DNA from: a virus
DNA length: 64,000 nt
IMG/VR virus record: IMGVR_UViG_3300032401_000002
Coordinates: 86,168 to 150,167 of that record
Direction: 5' to 3' (one strand)
Of this stretch, positions 1-64,000 are shown in pieces. Under the pieces are notes generated by a model that was not told the origin of the DNA, ran no database searches, and worked only from the letters and a program-made list of their open reading frames with translations. The translations under genes and the position numbers were made by a program. Within the stretch, counting starts at the first letter, position 1. Each line of letters opens with the position of its first letter.

Positions 1-147
1 GTTTGGTTCTCGTTGCTCTCCAAGTTAGATACGCAGCCAGAGGCCAAGGGGCTATTCAACTTCGTTAGCTTCTTCATGGCAATTCTGGTTCTGGGTGGGG
101 CGCTACTGGCCTTATTGGCTGGCCCGATGACCGCTGGGAGCACTTGA
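1..147 (+). CDS. 3' end of a membrane protein (truncated by window start)
   Basis: Open frame 1..147 reads VWFSLLSKLDTQPEAKGLFNFVSFFMAILVLGGALLALLAGPMTAGST*, with a hydrophobic C-terminal helix. Confidence 0.5.
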   Translation, partial: VWFSLLSKLDTQPEAKGLFNFVSFFMAILVLGGALLALLAGPMTAGST

Positions 148-225
148 GCCTGAGAGTGGGCACTAGAAGGGGTCTGTGCGGGCCTGTATGGCCTCCTAAG
201 AGCTTCCGAGGGCATACGGGGGTAC

Positions 226-585
226 TTACTCCACTGCGATGCCAAATCGCCTTAGATCGGCAATGGTAGCCTCGACCTCTTCGTGGCTGAGTCGCTCGTA
301 GTTCTCAAGCTCGTCTTCGTTCAGCGCGCGGGCGAACAACTCATCCTCGTCAACCTGAGCGCCATCTAGCGCGTCAAGGATCTCCTTGGCTTCGCCGGGG
401 TGCATCGCAATGATCATCGAGCGGAACCTGTGCCACTCTAGCTCCTGCGCTACTTCCTGCTCGTACACGATAACCGTCAAGAGCGCAAGCTGCTGCACGT
501 CATTCAAGTCGCCCTGTAGGATACCCTGACTATGAGCGAGGCGGCAGAGGGTTAGAGCGTGTGCCGACCCGCTGTCGATTTTAGC
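226..585 (-). CDS. Tail assembly chaperone, -1 frameshift (T-like) extension
   Basis: The 226..507 frame stays open up to 585, overlaps the end of 552..1082 in the -1 frame and has no good start of its own; this is the usual G/GT arrangement downstream of the tail tube gene. Confidence 0.65.
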   Translation of the reverse strand, partial: AKIDSGSAHALTLCRLAHSQGILQGDLNDVQQLALLTVIVYEQEVAQELEWHRFRSMIIAMHPGEAKEILDALDGAQVDEDELFARALNEDELENYERLSHEEVEATIADLRRFGIAVE

Positions 586-1082
586 TCAAGTTCACTGAAT
601 GCCTGTGCTTGTCGTAGAAGCAGGTTGCTGAACTCAAGGTAGATCGACTCGATCACGGGGTCGTACCACTTGACTACGCGCTCGAAGTTAGCTCGGATAC
701 GCTGAATCGGATCTCGCTCTTCATCGGCGGACAAAGCAGCCGACAAGGGGCGTCCGTCTAGCGTGAGGATACAGGCTGCCACGTACACAGCCTCGATGGC
801 GTCTCCCATGCCAAAGGACTCGTCGTAGTCCTTAACTAGAAGGCTGCACGCCAAGCGCTCTCCTCGACGGAGAGTCTTGATCGTGAAGGTGTGACCGAAG
901 ACCTCGATGTCTGAAGTCAGATAGCCCAGATAGAGAAGGCCCTCGACATCATCGTAGATCTTGGGATCGAACTCATCCGCCTTGTCGGCGTTGAGCATGG
1001 GCTGGTCTGTTTCCTCGTCACGTTCAACGGTGAACCCAGCCGGGCCAAAGTCCACATCGGACTCGAAGTCGGGATTAGACAT
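552..1082 (-). CDS. Tail assembly chaperone (G-like)
   Basis: Directly follows the tube gene; acidic; FTIKTL...E motif typical of myophage tail chaperones; strong SD TAAGGAGG. Confidence 0.7.
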   Translation of the reverse strand: MSNPDFESDVDFGPAGFTVERDEETDQPMLNADKADEFDPKIYDDVEGLLYLGYLTSDIEVFGHTFTIKTLRRGERLACSLLVKDYDESFGMGDAIEAVYVAACILTLDGRPLSAALSADEERDPIQRIRANFERVVKWYDPVIESIYLEFSNLLLRQAQAFSELELKSTAGRHTL

Positions 1083-1116
1083 GATACCTCCTTATCGGCC
1101 AGGAGGCGAGAGAACC

Positions 1117-1701
1117 TTAGTGAGTCTCTTGCTCCCGTGTCATGTACGTGTACATGACCGTCATCGTCTTGATGACCTCCATGGTGCCGATCTCGATCTG
1201 CTCGTCGTCCCGGATATCCGTGATGACGACGTTGTGGTAAAGCTCTGCGTAGTGCTTCACCTTCGGGCCACCGCGAACGCCTGTGTTCGGCGGGTAGATG
1301 ATCTTCGATGCGTTGACGGGCTTGTTGAGAGCCGACAGTCGCAGGAAGACTTCAGAAAGGTCGTTGTAGCGAGCGTTGGAGCGCTGTCCAGCCGTGCCGA
1401 AGCCACCCGTGTCCGTGATCTTCATGATCTGATCCCAGACCTTCTGGCCGTACATCTCGAACAACTGCACCTGTAGGGTGCCAGCGCCGATTGCGGCCGG
1501 GGTGATGATCTGGAGCGGGTACTGCTGGTCAAGAGGCTGGATGGCCACCGGGGTAGCAACGGGCTGCGGAGCCTGATGCGAAACCTGCTGGGCGAATCCA
1601 ATGACGTGACCGTTCCACCAGAAGCTGGTGAAACCGGAACCACCGACGCGGAACGGCTTGGTGCGGTTGAAGATGTTCTGCTGTGCGCTTGAAGATGCCA
1701 T
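1117..1701 (-). CDS. Tail tube protein
   Basis: 194 aa immediately after the sheath; RVGGSGFT...IGF, GAGTL, YHNVVITDIRDDEQIEIGTM resemble actinophage myovirus tubes. Confidence 0.8.
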   Translation of the reverse strand: MASSSAQQNIFNRTKPFRVGGSGFTSFWWNGHVIGFAQQVSHQAPQPVATPVAIQPLDQQYPLQIITPAAIGAGTLQVQLFEMYGQKVWDQIMKITDTGGFGTAGQRSNARYNDLSEVFLRLSALNKPVNASKIIYPPNTGVRGGPKVKHYAELYHNVVITDIRDDEQIEIGTMEVIKTMTVMYTYMTREQETH

Positions 1702-1711
1702 TGTCTAGTCC

Positions 1712-3715
1712 TTAGATGCCCTGGACGTTCGTTGCGTCCGTTGTGTCGAAGGTTACGCCCTGAGCGGAGTCGATGCTGAAGCTGATCGAGACCTGGTTGA
1801 GCGGGTATGCGGGTAGGTAGCTGAAGCGAACCTCAAGAGCGCTCGCGTCAGACGGGTTCCTACGAACCTGGATCGACTGGTAAGAAACCAGCGCACCCTC
1901 AGAGCGGAGACGCTCCAGGACAGCCGTGACGATAAGCTGAACTCGGAAGTTCGACTGGTCGTCCAGGACGATCTGGCCAATGACCTCTGTGTCGATGCTC
2001 TCGCGGATGTTCTCCATCATGTACTGCTTGGCGCGAACAACATTGAACTCTCGGCGAACCAGAGTATCCGTTGCGGTGGTGATCGCATGACGTACCTGGA
2101 TCGTTCCACGCTTGGCCTCAATGACCGTCAGGCCCGCCTGTGCGTCGGCGTCCTTGTCGGTCTCGGTGCGTGAGTCGTTGACTGATGTGATGACATTGAT
2201 ACGCTTGCGCGTCATCGGAGTCTGCACGGGGTAGCGACTAAGTGCGCCTGCGAAGGCTGCTGCTACGTACTGACCGCCGAAGAGGGCGTCCACCCCGGTG
2301 ACGGGGTTAGCGAAGTTGAAGGATGACGGCGATACGAAGAGCACACTGTCAGCCGGGGTGCGAGCACCAATGGCCTGAGCGTGAGCCTGTAGAGTGGCCT
2401 TGGAAGCCAAGGCACCACCAGTGCCGTCCTCGCCTACGATAGCCACGAGCAACTGCTGTTGCTGCTGGGCCATGTAGTTGACATGATCCTGCACCTTCTG
2501 TAGAATCTGAAGGTTGAGGGAGTCCGTGACCGTTGTAGCCAGGTTGCCAGCGGCGATGATCGGGACGATAACGTTTACGTCTTCGATGTCGCGAAGGTTC
2601 TTAAGGGTGTCCTCCCAGTCGTTGACACTGCCTGTCGGAGTCGTGCGCGGGCTACCTTCTGTGAAGAGAGCCTGGACGATCACGCTAGCAGCGCCGTTCT
2701 CGAATGCAACCGAAGCTGCGAAAGACACTGGATTGAGAATGTTTCCAACTGAGTCGTAAGCCGGGCCGAACTTGTCCTCGACATCACTCTGGCCGAAGCA
2801 GCGGGTCGGGAGCCAGTAGTCGCTCGGTGTCGCACGGTAAGAGACTCGGACGGCGAGCTTGTCAGCCGAAGCGCCAATCGTAGTCGTTCCCGCCGAACGG
2901 CTTAGCTGAAGGGTTGCCCCTGTGCCGGTCAAGATGTAGTCCAGATCGGTGGTGGTGCCCTTCTGATAGAGAGCAGAAGTGTTGGCGAATGTGCCGGGTG
3001 CTGTCTTGACAACAATGTTGTCGGCAGTTGTCGGCAGGTTGACCGGAGTCAGGTTGTTCAACTGCACCGCGATGTCGCTGAACTGAACAGCGCCAACTGT
3101 GTAGTCGAGGTAGACAGTCTGGAACTTCCTGAGAACAGTCGCCGTGTTGACCCAAACGATGGTCGGGGTTGCGCCTCCTGCGCCAACGACTGCGTAGTCC
3201 GCAACCGGGGCCAGGCCCTCGGTGCCGACCTTGACGGTAGCCGATACGGTTCCCGAAGTGCGCTGAGCCGGGGTAGCAAGGCTCGTGCCATTAAGGACGA
3301 TGGACTCGGTCTTACCGTCACCCTGCGACGGTGAACCTGAGTTCTCGAAGTACACGACAACCGACTCGCCATTGCCAATGGTGGTCTGCATCGCGCGAAC
3401 GATGCTGACGATCCCCTGAGTAGTCAAGAGGGTCGAGTCAACGTTATAGTCTAGATTGGTCAGAGTGGTTGAAGCCCGGAAAGGCTCAAGGGTTACGTTG
3501 CTCGCGTCACGAACGACGATGGTGCTGGTGTCCACGTTGAGAGCACCAAGCTGGATGGGAGTGTTGTCGTCCAGAACGAACACCTGAACGAAATCCTCAT
3601 AGCCCTGTCCAGGGCCGACAATGCAGATCGACGTAGGATCTAGCAGGATGGGCGAGAACGACGGTGATACGATCTCACTGACGGTTACGCCGGGCTTTAC
3701 GTATGCGAGTGCCAA
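1712..3715 (-). CDS. Tail sheath protein (contractile tail)
   Basis: N-terminal YVKPGVTVSE; C-terminal sheath motifs VAAAFAG, VRHAITT, REFNVVR, F-Y-PAYPLNQV. Confidence 0.9.
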   Translation of the reverse strand: MALAYVKPGVTVSEIVSPSFSPILLDPTSICIVGPGQGYEDFVQVFVLDDNTPIQLGALNVDTSTIVVRDASNVTLEPFRASTTLTNLDYNVDSTLLTTQGIVSIVRAMQTTIGNGESVVVYFENSGSPSQGDGKTESIVLNGTSLATPAQRTSGTVSATVKVGTEGLAPVADYAVVGAGGATPTIVWVNTATVLRKFQTVYLDYTVGAVQFSDIAVQLNNLTPVNLPTTADNIVVKTAPGTFANTSALYQKGTTTDLDYILTGTGATLQLSRSAGTTTIGASADKLAVRVSYRATPSDYWLPTRCFGQSDVEDKFGPAYDSVGNILNPVSFAASVAFENGAASVIVQALFTEGSPRTTPTGSVNDWEDTLKNLRDIEDVNVIVPIIAAGNLATTVTDSLNLQILQKVQDHVNYMAQQQQQLLVAIVGEDGTGGALASKATLQAHAQAIGARTPADSVLFVSPSSFNFANPVTGVDALFGGQYVAAAFAGALSRYPVQTPMTRKRINVITSVNDSRTETDKDADAQAGLTVIEAKRGTIQVRHAITTATDTLVRREFNVVRAKQYMMENIRESIDTEVIGQIVLDDQSNFRVQLIVTAVLERLRSEGALVSYQSIQVRRNPSDASALEVRFSYLPAYPLNQVSISFSIDSAQGVTFDTTDATNVQGI

Positions 3716-3793
3716 GGGTTTCAGAGTCTCCTAAAGGGTTTCAATCTCAAACCTTAGGGTGGAGTAGACGGCTAGAAAGTAGCGGCCGTGTCA

Positions 3794-4951
3794 TTAGGCT
3801 GTAGTCACCGTGCCAAAGCTGGCCTCGCTGCCCTTGCCTGTGATGTTGACAGTGAGCTTGAAGGTCGGGGTGCCAAAGGTCGGGGTGCTCGTGAATCCTG
3901 TTACGTTGGCCGTTCTGTTCACACTCTTGGAACCAAAGGCTGCTGCTGACCCAAGACCAGTCACAGACACGTTGATGTGGCCTGTGAATGTCGGGGTGCC
4001 GAACGATGCCGCCGAACCGAGGCCGGTCACGTTGGTCGTCCTTGAGATCTTCAGTGTACCAATCGAGGCCACGGAGTTTAGTCCGACCAGAGTCGTCGTG
4101 GTGTTTACCGACAAGACACCGAAAGCCTGCGTTCCTGTTAGGCCCACAAGCGTGGTTGCCGTGTTCACCTTCAAGGTGCCGAAGGCTGCCGCTGAGCCAA
4201 GCGCAGACCCAATCGGGATGAATGTCCATCCAGGGATGATCGTGGTTGTGCCGAAGCTGGCAGCCGACCCCAGACCTGTGATGTTGACCGTCATGTCTTC
4301 TCGGGCTAGCGCGCCAATCTGGGCCGCTGAGCCAAGACCCGTCACGTTCACCGTGCGACTGATAGTGGTCGTACCGAATGCTGCGGCCGAGCCGAGAGCA
4401 GGCGGGAACGCCTGAGTGTTGATCTTGAAGACGCCGAAGGAAGCCGCCGAGTTGAGTCCAGGGATGGGAACGGTTGTCTTGAACGTGCGTGTTCCGAAGG
4501 CTGGCGTGCTGGAAAGCCCGGTGATGTTGACCGTTCTCTTGTTGCCGACCACGCCGAATGCGGGTACGCTGCTGAGGCCAACCGTGTTGACTGTCCTGCT
4601 GATGTAGACGGTGCCAATGCTTGCTGCTGAGCCAAGTCCAACGAGCGTCTTCTTGTGGTTGACATGCAACGTACCGAACGCTGCCGCCGATGCGAGAGCC
4701 GTTGGCGCAACGAACTGGATGTTGTAGGTCTCGTCCGCCGAGATAACGCCCGTGCCTCGAACCCACTGGTAGTCATCATCGTTATCGGTCTGGTACTCTG
4801 CGCCCGTTACAACACCAACAGCCCTGAGGCGGTTAGGATAGCTGTACGGGTGATTCGGGTCGGGATCGAGGTTGTTGTCCTCGTACTCGAACGGATTCGA
4901 CCAAGCAAGCTCGGGATGATCGCTGAACGGAAGAATGAGAGTGCTAGACAT
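3794..4951 (-). CDS. Virion fibre-like protein with ~15 copies of a 20-aa VNVTGLGSAASFGT repeat
   Basis: Repeats visible in the translation; lies between neck and sheath genes. Confidence 0.7.
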   Translation of the reverse strand: MSSTLILPFSDHPELAWSNPFEYEDNNLDPDPNHPYSYPNRLRAVGVVTGAEYQTDNDDDYQWVRGTGVISADETYNIQFVAPTALASAAAFGTLHVNHKKTLVGLGSAASIGTVYISRTVNTVGLSSVPAFGVVGNKRTVNITGLSSTPAFGTRTFKTTVPIPGLNSAASFGVFKINTQAFPPALGSAAAFGTTTISRTVNVTGLGSAAQIGALAREDMTVNITGLGSAASFGTTTIIPGWTFIPIGSALGSAAAFGTLKVNTATTLVGLTGTQAFGVLSVNTTTTLVGLNSVASIGTLKISRTTNVTGLGSAASFGTPTFTGHINVSVTGLGSAAAFGSKSVNRTANVTGFTSTPTFGTPTFKLTVNITGKGSEASFGTVTTA

Positions 4952-5615
4952 CGAAGTCCACCGGCTGTTCGAACTGCGGATACGACTGTGACTCTACTCG
5001 CGTGATGAATGACCACTGATCCTGCGGGTAGGTGTTGTAGAAGCCACCATGGATCTCGATGTTCAAGTCTGACGAGTACACCAACACGTCCTCGGGAGAC
5101 CATGGGGCGATCTGGGCCGTGACGCCACCGTCGTTGATTTCGTCCACGTTGAGCATCAACTGGCTGAATGCCAGCATGAGGGGGTCATCGGGTGACCCAT
5201 AGATGCTGGTGAAGAAGTTACCTAGCTGGGCGTCAAGACGACCGAAGCTCAGAACCTCGACCAGTGAGTCCACCAGGAGGTCAAGGTCGAGAGGGGTCAG
5301 GGCGTGGCATGAGAAGTTCAACGTGCCCTCGAAGCGACGATGATTCCACTTTCTGAGGATTTCGTTGTCGTCTAGGAACCACTCTTCGTGACCCACGCCA
5401 GCGTTGATGATCCTCTGGCCGTTGTACTCTACCACGATAGACGGGTAGTCCAACTTGACGAGGGGATAGTGCGGCGTGATCTTGAGATCGACAAGCTGAC
5501 GCTCGCGCGTGTAAGCCGTGTCGTAGACTGCATGCAGGGCGTTGACGATCCCTCGCAGGACAAGTCGGCGATAGGAGGTAACAGAAAGATCAGTTGTGCG
5601 GAGCGCTTCACTCAT
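4944..5615 (-). CDS. Tail terminator / tail completion protein
   Basis: Position before the sheath; YPLVKLDYPSIVV and downstream beta pattern typical of tail terminators. Confidence 0.65.
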   Translation of the reverse strand: MSEALRTTDLSVTSYRRLVLRGIVNALHAVYDTAYTRERQLVDLKITPHYPLVKLDYPSIVVEYNGQRIINAGVGHEEWFLDDNEILRKWNHRRFEGTLNFSCHALTPLDLDLLVDSLVEVLSFGRLDAQLGNFFTSIYGSPDDPLMLAFSQLMLNVDEINDGGVTAQIAPWSPEDVLVYSSDLNIEIHGGFYNTYPQDQWSFITRVESQSYPQFEQPVDFDV

Positions 5616-5947
5616 ACTCTCAACCCATCGAGAAGGCTTTGTACGAACACTTGAGTCTCGGAGCTATCTGACATAGCTTCCTCCATCGAATCAAGACCAA
5701 TCTGTGTGACTTGCGTGTAGATGCTTTGATCGAGCAGGATAGCCTTCACCATGGCATCTTTGGTCTCCAGGCGATACCCGTATTCGCCATCATCCAGAGT
5801 GGCCTTGAAGGGTGCCCATGATCGTCTTAGGCCCTTGACGTTTGCGTCAGACTGACCCTGGATCAGGAGCGGCAAGATCTCTGTTCGCGCTCGTCGGTTG
5901 GCGATCTTGACGGCTAGTCTGACCACGCTCTGCTGTGCGGTAGGCAT
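5612..5947 (-). CDS. Hypothetical neck-region protein
   Basis: Translationally coupled within the neck operon. Confidence 0.55.
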   Translation of the reverse strand: MPTAQQSVVRLAVKIANRRARTEILPLLIQGQSDANVKGLRRSWAPFKATLDDGEYGYRLETKDAMVKAILLDQSIYTQVTQIGLDSMEEAMSDSSETQVFVQSLLDGLRV

Positions 5948-6729
5948 TAGACGGTCGTAACCAATCCGAAGTCGTGCGCGTTCGTCAGCCCAACGGGCCT
6001 CTTGCTACTATTGACAACCAAGTCGCTGAAGTAGATTGAATCTACGGGAACCCCGTACAAGGCACTGTTGGTCGGAGCCTTGCTCATCTGGAAACTCTGC
6101 CCCACCTGGAATGGCTGATGACCACTGCGCTGCGCTCCTCGTCTACCTAGGCCGCGCATGGTGATCTGCTGAACGCGCTTCAACTGGAATCGATCATGCA
6201 TGTCGGTGATCGTGTAGCCATCCTGATCTAGCACAACGTTGATGCAGAGATCGTTGTCGCCCAGTCTGGGGTACCAAGGGGCCACACCTTCTGCATCGAA
6301 GGTCTGGATCATCACACCCTGCTCGTTGACTCGGAAGACATCAATTGCTACGTCAGGCTCAAGGAGCCAAGTCAGAAGTGGATTGGCGAAGCCTCCGTAA
6401 CGAGGGGCCTTGATTGATCCATTCGGCTGCGCGCCCGTCACGAGTTGTCCGTCAGTGGTGACCCAGACATCGAACGGATTGTCCTCGACTGACACGAATC
6501 CGAAGCTGTAGCAAACTGGGCAATCGTTTCGCGTCTGCTCGTACACTGAATCGAAGCAGGCCGGGCACTTCTTGGCTTCGCCGTTCTCGACATCGTCTAG
6601 GTTGTACATGTGACGAAAGACAACAGGCTGGCCCATCTTGCGACACAGATCCATGTTCTCGCGACGAAGTCTCTTGATCTCCTGCGGAGTGTTCGGCGGG
6701 CCGACCTCGCGAAAGGTTACGTACCGCAC
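5947..6729 (-). CDS. Head-closure / head-to-tail connector protein with Zn ribbon
   Basis: CPAC...CPVCYSFGF; position in the neck operon; C-terminal single copy of the fibre repeat. Confidence 0.65.
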   Translation of the reverse strand: MRYVTFREVGPPNTPQEIKRLRRENMDLCRKMGQPVVFRHMYNLDDVENGEAKKCPACFDSVYEQTRNDCPVCYSFGFVSVEDNPFDVWVTTDGQLVTGAQPNGSIKAPRYGGFANPLLTWLLEPDVAIDVFRVNEQGVMIQTFDAEGVAPWYPRLGDNDLCINVVLDQDGYTITDMHDRFQLKRVQQITMRGLGRRGAQRSGHQPFQVGQSFQMSKAPTNSALYGVPVDSIYFSDLVVNSSKRPVGLTNAHDFGLVTTV

Positions 6730-7599
6730 TTAGAAGCCCCTGCCGACGTTCCTTGACCGCATCGGGCCAGGAAGCATGCGACCGGCCTTCGTACCGAGGA
6801 GGAGAGAGCCGTGCGTGATGTCGTAACCACGGAGCTTGACTTGCTTCGTCCACTTGTCGAACAATGGAGCTTCAACATCGTAGACAGCTTTCCAAGCCTG
6901 CTGGTATCGCTTTCTGTCCATGAAGGCTACGGGAGACGAGACAACATCGGGCTGCTCGGTGTACGAGCGCATCAGATGTCGGATGGATGCAACGAGTAGG
7001 CCCTGGGCTGCCAGTGGGCCGTATGACCCCTGCGACCATGGGTAGCTAGCCTCAGTGTAGTCGGAGAACGGCATCGTCTCGTTCACGTTCATGATGACCT
7101 CTGGAATGAAGGCTCGAATCTTGGTCTTATCGAAGACAGCCAGTGTCTGATCCCGGAGCCAAGGGCCACCCAGTTCAGAGTCGAAGCAGTCTTCTAGCTT
7201 GAGCCATGCCATGTCAACGTATGGATCAGACACCGCAGACCCAGAGCGAACAAACGGATCAATGACAGTGAAGTCAACAATGACAGACTTGAGGGCGTTC
7301 GGGTACGGTGCAGAAGATACGCCAGTGTAGTCGAACGTCATGACGCCCTTGTACTCACCGGGTATGTCAGTTAGGTTGATAACCTGGAACTGAGCATGAC
7401 CGTCACCAACGATGTCTGCTGGATTGCTCTGGACAGATGGTGTGTTGGGATCATCACCCGGCTTCAGGATTGTGACGATGGCCGATGTGATATCGCCCAT
7501 GGGGATCAGAGTGTCGCCCGCGTTGTTGTACAGCCAGCCGTCTAGAATGGCGCTGTCATTCAGCATCACATTGGGCTGTCGCTCGTATCCGAAACTCAT
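6730..7599 (-). CDS. Head-to-tail adaptor (N-terminal Ig/BppU-like domain)
   Basis: EDCFDSELGGPWL and HLMRSYTEQP motifs like Bxz1-type adaptors; position. Confidence 0.65.
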   Translation of the reverse strand: MSFGYERQPNVMLNDSAILDGWLYNNAGDTLIPMGDITSAIVTILKPGDDPNTPSVQSNPADIVGDGHAQFQVINLTDIPGEYKGVMTFDYTGVSSAPYPNALKSVIVDFTVIDPFVRSGSAVSDPYVDMAWLKLEDCFDSELGGPWLRDQTLAVFDKTKIRAFIPEVIMNVNETMPFSDYTEASYPWSQGSYGPLAAQGLLVASIRHLMRSYTEQPDVVSSPVAFMDRKRYQQAWKAVYDVEAPLFDKWTKQVKLRGYDITHGSLLLGTKAGRMLPGPMRSRNVGRGF

Positions 7600-7619
7600 G
7601 TTCTCTCTCCTACCGCCAT

Positions 7620-7790
7620 GGGTGTGGGTCTGCCTAGCCTTGTCTCAGGAACTCGCATTGGAACCTTAGCCTCGGCGTGCCCGACCTGTCCGAGTAAGTG
7701 CTCCCCCCTGCCCCTAGAGAGTCCCGAAGGCTGGCGCAGGTTATGGGTGAGCCGATCACTTGCGACAAGACCCGTTCGTTGTCATCACCC
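7620..7790 (-). ncRNA. Candidate structured RNA or 5' leader
   Basis: Non-coding 190-bp gap with end-to-end pairing (GGGTG/CACCC, GGGTCT/AGACCC, CTTGTC/GACAAG) and two internal hairpins; starts right after a late-promoter-like motif. Confidence 0.5.
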
Positions 7791-7845
7791 CTTAGGTGGC
7801 TGATTGACCTCTGTCTGTAGTGACCTAACAACCCGGTGACTTCTG

Positions 7846-7854
7846 TGCTAGAAT
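7846..7854 (+). promoter_or_regulatory. sigmaA-type extended -10 (TGcTAGAAT), probably leaderless
   Basis: 7 nt upstream of the ATG at 7862. Confidence 0.55.
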
Positions 7855-7861
7855 AGGTGAC

Positions 7862-8287
7862 ATGTGGGATTCAGGCATCGCTCGCTACCAGCTAGCCATA
7901 CCCGAAGCCAGTAACGCCGACGAGAGTGGTCAGCAACAGGATCTCACCTGGATGCTGCCTGGCATCTTGAAAGCGCTGGCTAAGGCTGGCTACGGTGACT
8001 CGACCGTGCGCAAGCACATCGATGGCGTCTGGACGAACCCTGACACGGGTGAGTCTTTCGCTGAGCCAATGACCTGGATTGACCTGGACGTGGAGGACAC
8101 GCCTGAGAATGATCAGACACTCCACTCGTTCGCTGCCGAGGTCGCACGCGCGACTGGACAGCACAAGCTGTACTTCAACAAGATTCCCCTTCCTCGTGTC
8201 CTAGTCTCCCCTTCGGAGACCGCTCATCCACTCTTTGAGCTACCGGACATGGCCGCAGGCGGGAATCTCTCACCAGACTTCCCCTAG
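7862..8287 (+). CDS. PII/DUF3574-like ferredoxin-fold protein (possible SAM-lyase family)
   Basis: GVWTNPDTGESFAEP and ATGQHKLY motifs. Confidence 0.45.
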   Translation: MWDSGIARYQLAIPEASNADESGQQQDLTWMLPGILKALAKAGYGDSTVRKHIDGVWTNPDTGESFAEPMTWIDLDVEDTPENDQTLHSFAAEVARATGQHKLYFNKIPLPRVLVSPSETAHPLFELPDMAAGGNLSPDFP

Positions 8288-8449
8288 GAGGGGTCGTGTA
8301 CGGCTCTCAGAGCCGTTCTAAGCGCCATTGAGGGGTATACCCTACCACCAACATGGCTTTACAGAAAGGACAGGGCAGAAGCCCCCGTACGAGAAGCATG
8401 GCAGGCCCGTAGTTTCGGTCTCAAACGATGTTCTCAGTACGGCAGTGTT

Positions 8450-8869
8450 ATGAGACATATCAAGACACAAATCGCGATTGTCGTCCTGGCAATCGCTGTG
8501 ACACTCACCGGGACAGCACACGCAACACAAGCCACACCATCTGTTACGAAGCAGACGTGGCAATGGCAATACAAGGTATGGATGCCCCAGCACTGGCAGA
8601 ATCTTGCTCAGTGTGAAGAGCATCTCGACTGGCACCACTCAGGGGGAGATTACGAAGGAGCTTTCGCCTTTGCACGAACTACATGGGATGCCTTTAAGTA
8701 CAATGGGTACCCTAGCTCTGCTGCCAACGCAACACCATGGCAACAGTACCGTGTAGCCCGCAGGATTGCCGCCCACTATCACTCAATCGCTGGATCGTGG
8801 GGCTGCTGGAGAGGCCCGCAACATGCCTGGGTCAGGAATGGGTTACCTGAACATGGCACATGGAAGTAA
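8450..8869 (+). CDS. Secreted Rpf-like lytic transglycosylase
   Basis: Signal peptide followed by WQNLAQCE...YEGAFAF..TTW...A..ATPWQQY.VA......SWGC (Rpf domain with catalytic Glu and Cys pair). Confidence 0.8.
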   Translation: MRHIKTQIAIVVLAIAVTLTGTAHATQATPSVTKQTWQWQYKVWMPQHWQNLAQCEEHLDWHHSGGDYEGAFAFARTTWDAFKYNGYPSSAANATPWQQYRVARRIAAHYHSIAGSWGCWRGPQHAWVRNGLPEHGTWK

Positions 8870-8872
8870 ACT

Positions 8873-8894
8873 GAGGGGGCCAATCGGCCCCCTC
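8873..8894. terminator. Hairpin terminator between convergent genes
   Basis: GAGGGGGCC-aatc-GGCCCCCTC. Confidence 0.75.
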
Positions 8895-8896
8895 TT

Positions 8897-9094
8897 CTAC
8901 GCCGAGCGCTTAACCATCCACTCTTTCTTGTCGTGTACGTACACGATGTTGTCGGGGTATTCGACCTCGCTCATGGTCGATAGATCCTCGGGTGGTAGAT
9001 CAAACCCACCTAGTTCTCCGGGTCGCCCCCAGAGATCGACGGACAGCTTGTCTAGCTGGCGCATCTTCCACCAGAGACGGAGACGAGTGATCAT
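8897..9094 (-). CDS. Hypothetical protein
   Basis: ATGA-coupled to the upstream gene. Confidence 0.55.
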   Translation of the reverse strand: MITRLRLWWKMRQLDKLSVDLWGRPGELGGFDLPPEDLSTMSEVEYPDNIVYVHDKKEWMVKRSA

Positions 9095-9666
9095 CCGCTG
9101 ACGCGCTCGACTGTGACCGAACGGTCAAAGTTGACGCCCTCGGGCATGGCCGGGTTCGGCTTGTCAACGTTCTCCTGGCCGTGTCGGAGCGTCTCATGAA
9201 GAGCCTCGTCTGATCCGGGCACGTCGGCGAAGACCTGGCCACTCGTGCGGACGTTGCGGTCTTCAGGGGCACGCTGACCCTTGCCGTCCCAGTCGTCTGC
9301 GGTCTGGATCACGGTGTCAGCCTCGGTGTAGACCTTGGGTGCATCCGTGCGACCCAGGTACCCAACGGGCTGGTACTGGAGGGCACGAGCTTCAGTAACC
9401 GTGATGATCTCGAAGAGACTACCCACGCCACGGATGAAGGCGTAGTCCTCCTGGAGCGCAACCGGAATCGACTCCGTGTCACCCTGCTGACCACGCGGAG
9501 CTAGCTGGACGCGGTACGGGTCTTTGTTGTTTCCGAGACGGAAGTGGACAGGCATCTGGCGAAGATTCCTGATGATCTTCGGGCCTGCCTTGGGGCGCGT
9601 AGCGCGCGGCTTGGGTGCTGCCTTGGGTGCTGCCTTGGGTGCTGCTGCCTTACGGGGTGTTGCCAT
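9091..9666 (-). CDS. Head-associated structural protein with N-terminal (PKAA)n basic tail
   Basis: IIRNL...LAPRGQQGD motif; SD GAGGAGG; lies downstream of the MCP on the late strand. Confidence 0.55.
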   Translation of the reverse strand: MATPRKAAAPKAAPKAAPKPRATRPKAGPKIIRNLRQMPVHFRLGNNKDPYRVQLAPRGQQGDTESIPVALQEDYAFIRGVGSLFEIITVTEARALQYQPVGYLGRTDAPKVYTEADTVIQTADDWDGKGQRAPEDRNVRTSGQVFADVPGSDEALHETLRHGQENVDKPNPAMPEGVNFDRSVTVERVSG

Positions 9667-9787
9667 TCTAATTCGACCTCCTCAGGTCTATCTCGTCCGA
9701 TCCCCGGTAATGGGGCGGGCCGTTGATACTCTATTCGGTCATTACACGGGAGTAGTTAAGAGATAGAGAGTAGCCTTGTACCAAGAG

Positions 9788-9796
9788 TGCTACACT
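9788..9796 (+). promoter_or_regulatory. sigmaA-type extended -10 (TGcTACACT) for the NAD operon
   Basis: Motif ~50 nt upstream of the start codon. Confidence 0.5.
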
Positions 9797-9845
9797 TGGA
9801 CATATCACTAGAGGCCCATGGAGGGCCTTGAAGGAGGAGGACGTA

Positions 9846-10919
9846 ATGGATTACAAGCACGCTGTGTTCGTGGGCCGGTTTCAGCCGTTCCACATGGGAC
9901 ACCTAGAGGTCATCAGGCAGGGCCTACGCATTGCGGAGAACGTGATCGTCATCGTTGGATCGTCCAACGCTGCACCGTCTCCCAAGAACCCATTCACCTT
10001 TGAGGAGCGCCGTGGCATGATCATGGACTGCTTCACAGGCGAGATGAAGAATCGCGTCAAGGTGGTCGGGGTTCGCGACTACTACTACAACATCGACGCC
10101 TGGCTCATGGATGTTCAGGGCAAGGTCAACCAGTTCGCCAGAGAGGGCGACTCGATTGCGCTCCTGGGCCAGTTCAAGGACGCTTCATCGTACTACTTGA
10201 AGCTATTCCCGCAGTGGGATCACGAGCCAGTCGAGACTTCCATGATGGATGCCACCAAGGTGCGCCACCATCTCTTCAGCGGAGTCACAGACAGACGCGA
10301 CTGGGAAGGTAAGATCCCAGCCGAACAGCGCCACCCACTCGTAGGGGAGATCGACAAGCTCTTGCCTCTGAGCACCAAGGACTTCCTGAAGGGGTACGTT
10401 CACACCAAGGCGTATGCCGATCAGGTGCGAGAGTTCAAGTACGTTCAGGACTACAAGGCACAGTGGGCTGATGCCCCCTTCCCGCCCATGTTCGTCACCA
10501 CGGATGCGTGTGTCACCACAAGTGGCCACGTTCTCGTGGTCGAGCGCAAGACCAACCCCGGTAAGGGGTTGTTCGCACTACCTGGAGGGTTCCTCAAGCC
10601 GAATGAGTTCGTGCAAGACGGGATGCTCAGGGAACTGCGAGAGGAGACCGGGATCAGGGTTGACAAGCTGATCCTGGCATCCTCAATCGTAGACTCGAAG
10701 GTCTTCGATCACCCTGACCGTTCACTGCGGGGTCGCACGATCTCGCATGGCTTCCACATCAAGCTCAAGGACGGCAACCTGCCCGAAGTCAAAGGCAACG
10801 ACGATGCGGCACGCGCAATCTGGATGTCGCTCTGGGATGTGATCCAGAACGAAGACAAGTTCTTCGAGGATCACGCCCACATCATCAACTACTTCGTAGG
10901 CGCTCAGGGAGAGCGCTGA
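9846..10919 (+). CDS. nadM: Bifunctional NMN adenylyltransferase / Nudix ADP-ribose pyrophosphatase
   Basis: [25 protein letters not shown]; Nudix box GGFLKPNE....[10 protein letters not shown]; [10 protein letters not shown]; SD before ATG 9846. Confidence 0.95.
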
Positions 10920-10929
10920 AAGGACAATC

Positions 10930-12318
10930 ATGAATGACAACATCATCCTTCTGTCCGACTCCTACAAGGTGTCGCACTGGAAGCAGTACCCGCCGAAGAC
11001 CACCAACGTCTACTCGTACTTCGAGTCTCGCGGGAGCGATGACTTCACCGAGACCACGTTCTTCGGCCTCCAATACATCATCCGCAAGCACCTTGCAGGC
11101 AAGCAGGTAACGGCTGCCAAGATCGACCAGGCTGAGGCCCTCTACGAGGCTCACTTCGGGTCGCCCGATCTCTTCAATCGCGCGGGGTGGGAGCGTATCC
11201 TCAACGAGTACGGGGGTCGATTGCCCGTTCGCATCAAGGCGGTTCCAGAAGGCACCAAGGTGCCCGTTGGCAACGTGCTGATGACCATCGAGAACACTGA
11301 CCCCGAATGCTTCTGGCTCACCAACTTCCTGGAGACACTTCTGTCTCAGGTGTGGTACCCGTCAACGGTTGCCACGGTGTCGGGCCAGGCTCGTAAGCAG
11401 ATCCTCGCGGCCCTGGAGAAGACCGGCGATCCGTCGTTGATCGACTTCAAGCTCCACGACTTCGGCTTCCGGGGCGTGTCCAGCGTCGAGTCGGCTGGGA
11501 TCGGTGGAGCGGCCCATCTACTCAACTTCCTAGGCACGGACACGGTTGCCGCCCTGACGTTCCTCCAGGACTACTACAGCGCAGGAATGGCGGGCTTCAG
11601 CGTCCCGGCTTCGGAGCACTCAACGATGACATCGTGGGGTCGAGAGAACGAGGCAGATGCCTACCGGAACATGATCGAGCAATACGGCGACTGCGGGATC
11701 TACTCCGTAGTGTCGGACTCCTACGATCTGTTCAAGGCCGTTAAGGACATCTGGGGCGACAAGCTCCGAGATGCTGTCCTGGCAGCACCGGGCACTCTGG
11801 TCGTCCGGCCAGACAGTGGCTTCCCGCCGCACATCGTGAACTACACCCTGGAACTGCTGGGTAAGCAGTTCGGCTACACCGTCAATGACAAGGGGTACAA
11901 GGTCTTGAACCCCAAGGTGCGTGTCATCCAGGGTGACGGTCTCAATCTCAAGATGATCGACAACATCCTGAAGACGATTGAGCACGAGAAGTGGAGCGCC
12001 GATAACGTGACCTTCGGGATGGGCGGTGGCCTGCTTCAGCAAGTCAACCGCGACACCATGAGGTTCGCATTCAAGTGCTCTTCAGCCATCGTGGATGGAG
12101 AAGAGCGGGATGTCTTCAAGCAGCCCGCTACCGATCAGGGCAAGGACTCCAAGCGTGGCCGGTTGGCGCTCGTCAAGAGAGACGATGAGTTCTTCACCGT
12201 GTCCGAAGAGGCAGCGAGTCGCTACGACTCGGGTAATCTCCTGGAGACCGTGTTCGAGAACGGCTGGGTCACTAGCGAGTGGAACCTCGACCAGATCCGC
12301 AAGCGTGCGCAGGTATAG
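10930..12318 (+). CDS. nadV: Nicotinamide phosphoribosyltransferase (NAMPT)
   Basis: DSYKVSH, LHDFGFRG, SEHS, SVVSDSYD, VRPDSG, IQGDG, FGMGGGLLQ, KSKRG-like motif. Confidence 0.95.
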   Translation: MNDNIILLSDSYKVSHWKQYPPKTTNVYSYFESRGSDDFTETTFFGLQYIIRKHLAGKQVTAAKIDQAEALYEAHFGSPDLFNRAGWERILNEYGGRLPVRIKAVPEGTKVPVGNVLMTIENTDPECFWLTNFLETLLSQVWYPSTVATVSGQARKQILAALEKTGDPSLIDFKLHDFGFRGVSSVESAGIGGAAHLLNFLGTDTVAALTFLQDYYSAGMAGFSVPASEHSTMTSWGRENEADAYRNMIEQYGDCGIYSVVSDSYDLFKAVKDIWGDKLRDAVLAAPGTLVVRPDSGFPPHIVNYTLELLGKQFGYTVNDKGYKVLNPKVRVIQGDGLNLKMIDNILKTIEHEKWSADNVTFGMGGGLLQQVNRDTMRFAFKCSSAIVDGEERDVFKQPATDQGKDSKRGRLALVKRDDEFFTVSEEAASRYDSGNLLETVFENGWVTSEWNLDQIRKRAQV

Positions 12319-12360
12319 ACGATAACCCCGGAAACGGGGACAATCGTATACACAACGACA

Positions 12361-12382
12361 GAGGCCCCCTTCCGGGGGCCTC
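12361..12382. terminator. Hairpin terminator between NAMPT and the MCP gene
   Basis: GAGGCCCCC-ttcc-GGGGGCCTC between convergent genes. Confidence 0.8.
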
Positions 12383-12412
12383 GTGTCGAGCGGTGTGCTT
12401 GGTCGATCAGGT

Positions 12413-13462
12413 CTAGCTGTAGAGGCCGCGATCTGCGATGTTGGTGACAACACCAGATGCTGCCCACGAGTCAGCCTTGAGGACTCGTGCGAGGCCGCGA
12501 GCGTTCAGGATCATCATCCCGACTAGCTCGTCCATGACCCAGCCCTTGTAGAACTGCTCCACAAGGTGGTTCTCCTCAACGTCGAGGCTGTACATGACCG
12601 GGAAGACGCCGACGTACTCTGGATCAGCGGAGAGGAAGACCTCGCCCTGCGGCACGATGACCGACTTCTGAACCTGGAACTCGCCGAACGACGTGATCTT
12701 CTCGCCTGCGAATACCTTGTCCTTGAAGCTCCAACCCGTGACGTTGATGTCCCAGGTGTAGAGGTCGCGGATGTCCTGCGGGTGAGCAAGGACACGAGAT
12801 GCCTCTAGCTGCTCGATCTCAACCATCGAGACCGCGCTGTAGAAGTCAACCGGCTCAAGCGGGTTCGATGCCCCGATGATGACGGTCTTCTCGCTCGTGT
12901 GGCCACCAGGGCCAGCCGAGATTCCGGTAGCGATACCGCCAGTCGGGGTCTGACCCGCTGCGCCGTAATCGCCGATTGCGCCTTCGAGAAGGAGGATGAG
13001 CTTGTAGTCTTCCTGCTTCTGGATGGCCTGCCGTGACTCGTCCTGCGCGTACTCGACCGCGTTCACTCGGAGGTAGTACAAGTCCTCCTTGCGGATGCGG
13101 GGGAAGGACGCGATGCGGAAGAGGTTCGGGAACGCCTGCTTACCTTCGAAGACCTGTAGCTTGACTTCAGAATCCGTAGCGTTCAGGATGTAAGCCTTAC
13201 CGAGGTCGTCTAGGATGTCATACGGCATGAGCGGGCCGCGCTCCAGGGTGTCCTCTAGGAGGACGTTGCGTACGATACCCTCGTATCGTAGGCGGATCTG
13301 GATCGGGCCGATCATTCCCTGGCCGAGGCGGTGCATACCGCTGGCCTTGTCAGCGAGGATCGTCGCGAGACGCTGCTGCTTCTCCTGCTTGGTCAGCTTC
13401 TTGAGCGAACCGAGCTTCTCGACGTAGTCGTCACTGTGCTTTGCTGTGCGTGCTGTAAGCAT
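12413..13462 (-). CDS. Major capsid protein (Bxz1-like)
   Basis: SDDYV, LGQGMIGPIQIRLRYEGIVRNVLLEDTL, FRIASFPRIRKEDLYYLR, GWVMDELVGM resemble the Bxz1-type MCP. Confidence 0.92.
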   Translation of the reverse strand: MLTARTAKHSDDYVEKLGSLKKLTKQEKQQRLATILADKASGMHRLGQGMIGPIQIRLRYEGIVRNVLLEDTLERGPLMPYDILDDLGKAYILNATDSEVKLQVFEGKQAFPNLFRIASFPRIRKEDLYYLRVNAVEYAQDESRQAIQKQEDYKLILLLEGAIGDYGAAGQTPTGGIATGISAGPGGHTSEKTVIIGASNPLEPVDFYSAVSMVEIEQLEASRVLAHPQDIRDLYTWDINVTGWSFKDKVFAGEKITSFGEFQVQKSVIVPQGEVFLSADPEYVGVFPVMYSLDVEENHLVEQFYKGWVMDELVGMMILNARGLARVLKADSWAASGVVTNIADRGLYS

Positions 13463-13504
13463 GTCTGTTATCTCTTTCTGAGAATCTTCAGTCAGGGCCG
13501 GGGC

Positions 13505-14050
13505 CTAGACGAGAAGCTCCACGATGACGGCGTTAGCTGACAGACGAGTCACTAGACGACCTACGTTGTTGATGACGTTTGCGCCCGCAGTGCCGACGAC
13601 CTGACCCTTAGCGTTGGACTTGAAGTAGACTTCGTTGGCTACCGCGCCATCCTCCGCTGCTGCCAGCGCAGAAAGACCCGTGTCATCGAAGGCCGGTGCG
13701 AGGATCTCGAAGACCCCACCCGCTCCGCGCCAAACACCAACGCGGTCGAAGTCGGTCGGAATGTCGGAAAGCTCTCCACCAACGAAGTTGGCGAACAGCC
13801 CAAACGGACGGTTGGAAGCTGCCGCAGCGGCCGAAACAGTTACAGCCTCTCCGACGAGCTTGTTTGCGACCTGTCCGGGAAGGATGGCCGACTTTGCACC
13901 CGTGATGGCAGTACCGCCCGAAAGCGCTCCTGCTGTACGGACGAAGGCGGAACTAAGCTGCACGTCGTACGGGTACGCCTGCGTCTGTCCATACAGAGCG
14001 CGGAGCGTGCGACGGTTGTACTTGTTCGCCAGGTTGGTTAGTCGTAGCAT
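13505..14050 (-). CDS. Capsid decoration / cement protein
   Basis: RRTLRALYGQTQAYP, ILPG, PFGLFANFV, GVW...GGVFEILAPAFD; directly upstream of the MCP. Confidence 0.75.
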   Translation of the reverse strand: MLRLTNLANKYNRRTLRALYGQTQAYPYDVQLSSAFVRTAGALSGGTAITGAKSAILPGQVANKLVGEAVTVSAAAAASNRPFGLFANFVGGELSDIPTDFDRVGVWRGAGGVFEILAPAFDDTGLSALAAAEDGAVANEVYFKSNAKGQVVGTAGANVINNVGRLVTRLSANAVIVELLV

Positions 14051-14135
14051 GGTTTCTCTTGGTTTCCTTTGGGAGTTAGCCTGTTGAGGCTTTCTACATC
14101 TTCAGCCTAGGAACTGGCTTGGAATGTAGTGGGGC

Positions 14136-16832
14136 CTAGAAGATTGAGTCCTCGAACTCGTCTTCAACTGCGTGTGCGTCGATGTCGAACGAAGCAACCG
14201 GGCGGAAGCTCGGTACTCGTCCTGCTGTCGGTGCCTTCGTGCTCGTCGCCTTGCGGAGACCAGCGGTCTTGACCTTGGCGTACGCCTCGATCTGGGCGTC
14301 AAGCGCCTGAACCGGGGTGTCCTCTAGCTCGGACGCGCGGTCGAACTTCGCGTCAGAATCGAGGATGCCTAGCTCGACCTCAGTCTCTGCGACCTTGAGG
14401 GCCTTGTAGACCTGAGCCTTGGCGTTCGCTACTGCGACACCAATCGGGCCACCGACCTCGTTGGAGTTGTCGCCGCCAACAGGGTTAGCACCCTTGAGGC
14501 TACGGAACTCTTCACTGGAGTCGGTCTCGGTGGGGCCACCAACCTCTTCCTTCAGCGATCCGTCAAGCTGGACTCGCGTCGGGTCGTGATCGGGGAAGCC
14601 GTGGCCGGGAGAATCCCAGACGCCACTATCGTCAGCCGTCTTCTCCGTTGCGGAGACGGTGCTGAGCAACTCACCAGCATCACTCGTCACGGCATCCTGC
14701 TGACCAAGGCTATCGCCCTCGCCACCACTCCAGGTGTCCGTGTGGGGCGCGGTGAAGTCGCCCGTGTCCTTCTCTACGTTCTCGTTGTCGATGCCGCTCA
14801 GCGGATCTCCAGTGACAGCGCCCACGCCTTCTACGTCTACACGCTTGTCAGCCTGGACACCCTCACCATTAGCAGAGGCACCGTCAGCGATCTTTGTCTG
14901 TGCGGTCATGTTGTCCTTTCGGGTTTTACTTTCGACTGGAGCCTTCGAGTCCGTGATAACCTTCTTACCAATCGGCTTGTCTGACAACTGTCGTGTAACA
15001 GGAAGGATGGGCCGTTCCTGTGTCTTAATCCGTCCACCTTGGGCGGAAGTCTTCTCAACCTTTACAGTGGCCGTCTCTGCTACCTTTGATGTGGCAGGCA
15101 TAGCGCCGCCCGGCATGGGCTTGGGGCTACTCGGGTCGTTCGGGTTGGTCTGAATATCGTTGGGAGCGCCAGGCTGCTGGCCCTGTGCAGCCTGCTCAGC
15201 GTCCTGCTGATGCATCTGCTCATCGACCTCCTTGGCCTTCTCCAGGTCGGGATTGTCAAAGCCCTCGGGCGGCTCTTCGTAGTTGCAGACTTCGCAGACG
15301 CCGTCTTCCATATCGCTACCGCAGATCGGGCAAACCTGATCCTGACGAAGTGTGTCTACCTGATCGGGAGCAACCGTCATATCTGACTGCGGCTCGGGGT
15401 TACGGTCGGCTGTTACACCACGGCCACGCAAGATCTGCCGAATCTCATTTGCGTTCATGCCATACGAACGTGCGATGGCTTCCAAAGACTGGCCCTGTCG
15501 GTGAGCCGCCACAACGTCGTCATTCATGTTGGCCGTCTTGGCTGTTGAGCGATCCTCAAGACCAATCTGTTGTCCGGCTGCATCCCACTCTGCATCTGCT
15601 GCCTTCATAGCTGCATTGATTTCTGTCTGCTGCTCGGGGGAGAGCATGTTCCAGACGGACACGACCGAACCAGTCGAGCCTTCGCCCAGGAAGTCATTGC
15701 GATCTCCGGGGGTCTCAACGGTCGGGGTGCCATGCTCACCATAAGGGTCATGTCGATCTCCACCCATGGGAACAGCCTGCTTGTTCCGATCAAGATGGTC
15801 AACAAGCTCCCAGAGCTTCTGGTATGTGCCAGTGCTGATTCCACTGAGAGTCTCTGCGACCTCGTCGGGTGTGTAGTAGTCAAGACCTTCGGCGGGCGGG
15901 ATTGCTCCCTGTGCTCCGACGCCAGGTGCAACACCAGCGATGTTGTAGACCGGGACTAGATCTTCCTGCTGTGCTACCTGGACTCCGTACGGGGTCTGGA
16001 CGTGGTACTGAAGGATGCCACCATTGGCGGTGTAGTCCACGATCTTGCCGCTCTGGCCAGAGCCGGGGCCTCCACCGATCTGAACCTCTTCGCCAACGCG
16101 GAACTGCTGCGCGCCTTCTACCTGGACGGCAGACACGCGAGCGGCCTTCTTGATATCGCGCACGAGCGCGGTCTCATCGGCAGGATCGAAGACAAAGCTG
16201 ATCTCGAAGAAACCAATGTCGTAGCAGTCCTCATAGGACTTCTTGGCCACCTTCTGCCCACTCGGTGTGTGGAAGTCAAAGTATGCACCCTTGGACTGGA
16301 CGTGCTTGCAATATTGCTCGGGCGAGCGGGCTTCGTTACCGCAGTGTGAGCACTTGCTCAACTCTACGTTCGCACCCATGGACACGCCATCGATGTCGCC
16401 ATCTACGATAGCCTTGGCGAGCTTGGGGAACTTCTTGGCATCCACTTCGAGCAGAAGCTCGATCCAGGTTGCCGGAAGGTGATTGGCGGGAGCGGCCGAG
16501 TAGTACGGGTCGAGACTTGCTGTCTTCTCGTCCTCGATGTGCAGGGCTGCGTCCACGATGACACCACGCGCCCGCTTGGGGTCGCTGTTGTGGTGGTCTA
16601 CGAAGATCGGCTTGCCGATGAAGGTGCGCCAAGACTTCTCAAGCTCAGTGGCGGGCCATCCATCGTGGTTCTTGTTGACGCGCGATGAGATCGCTCGCAC
16701 GCGCACATAGACGTATCCGTCTTCAGTGCGATAGTCGTCGTACTCAGCGAACTTGGACAACGAAGCAGAGCGCTCCTTAGAGGGAGCGCTCTTGACTTCG
16801 AGGACTTCTAGCTTCGCGTACTTCTGGAACAC
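14136..16832 (-). CDS. Prohead (maturation) protease fused to SH3, HTH, Zn-ribbon and scaffold regions
   Basis: RAISSRVNKNHDGW, TFIGKPIFVDH, ARGVIVDA, DGVSMG (HK97/assemblin-type His/Ser protease); acidic scaffold-like C-terminus. Confidence 0.85.
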   Translation of the reverse strand: MFQKYAKLEVLEVKSAPSKERSASLSKFAEYDDYRTEDGYVYVRVRAISSRVNKNHDGWPATELEKSWRTFIGKPIFVDHHNSDPKRARGVIVDAALHIEDEKTASLDPYYSAAPANHLPATWIELLLEVDAKKFPKLAKAIVDGDIDGVSMGANVELSKCSHCGNEARSPEQYCKHVQSKGAYFDFHTPSGQKVAKKSYEDCYDIGFFEISFVFDPADETALVRDIKKAARVSAVQVEGAQQFRVGEEVQIGGGPGSGQSGKIVDYTANGGILQYHVQTPYGVQVAQQEDLVPVYNIAGVAPGVGAQGAIPPAEGLDYYTPDEVAETLSGISTGTYQKLWELVDHLDRNKQAVPMGGDRHDPYGEHGTPTVETPGDRNDFLGEGSTGSVVSVWNMLSPEQQTEINAAMKAADAEWDAAGQQIGLEDRSTAKTANMNDDVVAAHRQGQSLEAIARSYGMNANEIRQILRGRGVTADRNPEPQSDMTVAPDQVDTLRQDQVCPICGSDMEDGVCEVCNYEEPPEGFDNPDLEKAKEVDEQMHQQDAEQAAQGQQPGAPNDIQTNPNDPSSPKPMPGGAMPATSKVAETATVKVEKTSAQGGRIKTQERPILPVTRQLSDKPIGKKVITDSKAPVESKTRKDNMTAQTKIADGASANGEGVQADKRVDVEGVGAVTGDPLSGIDNENVEKDTGDFTAPHTDTWSGGEGDSLGQQDAVTSDAGELLSTVSATEKTADDSGVWDSPGHGFPDHDPTRVQLDGSLKEEVGGPTETDSSEEFRSLKGANPVGGDNSNEVGGPIGVAVANAKAQVYKALKVAETEVELGILDSDAKFDRASELEDTPVQALDAQIEAYAKVKTAGLRKATSTKAPTAGRVPSFRPVASFDIDAHAVEDEFEDSIF

Positions 16833-16840
16833 TGCTGTCC

Positions 16841-17716
16841 CTACTTCGCGATCAGGGTTACAACCGCGATCTTGCTCTCGGGGAGATTGGTGTCCTGACC
16901 GTTGACAACGGCAGAGCCGGTGCGTCGGATCTTGGCCACCGTGTGTGTCGGGTAGAACTGGCGGGCTTCAGCGATGATCTCCTTGTTGCCTACCGAGCCA
17001 GTCGTGTTCTGACGAACAACGGTGATCTCAGCCTGCTTGGAGTTGTAGTGCGCGAACGCACCTACGCCGATGCCAGACTTGGGCTTGACCGGGGGAGGAA
17101 GCGGAGGGCCTCCAGCCGGGCCACCGGGAGCGGGTAGACCGCCACCCTGCGGGGGAGCACCAATGTCGGGAACAGCACCCGGATCACCCAGCGGGTCGCC
17201 ACCCATACCAGGGTCGCCTCCCATTGGATCGGGGCCGAGGTCGTCAGGGCCAGCATCGGGGCCGAGGCCACCGCCGCCCTTAACTACGTCGAGTAGCTGC
17301 TGGAGGAGTTGGATGATTCCATCGTCGCCCTTGAGCGGCTTCTCTTCTCCTCCGAGATCGTCGGCGTCTGAATCTCCGTCGCCGAAATCAGGTGCAGGAG
17401 AATCAGAAGAGTCGTCATCAGATGACGAGTCGTCTGCCGGGGGTGAATCAGACGGAGGAGCGTCATCAGACGGCTCCTCTGTGTCGCTGCTGTCGCTGTC
17501 GTCAGACGGCGGGAACTCACTCACGCGGATAGTTGCTGCGAAGACCTGATCTCCAACCTTCACGCCAGCGGCTAGTGCCTCTTCAGCGTCTGCCTTCTTC
17601 GCCTTGAGAGAAACAAGGTCGGCATTCGGGTAACGAGTCAGGAGAGACTTCGCTGCATCTGCGCGCGAGACGTTTGCCTTGCGGTAGAAAGTTGTGGTTG
17701 TCATTTCCTCTTCCAT
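16841..17716 (-). CDS. Acidic Pro/Gly-rich head/core protein
   Basis: Low-complexity D/S/P/G centre; co-transcribed with the protease. Confidence 0.55.
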   Translation of the reverse strand: MEEEMTTTTFYRKANVSRADAAKSLLTRYPNADLVSLKAKKADAEEALAAGVKVGDQVFAATIRVSEFPPSDDSDSSDTEEPSDDAPPSDSPPADDSSSDDDSSDSPAPDFGDGDSDADDLGGEEKPLKGDDGIIQLLQQLLDVVKGGGGLGPDAGPDDLGPDPMGGDPGMGGDPLGDPGAVPDIGAPPQGGGLPAPGGPAGGPPLPPPVKPKSGIGVGAFAHYNSKQAEITVVRQNTTGSVGNKEIIAEARQFYPTHTVAKIRRTGSAVVNGQDTNLPESKIAVVTLIAK

Positions 17717-17762
17717 GTGATTGGTCGTAACTTAGGTGTCTGCTGTTAGCCTGAACATAGGG

Positions 17763-18518
17763 CTACAGAGAGTCAACCCTTCGTACCTTGCATAGCGGGA
17801 TCAGTCCAACGTATAGTGGTCTGTTCTCGTGTGCAGTGCCGCTACCCTCTGTGTTGATGATCGTTCCAGAGAAGTTGGTCTGCAATGTGTGGGTGATCTC
17901 GTCGCGTACGTAGAAGAGGTAGTTGATTCCTCCCTGCGGTAGCTGGATGATCTGTTGGTTGTACGTGTGATTGTGGTTCCCGCCGCCGTGGTTATGGGCA
18001 GGTATCTGAGCCAAGGACAAGATTACCTCGTTAAGTCCTCCCGTAGCCTGGGGGCCGGGTGCTCCTGCTGGCAGGTTGATGTTGCCGTTCCCCACGGCGG
18101 CGGCAGCGGTGCCATCGGCCTTATTCAGGTCGGCACCGATGATTGAACGATTCAGTAGATTCGGTAGGGTGACAGACACCACTACACCAGGGAAGTCATG
18201 GTTGACGGCCGATACTACTGAACCATCGCAAACAAGGCAGCCGTCAGGGAGTGCAACGGTTGCGTCAGGGCGGAACCAGTGAAACACTGTGCCAATTGGC
18301 ATAGCGTCTAGCTCCAGAAGTTTGACCTCTCGATAGATACCACCATTCGTACCAGTGGTTGGAGGCCAGTCTCCAGCGGGCGGAATCCCAACGATCCCGT
18401 CCAGTGTGTCAAAGTTCTGAGTAAGCTCGGTGTGGTCGTACGAGTCAGTGCCTGCGGGCCATACCCGGAAGCGATGAACGCCCAGACTACCTGAGGGGTT
18501 TGACCAACGGTCAGCCAT
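17763..18518 (-). CDS. Tail-collar-domain fibre protein
   Basis: PIGTV..W...LPDG.LVCDG..., LPNLLNR.IIGA, GG...V.LSLAQIPAHNH, AHENRP.Y. Confidence 0.8.
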   Translation of the reverse strand: MADRWSNPSGSLGVHRFRVWPAGTDSYDHTELTQNFDTLDGIVGIPPAGDWPPTTGTNGGIYREVKLLELDAMPIGTVFHWFRPDATVALPDGCLVCDGSVVSAVNHDFPGVVVSVTLPNLLNRSIIGADLNKADGTAAAAVGNGNINLPAGAPGPQATGGLNEVILSLAQIPAHNHGGGNHNHTYNQQIIQLPQGGINYLFYVRDEITHTLQTNFSGTIINTEGSGTAHENRPLYVGLIPLCKVRRVDSL

Positions 18519-19306
18519 TAGCTCTTCTCGCGGATGAAGACCACGCGGTTGCCGCTAAGATGGCGCTGACGCCTGTAGACGCCGCCACCATTGCTCTGAT
18601 CGCCCGTGCCACCTTCTGGAAGAGTGTTCCCTTCGATGGTCTCGAACGTACCCTTAGCGCGATCAATCCACTTCACGAACAGACCGATATGATCGAACGT
18701 GCCATCGCTCTGCCAGTCGTAGAGGACGAAGTCTCCCTTGAGGGGGTTGTTGGTGACATAGAGGCCATTCTGGTTAGCGAATGCCGCTGACACGATATAG
18801 GGGCAGTAGCCGAACATGAACTTGCCGCCAGCCTTGTTGTCGCACCAGGAAGCGAAGTACGCGCACCAGGGGTTACCATCTGCACCGTACCACTTGCCGA
18901 AGATCGTTCGATTGCCGAAGCCTTCGCGATACCCAATGTGCTTCTCAGCTTCGATGATCCTCTTCTCGCCTAGCGTGACCTTCTTCGCATCGGCCGCTGC
19001 CTTTGCGATTCGAGCCTTACGTCGAACCTTGTAGGTGACAGGAAGATCCTTGTACGAAGGGTGATCGATCTTGACCAAGAACGAGCGGAGCTTCGCGCCC
19101 ATGTGGCTGTCGATCTGACCAGTTGGGTACCCAAGCCAATACTTGGCTCGATGAGCGGCAGCACCCGTGACCGGGCCGTACTCGCTATCAGGCTGTCCCG
19201 TGTAGAACTTCTGGTTCCAGCGGTTGTGACCGAGAAGCCACTGGGCTTCTTCGACATCCTTACCGCGTGTGTGTGGTGACGCGACTGCTAGAGTTGGAAA
19301 CAACAT
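18518..19306 (-). CDS. Endolysin: peptidoglycan-binding domain + CHAP peptidase
   Basis: GKDVEEAQ..L...DSEYGPVT; PWCAYFASWC, GDFVLYDW...HIG, TIEGNT. Confidence 0.88.
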   Translation of the reverse strand: MLFPTLAVASPHTRGKDVEEAQWLLGHNRWNQKFYTGQPDSEYGPVTGAAAHRAKYWLGYPTGQIDSHMGAKLRSFLVKIDHPSYKDLPVTYKVRRKARIAKAAADAKKVTLGEKRIIEAEKHIGYREGFGNRTIFGKWYGADGNPWCAYFASWCDNKAGGKFMFGYCPYIVSAAFANQNGLYVTNNPLKGDFVLYDWQSDGTFDHIGLFVKWIDRAKGTFETIEGNTLPEGGTGDQSNGGGVYRRQRHLSGNRVVFIREKS

Positions 19307-19314
19307 GTCAGTCC

Positions 19315-22300
19315 TTACCAGTTGAATTGGTCGTCTGTGCCGTCAACTACGTAGTGCGTGCCGTCAAGGTCTAGGCGATCAAGGTTTCTCGCTTCGCCGC
19401 CATCTTCATCGATGAATGCCCTCTGCTCGCGTGGATCGTAGTCCTTACCGGCCAATTTCGCCATTAAACCCGGATCTACGTCCACACCACCCGTAGAAGT
19501 ACCCTCCAGAAGCCATGTACGGTCTTCTGGGGCGTCTCCAGCGTATGCCCCAGTGAATGTGTCAAGTGAGACCATTTCGTCCTCAGAATCGCTTACAGCG
19601 CTGTTCTTGGAGTCGAGGTCGGAAATGTCATCCTGCTGGGGTGCTCCATCCATGCCGGGACGCGGGGGAGCTTCCTGATCCTGGAATCCATCTCCACTGT
19701 CCGTGATCTGGTCAGCGGGGGCTGCCGACGTGAATGTGGTACCATCTGTGTCTACCTGCTGCTTCGTAAGCTCGTGTCGGTAGGAGACGCCATCACCAGA
19801 GTCCACCGTGTAGGTGATCTTGTCTGGGAGAACTCTCTCGACTACGATCCGATCTGGGATCGCGAACGCGCCCGTCTTCATCTCGTACTCCTGACCTTCT
19901 TCGATCTGAGCGCCCTGATCATCTACCCAAGACTGTCCCTTGTCGGGATGATGAAGCTGATGGGGCTGCTGGGCTGCACCAACGCCACCCTCCTGCACTC
20001 TCTCTTCGCCTGCGGCGTAGAATGCGAACTCAGCATCAGTGGCTCCTCGATGGGCGAACATCTCGTCGTAGCTCGGCTGTCCGCGCTCATAGGCTTCATT
20101 GATCTCGTCTGATTCTGCGTACGGATTGAAAGCCTGTGCCTGATCATCCTGACCAAAGGAGATGCCGCACTGTCGGCACTGGTTCTGACCAGGGCCTGTT
20201 TCTACACCAGGGCCACCGCAAGCCGGGCAAATCGAGCCAGGCATGTCGGTGTCGTTATGAAAGTCAGATTCTGCAATCCAGTTGCCAACCTTGGTGACAA
20301 CCTTGGTGGGCTGAATCGCTGGGCCAATTGGCCCGGAAGCTGTGCCGGGGGCAACCTGATTCCCCTGCTGCGCAAGCTGCTGCTGCATGCTCGCATCAGG
20401 GCACGGGGTGCCAGCAATGTGGGACTGGCCACACATCGGGCAAGTCGGATTCTGTCCTACAGGTACGCCTGCCGCCTGGCCTGCGCCCGGCTGCGCGAAC
20501 TGCATCGGCGCGACACCAGCCATGCCAGCTTCCTTGATGCTTTCTCGCGAGGCGTCACATTCATCGCAGTGGCAATCTGACTCGTGCTCGGTAACGTCGT
20601 CATCGTCGTCATCGCTCGCTAGGTAGTCCCAGAGCGAAGCCTCCTTGGGCTTCTTCTCGTTGGCCTTCGGCTCGTCATCCGATGCTTCATCCGAGTCGTC
20701 TGAGTCATCCGACCCCTCATCCGAGATAGCCTCTTCTAGTGGCGATGTACCATCTTCCTGATCAAGACCATCCTTGTATCCGGGGAAGGCTTCTTCAAGG
20801 AGTGAATCTAGAGCTACCAAGATCGGGTTGTTAGTGCCCGGCTCGTCTGAGTCAGCAAACTCCATCACGAGCGGGAGGTTCAGGTGGAAAGCCTTCATGG
20901 CCTTGTCCTGCATCTCAGGATCGCCGTGACTGTTGATATCCTTGTCGGGGCCGTCAGGCGACTTGCCACCGCCTGTACCGTCAACATCCTTCAACTGCTC
21001 GGGGCCGTCACCCTGCTCCTTCTTGCCGCCGATGCCGCTGTCTGAAGCCTCATCTGTGGAGTTGGTACCGTCGTTCTTGGTTGCCCAACCATCTTCTTCT
21101 TCGCCGAAAGTGTCGGCCGTCTTGGAGACGAGTCCGATCTGCGAGGTATCGGTAGGATCTAGCGGGGCTGCACCGGGTGCGCCACCGCCTCCACCTTGAC
21201 CACCAGGGGATACAATGTTCCTACCTACACCCTGGACAGCACCCTGACCTAGCGCGCGGGTCATCATTCCACCTACGCCCGCCATGCCGCCAGCTTCTGC
21301 ACCGGCTGCCGCTGCGCCGCCGCCAATGCCCAACGCCTCACCGACACCCATCAGGGCAGGGATAGCGAGAGGGGCTGCTGTGACTTGCTGTGTGTGACCG
21401 CACGTATGACATACAGACGTGGATGCCTGCCTAATCATCGGGGAGTAACACTCGGGACAACTATCGAGGGGCGCTGCGTTGGCCTTGTGCCAAGCTAGCT
21501 CTTCATCGATGTGTGCGAAATACTCGGGCTTCAAGTTGATGTGTCCTCCACGTTGATGTTGGTACTGCATGATCTGATTCCAGGCATCGCGCTTCTGCCC
21601 TGGAGACCAATCCGCTGTAGCACCAGGCATCACAGTGATAGTATGGGAGTTCGGTTCAATCTTTAGGTAGTTGCCTGTCTCGACTTTGTTGTACTCGCCC
21701 TTGATGTCGAGGATCACAGGAATGCCCTCGGTGGTCGCCAGAACGGCCGCATGTGAGGTCATACCACCCGTTGCGGTGATGATTGCGCGCACACCTTTCT
21801 GCCATAGCATGAAGTCTTCAGGCTGAAGATGTTCGGCCACCAAGATAGCGTTCGGGGTGATCTCACCGTTCGAGCGTTCCTTGACCCAGGCGACTCCGGT
21901 GATGACTTCACCTTGCTGTTGGGGAGAGATGATCCACGTTCCTCCATGAATCTCGACGGGCTGGAATACCTGGCCCTTGCCCTGCGAGGGCGCTCCACCA
22001 ATCGGGCCATGAAGAGTGATGTTGGCACCAAAGGCTTGTTCGATCTGCTGCTGCGCTGACTCTTGGTTGAACTGTGTTCCGGGGAACACCCTCTGCACGT
22101 CGGCCGTGCCATCGTTGTAGACTGACCCAAGAGCGGCACAATCTTGCGGGTACCGAAGTCCGTTGCGCTCCGCTAGCTTCTCATGCACTGCATGAACACC
22201 ATGCTCAAAGTGCATCTGACCTTGCTTGTCGATAATCCACTTACCGATCTCGACCTTCATGTTCGCATCGCCTGAGAACATAGCGTCCCAGTCTTCTGCG

Positions 22301-22803
22301 GTGACCGTGCGGCTCGCAATCTTCTGGGCCATCTTCCAGGTCGCCAAGTTCATGGACGGATACGAGTCATCTGTCTTCATGCGGTTGCGCTTCGGCTCGC
22401 GCTCGGGCATGCCGTCTAGGTGATGCTCCTGCGGTGCCGGGTCGTTGTAGACGAACTCGTCGTCTTTCTTGTTCCACTCAGGAGTCAGGTCTTTGCCGCA
22501 TGTGGGGCATGCCCGCAAATCCGTGCTTTCTTGGCACAATGGGCAGTTGACAACTGTATTGCCCGTGAATCCGTGCATTGCAGCCATGTGCCCTTCAAGC
22601 TCGGGAACGCCAGCTAGCTCGGAGTGTTCTAGCTGATTCTGGTTGAACAAGTCGTTGTCACCACCAGTCGAGTGACCACGGTCAGGCCCAAGCCCGTTGT
22701 CGGGAGCTTTGATGTAGGTCTTCGACTCGGGTTCCCAGATCCAGACTGTGCCGGGATCTGTAGGATCGCTGAAGCTAGGCATGGGTAGATCGGGCATGGT
22801 CAC
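19315..22803 (-). CDS. Large multidomain virion protein (Zn ribbons, PEP-utiliser His domain, conserved C-terminal REQ..IDE...ARNLDRLDLDGTHY)
   Basis: GGMTSHAAV motif; several CxxC pairs; KxA-delimited segments. Confidence 0.7.
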   Translation of the reverse strand: MTMPDLPMPSFSDPTDPGTVWIWEPESKTYIKAPDNGLGPDRGHSTGGDNDLFNQNQLEHSELAGVPELEGHMAAMHGFTGNTVVNCPLCQESTDLRACPTCGKDLTPEWNKKDDEFVYNDPAPQEHHLDGMPEREPKRNRMKTDDSYPSMNLATWKMAQKIASRTVTAEDWDAMFSGDANMKVEIGKWIIDKQGQMHFEHGVHAVHEKLAERNGLRYPQDCAALGSVYNDGTADVQRVFPGTQFNQESAQQQIEQAFGANITLHGPIGGAPSQGKGQVFQPVEIHGGTWIISPQQQGEVITGVAWVKERSNGEITPNAILVAEHLQPEDFMLWQKGVRAIITATGGMTSHAAVLATTEGIPVILDIKGEYNKVETGNYLKIEPNSHTITVMPGATADWSPGQKRDAWNQIMQYQHQRGGHINLKPEYFAHIDEELAWHKANAAPLDSCPECYSPMIRQASTSVCHTCGHTQQVTAAPLAIPALMGVGEALGIGGGAAAAGAEAGGMAGVGGMMTRALGQGAVQGVGRNIVSPGGQGGGGGAPGAAPLDPTDTSQIGLVSKTADTFGEEEDGWATKNDGTNSTDEASDSGIGGKKEQGDGPEQLKDVDGTGGGKSPDGPDKDINSHGDPEMQDKAMKAFHLNLPLVMEFADSDEPGTNNPILVALDSLLEEAFPGYKDGLDQEDGTSPLEEAISDEGSDDSDDSDEASDDEPKANEKKPKEASLWDYLASDDDDDDVTEHESDCHCDECDASRESIKEAGMAGVAPMQFAQPGAGQAAGVPVGQNPTCPMCGQSHIAGTPCPDASMQQQLAQQGNQVAPGTASGPIGPAIQPTKVVTKVGNWIAESDFHNDTDMPGSICPACGGPGVETGPGQNQCRQCGISFGQDDQAQAFNPYAESDEINEAYERGQPSYDEMFAHRGATDAEFAFYAAGEERVQEGGVGAAQQPHQLHHPDKGQSWVDDQGAQIEEGQEYEMKTGAFAIPDRIVVERVLPDKITYTVDSGDGVSYRHELTKQQVDTDGTTFTSAAPADQITDSGDGFQDQEAPPRPGMDGAPQQDDISDLDSKNSAVSDSEDEMVSLDTFTGAYAGDAPEDRTWLLEGTSTGGVDVDPGLMAKLAGKDYDPREQRAFIDEDGGEARNLDRLDLDGTHYVVDGTDDQFNW

Positions 22804-22826
22804 CCTTTAGGGCCTAGCTATGAGAG

Positions 22827-23066
22827 CTAAGGAAGTGGCTCGTCCGGGATGAGCGCAGTGAGTCTATCGATCTCAGTCTCAAGCTCGCTGATCGCCATGG
22901 CGAAGTTGTCTCGCCTCGTAGCGCTTGCCAGTTTCACATCTTCCATCTCCAGGAGCGCCGCCATGCGGTACTCTAGATCTTGCAGATAGTGATCCGCCTC
23001 GATGTTGAGGAGCCTGTCTCTGGCGATGCCTAGCTGCTGCTGCGGTGTCAGAACGTTGTATCTCAT
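22827..23066 (-). CDS. Small helical protein (possible fibre chaperone)
   Basis: Follows a fibre gene; preceded by a late motif. Confidence 0.5.
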   Translation of the reverse strand: MRYNVLTPQQQLGIARDRLLNIEADHYLQDLEYRMAALLEMEDVKLASATRRDNFAMAISELETEIDRLTALIPDEPLP

Positions 23067-23090
23067 GACTACCTTATCGGACAGACCGAC

Positions 23091-24326
23091 TTAGATCTTG
23101 ATGAGGTAGTTCAAGACGATGTATGCGCCAGCTTCGGACACGCCCGACGTAGATCCAATGTTCCCGGATACACCATGGGTGTGGGTGCCGTCTGCTCCAC
23201 CGATGCTTCCGCTGAACTCACCGCTGGGGTGGGTGTGGCTTGCGGCATTGATGCTGATTCCAACACCATGGGAGTGAGCACCAGCGCCACCAGTGCCGCC
23301 ACCGCCGCCGTTGATCGATCCATTCGTCCATGCGGTTGCGCTACCCGCGAACGAGAACCCAGGAACCAGATTGACGCCGGTCGGAATACCACCGTAAGAG
23401 TGAGCATGGTCGCCAACGCCGTCTGTGCTGCCGCTGCCTGTGTGGCTGTGCGATCCACCAGAGATTGCGAGCGTGTGCGCGTGGCCGTGCGCTCCCGCTG
23501 TAGCTACTAGCAGCGTACCAACACCATGGTAGTGCTTGAAGGTGCGGGAACCAACGGCAAGTCCTTCATTCAGGTTCAAGGTCAAGACATCAGCGTTAGT
23601 GCCCTTGCCGACAACTGTTCGCCCGCGAAGGTCAGGCACGTTGAATGTCGTTGAACCATCGCCTACACCATAAGTGGTTCCGATGAGGGCGAACAGGGTC
23701 GCGTACGTTGCGCGTGATACGGCAGTACCGTCGCAGAGCAGCCAACCTGTCGGCGCGCTCGATCCTGCGTACGCAACCACCGAGGCGGGCGGGGTTCCAT
23801 TCGACTGAACGAAAGCCGTCGTTGCGATCTTGGTGCTTGAGTCTCCGTTCGAAGGGGTCGGCGCTGTCGGAACTCCGGTGAACGCGGGAGATGCCAAGCG
23901 CGCCAGTAGAGCTTCGTCTGAAAGGTTAGCTGCGGCTAGAGCGACTCCAGCGATAGACAGGGCTGCTGCGTTGATAGCGCCCGTGCGTGTGATGTAGGCA
24001 AGGATCGATCCCGAAGCGCTCTGCGCTTCAAGGAGATTCGCGATGTCAAGGTTGCTGCTCTGCTTGACGATGATCGGCGTAACGTCCGCCGTACCCTGGA
24101 AGATCTGGTTGGCGCTGGGAGTTAGCGTCGGAGCGGAAGCCAATCGAGCAACAACGGTGGAGAATGTGCCACTAGGGTTGACCCCAAGCTCGGTCTCAAT
24201 CGCCAAGATGGCGTCAGCGACGTTGTTGTGCTGGGGCGCGTGGACTCCTGCCGTAACCGTCGCGTCAATCGCGTTGTTCTTCAGGATCGTTGTGTTGTCG
24301 AGCGCTCCGGGGTAATTGGTCGTCAT
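23091..24326 (-). CDS. Tail fibre protein with tail-collar domain and HxH repeats
   Basis: AILAIETELG, SPAFTGVPTAPT, APTGWLLCDG..VSRATYATLFA.IGTTYG.GDGSTTFNVPDLRGR, HxH metal motifs. Confidence 0.85.
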   Translation of the reverse strand: MTTNYPGALDNTTILKNNAIDATVTAGVHAPQHNNVADAILAIETELGVNPSGTFSTVVARLASAPTLTPSANQIFQGTADVTPIIVKQSSNLDIANLLEAQSASGSILAYITRTGAINAAALSIAGVALAAANLSDEALLARLASPAFTGVPTAPTPSNGDSSTKIATTAFVQSNGTPPASVVAYAGSSAPTGWLLCDGTAVSRATYATLFALIGTTYGVGDGSTTFNVPDLRGRTVVGKGTNADVLTLNLNEGLAVGSRTFKHYHGVGTLLVATAGAHGHAHTLAISGGSHSHTGSGSTDGVGDHAHSYGGIPTGVNLVPGFSFAGSATAWTNGSINGGGGGTGGAGAHSHGVGISINAASHTHPSGEFSGSIGGADGTHTHGVSGNIGSTSGVSEAGAYIVLNYLIKI

Positions 24327-24361
24327 CTCATCCCTTACGTGTTCGTCTCGCTACAAAGGAA

Positions 24362-24390
24362 AGGGACGACCCTCGTTGAGAGCCGTCCCT
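24362..24390 (-). terminator. Rho-independent terminator
   Basis: AGGGACG...CGTCCCT stem followed by a T-rich tract on the minus strand. Confidence 0.7.
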
Positions 24391-24414
24391 AGTCGAGCGC
24401 CTGCGAATTGCTGC

Positions 24415-24888
24415 TTAGGTCTGCTGGTACGTCGGCGTAACGCGCTCGGTATCTCCGTTGGAGAATGTACGAGTCGCTGCTGTATCTGCGCCGAAGAGAC
24501 AGTTGTCCTGGTTGATCGTGGTCGAGCCAGCGACGAACCAGAGAGTCGCACCGTTGGGGCTAGGTGCTCCCGTGAAGGTGAAGGACTTCTGTGCAGTCGT
24601 TGACTGATAGCTCGAACCAGGCTTCGTTGCAGCGGGCCATCCGCCGCCAGTCTGGTCACGAGAAATGGTCGCGCGTGCGTAACCATTCGCTGTTGCGGTA
24701 CCGACTTCAAGGATCTGGGCCATGACATCAGCCTTGGTCGATCCTACTCCTGCGGCACGAGTACCGAGACCTAGGCCCCAGTTGGCTCCTGCTGTCGGCA
24801 CGATGACGGGGGTGCCATAGTTGGTCTGACCGCCGAGCCAGCCGTCAATACAACTTTGTTCCCCTTTATTCCAAACGATGCTTGCCAT
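24415..24888 (-). CDS. Small virion structural protein (fibre/whisker subunit-like)
   Basis: NGYARATI...W...SFTFT...W...T...GDT.RVT pattern of small phage structural proteins. Confidence 0.6.
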   Translation of the reverse strand: MASIVWNKGEQSCIDGWLGGQTNYGTPVIVPTAGANWGLGLGTRAAGVGSTKADVMAQILEVGTATANGYARATISRDQTGGGWPAATKPGSSYQSTTAQKSFTFTGAPSPNGATLWFVAGSTTINQDNCLFGADTAATRTFSNGDTERVTPTYQQT

Positions 24889-24963
24889 GTGCGTTAAGTT
24901 ACTTTCCTGTTGGAGGATTGAAGGTCGATAACCTCACACCTTAGGTGGAGGTCGTTCGACGTT

Positions 24964-25305
24964 TTAAGGGGTCGCCTGCGGGAGCAAGTCAGCGATATCG
25001 ATGAGGTCGATGTGCTCCTCGCCGTCCAAGAACGACTGCTCGTTGTTGTAGCGCGCAGCCTCATAGATCCGGTACGGAGGGATGCCACTCGGGCCTCCAG
25101 CTTCACCAGCAATGTACCTGCGTGTGTGCTCTTCCACGAAGCTACGAACGGCCTCGTCGGTGGGGTTAGCCCGAATGATCAGCGGCATACCCACGCTCGT
25201 GATCAACGCGACGACGCTGTCGTCGGGAATAGCCTTCTTGGTTGCTGCCTTGGGTACTGGCTTCTTCCTCGGCCCCGATGCTGTGGTCTTCTTAGCTACT
25301 GCCAT
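24964..25305 (-). CDS. Hypothetical protein with basic N-terminus
   Basis: ORF with SD, coupled to the upstream gene. Confidence 0.55.
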   Translation of the reverse strand: MAVAKKTTASGPRKKPVPKAATKKAIPDDSVVALITSVGMPLIIRANPTDEAVRSFVEEHTRRYIAGEAGGPSGIPPYRIYEAARYNNEQSFLDGEEHIDLIDIADLLPQATP

Positions 25306-25792
25306 GAATGAACTCCTCTACGATCTTGGGCATCTCTTGCTTCGGGTCGATAGTCAAGATGTGGTCGCCCTGCTTGGTGCCGTCCGTGAAGCTCACGAAC
25401 CAGCGAGTTGGTCTTACGCCCCAATACATCTCGGGGCGGTTGAAGTACACAGCTTCGGCTAGCTCAGCCGGGCCGGTACCGATACAGAAGTTGCAGAATC
25501 CAGGCACCGGGCCGTTGTAGTCTGCACTGGAGATTGCCGCATGCTGCACAGCCTCTGCCTTGTCTCCCTTGAAGTCGTACCCTACCTCGCGAACCCAGAC
25601 GTACGCTGGACGTTCTTCGCACTTCCAGCACACAGGCTCTCGTGATTCCGCCTTCTGCGTGAGGAAGATATTCTTCAGGTCGAGCGCTAGCTTCTCAGGC
25701 CCGGTCAAGTGACGCGGCTTTGCAACATCCTTGTCCGCGATCTTGAACATCCCGTTATCAAGTCGAGTCTCTTCTAGGATCTGGCTACTCAT
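25292..25792 (-). CDS. Hypothetical Zn-binding protein
   Basis: CWKC...CNFC; late motif 6 nt upstream. Confidence 0.6.
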   Translation of the reverse strand: MSSQILEETRLDNGMFKIADKDVAKPRHLTGPEKLALDLKNIFLTQKAESREPVCWKCEERPAYVWVREVGYDFKGDKAEAVQHAAISSADYNGPVPGFCNFCIGTGPAELAEAVYFNRPEMYWGVRPTRWFVSFTDGTKQGDHILTIDPKQEMPKIVEEFIHGSS

Positions 25793-25828
25793 ACGCTCTT
25801 TATCGGCACGTTTGACGAAACAATCCAG

Positions 25829-27649
25829 CTAGCTGGAGAGTGACGCCCATTCCGATACCTCTTCCCAGTCTTCGTTTGAATGCTTGCGCCACCAATCCTT
25901 GATTGCTTCTTCCGCGTGTTCGCGAACTTCAGGCTCGGATAGCTGGGTGTGCTTGATCTTGATCTCGGAACCACTCGTGCGTAGCTCGCCCGTGTCGGTC
26001 TTTGTGGTGTCAATGTCCATCATCGCGTTGCCCGTGTCCACGCCGAACTTGTCGAGTAGCTCCTGGAGTATGTCTGTCACCTTGAGATTATGATCCCATT
26101 CCTTGATCACAAGTTCGCTCATGTAGTAGACGAACAAGTAATCAGGATCGCTGTCTTCGTCTGCTGCCGCCTTCAGGTTCTGGGACGGTACGCGCTGTGT
26201 CTTACCGGACTGGTAGTCCTTGACAAGCATGTGCTCGCCATCAGCCCCCAACACGATTCCAAGTCCGCCACCAGGCGTTGTGACTTGCGTCCCCTTGGCG
26301 AAGAGCGGAGCGCCAGTCTCAGTGATCGTCTCTGTGCCGGTAGGCTCGGACAATGCGTGACCGCATGTTCCTGCCATGCACTTCTGCATGCGGCGGGCTG
26401 TCTGCTGGTGAGCCAACTCGATGTTGGCCTTGCCGTGGTCGCCGTAGCCTGTTACGATGTGGTTGTAGCCGTCAGTGTCCGTCCACTGATAGACGGGCTT
26501 GCCGTTTCCGCTGTACCGATTGAAGCCCCATCCAAGCTCTTGGGCCAGTCCGTTCTCTCCGACTGCTCCGACCACAACGCGCGAGACGGGCTTGAGCGTG
26601 CGCTCGGGATCTTCGCCACATGAGGGACACTCGATGCGACCCTTGTGCTCGGCCTCGCGCTGGTACGTCACACCGCAGTGGTGACATCGCTTGATCGTGT
26701 GCTTGTGCTTGCCCTTCTTATCAACGATCTTCAACTCATGCACGTCCTCCTTGAAGGTGAACTTGCCCTCGTCATCTCTCTTGTGCTCGTCTTCCTCGAA
26801 CGCGGTCTTGGAGATAGCAGGCCCGAAGACATCATCGATGTCAGACCAATCATCGCCGCCAATCGCTTGGTCGGGGAGGTTAGCATTCTCGACGGCCAGA
26901 GCTTGTGACTGCGGGTCGGGAGTCTTGAAGGGGTTGAGATGACTGAAGTCATACGTACCTACCGTGATCATCTGCTTGTTGCCGATCCATGTGTCCGTTA
27001 GCCCCTCACGGAAGAAGACATACGCCTTGTCGGTGAAGAAGTTGAGGCGGACTCCGATCAGGGCGGGCTTCAGTCCATTCGCCATGCAGTAAGCGATCTT
27101 GGCCGCACGCTCGTCCTTGCCACCGATCTTGAATCGCTCCTGGGCTTGCGAGTGGTTCGTCTTGATCTCGACCCCGAAGTTGCCGCGCTCGCTGCGAATG
27201 ATGGCGTCAATCGGGAAGGTGTTCTGATTCGAAGCTGGCTCAACTGCACCAATACCTGGAAGCTCTCCGAGACCCAGGACAACCTGCTCGCCGATGTCCC
27301 CCATCTGCGAAAGCGTTAGACCAGATCGCGTACGCCCACCAGGATTCAGCACGGGCTTGCCGCTGCCGTCCGGGTCTTGAATGTGACTCTTGGAATCGTC
27401 CAGGTAGTTGTCCGTGTAGCCGCAATGAGGACAAGTGAACTCGCCACCGTTCTGCTCGATCTCCTGCATTTCACTTTGTGCAAAGTGATAACCGCACTTG
27501 GGGTTAGTGCAGTGAGCAGACGGATCTACATGATGCTGTTCGTTCGGGCCTGTCAGTTCAGCTACCGCGTCATCGACGTACTTGGGTCGTGCGACGGGCA
27601 TAGCAACGGCCTGCCAGTTTCCGATCTTCTCCCAGTCAAAGACAGTCAT
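25829..27649 (-). CDS. Multidomain protein: Zn ribbon + PD-(D/E)XK nuclease-like + Zn ribbon + SH3/KOW
   Basis: GDIGE...FPIDAII...GVEIKT; FEEDEHKRDDEGKF motif; FAKGTQV..PGGGLGIV. Confidence 0.7.
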   Translation of the reverse strand: MTVFDWEKIGNWQAVAMPVARPKYVDDAVAELTGPNEQHHVDPSAHCTNPKCGYHFAQSEMQEIEQNGGEFTCPHCGYTDNYLDDSKSHIQDPDGSGKPVLNPGGRTRSGLTLSQMGDIGEQVVLGLGELPGIGAVEPASNQNTFPIDAIIRSERGNFGVEIKTNHSQAQERFKIGGKDERAAKIAYCMANGLKPALIGVRLNFFTDKAYVFFREGLTDTWIGNKQMITVGTYDFSHLNPFKTPDPQSQALAVENANLPDQAIGGDDWSDIDDVFGPAISKTAFEEDEHKRDDEGKFTFKEDVHELKIVDKKGKHKHTIKRCHHCGVTYQREAEHKGRIECPSCGEDPERTLKPVSRVVVGAVGENGLAQELGWGFNRYSGNGKPVYQWTDTDGYNHIVTGYGDHGKANIELAHQQTARRMQKCMAGTCGHALSEPTGTETITETGAPLFAKGTQVTTPGGGLGIVLGADGEHMLVKDYQSGKTQRVPSQNLKAAADEDSDPDYLFVYYMSELVIKEWDHNLKVTDILQELLDKFGVDTGNAMMDIDTTKTDTGELRTSGSEIKIKHTQLSEPEVREHAEEAIKDWWRKHSNEDWEEVSEWASLSS

Positions 27650-30225
27650 TAGGCAGCCGGGATGATGTAGGGGTTCTGTTCATGCGGATGATGTCCGGGC
27701 ACCTGAGCCAGTGGCACGAGGTTCTGTGGCTGTCCCTGGAACTCCTGGTCGAAGTCGTTAGCTGCGCGTTCGATGTGGCCGCGCCCTGCCTCGAAGGCTT
27801 CGGGGCCAACCCATGCTCCAGCCTTCGCGTTGGTCGCTGCGTCCCACTTAGCATCCGGGCCGTTCCACGGGAGTGGGTCGAGGATGCGGAGGGGAGAGTG
27901 GTCGGAGTGCTCGCCGGGATTACGAATGGCATCCCACAGTCCCCAGTGGTACAAGCCCAGAGGCATGTGACTGTAGCCTGTCGCGTCCTTGCCTGCGCGC
28001 TGCATGCGCTCCATCTTGTAGTAGTCTCGGGGTGTCATATCCTTCTCTGATCGACGCAGACCGCGAATGACGTGAGTGTCGATGATGCCAAGCTCCGAAC
28101 CCATGGGGTGCAGAAGCAGCCATGCGAACGATGCCACTTTGGGGTTGACACCCGGCAGGTTCATGTTCATCACGGTGTTGCGGAAGTGGAATCCTTTGCC
28201 GCCAGTCTTCAGATCTTCAAGGGCTGCATCTCGAATCTCGCCGATGCGCTTGCCAACAGTCTCGATGGCGTCGAGATGGCCACCCATGAAGGCACCATAC
28301 TTGGCGTCCTGGCTGGAGAACCCACTGGCGTCCTGATTACCCTGCTGCCATGCATCGTCGTGCATGAATAGCTGATCCTCAGCGGCTCGCTTGGTTCCCC
28401 ACTCTTCCGGGAAGGTTGTGTCTCCGGGTCGCTGATCATGGATGGGGCTGACGTAGCCTTCTTCCCAGTGCTGCTTGGGCTTGGTGCCCATCTGCTGGTG
28501 CATCTGATTGCGCACCCAGTCAGGCCACTCCTCGGGCGGGAGAGTAGCCGCAACGTCACGCGCCATCGCGGCAGCGTTCTGGATCTCTTCAGCAGCGTCC
28601 TCGTAGAACTGCTCACTGGCAAGAGCCATCTGTCCCGGCGTCCATCCTCGTGCGGGGTTGTAGTTCTCCTTGAGCCAGGTGTCTACCATTCGACGTGCCA
28701 TGTTGTAGCGACGTAGCTCGGACTTCTCTCCAGTGTCGTGCTCGGTCGCAAGCTGGGCCTCGAACTCCTTGATCTTATTGAAGATGACTTCCTTGGCTTC
28801 CTTCATTGCCTTGGCGGGATCAAGAGTCGGATCGTCAGCGGTTAGTTCGTGAGCCAGATAGTCCAACTGCTTCTTGTAGCTCAGATGTGACCCCTCTGAG
28901 TACCCTAGAGACTGGTTGTGCTTCTCTCGCTCTTCTTCGAGCATGTGCCACAAGTCAACAGCCTTGGTCGAAGGATCAGCATGCATAAGTGCCTGGTAGT
29001 GAGCGGCGTTCCAGCGAAGGTGCTTGCGGGGAGACAAGAGCGCCACACGGAAGGCGTTCATGATCGCACGCTCCTGAGTAGCCTTGTCCTCGCTCGGCCA
29101 ATCGGTATCGATCTTGGCTGCGTTCTGCGTTGTGGCCGCTGCGTCGATGTAGTCGTCCTCGGGCATCTCGGCGAAGTTCTTGGGCGGCACAGAGTGAGGG
29201 GGCTGCCAGAAGGCATTTGGATCGTGCGGGCGGTCGGGTGATACCATCTTCGCTCCTTCGACCTGATGCGTCTTCACGTCGAAACCCTGCATGACAGGAT
29301 TGCCCAGTCCGAAGGTTGGGGATGGTACGTAGTTCTGAGGCATGACCCAGGAGCCAGGCCCCTGCGTGTTAGCATCGGGGGACGCCTGGTCGAGCGCATC
29401 CTTCCCCTGGTTCATGTTGTCCGGCTGGTTGAACTGAGGTAGCCCGCCATGAGGCACGAACACATGCTCACCATGCTTCTCCTGCACGGGGTGAAGGAAC
29501 TTGCTCATGAAGCCAACCTTCTGCGGGCCGAAGCCCTTGGTTGACGAGCGATACGCTACCTGCCCAATGCACTCGGTGAAGAGCGCCTCACGGGCCAGAG
29601 GAGACACGAGGGGGAAGTGGACGCCACAAGCTAGGTTCTCGCCTCGCCACGAGAAGTCCCCGCCCGACTGAGCGTGCCCCAGAACGTCATGGACGATGCG
29701 GAAGTTCACGTTGTCTTCGACGCTCCAGATTGGGTGCTCGGAGTTAGCTCGGGAGACGATGAAATGCTTGTTCTTGTGGATGTCTTCAGCCATCTCTGCC
29801 GCGTCAGCGTATGGCTCAGGATCATCTGACACCTGAACGGTGATCTGCTGACGAATAGCATCGGCCTGGATCTTGGACTCAGCAGCCAAAGCCTTCCACG
29901 CGGGCACGGCGGCATCGTCAAACGGCGGCAGGGCTGCGTACGCCTTGGCAATCTCATCCTTCTCTGACAGCCAGTCGCTCGCCCAGGCAGCGATCTTGAG
30001 TGAAGCCATACGCCGCACCTTCGTGGCTTGCACCGCATATCGGTACACGGCGGCAAGCGCGATGGCAGGCGTCTTGCCTGAGCGCTCGATGTCTTGGCCG
30101 GTCTCCTCATTGCTCGCCTTGGCGACGTACACGTCACCCTTGCGGTCAATCTTGCCGAGACTCCAGCCCAGGCTCGTCAGCTTCTCGTAGATTTCTGACT
30201 GTGGCGTGGCTACTTGCATGGTCAC
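27649..30225 (-). CDS. Multidomain protein: FRIVHDVLGH domain + C-terminal HhH DNA glycosylase-like domain
   Basis: NVNFRIVHDVLGH...F...GE..A...H; LPGVNPKVASFA...IIDTHV...Y..ME...HWGLW. Confidence 0.7.
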   Translation of the reverse strand: MTMQVATPQSEIYEKLTSLGWSLGKIDRKGDVYVAKASNEETGQDIERSGKTPAIALAAVYRYAVQATKVRRMASLKIAAWASDWLSEKDEIAKAYAALPPFDDAAVPAWKALAAESKIQADAIRQQITVQVSDDPEPYADAAEMAEDIHKNKHFIVSRANSEHPIWSVEDNVNFRIVHDVLGHAQSGGDFSWRGENLACGVHFPLVSPLAREALFTECIGQVAYRSSTKGFGPQKVGFMSKFLHPVQEKHGEHVFVPHGGLPQFNQPDNMNQGKDALDQASPDANTQGPGSWVMPQNYVPSPTFGLGNPVMQGFDVKTHQVEGAKMVSPDRPHDPNAFWQPPHSVPPKNFAEMPEDDYIDAAATTQNAAKIDTDWPSEDKATQERAIMNAFRVALLSPRKHLRWNAAHYQALMHADPSTKAVDLWHMLEEEREKHNQSLGYSEGSHLSYKKQLDYLAHELTADDPTLDPAKAMKEAKEVIFNKIKEFEAQLATEHDTGEKSELRRYNMARRMVDTWLKENYNPARGWTPGQMALASEQFYEDAAEEIQNAAAMARDVAATLPPEEWPDWVRNQMHQQMGTKPKQHWEEGYVSPIHDQRPGDTTFPEEWGTKRAAEDQLFMHDDAWQQGNQDASGFSSQDAKYGAFMGGHLDAIETVGKRIGEIRDAALEDLKTGGKGFHFRNTVMNMNLPGVNPKVASFAWLLLHPMGSELGIIDTHVIRGLRRSEKDMTPRDYYKMERMQRAGKDATGYSHMPLGLYHWGLWDAIRNPGEHSDHSPLRILDPLPWNGPDAKWDAATNAKAGAWVGPEAFEAGRGHIERAANDFDQEFQGQPQNLVPLAQVPGHHPHEQNPYIIPAA

Positions 30226-30257
30226 CCCTTAGGTGTCCGATGCAGACAAGAGCTAAG

Positions 30258-30560
30258 CTACCAGGAGTAACGCCCCCAGTAACTGCCGCGCTTGTTGCCG
30301 CACCCGGTGCAGACGTACTGAGTCTTGTCCACGGTGTACTCGCTGCTCAGCCACTTGTCGCCCGCCAGGTTCTTGAAGCGACGGACGTGGGTCTCCGTGC
30401 CGATGATGCGCTTCTCGTAGGTGTGGACGTGCTTCTTGTTCTTGCCCTTGGCGTGGCGCTTGCGCGGAACCTCGTCCTCAGGCATGCCCGCGCTCTGACG
30501 GAACTCCTTACGGCGTCCACGGCTTGTCTGACAATCATCGCATCCGCAATGACGGCCCAT
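30258..30560 (-). CDS. Basic Zn-finger-like hypothetical protein
   Basis: CxCxxC, HVHTY, CTGCG; SD GGAGG. Confidence 0.55.
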   Translation of the reverse strand: MGRHCGCDDCQTSRGRRKEFRQSAGMPEDEVPRKRHAKGKNKKHVHTYEKRIIGTETHVRRFKNLAGDKWLSSEYTVDKTQYVCTGCGNKRGSYWGRYSW

Positions 30561-30591
30561 GATGTACCTCCTGTGTTGGGTAGTTATCTAC

Positions 30592-30741
30592 CTAAACACA
30601 TGGATCATCCTTGTCTGTGTGACGCAGCATCTGCCGCTTCTCTGCAATGCCCTTCTGCTCCTTGTGGTTGCCAAGGCGATGAGGCGTGCAGATGCAGCAC
30701 TTGACGTGACGACGGCTGCGCTTTCGCTGGAAGTGTGCCAT
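30592..30741 (-). CDS. Small basic protein MAHFQRKRSRRHVKCCICTPHRLGNH... (49 aa; absent from the ORF track)
   Basis: Leaderless start 6 nt after a TTGCAA-17-CATAAT promoter. Confidence 0.6.
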   Translation of the reverse strand: MAHFQRKRSRRHVKCCICTPHRLGNHKEQKGIAEKRQMLRHTDKDDPCV

Positions 30742-30747
30742 TCACAG

Positions 30748-30808
30748 ATTATGACACAGATCCCTCCAGGTTGCAAGTGCTTGTGCCTTACAGCGGGTGT
30801 GTTACACT
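30748..30808. promoter_or_regulatory. Divergent sigmaA-type promoter pair
   Basis: Minus strand TTGCAA-17-(TG)tCATAAT; plus strand TTGTGC-16-(TG)tTACACT; each 6-7 nt from a start codon. Confidence 0.6.
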
Positions 30809-30815
30809 ATGAGTA

Positions 30816-30980
30816 GTGATTCCGCTAGATGCATACGCGCTCCTCCATGTTCACATTCCGCTCCTCATGGAGGTCAACAGCCTTGAGCTTGACGAACAAG
30901 GAGAACCCGAAGTCGTGGTAGTTCAGATGATTGAGATGCCGGGGTACTACTGCTTCCACCAGGTGGTGTGCTACAACTGA
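30816..30980 (+). CDS. Small hypothetical protein (54 aa; absent from the ORF track)
   Basis: GTG 7 nt after the -10; TGATG coupling to the kinase gene. Confidence 0.5.
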   Translation: MIPLDAYALLHVHIPLLMEVNSLELDEQGEPEVVVVQMIEMPGYYCFHQVVCYN

Positions 30981-31453
30981 TGCTGATGATCATTCCTCCC
31001 AAGAGACTCGTCCTGATGCAGGGCATCCCCGGCTCGGGCAAGACCACTGTGGCGCGGAAGCTCATCGACTCCTTCCTGGCTGAGTCAATGAGCATCTCCT
31101 ACAATTGGACGGCTAAGAAGCTCTCGACCGACGACTACCGAGAGCAGCCGTGTGGGCATTACGTCCACGACATCTCTCAGAACGCTGCCCATCATGCCAA
31201 GACTCAGAGGGCCTGCGTGAATGAGATGATCGACTTCACCAACCTGATCGTCATCGACAACACCAACATCGAGAAGTGGCAAGCTGCGCCCTACCTGGCG
31301 CTGGCGTCCATGTACGACTACGAGGTACAGGTCATCAGCGTGCAGTGCTCGGTGGCTGACGCGAAGGCTCGCAACGCTTCTCGCGATCCTGGTCGGCGTG
31401 TGCCCGATGGGGTCATCGAGGCCATGCACGAGAAACTGGAGGTACTACTGTGA
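30980..31453 (+). CDS. P-loop kinase (AAA_33 / polynucleotide-kinase-like)
   Basis: GIPGSGKT, LSTDD, VIDNTN, RNASR...RVP..VIE.M. Confidence 0.85.
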   Translation: MLMIIPPKRLVLMQGIPGSGKTTVARKLIDSFLAESMSISYNWTAKKLSTDDYREQPCGHYVHDISQNAAHHAKTQRACVNEMIDFTNLIVIDNTNIEKWQAAPYLALASMYDYEVQVISVQCSVADAKARNASRDPGRRVPDGVIEAMHEKLEVLL

Positions 31454-31659
31454 GACTGAAGATCATTGCCGAAGCTGGAGACCACTTCGTTGGCGAAGGC
31501 CCGGACGGAACACTCTACGGAAGATTCGAGAACGTAGACACGAAGAAGACCACCTGGGTTCCGATCCAGGGTTGGTCAATCACGCACGTACCAGGAGAGC
31601 TAGACAAGCTGACGTACGGAGAGACTCAGGCTGCTGCCCACTTGGTCTCAAACGTCTGA
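31450..31659 (+). CDS. Hypothetical protein
   Basis: GTGA-coupled ORF. Confidence 0.55.
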   Translation: MRLKIIAEAGDHFVGEGPDGTLYGRFENVDTKKTTWVPIQGWSITHVPGELDKLTYGETQAAAHLVSNV

Positions 31660-32291
31660 CCTGTATTTGGCTCGATGTAGCCAACGATGCCAGTCAGGTT
31701 TCCATCGGCGTCATGCATGACGTGATTGGTTGCTGAGACAGGGATTGTTCCATTGTCTGGAACCTGCATGTCGAAGTCCAACTCGTTCGTGAAGATGCCA
31801 CGAAGCTCGAAGTCTTCGACAATCTTAGCTACGCGCTCAAGGTCGTGCTTGGCAATGGTGCTTAGATACCCCATTCCGTATAGCTCTTCCTTGGGCCGAC
31901 CAGTCAAGTTCACGTAGGCCCTGTTGCACCACGTCATCAAGCTCTTCTCGTCGGTCATGTACATAGCTCGCTCGTCCAGATTCAACCATGCTTCGGCCGT
32001 GCGGTCACTCTTGATGGCTAACGCTTCGATGCGATTGATAGCATCTCGTAAGCTGGTGCCATGGTTGGGGACAAGCTCTTGGTGTACGCGGTCGAGGTCA
32101 GCCCTCATGCGCTCGACGGAAGTAACTAGCGACGGGATGTCCAAGTCCAACATCCTGCGATCCTTCCTCTTGCTTCTCAGCCAAAGCTGCCACCGAGCGT
32201 ACGGTATCTTGGTGATACCCCAGATGACGCCTGCTGCGGCGGCTAGCTGGACAATCAGTTCGGCGAAGTGCTGATAATCTAGATTATGCAC
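31626..32291 (-). CDS. Membrane-anchored coiled-coil + PAS domain protein
   Basis: N-terminal TM helix; ELVPNHGTSLRDAINRIE; PAS signature MYMTD....TWCNRAY..LTGRPKEELYG.....I...D, DADGNLTGIVG. Confidence 0.8.
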   Translation of the reverse strand: MHNLDYQHFAELIVQLAAAAGVIWGITKIPYARWQLWLRSKRKDRRMLDLDIPSLVTSVERMRADLDRVHQELVPNHGTSLRDAINRIEALAIKSDRTAEAWLNLDERAMYMTDEKSLMTWCNRAYVNLTGRPKEELYGMGYLSTIAKHDLERVAKIVEDFELRGIFTNELDFDMQVPDNGTIPVSATNHVMHDADGNLTGIVGYIEPNTGQTFETKWAAA

Positions 32292-32382
32292 GGGGCGCTC
32301 CGATACGAGGCGCAGCCACTCGTGAACTTCTCATCTCAGTCATGTCACAAGTTAGGTTGTTGCCCAGGAAGGGAACTAAGCA

Positions 32383-34380
32383 TCAACGACCTGTTAAGCC
32401 CGTATAATGGCCACCTTGCGGATACGATTGATACAATCCGGGGGTGCGAAGCTCTTGCATTCCAGTCAGATGAACTGGCTTGCCTAGGTGTTCTTGTGCC
32501 GCATGAATGACATCATGGACGCCAACCTGATTGCCCCACTGGTTGCCGTACAAGCCATAGCCACCACCGTCGATAGTAGGGACTGCCCACCCTGACATAG
32601 TGTGTAGCTCCTCATCTCCTTGCTGGTGACGCTTCTTGAACTCTTCCTCCAAGTGGGGGTGGCCCAGTCCGTGCCACCCCTTGCCCCGCCATCTCAGGTT
32701 CTCCTCGGGTTCGGACATGAACTCCTTGCCATCCGACACGAATCGGTGCGCCCCCTTCCAGCCACTCCAGGTCTGAGGGCCATAAGGCATAGGAGCACCG
32801 TCCTTCCAGATAGCACTCCAGTCACCCTTGTTCTCGAAGTCAGCCGATCCCCAGTCGTCTCTGTTCTCAAGGGTGCCACTCCAGTCATGGAAGTCGCGCT
32901 GGTCTGAAGTCTTACTGAGTGTTCCAGTGAAGCGGTGATCTGTGCCCTCGTTCCCGCGAGCAAAGCGAAGGTACTTGAACTCTACGGGGATCTTCGAGTC
33001 CAGCTTCGGAAGTTCGTCATCCCAGTCGTAGGCCAGTGTGATGTGAGGCGTCCAGCCATACTCGTCCGACACGTTGAAGCCAGCCTCGTTGCAGGCAGTC
33101 GTTAACTCGTGACGTAGCTCAGCCAACTGCGGGATCGCAGGAGCAGCCCATAGCACTGGCTCTTCGTTGCTGAAGACGCCATAGCCGCCGATCTCGCCGC
33201 TCAGGGCAGGGAACTTCTTGGCGAACTGGGCTACGATCTCCTCGACCTCGTCCCAGTCATCACGGTCGGCAGCCTTGTCCGTGAAGTAGCACAGCGTGAT
33301 GTGCATCATGTCTACCGGCTCGCCACCCTCGATCTTGATCTTCTCCCCGACCTTCTTGGGTAGGAAGACCGCGATCATGGCCCCTGACATATCAGCATCG
33401 GCCTTCTTGCGCAAAGGACGTAGGAGCCGCTTTAAGGCTCTGAACTTACTATCCGGGGTGTCTATGCCAACAAGCCCTACGTGCTCCTTAGGAGCCGCTA
33501 CAGAGGCGTACAGACCCCCTCTAGCAGTGTTTCCCAGGTGATCTTGCGCCCATGCGGCGCTGGCGGCATGATCTACAAGCGTTGAGGGGTCTGTGCTGAA
33601 CTCGACTCCGAGATTCTCGTGGTCTTCCTGAACGGTCGGAAGGTAGATCTGAGAGTCAGGATAGAGCTTGGCAACTTCGGCCTTGACCTCCTGGATGACC
33701 TTGATCGGTGTATCGATACGTGATACTTCGATCTCGACGGCATCGCCCTCGGGGATCGCGTACCCAAGGTAGTCCTTGCCTCTTACGGTCACGCGGCCCC
33801 AGGTGTCCGAGGCTGCTTCGTCATGAGTCGGACGCTGATCTTCGCCAGTCTGCCACAAGAGCAACCCCTCGGGATCGCCATAAATCCACTTTACGATCTT
33901 GCCCTCCCCTGCGTGTGGGTCGGGCGCGAAGGCGTCATCCCATTCGAACGCCAGCTTGGGCTGCTTGAAGGAAGCGATCTTAGCCTTCCGCGCCACGCTT
34001 CCGGGGAAGTTGTCTTCGAACCAGTCGAACACACCTTGGGGGATCTCGGCCTTGTAGTACGCCTGGATGAGTACCACGGGAGGAGCTACCATCGTACCGT
34101 CGAGCTTCTTCTCGGCGGGGATGAACTGAGCCAGCCCTAGAATGTCTCCCGATTGCGCGGAAGGTTCTCGACCCATCTGGATCTCTAGCTGTCCACGATG
34201 GCTGCCAGGCTGATCTTCCATCGTCAGCCTACCATCTACGCCGCCCTTGACCCTCCAGACGTGAGTCTGGTTGGTCTGAGCATCAAACCCCCACTTGAAG
34301 TTGTACGGCCAAGCAGGGTCGAACTCCTCGGGTGATCCGATGGTGTTGTCTACTTGGGGTATGGGCTTCCAGTCATCCAT
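32383..34380 (-). CDS. Multidomain protein containing an Acb1/T4-57B-like 2H phosphoesterase
   Basis: GAMIAV, HITLCY and PHITLAY (two HxT motifs) bounded by KKA and KTS. Confidence 0.8.
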   Translation of the reverse strand: MDDWKPIPQVDNTIGSPEEFDPAWPYNFKWGFDAQTNQTHVWRVKGGVDGRLTMEDQPGSHRGQLEIQMGREPSAQSGDILGLAQFIPAEKKLDGTMVAPPVVLIQAYYKAEIPQGVFDWFEDNFPGSVARKAKIASFKQPKLAFEWDDAFAPDPHAGEGKIVKWIYGDPEGLLLWQTGEDQRPTHDEAASDTWGRVTVRGKDYLGYAIPEGDAVEIEVSRIDTPIKVIQEVKAEVAKLYPDSQIYLPTVQEDHENLGVEFSTDPSTLVDHAASAAWAQDHLGNTARGGLYASVAAPKEHVGLVGIDTPDSKFRALKRLLRPLRKKADADMSGAMIAVFLPKKVGEKIKIEGGEPVDMMHITLCYFTDKAADRDDWDEVEEIVAQFAKKFPALSGEIGGYGVFSNEEPVLWAAPAIPQLAELRHELTTACNEAGFNVSDEYGWTPHITLAYDWDDELPKLDSKIPVEFKYLRFARGNEGTDHRFTGTLSKTSDQRDFHDWSGTLENRDDWGSADFENKGDWSAIWKDGAPMPYGPQTWSGWKGAHRFVSDGKEFMSEPEENLRWRGKGWHGLGHPHLEEEFKKRHQQGDEELHTMSGWAVPTIDGGGYGLYGNQWGNQVGVHDVIHAAQEHLGKPVHLTGMQELRTPGLYQSYPQGGHYTGLTGR

Positions 34381-34389
34381 GTCTACTCC

Positions 34390-35226
34390 TTATCGGACAG
34401 ATACCGACCCGCCATAAGCTGGCTCGACCGAATCTCTGAAAGCTCCATTGACGCCAGCGCGTTGAAGATTGACACCTTCAGCTTGCAAGGACGCCGGAAT
34501 AGCTGAGTATCCAGACCGAAGAACCTTCGACCCGCCCTGAGAGTTCTTGGCTGCCGCAAACGCATAGTCGGCATCGGACACAACGATAGTCGCGGACGCG
34601 ATACCAACGTTGTTGTTGTTAGACCAAGTCTGAGCCGGAATCTGCAAAGTGTTGCCAGGCCCTACAGTCTTGCGGAGGTTTGGCCAAACCAGCGGCCTGA
34701 ATAACAAAGATGAACCGCTGGGGAGTGGATCATTCACGTCGTAAGCGTAGGGATTGGTAGCTGGGCTGGTGGTAATCTGCAAGGCCCCACTGCTATACAT
34801 GAAGTAGCTCAGCACCATGTCTGTGTCGTAGACACCAACAGGAGATGCGGCCAACGTGGGGGTTGTAGTGACACTGCCAGCCACCGTGGTGGGTGAGCTT
34901 ACCGTCCAGGATTGCGACCCCAACATTCTGATCGTGTGGTCGGATACCCACCATGTGACTGTCGCTCCACCGCAAGTGAATGTGTAGCTTGTGTCCGAAA
35001 CTCCTCTGATTCCCCAATACAGTGCCACCCTACCGCCACCCCCGTCGTAGGTGTGGATGTGCGTCCATGAACCTGTGCCGGGAGGGGTAATAGTGTTGAA
35101 TCCGCTGAGTAGGTGACAAACCACCATCAAGTCACCTGTCTGGCACAAAGCCGAGGGCGAGTACGTACGTGATGTAACACCACTGGCCTGACCGCCGCCT
35201 TGCTGGAACTCTACCCTGGCGTACAT
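34390..35226 (-). CDS. Fibre-associated beta-rich protein
   Basis: GDLMVV..., W.....Y...G..SDTSYTF; sits in the fibre operon. Confidence 0.55.
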   Translation of the reverse strand: MYARVEFQQGGGQASGVTSRTYSPSALCQTGDLMVVCHLLSGFNTITPPGTGSWTHIHTYDGGGGRVALYWGIRGVSDTSYTFTCGGATVTWWVSDHTIRMLGSQSWTVSSPTTVAGSVTTTPTLAASPVGVYDTDMVLSYFMYSSGALQITTSPATNPYAYDVNDPLPSGSSLLFRPLVWPNLRKTVGPGNTLQIPAQTWSNNNNVGIASATIVVSDADYAFAAAKNSQGGSKVLRSGYSAIPASLQAEGVNLQRAGVNGAFRDSVEPAYGGSVSVR

Positions 35227-36164
35227 TAGCTAGACGTGTCCCACGTCGTTGTCTCGATGACATAGACGCCTGAGTTGCCCGATGTCTTTACGACCATGAA
35301 GGAGCGGCCAGCATAGTCACCCGACCCGTTAAACGTGTCTCCGTCGTTGAGATTCGCGATGACGTGCAGGAAGTGGTAGAACCCCCGCATGTAGCCTCGG
35401 ATGTACCCAGCGACCTCTGTGATGTACACTTTGGACAAGTACAGACCACCATCAGGAGCGTTCGGGAAGAGTTGTGTCCCGGCCAGAATCGTTGTGCTAC
35501 CGCGACCCGGATCTCCGACCTTGCCAACATTGATCGATCCTCCTATTCCTGTGTACGATGCCGCCATGTAGTTACCCGCGACGACGCTGAAGCCGGATGC
35601 AGTCACGTCTAGTTTGTCCACTGTGGTTGTCGCCGAGTTCTCCGCGTTGCGGCCCCAGATTCCAGCCTTGAGTGCATCTCCCGACTGGTAGGAGTAGATG
35701 TCTCCGAATCCAAATGCCAAAGCAAAGCCCGCGTTGTCAGCGGTGAAGACGAACAAGTATACCGTTCGAGTGTCTGCCACGCAGATCCATGTTCGGGCAG
35801 TCGCGCCGCCGTCAGCTTCGGCAGACTTGCGGATTGTGATCCCGGTAGCTAGCTGACCCACCGTAGGGAACTGACCTGTTCCGGCCCCGATGCCGGACGA
35901 GGTCGCGAACCCAAACGCACGGGCCTCCTTACCCAACGACGTAACGTTCGGGCCAGCGTCATGAACAGACAAGATGAGCTTGTTGGACGTGCCTCCCTGC
36001 TGGTAGTCTCGCTTGTTGGTAGCCGTCTGGGCAATCGTCCACCCCGCTGCTGCCTTAATCCCATACCCGTTGACCAGAATGGCGTCGAGTGCTGTTGTGA
36101 GCGAACCCTGTGTCGAGTTGATCACGGGGGCGCTTGCGTCTGAGCTTCTGTATACGGTAGGCAT
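35226..36164 (-). CDS. Tail-fibre family protein, paralog 3
   Basis: YRSSD..AP.I....GSL...LDAILVNGYG....AGWT ... RGY.RG.Y.F.H. Confidence 0.7.
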   Translation of the reverse strand: MPTVYRSSDASAPVINSTQGSLTTALDAILVNGYGIKAAAGWTIAQTATNKRDYQQGGTSNKLILSVHDAGPNVTSLGKEARAFGFATSSGIGAGTGQFPTVGQLATGITIRKSAEADGGATARTWICVADTRTVYLFVFTADNAGFALAFGFGDIYSYQSGDALKAGIWGRNAENSATTTVDKLDVTASGFSVVAGNYMAASYTGIGGSINVGKVGDPGRGSTTILAGTQLFPNAPDGGLYLSKVYITEVAGYIRGYMRGFYHFLHVIANLNDGDTFNGSGDYAGRSFMVVKTSGNSGVYVIETTTWDTSS

Positions 36165-37084
36165 TACTGTAGCTTCACTCCTCCTCCGAACTTGTCCTTA
36201 AGTGTGGTCTTCCAGGATCTGGCTAATGTGCTGATTCCTGCTCCCACCCTCGACGGAATGCCAGGCTGTGGGCCACTAAGGATGACCCCTTTCTTGGCTC
36301 CAATGAAGTTCTTGGTGGGTGTGGCGTGTTGTGCCACATTGGCGAAGCTGCCAGCGGTATGGCACTTTCTTGACTGGATGTCTGGGTTGAGAACAGTAAG
36401 GCCCTGGCCCGTTGTGTAGTAGTTGGGGTCATCTACCTCTGTTATCGTGAAGTGCAAGAGCGTATGTTCTCCGACGTTGCCATGAGTGTGAGTGAAGCCC
36501 GCTGGAGACGTGCTAACTGCTTGCCTGTAGAGCATGTTGTAGATAGTGAATGATCCGCCAGTGCCTCCAATAGAGCCTACGTTCCAACCCGCCAAAGCGG
36601 GCCACGATGGTGATGCTCCTTGCGTACCTCGATAAGACCCCGTGGCTATCTCAAGGTCATCTAATGTTGTACCCGCGCAGGCTGCATATTCAGCATCCAA
36701 GTCTGCCCCTTCAGCAGACCCTGCCACCGTATTGAATGAAAGTTTCTTGCCCAAGGTGGGGGTGCGAATAGTGCTTACTTGCCATCCGATGTAAATGTTG
36801 CCCGTGGCTTGAGTCACTGTGATCGTTAGTCCATCCGACACAGCATACGTTTTAGCGTATATCATGACAGGGAAGTTGCCGCCCGCTGACTGGTCGTTCT
36901 GGCGCTTGATAAGCGTCCAGCCTGCTGGGAAGCTGATATCTGGTGCGTTGCTGGCACTGACCGGCGCGACGAAGATCATTACCAGTTCGCCGGGGATTGG
37001 AGCAACCCCAGTGATGTCAATGGCGACAGACGATACAGGGCCAACGTTGGCCTGTATCTGTTTCCGAATCTGGACGACACCCAT
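36164..37084 (-). CDS. Fibre-associated beta-rich protein
   Basis: GELVMIFV...PAGWTLI; C-terminus loosely like that of 34390..35226. Confidence 0.55.
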   Translation of the reverse strand: MGVVQIRKQIQANVGPVSSVAIDITGVAPIPGELVMIFVAPVSASNAPDISFPAGWTLIKRQNDQSAGGNFPVMIYAKTYAVSDGLTITVTQATGNIYIGWQVSTIRTPTLGKKLSFNTVAGSAEGADLDAEYAACAGTTLDDLEIATGSYRGTQGASPSWPALAGWNVGSIGGTGGSFTIYNMLYRQAVSTSPAGFTHTHGNVGEHTLLHFTITEVDDPNYYTTGQGLTVLNPDIQSRKCHTAGSFANVAQHATPTKNFIGAKKGVILSGPQPGIPSRVGAGISTLARSWKTTLKDKFGGGVKLQ

Positions 37085-38061
37085 TAGCTACTCGTGTCCC
37101 AATCACTCGTCTCTACGCAATATAAGCCAAAGTTGCCCGTTAGCTTCAAGAACATGAATGTCTTCCCGGCGTATTCTCCCGATCCACCTACGTACGTATC
37201 TTGGTCAATAACACTGGCAACGGGGTGTGGGAAGTGATATAGACCACGCAGGTACCCACGACGATTGGGCTGTGGAGTCGTGACCGGGTCGATGATATGC
37301 AGTCTAGACAACCAGCCCGCGTTGGTGACCGGGTCTGGGAAGACGTACTGGCCAAACGTGCCGCTAGTCGTGGACGCTGTCTGAACGGCAGATACGTCAC
37401 CCACTTTGCCGACGTTGACCGCCCCGCCCAAGCCAGTGTAGCCACGAGCTATGTAGTGTCCAGTTCGCGCGGCTTGGGTGCTTGAGGCCATCGACATCAC
37501 ATCGAGGTTCTCGGTGGCGGCTACACCTGTGTTCTCCGAGGCTCGCGCTATCAGCATGTTCCTGTACCCATCGCCCGTCAGGTACGAGTAGATTTCGCCG
37601 AACATGGTGGCGTAATAGGTACCAGCCGTGTCGCCAGTCTGGATGAAGAGGTAGAATGTACGGTTGTCAGCGACAGCGACCCAAGGTCTAGTAGTGGCAC
37701 TCAATGCGGCGCTCTTGCGAAGGAACAATCCGTTGGCGAACTGAGCCGCCGTGGGGAACAAGCCCGTCCCGGTGCTCACGTCTGTCATCGTCTCGAATCC
37801 ACGTATGCGAGCTTCTAGGAAACTGCCCGCTCCTGGCCCCGCATCGTTCACGTCCAAGTAGAACTGGTTACCCCCTCCTTGGCGGAAGGCCGCTCGCGTT
37901 GATGAGTTACCAGCAAATCCAGTTTGGCGAGTCCACCCTGCGGCCGTCATCGACCCATAGCCAGACACCAAGATCTTGTCTAGTAGGTTGATCAGACTCC
38001 CTGTCTGACCGTCAATGACGGGTGCGCTGGTGTCTGTTGACCGATAAACTCGTACGGTCAC
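37084..38061 (-). CDS. Tail-fibre family protein, paralog 2
   Basis: Same motifs as 35226..36164 and 38058..39392. Confidence 0.7.
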   Translation of the reverse strand: MTVRVYRSTDTSAPVIDGQTGSLINLLDKILVSGYGSMTAAGWTRQTGFAGNSSTRAAFRQGGGNQFYLDVNDAGPGAGSFLEARIRGFETMTDVSTGTGLFPTAAQFANGLFLRKSAALSATTRPWVAVADNRTFYLFIQTGDTAGTYYATMFGEIYSYLTGDGYRNMLIARASENTGVAATENLDVMSMASSTQAARTGHYIARGYTGLGGAVNVGKVGDVSAVQTASTTSGTFGQYVFPDPVTNAGWLSRLHIIDPVTTPQPNRRGYLRGLYHFPHPVASVIDQDTYVGGSGEYAGKTFMFLKLTGNFGLYCVETSDWDTSS

Positions 38062-39392
38062 GCCGACGTATCCCAGGTGTTGCTAATCTCTACGCAAGCC
38101 ACGCCGCCCGTTCCGAAGATCTTGATGATCATGAAGGTGCGCCCAGCGAACTCGGTGCCCGCTGCACCCACGAACGTGTCACCATCAACGACACCCGCAA
38201 CGGGGTGCAAGAACTGATACAAGCCCCGCAGATACCCACGACGCTGGTTGACGGGAGTTGCCGTGAATCCATGCGTGTAGACGCGACTCAGGTAGAGCGC
38301 GCCATCGACTGGGTTGGGGAACGGACACGTCCCTGAGAACGCGGTTGATCCACTGCTCATAGCAGGATCGCCCATCTTCTGGAAGGCTTCAGATCCACCC
38401 AGGCCGTGGTAAGCTCTTGCCCAGTAATGCCCACCCAAGGATGAACCTATGAGTATAACTAGCCCACCCAAGCACTCAACAGAGGCGACCACTGTGGCTA
38501 CGTTCTCTGTGTCTCGTGCGATAAGGGCTGTCTTGAATCCATCGCCCGACAAGTAAGAGTAGATCTCGCCGAACATGAACGATGTGTATTGGCCCCCGGC
38601 CTCCGACTGGATGAAGACGTATACGGTACGCTCGTCTGCAACAACGTACCAAATGCGGGCTGCCTGGTTGGTGCCCGCCACGGCCTTGCGAGCGTACATA
38701 TTGGTTGCCCTTTGAGTCGTGGTCGGGAACTGGCCGGTGCCTACCGTGGCGGAAGTCGCTACCTCGAAGCCGCTCACTCTGGCCTCAGTCGAAAGACCGG
38801 CACCAGGAGCGTTGTCCAACACGTTGAGATAGAACTGGTTTCCCGCTCCTTGGCGATACATGGCCACATTGGTGCCAGAGAAGGGCTTCGTCCAGCCTGC
38901 TCCGACTGTAGTGTCCGTCCCTGATCCGCCAGTCAGCGTGGCACCGCTTAGTGTGATCTGAGCCGCGCTCTTAGAGATCGCGATGGAGTTTCCTGCTGTG
39001 CCACCCTTGTACGCCGTCAATGTCAGAACACTCGACGTTAAGGCAGACACGAAGACGTTGGTCTGCTGAGTCGTGCCCGTTCCGTAGTTGGTGTTACGGA
39101 CACCAGAATCGGCAATGGCCGCAGCCAGGTTCGACAAGTTGGTGGCTGCCGACACACCGATAAGAACCTGGTTGGCGCTCGGCGTCAGCGCCGTCTTCCA
39201 GGTGTACGTGATGCCGTCAATCGTGATGGTATCTCCGTCCGACACTGTGGTGCCGACAGTAACAGTGGCCGAAGCGCGAGTTGATCCATACCCGTTTACC
39301 AAACAGGCATCAAGAAGCTGGGTGAGAGCGCCAGCATGAGAAGTGACGATTGGTGCGTTAGTGTCGGTTGACTTGTAGACCCTTACGGTCAT
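38058..39392 (-). CDS. Tail-fibre family protein, paralog 1 (with an inserted ~125-aa domain)
   Basis: Same family; insertion between NGYG and AGWT. Confidence 0.7.
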   Translation of the reverse strand: MTVRVYKSTDTNAPIVTSHAGALTQLLDACLVNGYGSTRASATVTVGTTVSDGDTITIDGITYTWKTALTPSANQVLIGVSAATNLSNLAAAIADSGVRNTNYGTGTTQQTNVFVSALTSSVLTLTAYKGGTAGNSIAISKSAAQITLSGATLTGGSGTDTTVGAGWTKPFSGTNVAMYRQGAGNQFYLNVLDNAPGAGLSTEARVSGFEVATSATVGTGQFPTTTQRATNMYARKAVAGTNQAARIWYVVADERTVYVFIQSEAGGQYTSFMFGEIYSYLSGDGFKTALIARDTENVATVVASVECLGGLVILIGSSLGGHYWARAYHGLGGSEAFQKMGDPAMSSGSTAFSGTCPFPNPVDGALYLSRVYTHGFTATPVNQRRGYLRGLYQFLHPVAGVVDGDTFVGAAGTEFAGRTFMIIKIFGTGGVACVEISNTWDTSA

Positions 39393-40879
39393 TACTGCCC
39401 CTTACCTTCGAGAGTGACTGTCCATACGCTTGGGCCTATACCCACGCTCGTCCAGTTGAGACGAACTAGCTCTCCAGAGGTTACGGTGCCGAGGCTCGTC
39501 GTTATGACGTGCTCGGCTACCCCTGCGGCTAGCGTCATGGTTGATACAGTGGTGGGCGTGAATGCGCCACCACCTGGTGACTTCTGTAGCTGAATTGTCG
39601 TAGCTGGGCTACCCGTGACGGCCACATTCTCGACTCGGAGCACGAGTCTCTGGAGGTTGTACGTCTTAGATACACCGTTCTCGTACGGGATACGCCAAAC
39701 TCCACCGGCAGGCCCTAGACCCGCAGGCACTGCATCGCCCTGCCACAGCACGGACAAGTTGGTCTTCGGGACGATGTTGGCAACCAGCACCCAGACTCCA
39801 CCCGACTTGTTGTATACGTCGCCGTTGGATGTGTCGAGGTAGTTGTCGCCCTCTAGCCCAAGACTGTTCGACGGGACGCCACTTCCGGTGAACCACTTGG
39901 TGCCTCGGGGTGGTGCCAAAGGTGTGTGAATGTGTGATACATGAGTACCACCAGAGTGAACGAAGTGGATTGTCTTGTTCGAGTTCGAGTCGGTAACCGC
40001 ATACACCTTCACTACGATGCGATCAGTGGTGGCTACAGGTGTCCCCACAGTCGTGACGTACCCTAGATCAGACTGAAGCGTGACCGTTGTATCGTTGATG
40101 TCGCCAGAGTAGATGCTGAAGATCTCTGTCTCGGTGCCGCCAACCGTTCTCGTGTAGACACGGAAGCGAAGCTGGGAAATCTGAGCCGCATTCGATACGT
40201 ATCTGTAGAAGCTAAACTCCCACAGTCCAGGCGGGATCTGGTTTCCCGTGTTGAGATCATCAGACGTGATGTACGAGTCGAGAAGGACTTCTCCACTTGC
40301 GTTCGTTATGGTTACCTGATCATCATCTTCGGCCACCTGGGTGGGCGTTGTGGACAGGGTCACGTAAGCAGGAACCGCAACGTCGGCTGTGTCCTGGAAG
40401 AACAACAATCTGCCTGTGGTCGAACCCGTTGCTCCAGTGGCACCAGTCGGGCCTTTGATGTTCGCCACCAAAGTGTATGCCCCCAACACGCGCTCGTACA
40501 CGTCACCAGTTACAGAATCTAGGTAGTAGTCTCCGTCTACGCCCAGTCCGTTCGAGGGCGTACCCGACCCCGTACGCCAGACCGTGCCGTCCATACCGAT
40601 GATACCGTCAGCGCCCGGTGGCCCCTTGATGTTGGCCGTCAGAACATAGACCCCGCCAGTCTTCTCGTACACGTCGCCGTTGGTCTCGTTAAGGTAGAAG
40701 TCACCGTTGACTCCGAGACCATTCGACGGCACACCGGGGCCTGAGCGCCATGCTGATCCGCCCCCGCCTCCCCCACCGACACCAAGGTCTTCGAGGGCTT
40801 CCTGGATGCCGTCGATCATCGTGCCGACGTAGGGGATTCCCGTCCATGGGTTGGGGACTGAGATGTAGGGTAATGCCAT
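39392..40879 (-). CDS. Fibre protein with three W..G.G.PSN.LG..GD.YL...GDVY repeats and short collagen stretches
   Basis: Repeats visible in the translation. Confidence 0.75.
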   Translation of the reverse strand: MALPYISVPNPWTGIPYVGTMIDGIQEALEDLGVGGGGGGGSAWRSGPGVPSNGLGVNGDFYLNETNGDVYEKTGGVYVLTANIKGPPGADGIIGMDGTVWRTGSGTPSNGLGVDGDYYLDSVTGDVYERVLGAYTLVANIKGPTGATGATGSTTGRLLFFQDTADVAVPAYVTLSTTPTQVAEDDDQVTITNASGEVLLDSYITSDDLNTGNQIPPGLWEFSFYRYVSNAAQISQLRFRVYTRTVGGTETEIFSIYSGDINDTTVTLQSDLGYVTTVGTPVATTDRIVVKVYAVTDSNSNKTIHFVHSGGTHVSHIHTPLAPPRGTKWFTGSGVPSNSLGLEGDNYLDTSNGDVYNKSGGVWVLVANIVPKTNLSVLWQGDAVPAGLGPAGGVWRIPYENGVSKTYNLQRLVLRVENVAVTGSPATTIQLQKSPGGGAFTPTTVSTMTLAAGVAEHVITTSLGTVTSGELVRLNWTSVGIGPSVWTVTLEGKGQ

Positions 40880-40881
40880 AG

Positions 40882-43854
40882 TTATGAACGCTCGTTGAGT
40901 GAAGTCATAAACTCGTCATAAGTCTGGACTTGACCGGCGAAGTGAGGCTCCCAATAGGATGTCTTGCTGATCTTCGCGCCCTTGTTCCAGCCCCTCACCT
41001 TGTTCTTGAGCCAGGGGTTGTTCCAGTGGTAGGCATCGATGGGCTTGCCGCTCGCGCGCAAGGGAGCAACCATCTGGTTGAACAACCCTTGCTCTCTGTG
41101 GTCGGGGTGTACGTACACTGTCCCCAACATGTTCCACCCGTTGGGGTCTTCCACGTACGTCATCGAACCAACTGGCTTGTCGCCATGGAGGGCAACAACG
41201 CCCTGACCCTGTCGTCCCTGTCGGTCGAGGAAGGTATCCTCAAGCTCGCCAGTTTGCTCCATCTTGTTGGTCTCGACATTCTTCTTCCAACCTGCTCGGA
41301 ATCTGGGGTGCTCTTTGCCGTCTTCATCGATCCAGGTGTTGTTCTCCAGATCGATGGGCACGATCCGATAAGGGCTAGCAGCTTGCTTGATAAAGGCTTG
41401 TTCGCACGCGGCCTTGATAGCCGGGATGTCAAGATCAGGCCGTCGCGTGTTCAACTCGATCCCACCTTCTGTGTACCTGCGGCCCTTGATCATTCCCCGC
41501 TTGATCCACTCGTCCTCGCCCAACCCCTCTTTCTCGTGCATGTCGCTGATGATGTCGAAGTGATTGGGGCCGAACCTGAACTGTTGCATCATGGGGTCGT
41601 AGACGAAGGCCGTTGACTCTTTGGGCCGAGGTACCCAGTCGTAGTCATCGTCCATGGTGGCTACCTTGCTGAGCGCACCCGGAATCTTAACCTCGGCCTG
41701 CTCGGGTGGGCCACTCGTCAAGTCTTCGTAGGTGGGTAGACCACGGTTCTCCTGGTTGGGGTCTGGGAGATCCTGAGGCAATGCCAGTCCGTTCGTGTAG
41801 ACTAGGTTGTACAAGTAGCTGATGAACTTGTAGGCATCGCCATACACGGCGTCGGCTTCCTGAGCCTCCAGGTCACTCTTCGACTCGTACCACTCGTCTT
41901 CGTAGTTCTCCCGCGCTAGCTCAGGGTCAAACTCGCCGTCTTCATCGAACGCCAAAGGCGTGTCATGCGAGTGGTTGTTCTTGAAGAACTGCTCCTCGAC
42001 TTCGCCGTCACTGATCTCCATGTAGTCCGACAATTGGAAAGCCCAGTCATTCAACTCTTGCTCGGCCTTCTCGATGTCCCTCATCGCGATATCCTTGGCC
42101 CTCTTGGCGTACTCGGGATCGGATCGCTTCTCGGCCCAGTCTTCGGTGCAGAGAGCCGTGTAGCATGCGTGGGCAGCACCCCGCCAGTCGTTCGTGTTCC
42201 ACTTGTTGCGGTCGTAGTTGTCGGCCAACGAGTTCAGGTAGTCCTGAAGGATCTCATCCCAATCGCTGATGTCGGGGTGCTCGCGCTCGGACGTGACGCC
42301 GTACTCGTCCTCGCCACCATGGCGGTACATCTCGTGGTTGTCGCGGAACGTGTTGTCGTACCACTCGTCAAGCTCTTGTGCGGTCTTCATGGATTCGTAG
42401 TCCCACTGCTGACGGCCTTGTTGGTCGAAGGGGTTCATGTAGTCTTCCGACCTCTTGAACTTCCAGCCCTTCTCCTTGAGCGAGTTGAGCCACTCTTTCA
42501 CCATACGCTGGTACTCGGGCTTCGGGGTCTTGTTCGAGTTGCCCATCATCTGCACAACCTCGAACGGATCTAGATCCTCCGACGTAGCTTTGCGTCCTTC
42601 TTCCCTAGACGAGTTGCGGACAACGAGATCCTCGGGCTTGTGAGTGTCAGGGTGAACCCTCTCGTCACCCGCGTCACGGTTGAACACCATGCCGTGATCC
42701 CCCATAGGCTCGGCAGCGCTGAACGGATGCTGTGACACCGTCTGAATCTCGATGGTAACGTGAGGGATGTTCTTACTGTCTCGCAGGCTATAGATGATCG
42801 TGTCGCCGCGCTCGACCTGGTAGTGGTAGCCTCCAACGCAGTGCCCCATCTCGTCGCCCTCGAACTGAAGCTGCTCGGGAGTCGTCAGCTTCTGGATCGT
42901 ATACCCGTTCCCGAAGTCGTACACCACAGCGCCTGCCGACAATGACTCGCGGTTGTCGCGCTTCCACTCCATCAGCCATTCCTCGAACTCCTTGAAGTTC
43001 AACTTGGCGATATCGAAGTTCTGCGGGATCTTGTTCTCTTGGCGAAGCTGGTTGAGGATCTTGCCGCCTTCCCCAACAACGTCTACCTCGTGGTCGAAGT
43101 TCAACTGCCCTCGACCAAGCTCAGGAAGGTAGCCATAAGCGCACTGGCTGGTGTAGTCGTCCTTCATGTGCTTGACGAACCAGGGCCACAGCTTGTAAGA
43201 CTCGGGATGGTTGGATTCCAGATCCATGATTGCCTTTGCCATCGCGGGATACAACTGGGCCAGGTTGGCTTCCTCGTTCTTCTTCAGGAGTTGACCAACA
43301 GCCTTCTTGGCCTGCTGTGACGGCGGCTCGTCTACCTTGGGATCGTAGGTGGGGCCTTGTAGGGGTCTGCGGGGTGTCCAACCTTCAGGAGCTTCGAGCC
43401 TGCCGCTGTCGGTATCCCACAACGAGTCATACACGGCAGCCAGCGCCTGGAACGCATGCTCTTGCGAATGGTAGTCACGCATCAGCATGTTGTAGGCAGC
43501 CAGGTAGCCTCGCTCGCGCGTGGTCAGCGTGTACTTGTCCTGCCACTCTGTTGCCGCTTGAGCCGCGTCACCGATTGAACTACGCTCGCCAGGAGTCTTG
43601 GAGCGCTGATACAGTCCATACACGTCCATCATCTTCTGGATGTCAGGACGAGGAGGCTTGTGACCTCCGTCAATGGGATTCTCTGGATCTGCGTTGTACC
43701 CGAAGATCGACTCTAGCTGCTCGCGGGCAAGCTCTTGCACAGAAGCTCCCAGACGCTCCATCGACGCCAATCTGACCCAGGCGTCCAGGTCATGCGTCGA
43801 TACGTCTGAGAATGGCTCCTGAGAGCGTACAAGGGGATTCCAGAGGTCAGTCAC
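40882..43854 (-). CDS. Multidomain protein: PcfJ-like domain + C-terminal GNAT
   Basis: EGDEMGHCVGGY...IYSLRD...PHVTIE; VYVHPDHREQGLF. Confidence 0.75.
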   Translation of the reverse strand: MTDLWNPLVRSQEPFSDVSTHDLDAWVRLASMERLGASVQELAREQLESIFGYNADPENPIDGGHKPPRPDIQKMMDVYGLYQRSKTPGERSSIGDAAQAATEWQDKYTLTTRERGYLAAYNMLMRDYHSQEHAFQALAAVYDSLWDTDSGRLEAPEGWTPRRPLQGPTYDPKVDEPPSQQAKKAVGQLLKKNEEANLAQLYPAMAKAIMDLESNHPESYKLWPWFVKHMKDDYTSQCAYGYLPELGRGQLNFDHEVDVVGEGGKILNQLRQENKIPQNFDIAKLNFKEFEEWLMEWKRDNRESLSAGAVVYDFGNGYTIQKLTTPEQLQFEGDEMGHCVGGYHYQVERGDTIIYSLRDSKNIPHVTIEIQTVSQHPFSAAEPMGDHGMVFNRDAGDERVHPDTHKPEDLVVRNSSREEGRKATSEDLDPFEVVQMMGNSNKTPKPEYQRMVKEWLNSLKEKGWKFKRSEDYMNPFDQQGRQQWDYESMKTAQELDEWYDNTFRDNHEMYRHGGEDEYGVTSEREHPDISDWDEILQDYLNSLADNYDRNKWNTNDWRGAAHACYTALCTEDWAEKRSDPEYAKRAKDIAMRDIEKAEQELNDWAFQLSDYMEISDGEVEEQFFKNNHSHDTPLAFDEDGEFDPELARENYEDEWYESKSDLEAQEADAVYGDAYKFISYLYNLVYTNGLALPQDLPDPNQENRGLPTYEDLTSGPPEQAEVKIPGALSKVATMDDDYDWVPRPKESTAFVYDPMMQQFRFGPNHFDIISDMHEKEGLGEDEWIKRGMIKGRRYTEGGIELNTRRPDLDIPAIKAACEQAFIKQAASPYRIVPIDLENNTWIDEDGKEHPRFRAGWKKNVETNKMEQTGELEDTFLDRQGRQGQGVVALHGDKPVGSMTYVEDPNGWNMLGTVYVHPDHREQGLFNQMVAPLRASGKPIDAYHWNNPWLKNKVRGWNKGAKISKTSYWEPHFAGQVQTYDEFMTSLNERS

Positions 43855-43904
43855 TCTACTCTTTATCGGTCAGAAGTGGTCGGAGATGGAGCACGGGCAC
43901 AAGA

Positions 43905-43932
43905 AAGGGGAGAGGCCGAAGCCCCTCCCCTT
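43905..43932 (-). terminator. Rho-independent terminator
   Basis: AAGGGGAGGGGC-TTCG-GCCTCTCCCCTT followed by TCTT. Confidence 0.75.
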
Positions 43933-43956
43933 GGTCGAGCGGTGGATCGATTGGGA

Positions 43957-44847
43957 CTAGCTACCGAACGGGCCGGTGTAGAGAGACCCAGACGTAACGA
44001 CCTTGTACGCGAAGTCCGTACCCTTGTTGCACGTCGGCTTCACGAGTGTGCCGATACCGCCATCCTTCAGCGATCCCTGACCCTCGCCTTCCTTGCAGAT
44101 CCAGCGAGTACCATCGCCAAGACCGTTAGTGCCATTGGCACCAGCAGGCCCCTGCGGGCCAGCAGCACCCTGCGGGCCGGGAGCACCAGCGGGGCCAGTA
44201 GCTCCAGCCGGGCCGGGGACGGTCGAGGCTGCACCAGCCGGGCCAGCCGGGCCAGTGTTGCCCGTCGCGCCCTTGTCTCCGGTGTTACCCTTGTCGCCCT
44301 TCGGGCCAGCAGGCCCCTGAGCACCCGTGTCGCCCTTGGGGCCACGGTCACCCTGCTCGCCCTTGCATGAGTTACCCTCGTCGTTATGACTCGGGTTGTA
44401 GCTCTGCGGAGCGCGGTCGTCGTCCTCGTCGTCGTCCTTCTTCAGACACTCGGCATCCTTACCGGGTGCGCCGGTATCGCCCTTCGGGCCTGCGGGGCCA
44501 GTAGCGCCGGTATCACCCTTCGCACCCTGACCACCCTGTGGGCCACTTGCTCCGGGAGCACCGGGCTTGCTGACTACAACCAGACATGGGTCAGTCGGGA
44601 CGAGATTGACCGTCACCGACGCACACGGCACAGCTACGCCCGCCTTGCGGATCTCGTAGCTACGACACGTCTGTGTCTTGGCGATGCTGCGAACGACGCC
44701 TGCGTTCGCACCAGCGTTCGGCTTACCAACGCAGAACGGGCCGCTGAGCCGCCTACCCTGGTCGCCAGTCGGGGCTGCTCCGTTTGCTGCGAAAGCAACG
44801 CCAACACTCACGACGAGGGCCGCGAGCACAATGGGGATGATCCTCAT
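43957..44847 (-). CDS. Secreted collagen-like protein
   Basis: Signal peptide, Cys-containing head domain, long G-X-Y runs. Confidence 0.8.
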   Translation of the reverse strand: MRIIPIVLAALVVSVGVAFAANGAAPTGDQGRRLSGPFCVGKPNAGANAGVVRSIAKTQTCRSYEIRKAGVAVPCASVTVNLVPTDPCLVVVSKPGAPGASGPQGGQGAKGDTGATGPAGPKGDTGAPGKDAECLKKDDDEDDDRAPQSYNPSHNDEGNSCKGEQGDRGPKGDTGAQGPAGPKGDKGNTGDKGATGNTGPAGPAGAASTVPGPAGATGPAGAPGPQGAAGPQGPAGANGTNGLGDGTRWICKEGEGQGSLKDGGIGTLVKPTCNKGTDFAYKVVTSGSLYTGPFGS

Positions 44848-44942
44848 TGTCGTCTTTCCTTTCGTTGGGGACAGGACTGTCCTATTCCATTACCCTCAGA
44901 GCTTAGTAGATGCCCCACAAGGTGTCCCTCGAACGAGTGATG

Positions 44943-45134
44943 CTAGTGCGTGACCTCGTATGAGTGGAAGACAAGCGGGTCTTCGTTGATCTTCCACGTT
45001 GCTACTCGGGTCACCGTAACCACCCAGCCATCCTTCTCGATGGGCTGCTTCCAGTCCAACCGGAATCGCCGTGTCTTCCCGAACACGAACCAGTGCCCTG
45101 ACTTGCCGCTGTATCCTCCATGCCTGAACATCAT
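44943..45134 (-). CDS. Hypothetical protein
   Basis: Coupled ORF. Confidence 0.5.
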   Translation of the reverse strand: MMFRHGGYSGKSGHWFVFGKTRRFRLDWKQPIEKDGWVVTVTRVATWKINEDPLVFHSYEVTH

Positions 45135-45532
45135 CCACAGATGGGCTTACAGCCAGTGTACTGGCAACCCTTGTCGTCGTGGTCGAAGACACTGTGCCCA
45201 CACGCGCATGTGAAGATGTCATCGCTCTGAGTCTGGTTGATCGACAGAATCTCTGTGATGTTGAGCAAGTGGTCTTCGGTGATCGGCTTGTCGGCCTTGA
45301 CAAGTGCGGCGATCTGTGCTAGGACGCGACTTAGGGCACGGTTGTAGTTCGACATGGTAGCTGCTTGGAAGATGACCTTGTCCAGGTCGCCCTCGACACG
45401 TTCCAGCCTCCGAGCACCGTTCTCCAGTCCTTCCACGTACGCGCGTGCGACCTCGACTAGACGAGGAGATGGGCGCAAGACTTCTGCGCCACTCGTCTCC
45501 CCTTTGCCCCCTGCAATGCTATCGTCACGCAT
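45131..45532 (-). CDS. Coiled-coil protein with C-terminal C-x-CGH...H...C...C Zn finger
   Basis: ATG 45532 overlaps the upstream stop. Confidence 0.55.
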   Translation of the reverse strand: MRDDSIAGGKGETSGAEVLRPSPRLVEVARAYVEGLENGARRLERVEGDLDKVIFQAATMSNYNRALSRVLAQIAALVKADKPITEDHLLNITEILSINQTQSDDIFTCACGHSVFDHDDKGCQYTGCKPICG

Positions 45533-45752
45533 CTCCGAGATCCAGTACCCTGCGGGCCGTTGTGTACACATAATCACCGTCGTAGGCGTTCCTGAAGATG
45601 ATGGTGAGAGCGTTCTCAAGCTCCCAAATGCGGTCGGTTAGCTCCTGGCGCTGTTCTTTCAGCTTGTCTTCGAGCCAATCTGTCGTTGAGTCCGTGGAGC
45701 AGTGCATCATGCTCTCAGCGAACTCGTATTGCTTCTTCTCATCGATATCCAT
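45525..45752 (-). CDS. Hypothetical protein
   Basis: SD GAGGAG. Confidence 0.55.
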   Translation of the reverse strand: MDIDEKKQYEFAESMMHCSTDSTTDWLEDKLKEQRQELTDRIWELENALTIIFRNAYDGDYVYTTARRVLDLGDA

Positions 45753-45770
45753 TTCGCGTCTCCTCGCACC

Positions 45771-45980
45771 TTAGGTGGGTGGCACAGGGCGTAACCAAGC
45801 TCTTACTCCGTCGAGCGTGGCCATCGTGCAATACCATCTCGCCCCCTCCAGCGATACCGTTTCGCCAAGGCGTAGCCGGATATTCCCCTCAACGTAAAGG
45901 GTGCCATCCTCTTGTAGCTGCGAGTTTGTGGGCCTGATGATCTTAACGGCCGGTTCGGCATCAATCATGTGTCGCATCAT
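45771..45980 (-). CDS. Hypothetical protein
   Basis: TAGAGT -10-like hexamer just upstream. Confidence 0.45.
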   Translation of the reverse strand: MMRHMIDAEPAVKIIRPTNSQLQEDGTLYVEGNIRLRLGETVSLEGARWYCTMATLDGVRAWLRPVPPT

Positions 45981-46138
45981 ACCACTCTATCCACACAGCA
46001 CCGCCACCTAATAGACAGATGGAGTTCTGGTTGATCATCGACGCCAACTATACACCCGAAGAAATCGGTGAATTGTGTCGCTTGTGGAAGCTCTTGGCAG
46101 ACGCAAACGGAGTTGCCTCATCCTAGGTGTGGTAAGGT

Positions 46139-46762
46139 ATGTCCATGAGCGCAAACCCAACAGACAAGCCGTTCCCGCCTGATGGCGTCTTCGATGCCCA
46201 AACCAACACGTACACCGATGGTCTTGGCCGCAAGGTCGGCAACGTCCATAGCGCACGCCAGTGTGAAGGCAGGCCGTGCGTGATCCATGCACCGTCTGAC
46301 CACGTCATGCGGGGCTTCCCGACTCATCTTCGCATCCCCGGCCCGTTCGACATCAAGCAGATGCACATGGAGCGCATCTGTCCTCACGGCGTCGGCCATC
46401 CCGATCCCGATGACGCTGCTTACCAGCGCAGTCTCGGCCCCAACATGTCCGTGGACGTTCACGGGTGCGACGGGTGTTGCGGTGACCCCGACCAGGAAGT
46501 GCGTGACGCCATCCTGGACGAGCTTACCAAGGACGAAGTCAGGCCGTGGCCGATGTCAGACGAACCCACCATCGAGAGCCTTCAGGCCATGATCCGTTCC
46601 ATAACGGACGATCTGATGGAGGCGGACGAAGAGATCGAGAACCTGCACGAGCAACTTGCGGGCATGGATCAGTCCTACGAGACACTCAAGTTGAGCCGCG
46701 ACTTCTGGAGAGACTGTGCCAATCGAGCGCTCGAAAGAGCTAACGATGCAGACCAGTCGTAA
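46139..46762 (+). CDS. Actinophage-type protein (HAPSDH..M...ERICPHGVGHPDPD) with coiled coil
   Basis: His/Cys-rich motif; first gene of a + strand early cluster. Confidence 0.65.
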   Translation: MSMSANPTDKPFPPDGVFDAQTNTYTDGLGRKVGNVHSARQCEGRPCVIHAPSDHVMRGFPTHLRIPGPFDIKQMHMERICPHGVGHPDPDDAAYQRSLGPNMSVDVHGCDGCCGDPDQEVRDAILDELTKDEVRPWPMSDEPTIESLQAMIRSITDDLMEADEEIENLHEQLAGMDQSYETLKLSRDFWRDCANRALERANDADQS

Positions 46763-47087
46763 GTCTTACTATCTCATGACGCCGCTCCAGCGCGTGGTGT
46801 CTGATCTCCAGCGCTTCGTGCGTGACCATCCGCAGCCTTGTCACTGCTCGCCGTGTCATGGTCTCCTGGAGGTTCGAGCTATGCTAGAGGACGAGGCTCG
46901 TGCTACCAAGGCAATCGTCAAGGCACACACGATCTTGGAGATCCTCGAAGAAGATGCCACTGAGGCCAAGCACGACAAGCGCAACCACAACGAGCCTGAG
47001 ATGTGGTACCAACAAGGCAAGGCTGACGCTTACCGCATCGCCATGCTGACTATGCGCGAAGAGTTCAGAGGAGACATCCCTCAGTGA
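46746..47087 (+). CDS. Hypothetical protein
   Basis: Coupled ORF in the early cluster; start uncertain. Confidence 0.5.
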   Translation: MQTSRKSYYLMTPLQRVVSDLQRFVRDHPQPCHCSPCHGLLEVRAMLEDEARATKAIVKAHTILEILEEDATEAKHDKRNHNEPEMWYQQGKADAYRIAMLTMREEFRGDIPQ

Positions 47088-47329
47088 GCCAGATGTACTA
47101 CAAGTTCCCTGAGCCTGTGTACGGACAGTTCGTGCGCGCCAACGACGGCTTCTTCTACCACAACGAGAAGTGGTTCGCTCTACGAGGCAAGCGCCCCGGC
47201 CCTGATGGTCTGCTTACCGCTCTTCGCGAGTTGGAGATCGAGGTAGGAAAGGCTATCGATCACGTCCGAAAGTTGAACCAGACGCGGACAATGACAACCG
47301 GCTTTCCCAAGCAGGCCGGGCGTGGATAA
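47084..47329 (+). CDS. Hypothetical protein
   Basis: GTGA overlap. Confidence 0.5.
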   Translation: MSQMYYKFPEPVYGQFVRANDGFFYHNEKWFALRGKRPGPDGLLTALRELEIEVGKAIDHVRKLNQTRTMTTGFPKQAGRG

Positions 47330-47651
47330 GTCAGGTGAGTTCGAACAGGGCCACGTTCTCGTTATCACTGGCGAGCCTGGGTCTGACGAACGCATGGAAG
47401 AAGTCGAGCACCTTCCCGATTGTCCCACCCAGACCGACTACTTCGGCGACGGAGAAGGATACGAGTGGCACGAGTGCGCTGTCGGATACCAGCAAAGCTA
47501 CTGGGGCTTCGACTTCACCGACCCCGACGTACATGCCTTGCCACCCGGCAGGTATGCTTTGAGCATGTGGCTCGAACACACCCCCGCCTCCTGGATGGGG
47601 TCTGAAGAGTACGACTACCAATTCGTGATAGGAGATCGCATCGATGCCTAG
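47322..47651 (+). CDS. Hypothetical acidic protein
   Basis: Overlapping chain of ORFs. Confidence 0.55.
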   Translation: MDKSGEFEQGHVLVITGEPGSDERMEEVEHLPDCPTQTDYFGDGEGYEWHECAVGYQQSYWGFDFTDPDVHALPPGRYALSMWLEHTPASWMGSEEYDYQFVIGDRIDA

Positions 47652-48018
47652 TCCAGCGCACTACCGCAAGCCTGAGAACATCCTGAGGTATCGCCACGAT
47701 GACATGCGTCATCGCGTTGAAGGGAAGCCCATCCGACACGGGGTCGAGCAGTACCCGTGGCTGGGGATGGAGATCTCCACGAGAGAAGAGTTCGTCGCTT
47801 GGGGATTGACCGATCCAGAGTTCGTCCGCTTGTACGACCTATGGGCTGCTGACGACTTTGCACGGCGCACGGCTCCCTCCTGCCACCGCATCGACCGCTC
47901 CAGGGGGTACACCATCGACAACATCAAGTTCATGCCCCACGCGGAGAAGTCTCGTCTTCATCTAGCTCAGGGGCACAAGACTCAGGCAGCCAAGAAGGCG
48001 CTCAAGGAGGCAGCATGA
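47644..48018 (+). CDS. HNH-like endonuclease
   Basis: APSCHRIDRSRGYTIDNIKF (beta-beta-alpha-Me-like SxDRID..GY...N motif). Confidence 0.65.
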   Translation: MPSPAHYRKPENILRYRHDDMRHRVEGKPIRHGVEQYPWLGMEISTREEFVAWGLTDPEFVRLYDLWAADDFARRTAPSCHRIDRSRGYTIDNIKFMPHAEKSRLHLAQGHKTQAAKKALKEAA

Positions 48019-48365
48019 CCGCTGTTCTGTTGGTCGAGGATGACAGCTACCTCGGCCCACTCATGGTGAGAGAGCTTGAGGCGAAGGGGTACGACACATA
48101 CTTCGCCACCACCTTTGACGAGGCGTATGAACTGATCGAGATGGATGGGCCGTTCGACGCTCTCGTTACAGACTACGAGTTTCCGGGTGGGAATGGCTGC
48201 GATGTGATCGACTACAACGCGCGCCAGGAGGAGCCTACTCCCCTCGTCATCCTGTGGTCGGGACTCGACCGCACTTACGAAGTTCGGATGGCTGGCCTGA
48301 TCGGGGTCGTTGATCACATCTTGACCAAGGATGCACTCGACAAGCTCTTCGAGGTTCTGCCCTAA
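48015..48365 (+). CDS. Stand-alone response-regulator receiver (CheY-like)
   Basis: VLLVEDD, LVTDYEFPGGNG (phospho-Asp), ILWSG, LTK. Confidence 0.88.
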   Translation: MTAVLLVEDDSYLGPLMVRELEAKGYDTYFATTFDEAYELIEMDGPFDALVTDYEFPGGNGCDVIDYNARQEEPTPLVILWSGLDRTYEVRMAGLIGVVDHILTKDALDKLFEVLP

Positions 48366-48577
48366 TGGCTAAGGAAGACAAGAAGGCGCAGAAGAAGGCT
48401 GACATCAAGCTAGCGTACGCTCGCGTACTGATGGCTGCTCGTGAACATGCCGCTGCTCTCGAACAGAACGAAGAAGGCACGGGGTACCAGTTCGACATGG
48501 ACTTCTTCTGGCGCACTCGGGCCGAACTCATTCACTCCATCGCCTACCTCGACAAGCTCCTGGGGACAGAACAATGA
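48365..48577 (+). CDS. Hypothetical protein
   Basis: Coupled ORF. Confidence 0.55.
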   Translation: MAKEDKKAQKKADIKLAYARVLMAAREHAAALEQNEEGTGYQFDMDFFWRTRAELIHSIAYLDKLLGTEQ

Positions 48578-48810
48578 GACGAGTAGACACGCTGTGTGAC
48601 TATTGTCGTGACGAGATCGAGGACGGATCGCTGTCTCGCATTTCAGCCACGTTCAATTGGGAAGGGTCGATGACTCACACCTACCACTCACCTGAGCGAG
48701 ACTTCTGTGATGCCGTCTGCTTGTCCAACTACGTCTTCAACGCTTTACCCCTGGTGATCGGCGAGCAGCGTGGTATGCCACCCACTGCCGTCAGAGCGAT
48801 CAAGCGATGA
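48574..48810 (+). CDS. Zn-finger hypothetical protein
   Basis: CDYC...FCDAVC. Confidence 0.55.
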   Translation: MRRVDTLCDYCRDEIEDGSLSRISATFNWEGSMTHTYHSPERDFCDAVCLSNYVFNALPLVIGEQRGMPPTAVRAIKR

Positions 48811-49028
48811 GTCTCACTCCGATCCATGACCACCCTGACTGGGGGTTGGCGTACATCTTGTCCGAGGTCGAGCGCGGGCGCACACACCAGAATGCCCGCA
48901 AGGCATACAAGGCATCGTGCGTCGGCAAGGTAGACGAAGACGCCGTGGTTGGTCTCTACCAGCGTCTCCACGGATTGCTGCGCACGCTCGAAGCTGTCTA
49001 CGACATGAGCGAGGTTCCAGAGCGGTGA
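48807..49028 (+). CDS. Hypothetical protein
   Basis: ATGA-coupled. Confidence 0.5.
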   Translation: MSLTPIHDHPDWGLAYILSEVERGRTHQNARKAYKASCVGKVDEDAVVGLYQRLHGLLRTLEAVYDMSEVPER

Positions 49029-49139
49029 GCGAGCAGACAGACATCGAGACAGTCGAAGAGGAAGTCGCACGGGCGATGAAGGAGTGGGAAGACTTCTCCG
49101 AGGCTGCGTCCAAGTGCTGCGGAGATCCGGGAGACTGCA

Positions 49140-49400
49140 ATGAGCCTTGCAGCTAGAGGACTCCACAAGTCAGGCATGGTCGGAGGACGGCCCCAACCCT
49201 TCGATCCTGACGAGCCATGTAAGGCGCACTGCCCTGACGGTCTGGTCTTCGAGGGTGGAGATCCTCTCCTAGCGCTGTGCGGCAAACGCTTGATAGGGAT
49301 CGAGGCTGAGGCTAGCGCACCTAAGTGTGAAGAGTGCGAGCGCATCCTCGACAAGATCTACGGTGAAGATCGAGACTTGTACGACGGGCCGACACAATGA
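49140..49400 (+). CDS. Zn-binding protein (H...ALCG...CxxC; DUF3039-like)
   Basis: KAHC...ALCGK...KCEEC. Confidence 0.5.
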   Translation: MSLAARGLHKSGMVGGRPQPFDPDEPCKAHCPDGLVFEGGDPLLALCGKRLIGIEAEASAPKCEECERILDKIYGEDRDLYDGPTQ

Positions 49401-49678
49401 CCATCCCAGCCAAGTACACCTTGACCGAAGCTCACTGGATCATCGCAACGCAGGAGAAGGAGATCGAGGGTCTGGACATGTTAGCCAAAGCGATGATGAA
49501 CCAGGTGGATGACATGGCGATACAACGGATCAAGTTGAACGCTCAGATCAAGGAGTTGGAGGAAGATCTTCGGGACGAGCGCAACGACTGCGTTCAGGAT
49601 CAGGCGTACATCGTGAAACTGAAGGCTCGGATCAAGGAGCTTGAGGAAGAGCCGAACGCTGGGTGGCCACCGCAATGA
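49397..49678 (+). CDS. Coiled-coil hypothetical protein
   Basis: Repeated IKELEE heptads. Confidence 0.55.
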   Translation: MTIPAKYTLTEAHWIIATQEKEIEGLDMLAKAMMNQVDDMAIQRIKLNAQIKELEEDLRDERNDCVQDQAYIVKLKARIKELEEEPNAGWPPQ

Positions 49679-49836
49679 AGATCAACGACGACATCGAGGA
49701 TCTGGTTGACTACTGTCACATCTGCGACAAGACAATCTGGCCTGGGAGTTCTGCCATCCACATCGTGTCTGCCACGTATTGCTCGTGGGATTGCGTGCAT
49801 GCTGCGGGTATCCACGACACCAAGGAGGCGTCATGA
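49675..49836 (+). CDS. Small Zn-finger protein (53 aa; absent from the ORF track)
   Basis: ATGA coupling at both ends; CHIC...YCSWDC. Confidence 0.55.
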   Translation: MKINDDIEDLVDYCHICDKTIWPGSSAIHIVSATYCSWDCVHAAGIHDTKEAS

Positions 49837-50411
49837 AGACTCCGACCCTCGAAGATCTTATCGGCGTGATTCCGATGGAGTTCGTCTACTTCGCTCAATA
49901 TCACGAAGACGGGCCAGTCAAGATTGGACGATCTATCAAAGTCCCCAAGCGCATGAAGGCCCTTCAACTGATGTGTCCATACGAAGTCAAGTTGCTTGGG
50001 ACATTCCCTGGAGGCGCGGGCGACGAGGCTGGCTTCCATCGCCGTTTTAAGGACTTTCACATGAGAGGAGAATGGTTTCACGCCACCAAGGAGATCCTCG
50101 CATTCATCGAGGAGTGTTGCGAGACAGGAGAGATGGTCGAGCAAGTCGTAGACTCGATGGCGTCTCATCGAAAGCCAGTCGTGCAAGTCATCAAGGTGCG
50201 AGGGTCGGAAGTTGACTCTAGCCACGTCAGTAGAAGATGCAAGATCTGCCAGTCTCCCTTTAGACTACAGATGGACTTGATGTGGGCTGGGGGTACGAGC
50301 GGCAGGCAGGTTATCCGATGGGCTGAGACGCAGGGTGCCTCCTTCACATCTAACAACATCTCGCTCCACATGCGCAAGCACGTAACCCTTCGTGAAGCAG
50401 ATGGGTCATGA
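49833..50411 (+). CDS. GIY-YIG (T5orf172/MUG113-like) nuclease with C-terminal CxxC...HxxxH domain
   Basis: FVYF....VKIGRS...KR...LQ...E..FHRRF....RGEWF. Confidence 0.8.
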   Translation: MKTPTLEDLIGVIPMEFVYFAQYHEDGPVKIGRSIKVPKRMKALQLMCPYEVKLLGTFPGGAGDEAGFHRRFKDFHMRGEWFHATKEILAFIEECCETGEMVEQVVDSMASHRKPVVQVIKVRGSEVDSSHVSRRCKICQSPFRLQMDLMWAGGTSGRQVIRWAETQGASFTSNNISLHMRKHVTLREADGS

Positions 50412-50646
50412 CGTACCCAAGGCGACGATGAAGACGATCATCCACGTCAACCAGCACATCATCAAGCGCAACGCCAAGACTGGCGAGCGCGAGCCGACGT
50501 TGACGGTCAAGACGTACAAGTCCAACACGTACGCCCACGAGGTCGAGATACACGGGCCGTCACGAGTCGTGTACTCCCCAGACAAGCCTTTGTCGTGTGG
50601 GGCCAAGGTCTGGATCGAGACGGAAGCCGAGGTTAGTTGTGGGTGA
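50401..50646 (+). CDS. Conserved phage protein
   Basis: IHVNQH.I..N.K.G...P..TVK....N.Y..EV.I.GPS..VYSPDKPLSCGAKVWIET; start uncertain. Confidence 0.7.
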   Translation: MGHDVPKATMKTIIHVNQHIIKRNAKTGEREPTLTVKTYKSNTYAHEVEIHGPSRVVYSPDKPLSCGAKVWIETEAEVSCG

Positions 50647-50845
50647 GCAGTGGGAAGGCATCAAGTACATGTGGGCGGGGCTACGTATCGCGATGTCGCA
50701 GTGGCGCTGCATCTTCGGTCACGACATCGTGCGCGTCTCGCTCGGAGATGGCGATCACACCTACATGTGCCAGCGCTGCGAGACTGAGATCAACATTCCG
50801 CCCTGCAACTGCGACCGCTGCGAGGAGGAGGTAAGCAATGGCTAA
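50597..50845 (+). CDS. Small Cys-rich protein (C.FGH...CxRC)
   Basis: Motif and coupling; true start probably near 50643. Confidence 0.5.
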   Translation: MGPRSGSRRKPRLVVGEQWEGIKYMWAGLRIAMSQWRCIFGHDIVRVSLGDGDHTYMCQRCETEINIPPCNCDRCEEEVSNG

Positions 50846-51263
50846 GTTTCGCATGATGAAGGATCTCATAGGTAATCCACAGCTAGCTGTACGATGGGAC
50901 GCAGACGATGTAGTCGGCGAGATGTTCCAGGCTGGATGGGCTGTAAGAGTTGTTAACACCCTCGATGAAGCGAACAAGCTGCGAGCGATGATCCGGGGTG
51001 CTTCTCGCAGACGTGCAATCGGCGGGGTCACAACGTACGTCACTAAAGTGCCCGCTCCGTTGTTTGAAGAGTCTTACTTGCACATCCGTGACTACTACGC
51101 AATATCGAACGAGGAAGCGCCTGAGTGCGACGGCCACATTCGCTACCTCGTTGAAGCGAACACTCTAGACTGGGATGGCGGATGGGGATACCCAGCTACG
51201 CGCGGTCTCTTCCATGAGATGGTCGATAGCATGTGCGAGATTGCGGGAATGTCACCACGATGA
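50838..51263 (+). CDS. Hypothetical protein
   Basis: SD GGAGG. Confidence 0.55.
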   Translation: MAKFRMMKDLIGNPQLAVRWDADDVVGEMFQAGWAVRVVNTLDEANKLRAMIRGASRRRAIGGVTTYVTKVPAPLFEESYLHIRDYYAISNEEAPECDGHIRYLVEANTLDWDGGWGYPATRGLFHEMVDSMCEIAGMSPR

Positions 51264-51931
51264 CGCTGTGTGAGTGTGGGTGCGGTCAGGAGGTTGGATT
51301 CCGCACAGACAAGCCTAATCAAATGAAGAGGTTTGTTCTGGGCCACAATGGTCGCAAGCTTCGCACGCCACTGGAACCAAAGTTGTGTGAATGTGGCTGT
51401 GGTCAAGTAACTCCCATCTCGGATCGAACTAACAACAAGGCAGGTTACGTCTTGGGTCAGCATAGGCGTTACGTGCCCGGCCATGCCCATCGCGGAAGAA
51501 CGCGAACCTTCAGCGAAGAACATCGAAAGAACTTGAGTGTCGCCTTGGTCGGCAATCAGAACTGCCTCGGGAAGCAGAACACTCTGGGTTTGAAGCATTC
51601 AGAGGAAACCAGAGCGAAGATAACCGGCCCAAATAACCCACGATGGAAAGAAGATGTGGGGTACGGCGGTCTTCATACGTGGGTAAAGCGCCACAAGAGT
51701 AAGACGGGTATCTGCTCTCATTGTGAACGAGATGTGGGATTTGGCACTCAGGCCGGGACACACTGGGCCAACGTCGATGGCGAGTACCGCAGGGCGCTGG
51801 AAGACTATATCGAACTATGCCCTGACTGTCACGGTGAGTACGACCGTGAGCGCGGACTTCGTAAGCTAAGTGGCCCTGGCTCCAGGAAGAAGCCCAAGAG
51901 TACCCCTGTAGACGCACAGAACGCCTCCTAA
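51260..51931 (+). CDS. HNH homing endonuclease with NUMOD3-like repeats
   Basis: LCECGCG x2, HSEETRAKI, CSHC...HWAN.....Y..LCPDCH. Confidence 0.8.
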   Translation: MTLCECGCGQEVGFRTDKPNQMKRFVLGHNGRKLRTPLEPKLCECGCGQVTPISDRTNNKAGYVLGQHRRYVPGHAHRGRTRTFSEEHRKNLSVALVGNQNCLGKQNTLGLKHSEETRAKITGPNNPRWKEDVGYGGLHTWVKRHKSKTGICSHCERDVGFGTQAGTHWANVDGEYRRALEDYIELCPDCHGEYDRERGLRKLSGPGSRKKPKSTPVDAQNAS

Positions 51932-51940
51932 GAGGCGTTC
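51919..51940. terminator. Hairpin between convergent genes
   Basis: GAACGCCTC-ctaa-GAGGCGTTC. Confidence 0.6.
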
Positions 51941-52008
51941 AGGGGTTAAACTACTCGTTGCCCCAGACTACTGTTACAGTAGCTTAGAAGGGCTTACAGC
52001 GCGACGAG

Positions 52009-52413
52009 CTAGTTAGCGCCGTTGTGAGCCACGAAGGCTTCAACGTTGCTCGCGCCCGATGCGTCTGTGCGGAAGAGGCGAAGGAGTGACGGAGAGAAGG
52101 GGCTGAGGTCGAAAGCCTCAAAGCCACTGATGCCCACGGGGAGAGATAGCTCGGTCGTGGAAGGGCTTGCGTGGTAGTCGTACCACGATAGTCCACCGTC
52201 TGTCAAGCCCGCGTCGATCTCGTTCAACCCAGCCTTGTCGGGCACCTGGCCTGCGACCTGAATCTTGAAGGTAGCTGCGACTGCGCCGTTCTTGATGAAG
52301 ATCGTTACGTACGGGGCCGTGCCTACGTACGCCCACTTGGATACGGCGTTCTGGGTGATAGCTGCGCCAGACGCTGCCGTCCAGACTTGTGTTGTTCCTC
52401 GAAGAGATGCCAT
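52009..52413 (-). CDS. Small beta-sandwich virion protein
   Basis: Late motif upstream; beta-rich. Confidence 0.55.
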   Translation of the reverse strand: MASLRGTTQVWTAASGAAITQNAVSKWAYVGTAPYVTIFIKNGAVAATFKIQVAGQVPDKAGLNEIDAGLTDGGLSWYDYHASPSTTELSLPVGISGFEAFDLSPFSPSLLRLFRTDASGASNVEAFVAHNGAN

Positions 52414-52456
52414 TGTCGTCCTTTACGTGTTGGAAGTGATGTGTTTAGTAGCCGTG

Positions 52457-54685
52457 CTAGACCCGCATGTACGTACCCTTGGCGATGCGAACCATGGGGT
52501 GGCCCTTGAGGTCGAAGATCATCTTGGCCGCACCTACGACGGTTCCACCGCCAGAGCCGTTCAAGCCAACAACATCAACGAACTGTCCAGTCGAGGTCGT
52601 TGGTACACCGAAGACTGGTGCTGCGGGGAGTCCAGTTACCTGAACGTTGACATTGCCGGTCGTGATGTTGACGGAGCCGAAGACATACGTGCTGCTCAGG
52701 CCCGTCAGATTGGTCGTCGTGTTGGTGGTAACTGCACCGAACGTCGGGGTCGGAGTCAAGCCAGTTACGTTGACGTTCTGGCTGAACGTAGCTATCGGCG
52801 TACCGAACAAAGGCGTGCCGGTCAGGGCGGTAACGTTGACGGTTCTCTGGATATAGATTGACCCAAACGACGCGGCAGAGTTCAAGCCCGTAACGTTGAC
52901 TGCCTGAGCACCAGTGGTGGATACTCCACCGAACGCGGCAGCCGAGTTCAAGCCAGTTATGTTGACCGTACGCTGGATGTAGATTGTGCCGAACGCTGGT
53001 GTCGAGCTTAGCCCAGTTACGTTGACCGTACGATTGGCGGTTGGTGTCCCGAACGCTGCCGTTGAGGTCAACCCAGTGACGTTGACTGTTGTTCGGAACG
53101 TAACCGTGCCGAACTGGGCCGTTGAAGTCAGTCCACCTACGTTGCCGCTGGGGTGAGTCGTTCCGAACGTAGCAGCGGAGTTCAGGCCAGTGATGTTGAC
53201 GGTAGTCTTTAATGTGACCGTACCGAACTGGGCGGTCGAGGTTAGGCCACCAACGTTTCCGCTTGGGTGAGTGGTTCCGAAGGCTGCTGCACTGTTGAGA
53301 CCCGTAACGTTGACGGTGCGGTTAATCGACAAGGTGCCGAACGATGCAGCGCTGTTGAGTCCGGTGACATTGACCGTACGGTTGATTGTCGGCGTACCGA
53401 ATGCCGCTGCCGATCCCAGTCCGGTGACATTGACTGTCCGATTGATCTGGAGCGTACCGAACGATGCTGCCGAACCCAACCCGGTAACGTTGACCGTAGT
53501 CTTGAAGGTAACGGTACCGAACGAAGCCGTGGAGGTAAGGCCCTGTACGTTAGCGCTGGGATGAGCCGTTCCGAAGGATGCAGCAGAACCCAATCCTGTA
53601 ACGTTGACTGTCGTCTTGAACGTGACCGTACCGAATGCCGCAGTGGAGGTTAGCCCTGTGATGTTCACCGTGCGGTTGAACGTGGGGGTTCCGAACGCCG
53701 CTGCGGAGCCTAGCCCCGTGACGTTGACAGTACGATTGATCTTTACGGTTCCGAACGAAGCCGCAGATCCCAAGCCCGTTACGTTAACATTCACGCCTGG
53801 CTGTGTGGCTGTAACGGTGCCGAAGGCGGCAGCGCTTCCAAGACCAGTGATGTTGACGGTCGTGTTGGTCTTGAGCGTACCGAACGAGGCCGCAGATCCT
53901 AGACCTGTAACGGGCACGGTCTGTTTAACGCTGAGCGTGCCGAATGATCCCGAAGGTGGAGCGATCTCAATGTACGCTCCGATTGTCCATGCTAAGGATG
54001 CCGCGTCCTGGGGGAATGGATTGGACGGAGATGCATCCAGGTCGTTGGACTTGAAGAAGCCACCACCAGGGGGAGCGCCAGCATTCGACAGCGCGATCTT
54101 GTCGGAAATAGCACCTGCGCCATTGACGTTCTGGAACCCAATCCACAACTTGCCGCTCGTGGGGGATGACACATCGACATCTGCACTGACCCAGTCTGGT
54201 GCGCCGCCTGCGGCCATCTGTACTGACTTGAGTAGCGTACCAGGAGAGATGGTACCGCCATCGTCATCGTACACACTGATGTAGAGATCGGGGCCATTCG
54301 ACTCCAAGTAGGCCCATAGCTTCTTTATTCTCGATCCGGCAACGACACTTACCGTGTACCCGTTAGTCCAGATATCCTTCTCTGCGATAGCGAAGTTCGT
54401 GAAGCCGGTTATGTCGGTCGTACCAAGGAGAGACGATGCTCCAAGCGCAACAATGTTGACAGTTCTCTTGATCGTGACCGTGCCAAACGACGCAGCAGAT
54501 CCTAGACCAACAAGTTGGACGTTGACGTTGCCCGTCGTAAGTGTGACGGTACCAAAGGATGCGGCCGAACCTAGGCCGGTTACATTGACGTTCTGCGGGA
54601 ACGTCGTGACTTGGCCCCGAAGACGAACGTCGTTCGGATTGGCCTCGCCGCTATAGAGGTTTACATCGGATGGCAGCAGGGGCAT
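52457..54685 (-). CDS. Fibre-like protein with ~25 VNVTGLGSAASFGT repeats and an inserted globular domain
   Basis: Repeats visible; shares its repeat unit with 3794..4951. Confidence 0.75.
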   Translation of the reverse strand: MPLLPSDVNLYSGEANPNDVRLRGQVTTFPQNVNVTGLGSAASFGTVTLTTGNVNVQLVGLGSAASFGTVTIKRTVNIVALGASSLLGTTDITGFTNFAIAEKDIWTNGYTVSVVAGSRIKKLWAYLESNGPDLYISVYDDDGGTISPGTLLKSVQMAAGGAPDWVSADVDVSSPTSGKLWIGFQNVNGAGAISDKIALSNAGAPPGGGFFKSNDLDASPSNPFPQDAASLAWTIGAYIEIAPPSGSFGTLSVKQTVPVTGLGSAASFGTLKTNTTVNITGLGSAAAFGTVTATQPGVNVNVTGLGSAASFGTVKINRTVNVTGLGSAAAFGTPTFNRTVNITGLTSTAAFGTVTFKTTVNVTGLGSAASFGTAHPSANVQGLTSTASFGTVTFKTTVNVTGLGSAASFGTLQINRTVNVTGLGSAAAFGTPTINRTVNVTGLNSAASFGTLSINRTVNVTGLNSAAAFGTTHPSGNVGGLTSTAQFGTVTLKTTVNITGLNSAATFGTTHPSGNVGGLTSTAQFGTVTFRTTVNVTGLTSTAAFGTPTANRTVNVTGLSSTPAFGTIYIQRTVNITGLNSAAAFGGVSTTGAQAVNVTGLNSAASFGSIYIQRTVNVTALTGTPLFGTPIATFSQNVNVTGLTPTPTFGAVTTNTTTNLTGLSSTYVFGSVNITTGNVNVQVTGLPAAPVFGVPTTSTGQFVDVVGLNGSGGGTVVGAAKMIFDLKGHPMVRIAKGTYMRV

Positions 54686-54698
54686 CTGCGCCCCCTAT

Positions 54699-55100
54699 CT
54701 ACGTACCGATAAGTGTGTTGGCTGTCGTTCCGAAGACGGGTGTGCCGTCCTTGTATGCCACCACGTAGTACGATTCGCCAGGTGAAGGTGTGATGAACGT
54801 ATAGACGCCAGTCGATGCGTCCGACACCATCTGATCCACCTGAGCATCCGTGCCATCGATCTTGTTGGACTTGAACAACATCACAGTACAACTCCCAAGG
54901 ATGGCTCCAACACTATCGTAGGTAACACCAGTGATCGTAAGAACGCTCCCCTTCTGCGGGAGCTTTTTTTCGGTATCGCCGACCCCGCCCATTTGCGAAG
55001 TTAGCGGCCCGTGTCCAGGAACCTTCCAGCCCCTGTTATCACCGATGTTACCTACGACTCCAGGCATTAGATCGAGTGAACCGGAGTGACCCACTGGCAA
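54699..55100 (-). CDS. Transthyretin/carboxypeptidase-regulatory-like virion protein
   Basis: ITG.T.D..G..L..CTV.LF......SDA.TG.Y.F......YYVVAYK; start possibly 55067. Confidence 0.6.
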   Translation of the reverse strand: MPVGHSGSLDLMPGVVGNIGDNRGWKVPGHGPLTSQMGGVGDTEKKLPQKGSVLTITGVTYDSVGAILGSCTVMLFKSNKIDGTDAQVDQMVSDASTGVYTFITPSPGESYYVVAYKDGTPVFGTTANTLIGT

Positions 55101-55837
55101 GTGTACGACTGCGATGCCACTGAGATGGTGAGGTTCATGATCAGACCAGAGATGGCCGTGTTGTCGAACGCTGCCGCAACCGTGCCACCCATGACGTACA
55201 GGGTGCCAGTGGCTGCTGCTGCGCCCTGTGTCACTACCATGCCGTTACCCGTGATCGTTCCGCCTGCCGCTGCAAGACCCAGAGCACGAATAGTGGCATA
55301 GAACTCGCCATACCATGCCTGTGTTGTCAGAGATGCGGCAGGAGCCGTTGCGTTGGATGCACCCAGCGTCGGGTTGGTGGCTACAGTAGCAGAGACACCA
55401 TATCGAGGAGTCCAGGTCAGAACACCCTGCGTGGCTGTGCTCGTGAACACACCACCGAAGGCGATCTTGAAGACCTTACCAGCACGAGTCGAGTTAGCCG
55501 GGATGGGCGTCCAAATGGCGGGCACCCATAACTGCGTCTCTGTTGCTGTTGCCGTTACGGCTGTTGCTGATGTCGGGATAGCCGACGCCTGCCCCTCGAC
55601 TGCCGAGAAGCTGGCGTCAGCCATCTTCAGACCGGAGAAGATCGACCCCAATCGCTGATACTCGCGCACGCTGTTGGGCGCACGCTTGAGAAGCCAGTTG
55701 CGATGGAATGAGCCGAACTGCTGCCCGTTCTCCTGCTCCTTGGCGATGATGTCGCCAACAGTCCAGTCGCAGACTCCGTGCTCTGACGGAGCGGCAACCA
55801 GATCGAACTTCTCTGGTGAGATGACTGAAAGGGTCAT
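55067..55837 (-). CDS. Fibre-module structural protein
   Basis: TATET.....IPANS.RAGKVF pattern; operon context. Confidence 0.55.
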   Translation of the reverse strand: MTLSVISPEKFDLVAAPSEHGVCDWTVGDIIAKEQENGQQFGSFHRNWLLKRAPNSVREYQRLGSIFSGLKMADASFSAVEGQASAIPTSATAVTATATETQLWVPAIWTPIPANSTRAGKVFKIAFGGVFTSTATQGVLTWTPRYGVSATVATNPTLGASNATAPAASLTTQAWYGEFYATIRALGLAAAGGTITGNGMVVTQGAAAATGTLYVMGGTVAAAFDNTAISGLIMNLTISVASQSYTCQWVTPVHSI

Positions 55838-55846
55838 CGATGCCTC

Positions 55847-56263
55847 CTAGATCTTGAAGATGAACGGTGCAGTTGCCTGCCAGACGAACGTGATGTCGCC
55901 GCCGTTGGGTACGACCGAGAAGCCGTCGATGTACGCGATGGGGGTCGAACCCGCATCGTTGGTGACGAACTTGAAGATCGCGAGTGAGTCGAGTGCCGCG
56001 CCTGCTGTCCAGGCTACGAACGTCGAGTCCGCTGCGTCGAAGTTACCACCGTTGGTGCCGGTTCCGAGCACCTTGGTGCCTAGAGTTGCATCGCCGGGGC
56101 CACCTGTTGCAGCAACGACCGGAGTCATCGATGCATCAGTTGCTGCGAACGTGTACGCTGACACGCGGAGGGGGCGAACCTTGATGGTGTCGCCTGTGAG
56201 GTCGATACGGGTGGCCGACTGAATGAATCCCTGCAACCCGATGTTGTAGAATGCTGATGCCAT
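55847..56263 (-). CDS. Small virion protein (IDL..DTIK / FDAAD / PNGGDIT..W family)
   Basis: Motifs typical of whisker/fibre subunits. Confidence 0.65.
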   Translation of the reverse strand: MASAFYNIGLQGFIQSATRIDLTGDTIKVRPLRVSAYTFAATDASMTPVVAATGGPGDATLGTKVLGTGTNGGNFDAADSTFVAWTAGAALDSLAIFKFVTNDAGSTPIAYIDGFSVVPNGGDITFVWQATAPFIFKI

Positions 56264-56267
56264 GGTG

Positions 56268-56462
56268 CTAGATGCCTACCTTCTGTGTTTGTGCGTTGAT
56301 GGTTGCAGTCTCCTCAGCGGAGAACGTGCGGGAGAGCTTGCCGGTGGCATAGCCCTTGTGGATGAAGCCGTCAGCGACTTCGGTCGGGAGGTCGTACTTG
56401 TTCCCGGCTTCGTAATCTCCTTCAGACGAGACTACAGAATGGATCATTGTGACACTGGTCAT
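56268..56462 (-). CDS. Small head-associated protein
   Basis: Y.AG..YDLP..VA..FI.KGYA; SD AAGGAG. Confidence 0.55.
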   Translation of the reverse strand: MTSVTMIHSVVSSEGDYEAGNKYDLPTEVADGFIHKGYATGKLSRTFSAEETATINAQTQKVGI

Positions 56463-56470
56463 GTTTCTCC

Positions 56471-56866
56471 TTATGTCCAGGGGAGAGTTGCTCGATCATC
56501 CCAGGCTACTCCACCTAATACTTGGATGCCCGAAACGAGATTCTCTCCTCCGAGGGTTGTGTGTTCAAATCGCTTGACTGTCCACTCGGGAACTGAAGTC
56601 AAGACTCCCTGCTGCGAGAATCCGAGGTATCGAATCTCGTAGTCAGCGCCTACTAGGTAGTAATCGAACTTGAGTGCGTTCGAATCGGATGTTGCCTCGT
56701 TAGGCCAGAGCGCGTTAAGTCCACCAGGGCCACGCTTGGCACTGATGACACCGTTCCACTCTTCGTCCGAGATGACTGAGACCTGACCAGGCTCAACGCG
56801 GCGCTTGCCCGCTGATCCATCAAAGACCCAAGGGTCAGTCAGTTCGTTCTTTACTACTACAGTCAT
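56471..56866 (-). CDS. Virion protein
   Basis: YLG......TS.P.W.VKR......WDDRATL motif. Confidence 0.55.
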   Translation of the reverse strand: MTVVVKNELTDPWVFDGSAGKRRVEPGQVSVISDEEWNGVISAKRGPGGLNALWPNEATSDSNALKFDYYLVGADYEIRYLGFSQQGVLTSVPEWTVKRFEHTTLGGENLVSGIQVLGGVAWDDRATLPWT

Positions 56867-56929
56867 CAGTCCCTACCAGGGTCGGTCTTACTCGTTCCGC
56901 ATTGTGCGGTCACACCTTATGCGGAGCAA

Positions 56930-57139
56930 TCAACCCTCTTGTAGGGTAGGATTGAGAACTTCAGCCATCTGGGCCTGAAGCTCGACCAACTTCTTGCACG
57001 CTGCCTCGGTGTGACCCGGCAGAGTGACGCATGTGCCGCAATAGCGACAACATCCGATGCAGTTGCACACATGCGCAGGCTGAGCCGGGCCATAGCTCCC
57101 GGCTCCTCCATACGACGCTTGTTCTCCGTACCCGCTCAT
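56930..57139 (-). CDS. Small Cys-rich protein
   Basis: ATGA-coupled. Confidence 0.45.
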   Translation of the reverse strand: MSGYGEQASYGGAGSYGPAQPAHVCNCIGCCRYCGTCVTLPGHTEAACKKLVELQAQMAEVLNPTLQEG

Positions 57140-57594
57140 CTGACCTTCTCGTACCGCAGGGCGAGCTTGATGACGCGATCAGCGTACGCTAGCCCGATGG
57201 TTGAGTCAGGCTTGCCCGACACCCAGATGCTGAGACCGCTCACGAGGAACGGAGACGGCTTGGGCTTGAGGGGTGTGCCTGTCTTGAGTGCTAGCACGAT
57301 GCCAGCGTACTCGGGCTTCCTGAGGGTCTTGTTGGTTGCGTGTAGACCACTCAGATAGGTCGGGTAGTTCTGCACGCCCGATCCAGTGGCGGGGTTGAGA
57401 ACGTTGAAGTTCTTACTACCCAGCACCTTGGTTGTGGTGTTCAACCAGTTGTATTTCGCGGACGGCTTGACATCGCCTCTCGGCCCGCCGTTGCCACCCT
57501 CCCATGCCCACCACGACATGAGTAGATCCCTGTTCTGCTGCGTGCGCGGAGCACCAAGCAGAACCAATAGGTTCGGAATCCAGTAAACGCTCAT
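57136..57594 (-). CDS. Lysozyme-fold peptidoglycan hydrolase-like protein
   Basis: W...EGG...YNWLNTT...GVQNYPT...GL.AT..TL....Y..I..AL; ATG 57594 overlaps the upstream stop. Confidence 0.65.
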   Translation of the reverse strand: MSVYWIPNLLVLLGAPRTQQNRDLLMSWWAWEGGNGGPRGDVKPSAKYNWLNTTTKVLGSKNFNVLNPATGSGVQNYPTYLSGLHATNKTLRKPEYAGIVLALKTGTPLKPKPSPFLVSGLSIWVSGKPDSTIGLAYADRVIKLALRYEKVR

Positions 57595-58049
57595 CCGGTC
57601 AATCCCTTCTTCTTGCTGTAGTCCTTCAGTACCTCGTACGAGCACCAACCAGCGTTCCACGAGCCATCAGTCGAGTTGACCTGGTAGCACTGCTGCTTGA
57701 TGAGCTTGCCTTGCTGGCGGACGATGTAGCCCATGACGGCCTTCTTGTCCTTGGCGTTAAGCGCGTCCACGTCAGACTTGGGCTGCTCGGCACCATCGGC
57801 CAACCTGTAATACACACTCTCAGGCCCAGCCTTGCCAGCCGACTTGAACACGGCAGGCAGAGCACTAACGTCATCCTTGGCAACGAGGGGTGCCGATGCG
57901 ACTTGCGCCTCCAGCGAGCGGATGTGCTTGGCCTGGTGTCGTGCATTGATGATGCTGATCGTCCCGTACAACATGTAGCCCACGATGGCAACGATGACTA
58001 GACCGCTTACGATCCAGATCGGGACTTCGCTTTCTCCTTGTCTAGCCAT
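57591..58049 (-). CDS. Membrane-anchored protein
   Basis: N-terminal TM helix; late motif 6 nt upstream. Confidence 0.6.
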   Translation of the reverse strand: MARQGESEVPIWIVSGLVIVAIVGYMLYGTISIINARHQAKHIRSLEAQVASAPLVAKDDVSALPAVFKSAGKAGPESVYYRLADGAEQPKSDVDALNAKDKKAVMGYIVRQQGKLIKQQCYQVNSTDGSWNAGWCSYEVLKDYSKKKGLTG

Positions 58050-58073
58050 GGGTACCTTATCGGTCTGTGAGTC

Positions 58074-61000
58074 CTAGGACTTGACCCATGCTCCATTGAC
58101 ATACGAGAACGACGCTGTCTGGCTTGCAACCTCGACGGGCTTGTCGATCTCGCCGCCCCATGCGTCGAAGTTCTGATCGTCCTTGTCGTACTCCACCAAC
58201 GTGACGTACATAGCCAGAGGATCGACGCCTGCCTGCACGAGGTACTCGTTGTTCTGGTCGTTCTCGTACCTGTCGGGGTTCATCTCGAACCCAGCCTGAT
58301 CTGCGATAGCTTCGTAGATCACTGTAGCCATCCAGTAGCGGTCAGAGTTGTAGCCTTCGTTCTCGGCTTCTGAGTCTTGCTCGAACGTAGCGTAGTATTG
58401 AGCGTTGGATCGGTCAGTCGTCCACAGTCCACGAGTGAACTGGTCAGCCAACTGGGCCGGGTCTTCCAGCACGTTCCATGGTGCTACTCGGGATGCTCCT
58501 CGATACACTGTCGTGGCGCTAGCCGTCTTGACAGAGCCTTGAGCGAACTGCTTGTCCCAGTCTTCAGGCGATGTATCCCAGCCATCATCCATGTCCATGT
58601 CGGCTTGTTCGGCGATGCTGTCGGGATCATGGCCCTTGGTGAGCGGCATACCAACGGCAGCTTCAAGCCTCTCGATGTGCTCGGGTGTGACATTGGGTCG
58701 CATCCAGATCGCATGCGTGTTGCCCTGAATGGCACCATCAAGGAACTGACCAGGGTACTTGAATGGATGCTGGTTGTACCAGTCCAGGATAGGAGCTTCT
58801 AGGTGGCGGTGGAAGTGACCAGGCGTTCCCATGTGCAGGATGTCATTGCCTCGGTCGTACTTGTAAGGCGTGCGGTTCTCCCACATGTCGAAGTCCTGGC
58901 CCATCTCGCCCTCGAAGTTCACTCGGTTGCTGGGAGTGTGGTCAACGATGTGGGTTGCCGTCCTCACGCGGGCAGCCTTCCAGCCTTCTTCTGCGTCATC
59001 CTGCTTGTCGAGTCGGTTCCACTCCATGCGGTTGGTGAGGGAGTCATCTTGATGGTCTTCATCGTCGTACTCGAAGTCGTCAGTGTCGATCCAGGGCTGG
59101 CGCTCCATCCAGTCTTCAAGAGCATCGCGCTCCCTGTCGTAGTATTCGTCCTCGTCATCGTCTTCACCCGGCCCACTCCACTCGGGGTGATCCTTGTAGA
59201 AGTCGTCCATGTACTCGCCGTCTTCGTCCATGATGCGGAAGTTGCCGTGCTCGATCTTGGACGGGTGGATCGGCCCGTAGTGCATTACGGGGTACCCATA
59301 CTCCTCGCTCAAGAACTTGGCTGTCTCTTCCCTCAAGTCGTTGGGCATTTGGCGCAATACGTTGACCGAGTGCTGGTGATGTCCACCACGCTCGTACCCG
59401 TACGCCTGCGCTCCTCCCAGGTCATCCTGGTCGTACCCAGGGTTCTCCTTCTCGTACGCATCGATGTGAGGCTGGATGCGATCAACGAGATCACTCTGCG
59501 TCGAAGACTCGCCATCCCTGTGCCACTCGGCAGCTTCCTGCTGCTCGGGGTAACGTCCCATGTATTGGTCGTAGAAGTGCTCGTGGTCTGGGCCGAGGTT
59601 GTTCTTGTCGATCCCCTTGACGCGCAGGATGCGAGGGTCAGTCCAATGGCCCTGCATGCGCTGGTACTGAAGGGCCTTCTGTGCGTTGGGCCACAGATAC
59701 ACAGCGTTCTCTTCGATAGGTAGGTTCCACTTGCGCTCGGTGCCTTGCTCTGATCCCACCAACCCCTGCTTGGCGATATCGGGGATGCGGTCGGCCTCGG
59801 TGACGTGGTACCAAGTGTTGTCGTCGTAGGGCATGGAGATTGCGGTCATAGCCAGCTTGAGTTCGGGCTTAGCCAAGCTCACGAGATCTTCGGCCCTGCG
59901 GTTCTCGATGTCAGAGTCATGGGGATACCACTGGACGTGGTACGTTCCATCGTCGTACCAGTTGTAGCCCTCGACATGGCCCGTCATGCCTTCACGTCCT
60001 GACCCAGGTGCGCCGGTAACAGCTTCGCCCTTGACGAAGGACTGCTGGCCACCACCTTCAAGCACGACGGGGTTGAATGCTGCCGTGTGCTCAGCCAACG
60101 TGATAGCGGGATCGATGCCTGCCTCGATCATGTCACGCTGGACTGACTTGCGGTGCTCGTTCATGTCACCCAATGCATATCCCTTGTAGGGTAGGATCTG
60201 ACCTTCAGCGATCTCGCCCGTGATGCCTGAGTACGGTAGGCGCTTGCGGATCGAGTCATGGTGCTTGCCCTGCTCGCCGAACTGGGTCTTGTCTACCTCG
60301 GGATAGTGGATGTACGGGATGCGGTTCTGCCAGTAAGCGTTCATGCGGTCGGTGCGGAGTGGCTGCTCCTTCTGCTCATTCAAGATCTCCTCCCACAAGT
60401 CAGTGCGCCCTGCGTGCTTGGCCGTCTTGCTCACCCACCCGTGCAGTGCGTTCTCAGTGTGATTGATGCCTGCCTGCTGCGCCCACTGTCGAACCATCTC
60501 GGTGTGCTCGGGCAGGGGTGCCTTGTTGCGTGGGCCAAGCACCTGGCCCAGGTTGCCCGTACCATCTGGCTCGTGCCACACGCCATCCTCGTACGTCTTC
60601 CAGATGCCTCGCCCCACCTGGAAGGATGCGAGAGGTAGGTTGGCGGGGTCACGCAGCGAGTAGTGCTCTGAGCCATTGATCGGGATGTGCTCGCCATCCT
60701 TGAAGATCGACCCATTCTGCTGCCAACAGTTGCGCATCATCACGCCTTCACGGTTCTTGTCTGCCATCGTCTTGAGTTGGCGAATCGTGTGACCATCTGG
60801 GAACTGATGCACGATCTCTGACTGATCAGGGCCTTGCGTTAGGTCGATCTCGTCGTTGGCACGCAGTCGCTGGTTGTACGTCTCGCCCGCTAGCTTGGTC
60901 TGAGCGTTGCGGTAGTAGTCGTTGCCTGCTTCGCCCCATGGCATGGTGTCGGGCCACTGCGTCTTGGCCATCTCTTCCACCGTGTTGTCTGATGGGATAA

Positions 61001-63995
61001 CCTCGTCGTTGCGTCCGATCTCGTACTCTGTTCGGCATCGAGGACATGTGGCCCCGCCTTCGAACAAGATCTCTAGCTGGCTGCCACACAACGGACACTC
61101 GGGGTACACATCACGATCTCCAACAGTGTCGAAGTTCCAGTCGGTTGAGTGTCCTGCCGTGGATAGCTTACCCTGAATTGCGATCCGAGATGGATCAATG
61201 TGGTCTAAGGTAGCCGCTGTCTGCGTCCACGAAATCGCTTCGTCAACGATTGTGGGATCACTTACAAGATCGTGCAGAGACACAGCGCCCTCATCCGACT
61301 CGATATACCCTGGGCCTTCCTCCCACCAAATCTCATCACCGTCGATTTGTCCACCTGTATCCACCAGACTCGGCAAGTCGGCCATGAGCTTCAGGCCATT
61401 GACGTTGACCTGGAGGATGGTGTAGTCTAGACGATTGAACGCCTGATTCTCCTTGGCCAACTCCCACGGCGAATATGCTAGGTAGACGGGTCGTCCACCA
61501 TAGAAGGCGTCAGCCCACGTACCAGCGTCCGTGAAGCCACCTTCTGCGCCTGGGGTCAAGCCCTGCTGCATGATGGTGGCAACGTTCTTGGTCTCGGTCA
61601 CATGATACATGGTCTCACCTTGTGCCATCTTCAACAGCTTGGTCACGACAGGATTGGGTGCTGGGATGGGCCTTGGGTTCTGAGCTTCAGCGTTGTAGTA
61701 GTCTGATTCGGTGTTGGGCTTGCCGAGGGGCTGGCCAACCACCGGCATCTGGAAGTGAGGCAAGCGCTCGATCTGCTCGTACCAGTTGGGGCCATGGACG
61801 TAGCCTGAGCCTTCGCCGTTGCCTCGATCCTGCACCCACTGTTGCCTACCAGCGAATGTGTTCTCGGGGTACTGATGACCACCAGGGATGTGGGGGTAGT
61901 TCAAGTTGTTGTGGTTCAAGTCGTTGCCAGGTGCGTTGTGTACCGGCAGCGTGGTCTCCAACGCAGTCTTTTCGTATGTCGCCACCCAGTCAAGCAGGTT
62001 GTCCACTCGGACGAACTGTTGCTCTCCTTGATCGAAGAGGGCCTGCTGCGGGTCGGCTGAGTCCTGCTGCTTGCGGCCAGCCTTCCATAACTGGATGCGG
62101 TCGTCCAACAATTCGAGGAGAGCTTGACCTTCTCGTCCATGTACTTGCATGAGATGGTGGGCCGTGGTGTACAACACTTGGGCTAGATGTCGAGCGTCCA
62201 CGCCTTTGTTGGCTGCTGTGATGGCTTGGTCGATGATCGGCTCGATGGCTTCGTTGTTGTTGTGCCCGGCGTTGTAGTTCTGATACCCCTGGATGTGGTT
62301 CGGCGTCTGGTACATCCAGACACTAGGGTTGCCGTTGGCGTCGTGCTCGACCTCGCCTTCTTCGTCTGTATGTGCCCACGGGTCACGATCCATCACGGCT
62401 TCGTGGTAGTCCTGCGCTCCCGCTAGCGTGTTGGGGTAGACCGTCTGGGCAGGATGGTAGTCAACGTCGGGGTCGTTGTACCAGGCTTCTTCGTCAAAGC
62501 CTTCGCCTACGTCGTACCCTGCTTTGTCCAAGTGCTCGTACCACTCATCGACCATAGCCTTGTACTCGGGCTTGATGTTGCCGTTCGACTTGCCCTGCTC
62601 TTGTACGACCTTGAACTCCTTGTCGTCGTAGATGGTGCGGTCGCCATTGGCTATGGGGCCAGAAGCCATGGGGTTAACATCGCCTTCAACTTCGATGGTG
62701 ACATGCGGATGGCCCTTGGGGTCACGGAGTGAGAAGATGGTTGAGTTGCCGTTGCTCACAGTGTCGCAGTACCCACCAACGCAGTGACCCATCAGTTCGC
62801 CCTCTAGCGCTAGATCCTTGGGGCCGACTTTGTCGATGTGCCAACCATCATCGAACGTGTGGACAACTGTTGAGTCAACCCACCCGCCGCCGTTCTCTTC
62901 GCGGTGCTGCTTGTCCATGTCGTAGACCCACTGCTCAAGCTGGGCGAAGTCGAACTGCTTGTTCATGTAGTCTGGGAGTGGCTTGTTGTGCTCGTTGGCC
63001 CAGACCATCCACTTGGTGGCTTGGTCGAGGATGTCCTCAGCGTGTCGTCGGTTGTTCTTGGTGATGCCTGGTCGATCTTCGCGCTGGCCAGGATACGCCT
63101 CGATGAAGTTGGGGTCGATGGGCTTGAGTCCACGCTTGTACTCCCTAACTGCCCACGGCATCAGCTTGAAGCCCTCGTCCGGGATGCCGTCGAGGATGAT
63201 CTTCAAGCGCTTCCAGTCAGTCATGATGGCGTTGCCACCATCTGAGTAGTCGTACGGCCCAGCGTTGTTGGGCGGTGGCATCTTGGTCGGGCCACCTTCA
63301 TCAGTGTTCTTCAGCTTGAGGATGTCCTCGCGGTTCAATAGCTGCTCTCGTGTCTTGGTTGCCAATGCTGACACGTCCGCTGCTAGTCGTGGCCAGAAGC
63401 CCCGCATAACACGTCGCTTGTGATGTGTTAAGCGCTGATTGGCTAGATAATCCATCACATGTGATGTCTTATGGTCACCCATCATCTCGACGTGCTGAGC
63501 ATACGACTCAGGGTCGTGCTTCTGTGCCCACTCTCTGCCAGCGTCTGACTGGTTGTCCCAATCGTGCTCGGGGTTGTGGCCCTGATCTCGAAGGTGATTG
63601 AACATGGCATCAGCCACACCACGCCGACGCCATCGAGGGTTGACCTCGACCTGCGTGACCAGGCCATCGGAGTCGATGAACATGTGCCCAACTTCTGAGT
63701 TGCTGAATCCAGTGAAGGCGTAAGCCTCGATCAGTGTTGACCCCTCGCCATCTTGATCGCTTGTGACCTCGAACGTCAGTTGAGGCAGATCACCACGCTG
63801 ACCCATGCCCAGCTTTGTAGACAAACTATGAGGAGTTGTCGAAACTGCACCCCCCTTTGACTTTGCAGTGTTACGAGCTTCCTTCTTGGCTGCGATCAAC
63901 TCACCATCAGTCCACTGCTGTGCCAACTCCAACGTGAACGTGCCACCGTTGGCCTCGACCGCCTTAGCGATCTCCTTGTGCTCAAGCTCGGCCAA
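58074..63995 (-). CDS. Giant polyvalent protein (GNAT, 2x PcfJ-like, 3x ADP-ribosyltransferase-like, SH3, Zn ribbon); N-terminus probably beyond the window
   Basis: VEVNPRWRRRGVA; EGELMGHCVGGY; MYHVT..NV.TIMQQGL; WYHVT......I.KQGL; VYRG...GLWTT....A..YA; frame open to the window edge. Confidence 0.8.
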   Translation of the reverse strand: MAELEHKEIAKAVEANGGTFTLELAQQWTDGELIAAKKEARNTAKSKGGAVSTTPHSLSTKLGMGQRGDLPQLTFEVTSDQDGEGSTLIEAYAFTGFSNSEVGHMFIDSDGLVTQVEVNPRWRRRGVADAMFNHLRDQGHNPEHDWDNQSDAGREWAQKHDPESYAQHVEMMGDHKTSHVMDYLANQRLTHHKRRVMRGFWPRLAADVSALATKTREQLLNREDILKLKNTDEGGPTKMPPPNNAGPYDYSDGGNAIMTDWKRLKIILDGIPDEGFKLMPWAVREYKRGLKPIDPNFIEAYPGQREDRPGITKNNRRHAEDILDQATKWMVWANEHNKPLPDYMNKQFDFAQLEQWVYDMDKQHREENGGGWVDSTVVHTFDDGWHIDKVGPKDLALEGELMGHCVGGYCDTVSNGNSTIFSLRDPKGHPHVTIEVEGDVNPMASGPIANGDRTIYDDKEFKVVQEQGKSNGNIKPEYKAMVDEWYEHLDKAGYDVGEGFDEEAWYNDPDVDYHPAQTVYPNTLAGAQDYHEAVMDRDPWAHTDEEGEVEHDANGNPSVWMYQTPNHIQGYQNYNAGHNNNEAIEPIIDQAITAANKGVDARHLAQVLYTTAHHLMQVHGREGQALLELLDDRIQLWKAGRKQQDSADPQQALFDQGEQQFVRVDNLLDWVATYEKTALETTLPVHNAPGNDLNHNNLNYPHIPGGHQYPENTFAGRQQWVQDRGNGEGSGYVHGPNWYEQIERLPHFQMPVVGQPLGKPNTESDYYNAEAQNPRPIPAPNPVVTKLLKMAQGETMYHVTETKNVATIMQQGLTPGAEGGFTDAGTWADAFYGGRPVYLAYSPWELAKENQAFNRLDYTILQVNVNGLKLMADLPSLVDTGGQIDGDEIWWEEGPGYIESDEGAVSLHDLVSDPTIVDEAISWTQTAATLDHIDPSRIAIQGKLSTAGHSTDWNFDTVGDRDVYPECPLCGSQLEILFEGGATCPRCRTEYEIGRNDEVIPSDNTVEEMAKTQWPDTMPWGEAGNDYYRNAQTKLAGETYNQRLRANDEIDLTQGPDQSEIVHQFPDGHTIRQLKTMADKNREGVMMRNCWQQNGSIFKDGEHIPINGSEHYSLRDPANLPLASFQVGRGIWKTYEDGVWHEPDGTGNLGQVLGPRNKAPLPEHTEMVRQWAQQAGINHTENALHGWVSKTAKHAGRTDLWEEILNEQKEQPLRTDRMNAYWQNRIPYIHYPEVDKTQFGEQGKHHDSIRKRLPYSGITGEIAEGQILPYKGYALGDMNEHRKSVQRDMIEAGIDPAITLAEHTAAFNPVVLEGGGQQSFVKGEAVTGAPGSGREGMTGHVEGYNWYDDGTYHVQWYPHDSDIENRRAEDLVSLAKPELKLAMTAISMPYDDNTWYHVTEADRIPDIAKQGLVGSEQGTERKWNLPIEENAVYLWPNAQKALQYQRMQGHWTDPRILRVKGIDKNNLGPDHEHFYDQYMGRYPEQQEAAEWHRDGESSTQSDLVDRIQPHIDAYEKENPGYDQDDLGGAQAYGYERGGHHQHSVNVLRQMPNDLREETAKFLSEEYGYPVMHYGPIHPSKIEHGNFRIMDEDGEYMDDFYKDHPEWSGPGEDDDEDEYYDRERDALEDWMERQPWIDTDDFEYDDEDHQDDSLTNRMEWNRLDKQDDAEEGWKAARVRTATHIVDHTPSNRVNFEGEMGQDFDMWENRTPYKYDRGNDILHMGTPGHFHRHLEAPILDWYNQHPFKYPGQFLDGAIQGNTHAIWMRPNVTPEHIERLEAAVGMPLTKGHDPDSIAEQADMDMDDGWDTSPEDWDKQFAQGSVKTASATTVYRGASRVAPWNVLEDPAQLADQFTRGLWTTDRSNAQYYATFEQDSEAENEGYNSDRYWMATVIYEAIADQAGFEMNPDRYENDQNNEYLVQAGVDPLAMYVTLVEYDKDDQNFDAWGGEIDKPVEVASQTASFSYVNGAWVKS

Positions 63996-64000
63996 CCCGT

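Follow-up and report, generated by a model that had tools for sequence, protein, structure and literature searches.

The DNA analysed here, a window of 64,000 nucleotides from an uncultured soil phage, encodes on its minus strand several very large late proteins composed of unrelated modules, and it raises the question of what the short basic tripeptides at the joints between these modules are for. The source is a ~160-kb myovirus, kin to the Bixzunavirus (cluster C) actinophages and large mycobacteriophages, and 7% of its genome, ~11 kb, is missing from the record. The answer that we consider probable, with appreciable room for doubt, is that several of these late proteins are polyvalent cargo that would be packed in the head and cut by a T4 gp21-like protease with a new specificity for Ala at P1.

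A sequence-only reading of the window had named six large minus-strand open reading frames as strings of unrelated domains, punctuated at nearly every boundary by a [K/R]-x-[A/S] motif. All six are present as described, and their make-up from unrelated modules is supported by Pfam matches and by module-level comparison with relatives. As motif-punctuated polyproteins, four of them stand, while the 606-aa and 858-aa proteins do not, as neither has significant motif enrichment:

58074 to 63995, minus strand: last 1973 aa, in ~13 modules, of a giant polyvalent protein, with [KR]-x-[A/S/G] at the joints
40882 to 43854, minus strand: 990-aa polyvalent protein, with Pfam matches to PcfJ and Acetyltransf_1
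32383 to 34380, minus strand: 665-aa three-module protein, with Pfam and PHROG matches
19315 to 22803, minus strand: 1162-aa head-module protein, with variable N-terminal cargo including a PEP-utilizers swivel domain
25829 to 30225, minus strand: 606-aa (25829 to 27649) and 858-aa (27649 to 30225) proteins, unsupported as motif-punctuated polyproteins

The start of the giant gene had been placed outside the window; there is indeed no start in the window, but the whole record lacks one too, the gene being cut by the contig end. Completion of the gene by circular wrap-around was ruled out because the seven residues that it would add lack homology to the relatives. Relatives were obtained via an HMMER representative search and a metagenome scan; megablast of 12 kb against a phage collection returned no close relatives, tblastn with the giant protein returned PcfJ fragments only, and two scans of viral contigs matched no relatives.

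The motif in its original wording is not what sets these proteins apart. Loose [KR]-x-[AS] is at chance in the six proteins (observed over composition-shuffled expectation 21/19.4, 21/13.0, 8/8.5, 16/14.3, 9/7.2 and 12/11.4), while a narrower, ordered core, [KR]-[T>V,L,I,M]-A, is enriched; this core, in which S or G sometimes takes the last position, is here called the tag. K-[TLMIV]-A occurs 9 times in the prohead protease protein against 1.4 expected (z 6.7), 6 times in the giant protein against 1.4 (z 3.9) and 5 times in the 1162-aa protein against 1.0 (z 4.4). Pooled over ten head-associated proteins, a set partly picked by the sequence-only reading because of the motif, [KR][TLMIV]A reaches 44 against 14.6 expected (3-fold, P ~4e-10 to 1e-9). 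Tail proteins (26 vs 22.9) and all other ORFs (70 vs 67.3) are at expectation, so that enrichment over other proteins holds for the narrow core and for the head-associated set only. The form [KR]TA is 5.2-fold enriched, and in an unbiased scan of all 8000 tripeptides SKT ranks first and KTA second in over-representation. KTA occurs 10 times against 2-4 times for each of its five permutations; a composition effect is therefore not the cause, and this control rules out linkers simply rich in K, T and A. The order specificity holds in four phages. In the head proteins, the Glu-ending motifs [LI]-x-E and A-x-E are at 0.92-0.93 of expectation, and the assemblin consensus, hydrophobic-x-A|S, is unenriched (1.03 fold).

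The tag code is fuzzy, since P3 and P1 are loosely kept, with VTA, HTA, YTA, KLG and KSG variants seen. Further, the listed occurrences of the motif had all been taken for joints, and several instead fall inside domains: KLA 137 of the protease is a structural element common to T4 gp21, and RIA 937 and RVA 1836 are unconserved in relatives. Joint sites are kept in relatives of 48% identity, whereas in-domain look-alikes are not. Tandem-repeat ancestry of the tag in this phage was rejected because the modules are mostly unrelated.

In the giant protein, module boundaries and tags can be compared joint by joint for the following features:

61623 to 61631, minus strand: joint K789-M-A791, directly before the ART-fold module; KMA is kept in P0003, with a different module after it
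61161 to 61622, minus strand: module 792-945, with an ADP-ribosyltransferase (ART) fold predicted by AF2 and Foldseek, ending in K943-L-S945
60888 to 61160, minus strand: module 946-1036, a putative zinc ribbon (CxxC...CxxC in the sequence, sub-threshold Pfam zinc-ribbon match), ending in K1034-L-A1036
60420 to 60887, minus strand: module 1037-1192, the second PcfJ-like module, delimited by comparison with relatives, ending in K1190-T-A
59850 to 59858, minus strand: joint K1380-L-A1382, which precedes the second ART-like module; KVA in P0003, RLA in P0005
58521 to 58529, minus strand: joint K1823-T-A1825, delimited by comparison with relatives

It had been suggested as a check that domains should come and go exactly at the motif in related phages, and this is what we found: insertions and deletions of whole modules in P0002, P0003, P0005, P0218 and orthologues of the 990-aa protein coincide exactly with sites. 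The second PcfJ-like module is missing from P0002, which is 93-99% identical and has a single K-Q-A in its place, and at K1823-T-A1825 the same relative carries an extra module of ~127 aa between two KTA sites. At K1380-L-A1382, an inserted GNAT module separates KLA2834 from KVA2931 in P0003, and P0005 has a different module downstream; the zinc-ribbon module of P0005 is bracketed by KTA1116 and RTA1198. Compared with three relatives, 6 of the 13 homology breakpoints are no more than 5 residues away from a site (null mean 0.85, P ~5e-5). P0002 (3455 aa) and P0003 (3742 aa) both extend N-terminally of the portion in the window. The N-terminal 1514 aa of P0002 hold few narrow-motif sites, a point against the reading preferred here.

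The domains recognised in the giant protein are PcfJ (twice), an ART fold, a zinc ribbon and a GNAT-like module. The earlier calls of GNAT, 2H, PcfJ and zinc ribbon have Pfam support of varying strength, sub-threshold for the zinc ribbon of the giant protein, and Pfam searches with ten cut pieces of that protein added only sub-threshold GNAT and zinc-ribbon matches. The ART call was borne out at the fold level for one module, 792-945: its AF2 model has a mean pLDDT of 88, nearly all listed Foldseek matches have the ART fold (Tpt1/KptA, DarT1, pertussis-like toxins, PARP), with probability up to 1.0 and a TM of only ~0.4. By its model, thus, module 792-945 has an ART fold. In 41 homologues the His of Y-H-x-T and one Tyr are invariant. 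Around 100 free-standing homologues of this module, 140-190 aa in length, start at positions mapping to 791-796 (mode 794) and end at a mode of 942, and their termini adjoin KMA 789-791 and KLS 943-945, at most 3 residues from each.

Modules are bracketed by tags also in the smaller chains, for which three further features are needed:

32914 to 33399, minus strand: central 2H phosphoesterase of the 665-aa protein, residues ~328-489, bracketed by K325-K-A and K490-T-S
19450 to 19458, minus strand: conserved site K1116-L-A of the 1162-aa protein, preceding its conserved tail
19318 to 19449, minus strand: conserved 44-aa C-terminal tail of the 1162-aa protein, from the alignment of homologues

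The 990-aa protein consists of a conserved PcfJ body, K730-V-A, a variable module, K823-Q-A, a GNAT domain, K-G-A/K-I-S/K-T-S at 958-966 and a short tail. Homology to its orthologues stops at 729-735, the GNAT domain begins at 823-825 and ends at 956-958, and some orthologues stop exactly before KVA. The joint columns of the 665-aa protein are partly conserved, and at the second joint the P0218 orthologue has a module of ~230 aa inserted between KKA and KMA; elsewhere in phages, the 2H domain is fused to an HK97-type prohead protease, a portal or Mu gpI. In the 1162-aa family, I3 gp102, Finch gp16, Skog gp156 and the majority of nine metagenomic orthologues share the tail with its preceding site, [KR]-[TLV]-A|G-K-x-[FY]-x-P-x-E-Q-R...LDL.GTHY; in 4 of the latter the basic site before the tail is missing. 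This conserved tail may target the protein to the prohead. For the 606-aa and 858-aa proteins, the narrow motif was counted 6 times against 3.2 expected, which is not a significant enrichment, and none of the homology breaks of the 858-aa protein lies at a site; the latter is highly conserved, with inteins in some homologues.

The protein with the most pronounced enrichment is the candidate for the cutting enzyme itself, and it lies next to the genes of the capsid:

16128 to 16832, minus strand: predicted prohead protease domain of the T4 gp21-like type, residues 1-235, from phrog_18299, tblastn and invariant columns
14139 to 16127, minus strand: residues 236-898 of the protease protein, a C-terminal extension of otherwise variable sequence that holds a zinc ribbon and at least 7 motif sites
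13505 to 14050, minus strand: minor capsid protein; its homologues in I3, Finch and Skog occupy the Myrna gp98 position
12413 to 13462, minus strand: major capsid protein (MCP), HK97 fold, phrog_2522, 55% identity to Bixzunavirus MCPs
13433 to 13450, minus strand: R5-T-A7 / K8-H-S10 at the N-terminus of the MCP

These matches bear out the original identifications of the protease gene (14136 to 16832) and of the major capsid protein. The protease domain matches phrog_18299 ('head maturation protease', E 5e-21) and phrog_2774 (E 5e-66) as well as, by tblastn, annotated prohead core proteases of jumbo phages (E 1e-9 to 1e-12), and it has no Pfam match and no PDB sequence match, either as a single sequence or as a profile. 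H80 (in DHHN) and S151 (in GVSMG) are invariant in 15 orthologues, and hhalign places S151 on position 140 of T4 gp21, in GVSS, a serine that we take to be catalytic; with a template of just one sequence, this alignment has a very low probability. By sequence family, the protease belongs to the T4 gp21 type. Its AF2 model is poor (mean pLDDT 51) and has no significant Foldseek match, T4 gp21 (5jbl) standing at rank 6 with E 0.16, and a complex prediction of the domain with a 42-residue joint peptide scored 0.02, a value that we weigh neither for nor against cutting.

As the sequence-only reading had pointed out, the motif of the joints also occurs in the protease extension and at the N-terminus of the capsid protein. 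The motif columns of the extension are conserved within variable linkers, and the extension is probably a core, scaffold or cargo part. In the MCP, R-x-[AS]-K-[AH]-S-D-D-Y-V is conserved behind a leader of variable length, RTA stands at residues 5-7 in both the portal and the capsid protein, and the minor capsid protein has an R-T-A site at its N-terminus. The gene order protease, minor capsid protein, MCP is the same in I3, Finch and Skog. The capsid protein of phage G is merely shorter at its N-terminus and therefore uninformative on processing.

Enrichment of the tag recurs in 17 other genomes, namely Mycobacterium phage I3 (gp94, gp102 and gp103), Rhodococcus phage Finch (gp12, with 13 sites against 2.7 expected), Gordonia phage Skog (gp149 and gp157) and 14 metagenomic relatives, and the protease-extension orthologues of the latter are enriched in 14 of 14 cases (z 3.5-7.8). 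In Finch gp12, only some of the units are paralogous. Since cultivable relatives carry the tag, the prediction is directly testable by virion proteomics; our literature searches found no virion proteomics or cleavage data for Bxz1, I3 or Myrna, and no proteomic, structural or biochemical data for this phage or its cultivated relatives.

Since the tag is common to the chains and the capsid proteins, the chains would probably be packed in the head and cut into separate enzymes. In the mechanism that we propose, chains built from ART-fold, GNAT, 2H phosphoesterase, PcfJ-like, zinc-ribbon and His-rich modules, each predicted to carry the tag at its C-terminus, would co-assemble into the prohead. 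The T4 gp21-like serine protease, whose extension bears the tag, would cut after the small residue (P3-P2-P1 being basic, beta-branched or aliphatic, Ala) and would trim capsid protein and portal at their N-termini as well. The freed enzymes would remain inside the head until they enter the cell together with the DNA, and there they might serve in counter-defence.

Two other readings of the tag have to be weighed. According to one, which we regard as unlikely, the tag would be cut, in the cytoplasm or once the chains are injected, by a protease of the host or by one of the phage that went unrecognised, and the head proteins would merely share it. The giant, 990-aa and 665-aa genes do sit among tail and early-type genes, outside the head module, so that for their products it is the motif that points to the head; in P0005 a ClpP-family gene adjoins the giant gene, and in the present record the absent 7% of the genome could encode another protease. 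Further, the known gp21-type proteases cut after Glu (PMC10052503), and Iyer et al., in the passages considered here, also weigh processing after injection (PMC5512222). This reading would have to accommodate, however, that the density of the tag is highest, in 15 of 15 orthologues, in the extension of the protease itself, that capsid protein, portal and minor capsid protein all carry it, and that it tracks the gp21-like protease clade from I3 through the metagenomic relatives. Neither ClpP nor a polyvalent-protein zincin was found in this record, which lacks 7% of the genome.

According to the other, the tag would be an uncleaved linker or a recombination signature: either modules would be exchanged at conserved joint sequences, or a basic-Thr-Ala turn would just be a preferred link between domains. 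The chains would then work as multi-enzyme proteins, intact like the N4 virion RNA polymerase. The exchange of cassettes exactly at the tag and the shortness and degeneracy of the tag would fit, as would the delivery of some polyvalent proteins uncut, which is described in the passages considered of Iyer et al. (PMC5512222). We nevertheless hold it to be improbable, as it leaves unexplained why the tag stands at residues 5-7 of both portal and capsid protein, in a minor capsid protein of one domain and in the scaffold-like tail of the protease, why multi-domain tail proteins are not enriched for it, and why free-standing homologues begin just after or end just before it; conservation, moreover, is at the amino-acid level, with K and R, and T, V, L and I, interchanging. 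Chance or composition, by which a degenerate three-residue motif is expected near many boundaries, fits the behaviour of the loose motif and its in-domain occurrences, but it is made exceedingly improbable by the order specificity, the top ranks of SKT and KTA, the pooled P of ~1e-9, the replication in other genomes and the coincidence of breakpoints.

If the tag is a cleavage site in the head, as we prefer to read it, it would be the first head-protease cleavage code for cluster C / Bixzunavirus, including the classic transducing phage I3 as well as Bxz1, and would indicate that the P1 specificity of a gp21-type protease can shift from Glu to Ala. 'Hypothetical proteins' of 1000-3700 aa would resolve into sets of separate enzymes, probably injected, whose ends are defined, among which nucleic-acid-type ADP-ribosyltransferases, acetyltransferases and 2H phosphoesterases would be candidates for host takeover or anti-defence. 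Such a code would also explain how effectors can be swapped without disturbing neighbouring modules. A broader proposal, to which we give slightly less than an even chance, is that Bixzunavirus-related actinophages use plug-and-play head cargo, in which domains ending in [K/R]-T-A are spliced into a few carriers with prohead-addressing tails, and the gp21-like protease, its P1 preference changed from Glu to Ala, frees at least 12 enzymes per chain. If true, dsDNA phages would have here a counterpart of the polyproteins of RNA viruses, and the injected arsenal could be read for each phage from its sequence.

Among the known systems closest to this one are the T4 internal proteins and Alt, where an ADP-ribosyltransferase and other effectors are loaded in the head, trimmed by gp21 and injected. 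The T4 effectors are products of separate genes, each with its own N-terminal targeting peptide, whereas the effectors of the window are concatenated. The herpesvirus assemblin belongs to the protease fold superfamily of gp21 and cuts after Ala, but its consensus is hydrophobic-x-A|S and its substrates are scaffold only, unlike the tag described here.

The gp21-type proteases (gp21, gp175, gp245) of T4, phiKZ, 201phi2-1 and SPN3US read a P3-P2-P1 tripeptide and cut many internal head proteins, their substrates in the prohead including the capsid protein, the portal, the protease itself and abundant internal or ejection proteins, with propeptides that may hold several sites (PMC10052503). The protease of the window appears to be of the same family as these. 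Their known motifs end in Glu ([LI]-x-E, A-x-E), in contrast to the basic P3 and terminal Ala of the tag, and with Glu-ending motifs in the window at 0.92-0.93 of expectation, it is specificity and not family that would differ. Known substrates of this type shed propeptides, whereas the cutting proposed here would split many enzymes from one chain.

The idea of head-packaged effector polyproteins, which the sequence-only reading had put forward as a candidate system, is not new and has a clear precedent. Polyvalent proteins, as described in the passages considered of Iyer, Burroughs, Anand, de Souza and Aravind 2017 (PMC5512222), combine 2 to 15 unrelated domains, ART beside GNAT, peptidases and others, in one phage- or conjugative-element-encoded polypeptide and undergo rapid domain shuffling. 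The prediction made for them was that they travel in the phage head, are injected along with the DNA and are perhaps freed as separate domains by an associated peptidase, assemblin-like ones included. Several unrelated domains are likewise joined in the giant protein, the 990-aa protein (PcfJ and GNAT) and the 665-aa protein (2H and two modules), and a mosaic architecture is seen in the gain and loss of modules among P0001, P0002, P0003, P0005 and the orthologues of the 990-aa and 665-aa proteins. Delivery of the window's chains in the virion has indirect support from their late-strand context, from the tag common to the capsid proteins and from the 2H fusions to head proteins elsewhere. The passages considered of that paper hold no inter-domain cleavage code, their main proposal being autoproteolysis by an in-chain zincin, and PcfJ goes unmentioned in the text of the paper (PMC5512222). 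Here, by contrast, no zincin was found in the record, and an ordered tag common to the capsid proteins is found at essentially every tested joint and would point to a separate gp21-like protease.

The sequence-only reading had proposed six polyproteins punctuated by maturation-protease sites of the form [KR]-x-[AS]. All six open reading frames are present, and in each of them composition alone accounts for the frequency of this loose motif; an ordered core, [K/R]-[T>V,L,I,M]-A, is by comparison enriched in the head-associated proteins only.

Head genes and large proteins (window coordinates unless marked)
12413-13462, minus strand: major capsid protein (MCP)
14136-16832, minus strand: protease fusion, protease domain (residues 1-235) with long C-terminal extension
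19315-22803, minus strand: 1162-aa protein, orthologue of I3 gp102
25829-27649, minus strand: 606-aa protein
27649-30225, minus strand: 858-aa protein
32383-34380, minus strand: 665-aa protein
40882-43854, minus strand: 990-aa protein
58074-63995, minus strand: giant protein, 1973 aa
Genome 23482-25830, outside the window: portal
Genome 28545-30728, outside the window: terminase

K-[TLMIV]-A was found 9 times in the protease protein (1.4 expected), 6 times in the giant protein (1.4 expected) and 5 times in the 1162-aa protein (1.0 expected). Pooled over ten head-associated proteins, [KR][TLMIV]A reaches 44 against 14.6 expected (P 4e-10), compared with 26 against 22.9 in 23 tail proteins and 70 against 67.3 in all other ORFs, and [KR]-T-A alone is 5.2-fold enriched in the head-associated set. 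In the same set neither the T4-type [LI]-x-E (0.92-fold) nor the phiKZ-type [SAG]-x-E (0.93-fold) nor an assemblin-type pattern (1.03-fold) is enriched. Among all 8000 tripeptides in seven scanned proteins, SKT ranks first and KTA second; because KTA occurs 10 times and each of its five permutations only 2-4 times, linkers rich in K, T and A are ruled out as the cause. Chance is effectively excluded as the origin of the pattern.

The giant, 990-aa, 665-aa and 1162-aa proteins retain their place among the proposed punctuated polyproteins, whereas the 606-aa and 858-aa proteins show no motif enrichment, and homology breaks in the highly conserved 858-aa protein do not fall at motif sites. The 858-aa protein has 60-80% identity to homologues in many contigs, some with inteins, and its module 91-245 recurs in proteins with 2H, Fic, CCA-nucleotidyltransferase or PcfJ domains.

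Module exchange was followed with an exhaustive HMMER search using residues 780-1973 of the giant protein, which recovered the following long relatives.

Long relatives of the giant protein
P0002: 3455 aa, with blocks 93-99% identical to the giant protein
P0003: 3742 aa
P0005: 1973 aa

The same search gave about 100 free-standing proteins, 140-190 aa long and alignable with residues ~794-942 only, whose modal termini (794 and 942) lie just inside KMA 789-791 and KLS 943-945. In the comparison that the earlier reading had proposed, domains are gained and lost exactly at the motifs. The PcfJ-like module 1037-1192, here between K-L-A and K-T-A, is missing from P0002, which has a single K-Q-A instead; P0002 carries an additional ~127-aa module flanked by two KTA where this phage has one (1823-1825); and P0003 holds an extra GNAT module, flanked by KLA and KVA, at the equivalent of KLA 1380-1382. 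After GNDYYR[NT]A, the conserved end of the zinc ribbon, a [KR]-x-A is followed by a different module in each genome. Of 13 breakpoint events, six are no more than 5 residues away from a narrow-motif site (a null mean of 0.85; P about 5e-5), and several of the remainder fall at variant tags (KLG, HTA). Not every listed motif is a joint: relatives at 48% identity keep the joint sites as [KR]-x-A, but not the in-domain look-alikes RIA 937 and RVA 1836, and KLA 137 of the protease is rejected as a cleavage site, being a structural element shared with T4 gp21.

In the 990-aa protein the conserved body stops at 729-735, at KVA 730, and the GNAT domain runs from 823-825 (KQA 823) to 956-958 (KGA/KIS/KTS); some orthologues terminate exactly before KVA, and others add an ART-like or other module behind KVA or KTS. 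K-[KQT]-A and K-x-[SA] flank the 2H domain of the 665-aa protein, in one orthologue of which KKA and KMA enclose an additional module of ~230 aa. Most relatives of the 1162-aa protein share a last [KR]-[TLV]-A and, behind it, a conserved tail of ~45 residues; a few are without the basic site. Conserved tails end both the 1162-aa (19318-19449) and protease (14139-14270) families, with acidic-aromatic C-termini (..DDQFNW, ..EDSIF), and could possibly be capsid- or portal-docking peptides. Between the 665-aa and 990-aa genes lie four neighbouring paralogues (35226-39392), three of which (312, 325 and 444 aa) hit phrog_9600 'tail assembly protein'; the one between them, of 306 aa, has no PHROG match.

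Very large proteins of the head module in three cultivated phages are likewise enriched for the ordered motif, with R substituting for K in GC-rich genomes.

Enriched proteins in cultivated phages
I3: gp94, gp102, gp103
Finch (Rhodococcus phage): gp12 (13 sites, 2.7 expected), gp13, gp17
Skog (Gordonia phage): gp149, gp157

All 14 metagenomic protease-fusion orthologues are enriched (z 3.5-7.8), and in an alignment of seven such orthologues the motif columns form conserved islands amid unalignable linkers. The 13 [KR]-[TLMIV]-[AS] sites in the 799 aa of Finch gp12 (L002 6105-8504), mostly K-T-A, delimit acidic units of ~55-75 residues, only some of them paralogous and one a zinc ribbon; gp12 resembles a polyprotein made up of small internal head proteins.

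The MCP shares 55% identity with its counterparts in Mycobacterium cluster C phages (Bxz1, I3), Finch and Skog, and 71-91% with those of many soil-metagenome contigs. The gene order protease fusion, small capsid protein, MCP is common to this phage and the named ones. The motif noted at the MCP N-terminus is conserved as R-x-[AS]-K-[AH]-S-D-D-Y-V behind a leader of variable length, and R-T-A occupies residues 5-7 in both portal and capsid protein. The window is the end portion of a linear 150,167-bp IMG/VR record (CheckV completeness 93%), and the giant gene is incomplete, as had been noticed; it is the end of the whole record that cuts it, with P0002 homology continuing to the final base (window 63995). 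Circular wrap-around was rejected as the missing start, the wrapped sequence not being homologous. Judging from the longer relatives P0002 and P0003, and from the first genes of the record (sigma factor, MazG), whose counterparts in a 223-kb metagenomic relative sit ~7 kb upstream of the giant gene, ~1500 residues and ~7 kb of upstream genes seem to be absent, ~11 kb in all, in agreement with the CheckV estimate. For the late motif, described as preceding four of the six genes, the candidate recovered precedes the 665-aa and 990-aa genes among them: CCGATAA[AG]GAG has four copies in the genome (window 1098, 25806, 34396 and 43869, minus strand), 14-16 nt upstream of the minus-strand late genes 552-1082, 25292-25792, 32383-34380 and 40882-43854, and may be a common translation or late-expression signal.

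The proposed module identities hold in part. Module 792-945 of the giant protein has a high-confidence predicted fold (pLDDT 88), and nearly all structure matches listed are ART folds (Tpt1/KptA, DarT1, pertussis-like toxins, PARP). Pfam supports PcfJ in the giant and 990-aa proteins, GNAT in the 990-aa protein and 2H phosphoesterase in the 665-aa protein, while in the giant protein the N-terminal GNAT and the zinc ribbon stay below threshold, and the second and third 'ART' modules and the 'His domains' are putative, on weak paralogy. Residues 316-380 of the 1162-aa protein (window 21664-21858) form a PEP-utilizers mobile (phosphohistidine swivel) domain (Pfam E 7e-15), an unusual candidate cargo for a head-module protein. 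Homologues of the 2H domain (window 32914-33399) occur as fusions with HK97-type prohead protease (PF04586), portal (PF04860) or Mu gpI (PF10123) in Streptomyces prophages and in metagenomic phages; these fusions are independent evidence for 2H as a putative head-internal cargo and suggest that a head-packaged 2H enzyme is widespread.

The simplest account of the large punctuated proteins is that they are polyvalent proteins in the sense outlined by Iyer et al. 2017 (PMC5512222), whose modules would be set apart by head-protease cleavage sites. The tag behaves as if attached to the C-terminal end of each module, in keeping with a cut after Ala; we infer that the site would be read as basic P3, Thr or aliphatic P2 and Ala P1, that many enzymes would be freed from a single chain, and that the chains would be packaged and their products injected. 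The chains may instead remain uncut, the tag being a conserved linker, or may be processed by a different protease; ClpP and a polyvalent-protein zincin are not encoded in the record. Residues 1-235 of the protease fusion, the presumed enzyme, are similar to PHROG families of head-maturation proteases and to jumbo-phage proteins annotated as prohead core proteases, with H80 and S151 invariant. S151 aligns with T4 gp21 position 140 in a K-L-A...G-V-S element common to both, at very low hhalign probability, and the predicted structure of the domain is a poor model.

Processing of internal and ejection proteins by the head protease is known from T4, phiKZ and SPN3US (PMC10052503), and the head-protease processing of internal proteins proposed here would be alike. 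What is new is the [K/R]-T-A code proposed for this actinophage clade, a specificity that would be unlike that in T4, phiKZ and SPN3US, and where processing in those phages removes propeptides, here it would release many enzymes from each chain.
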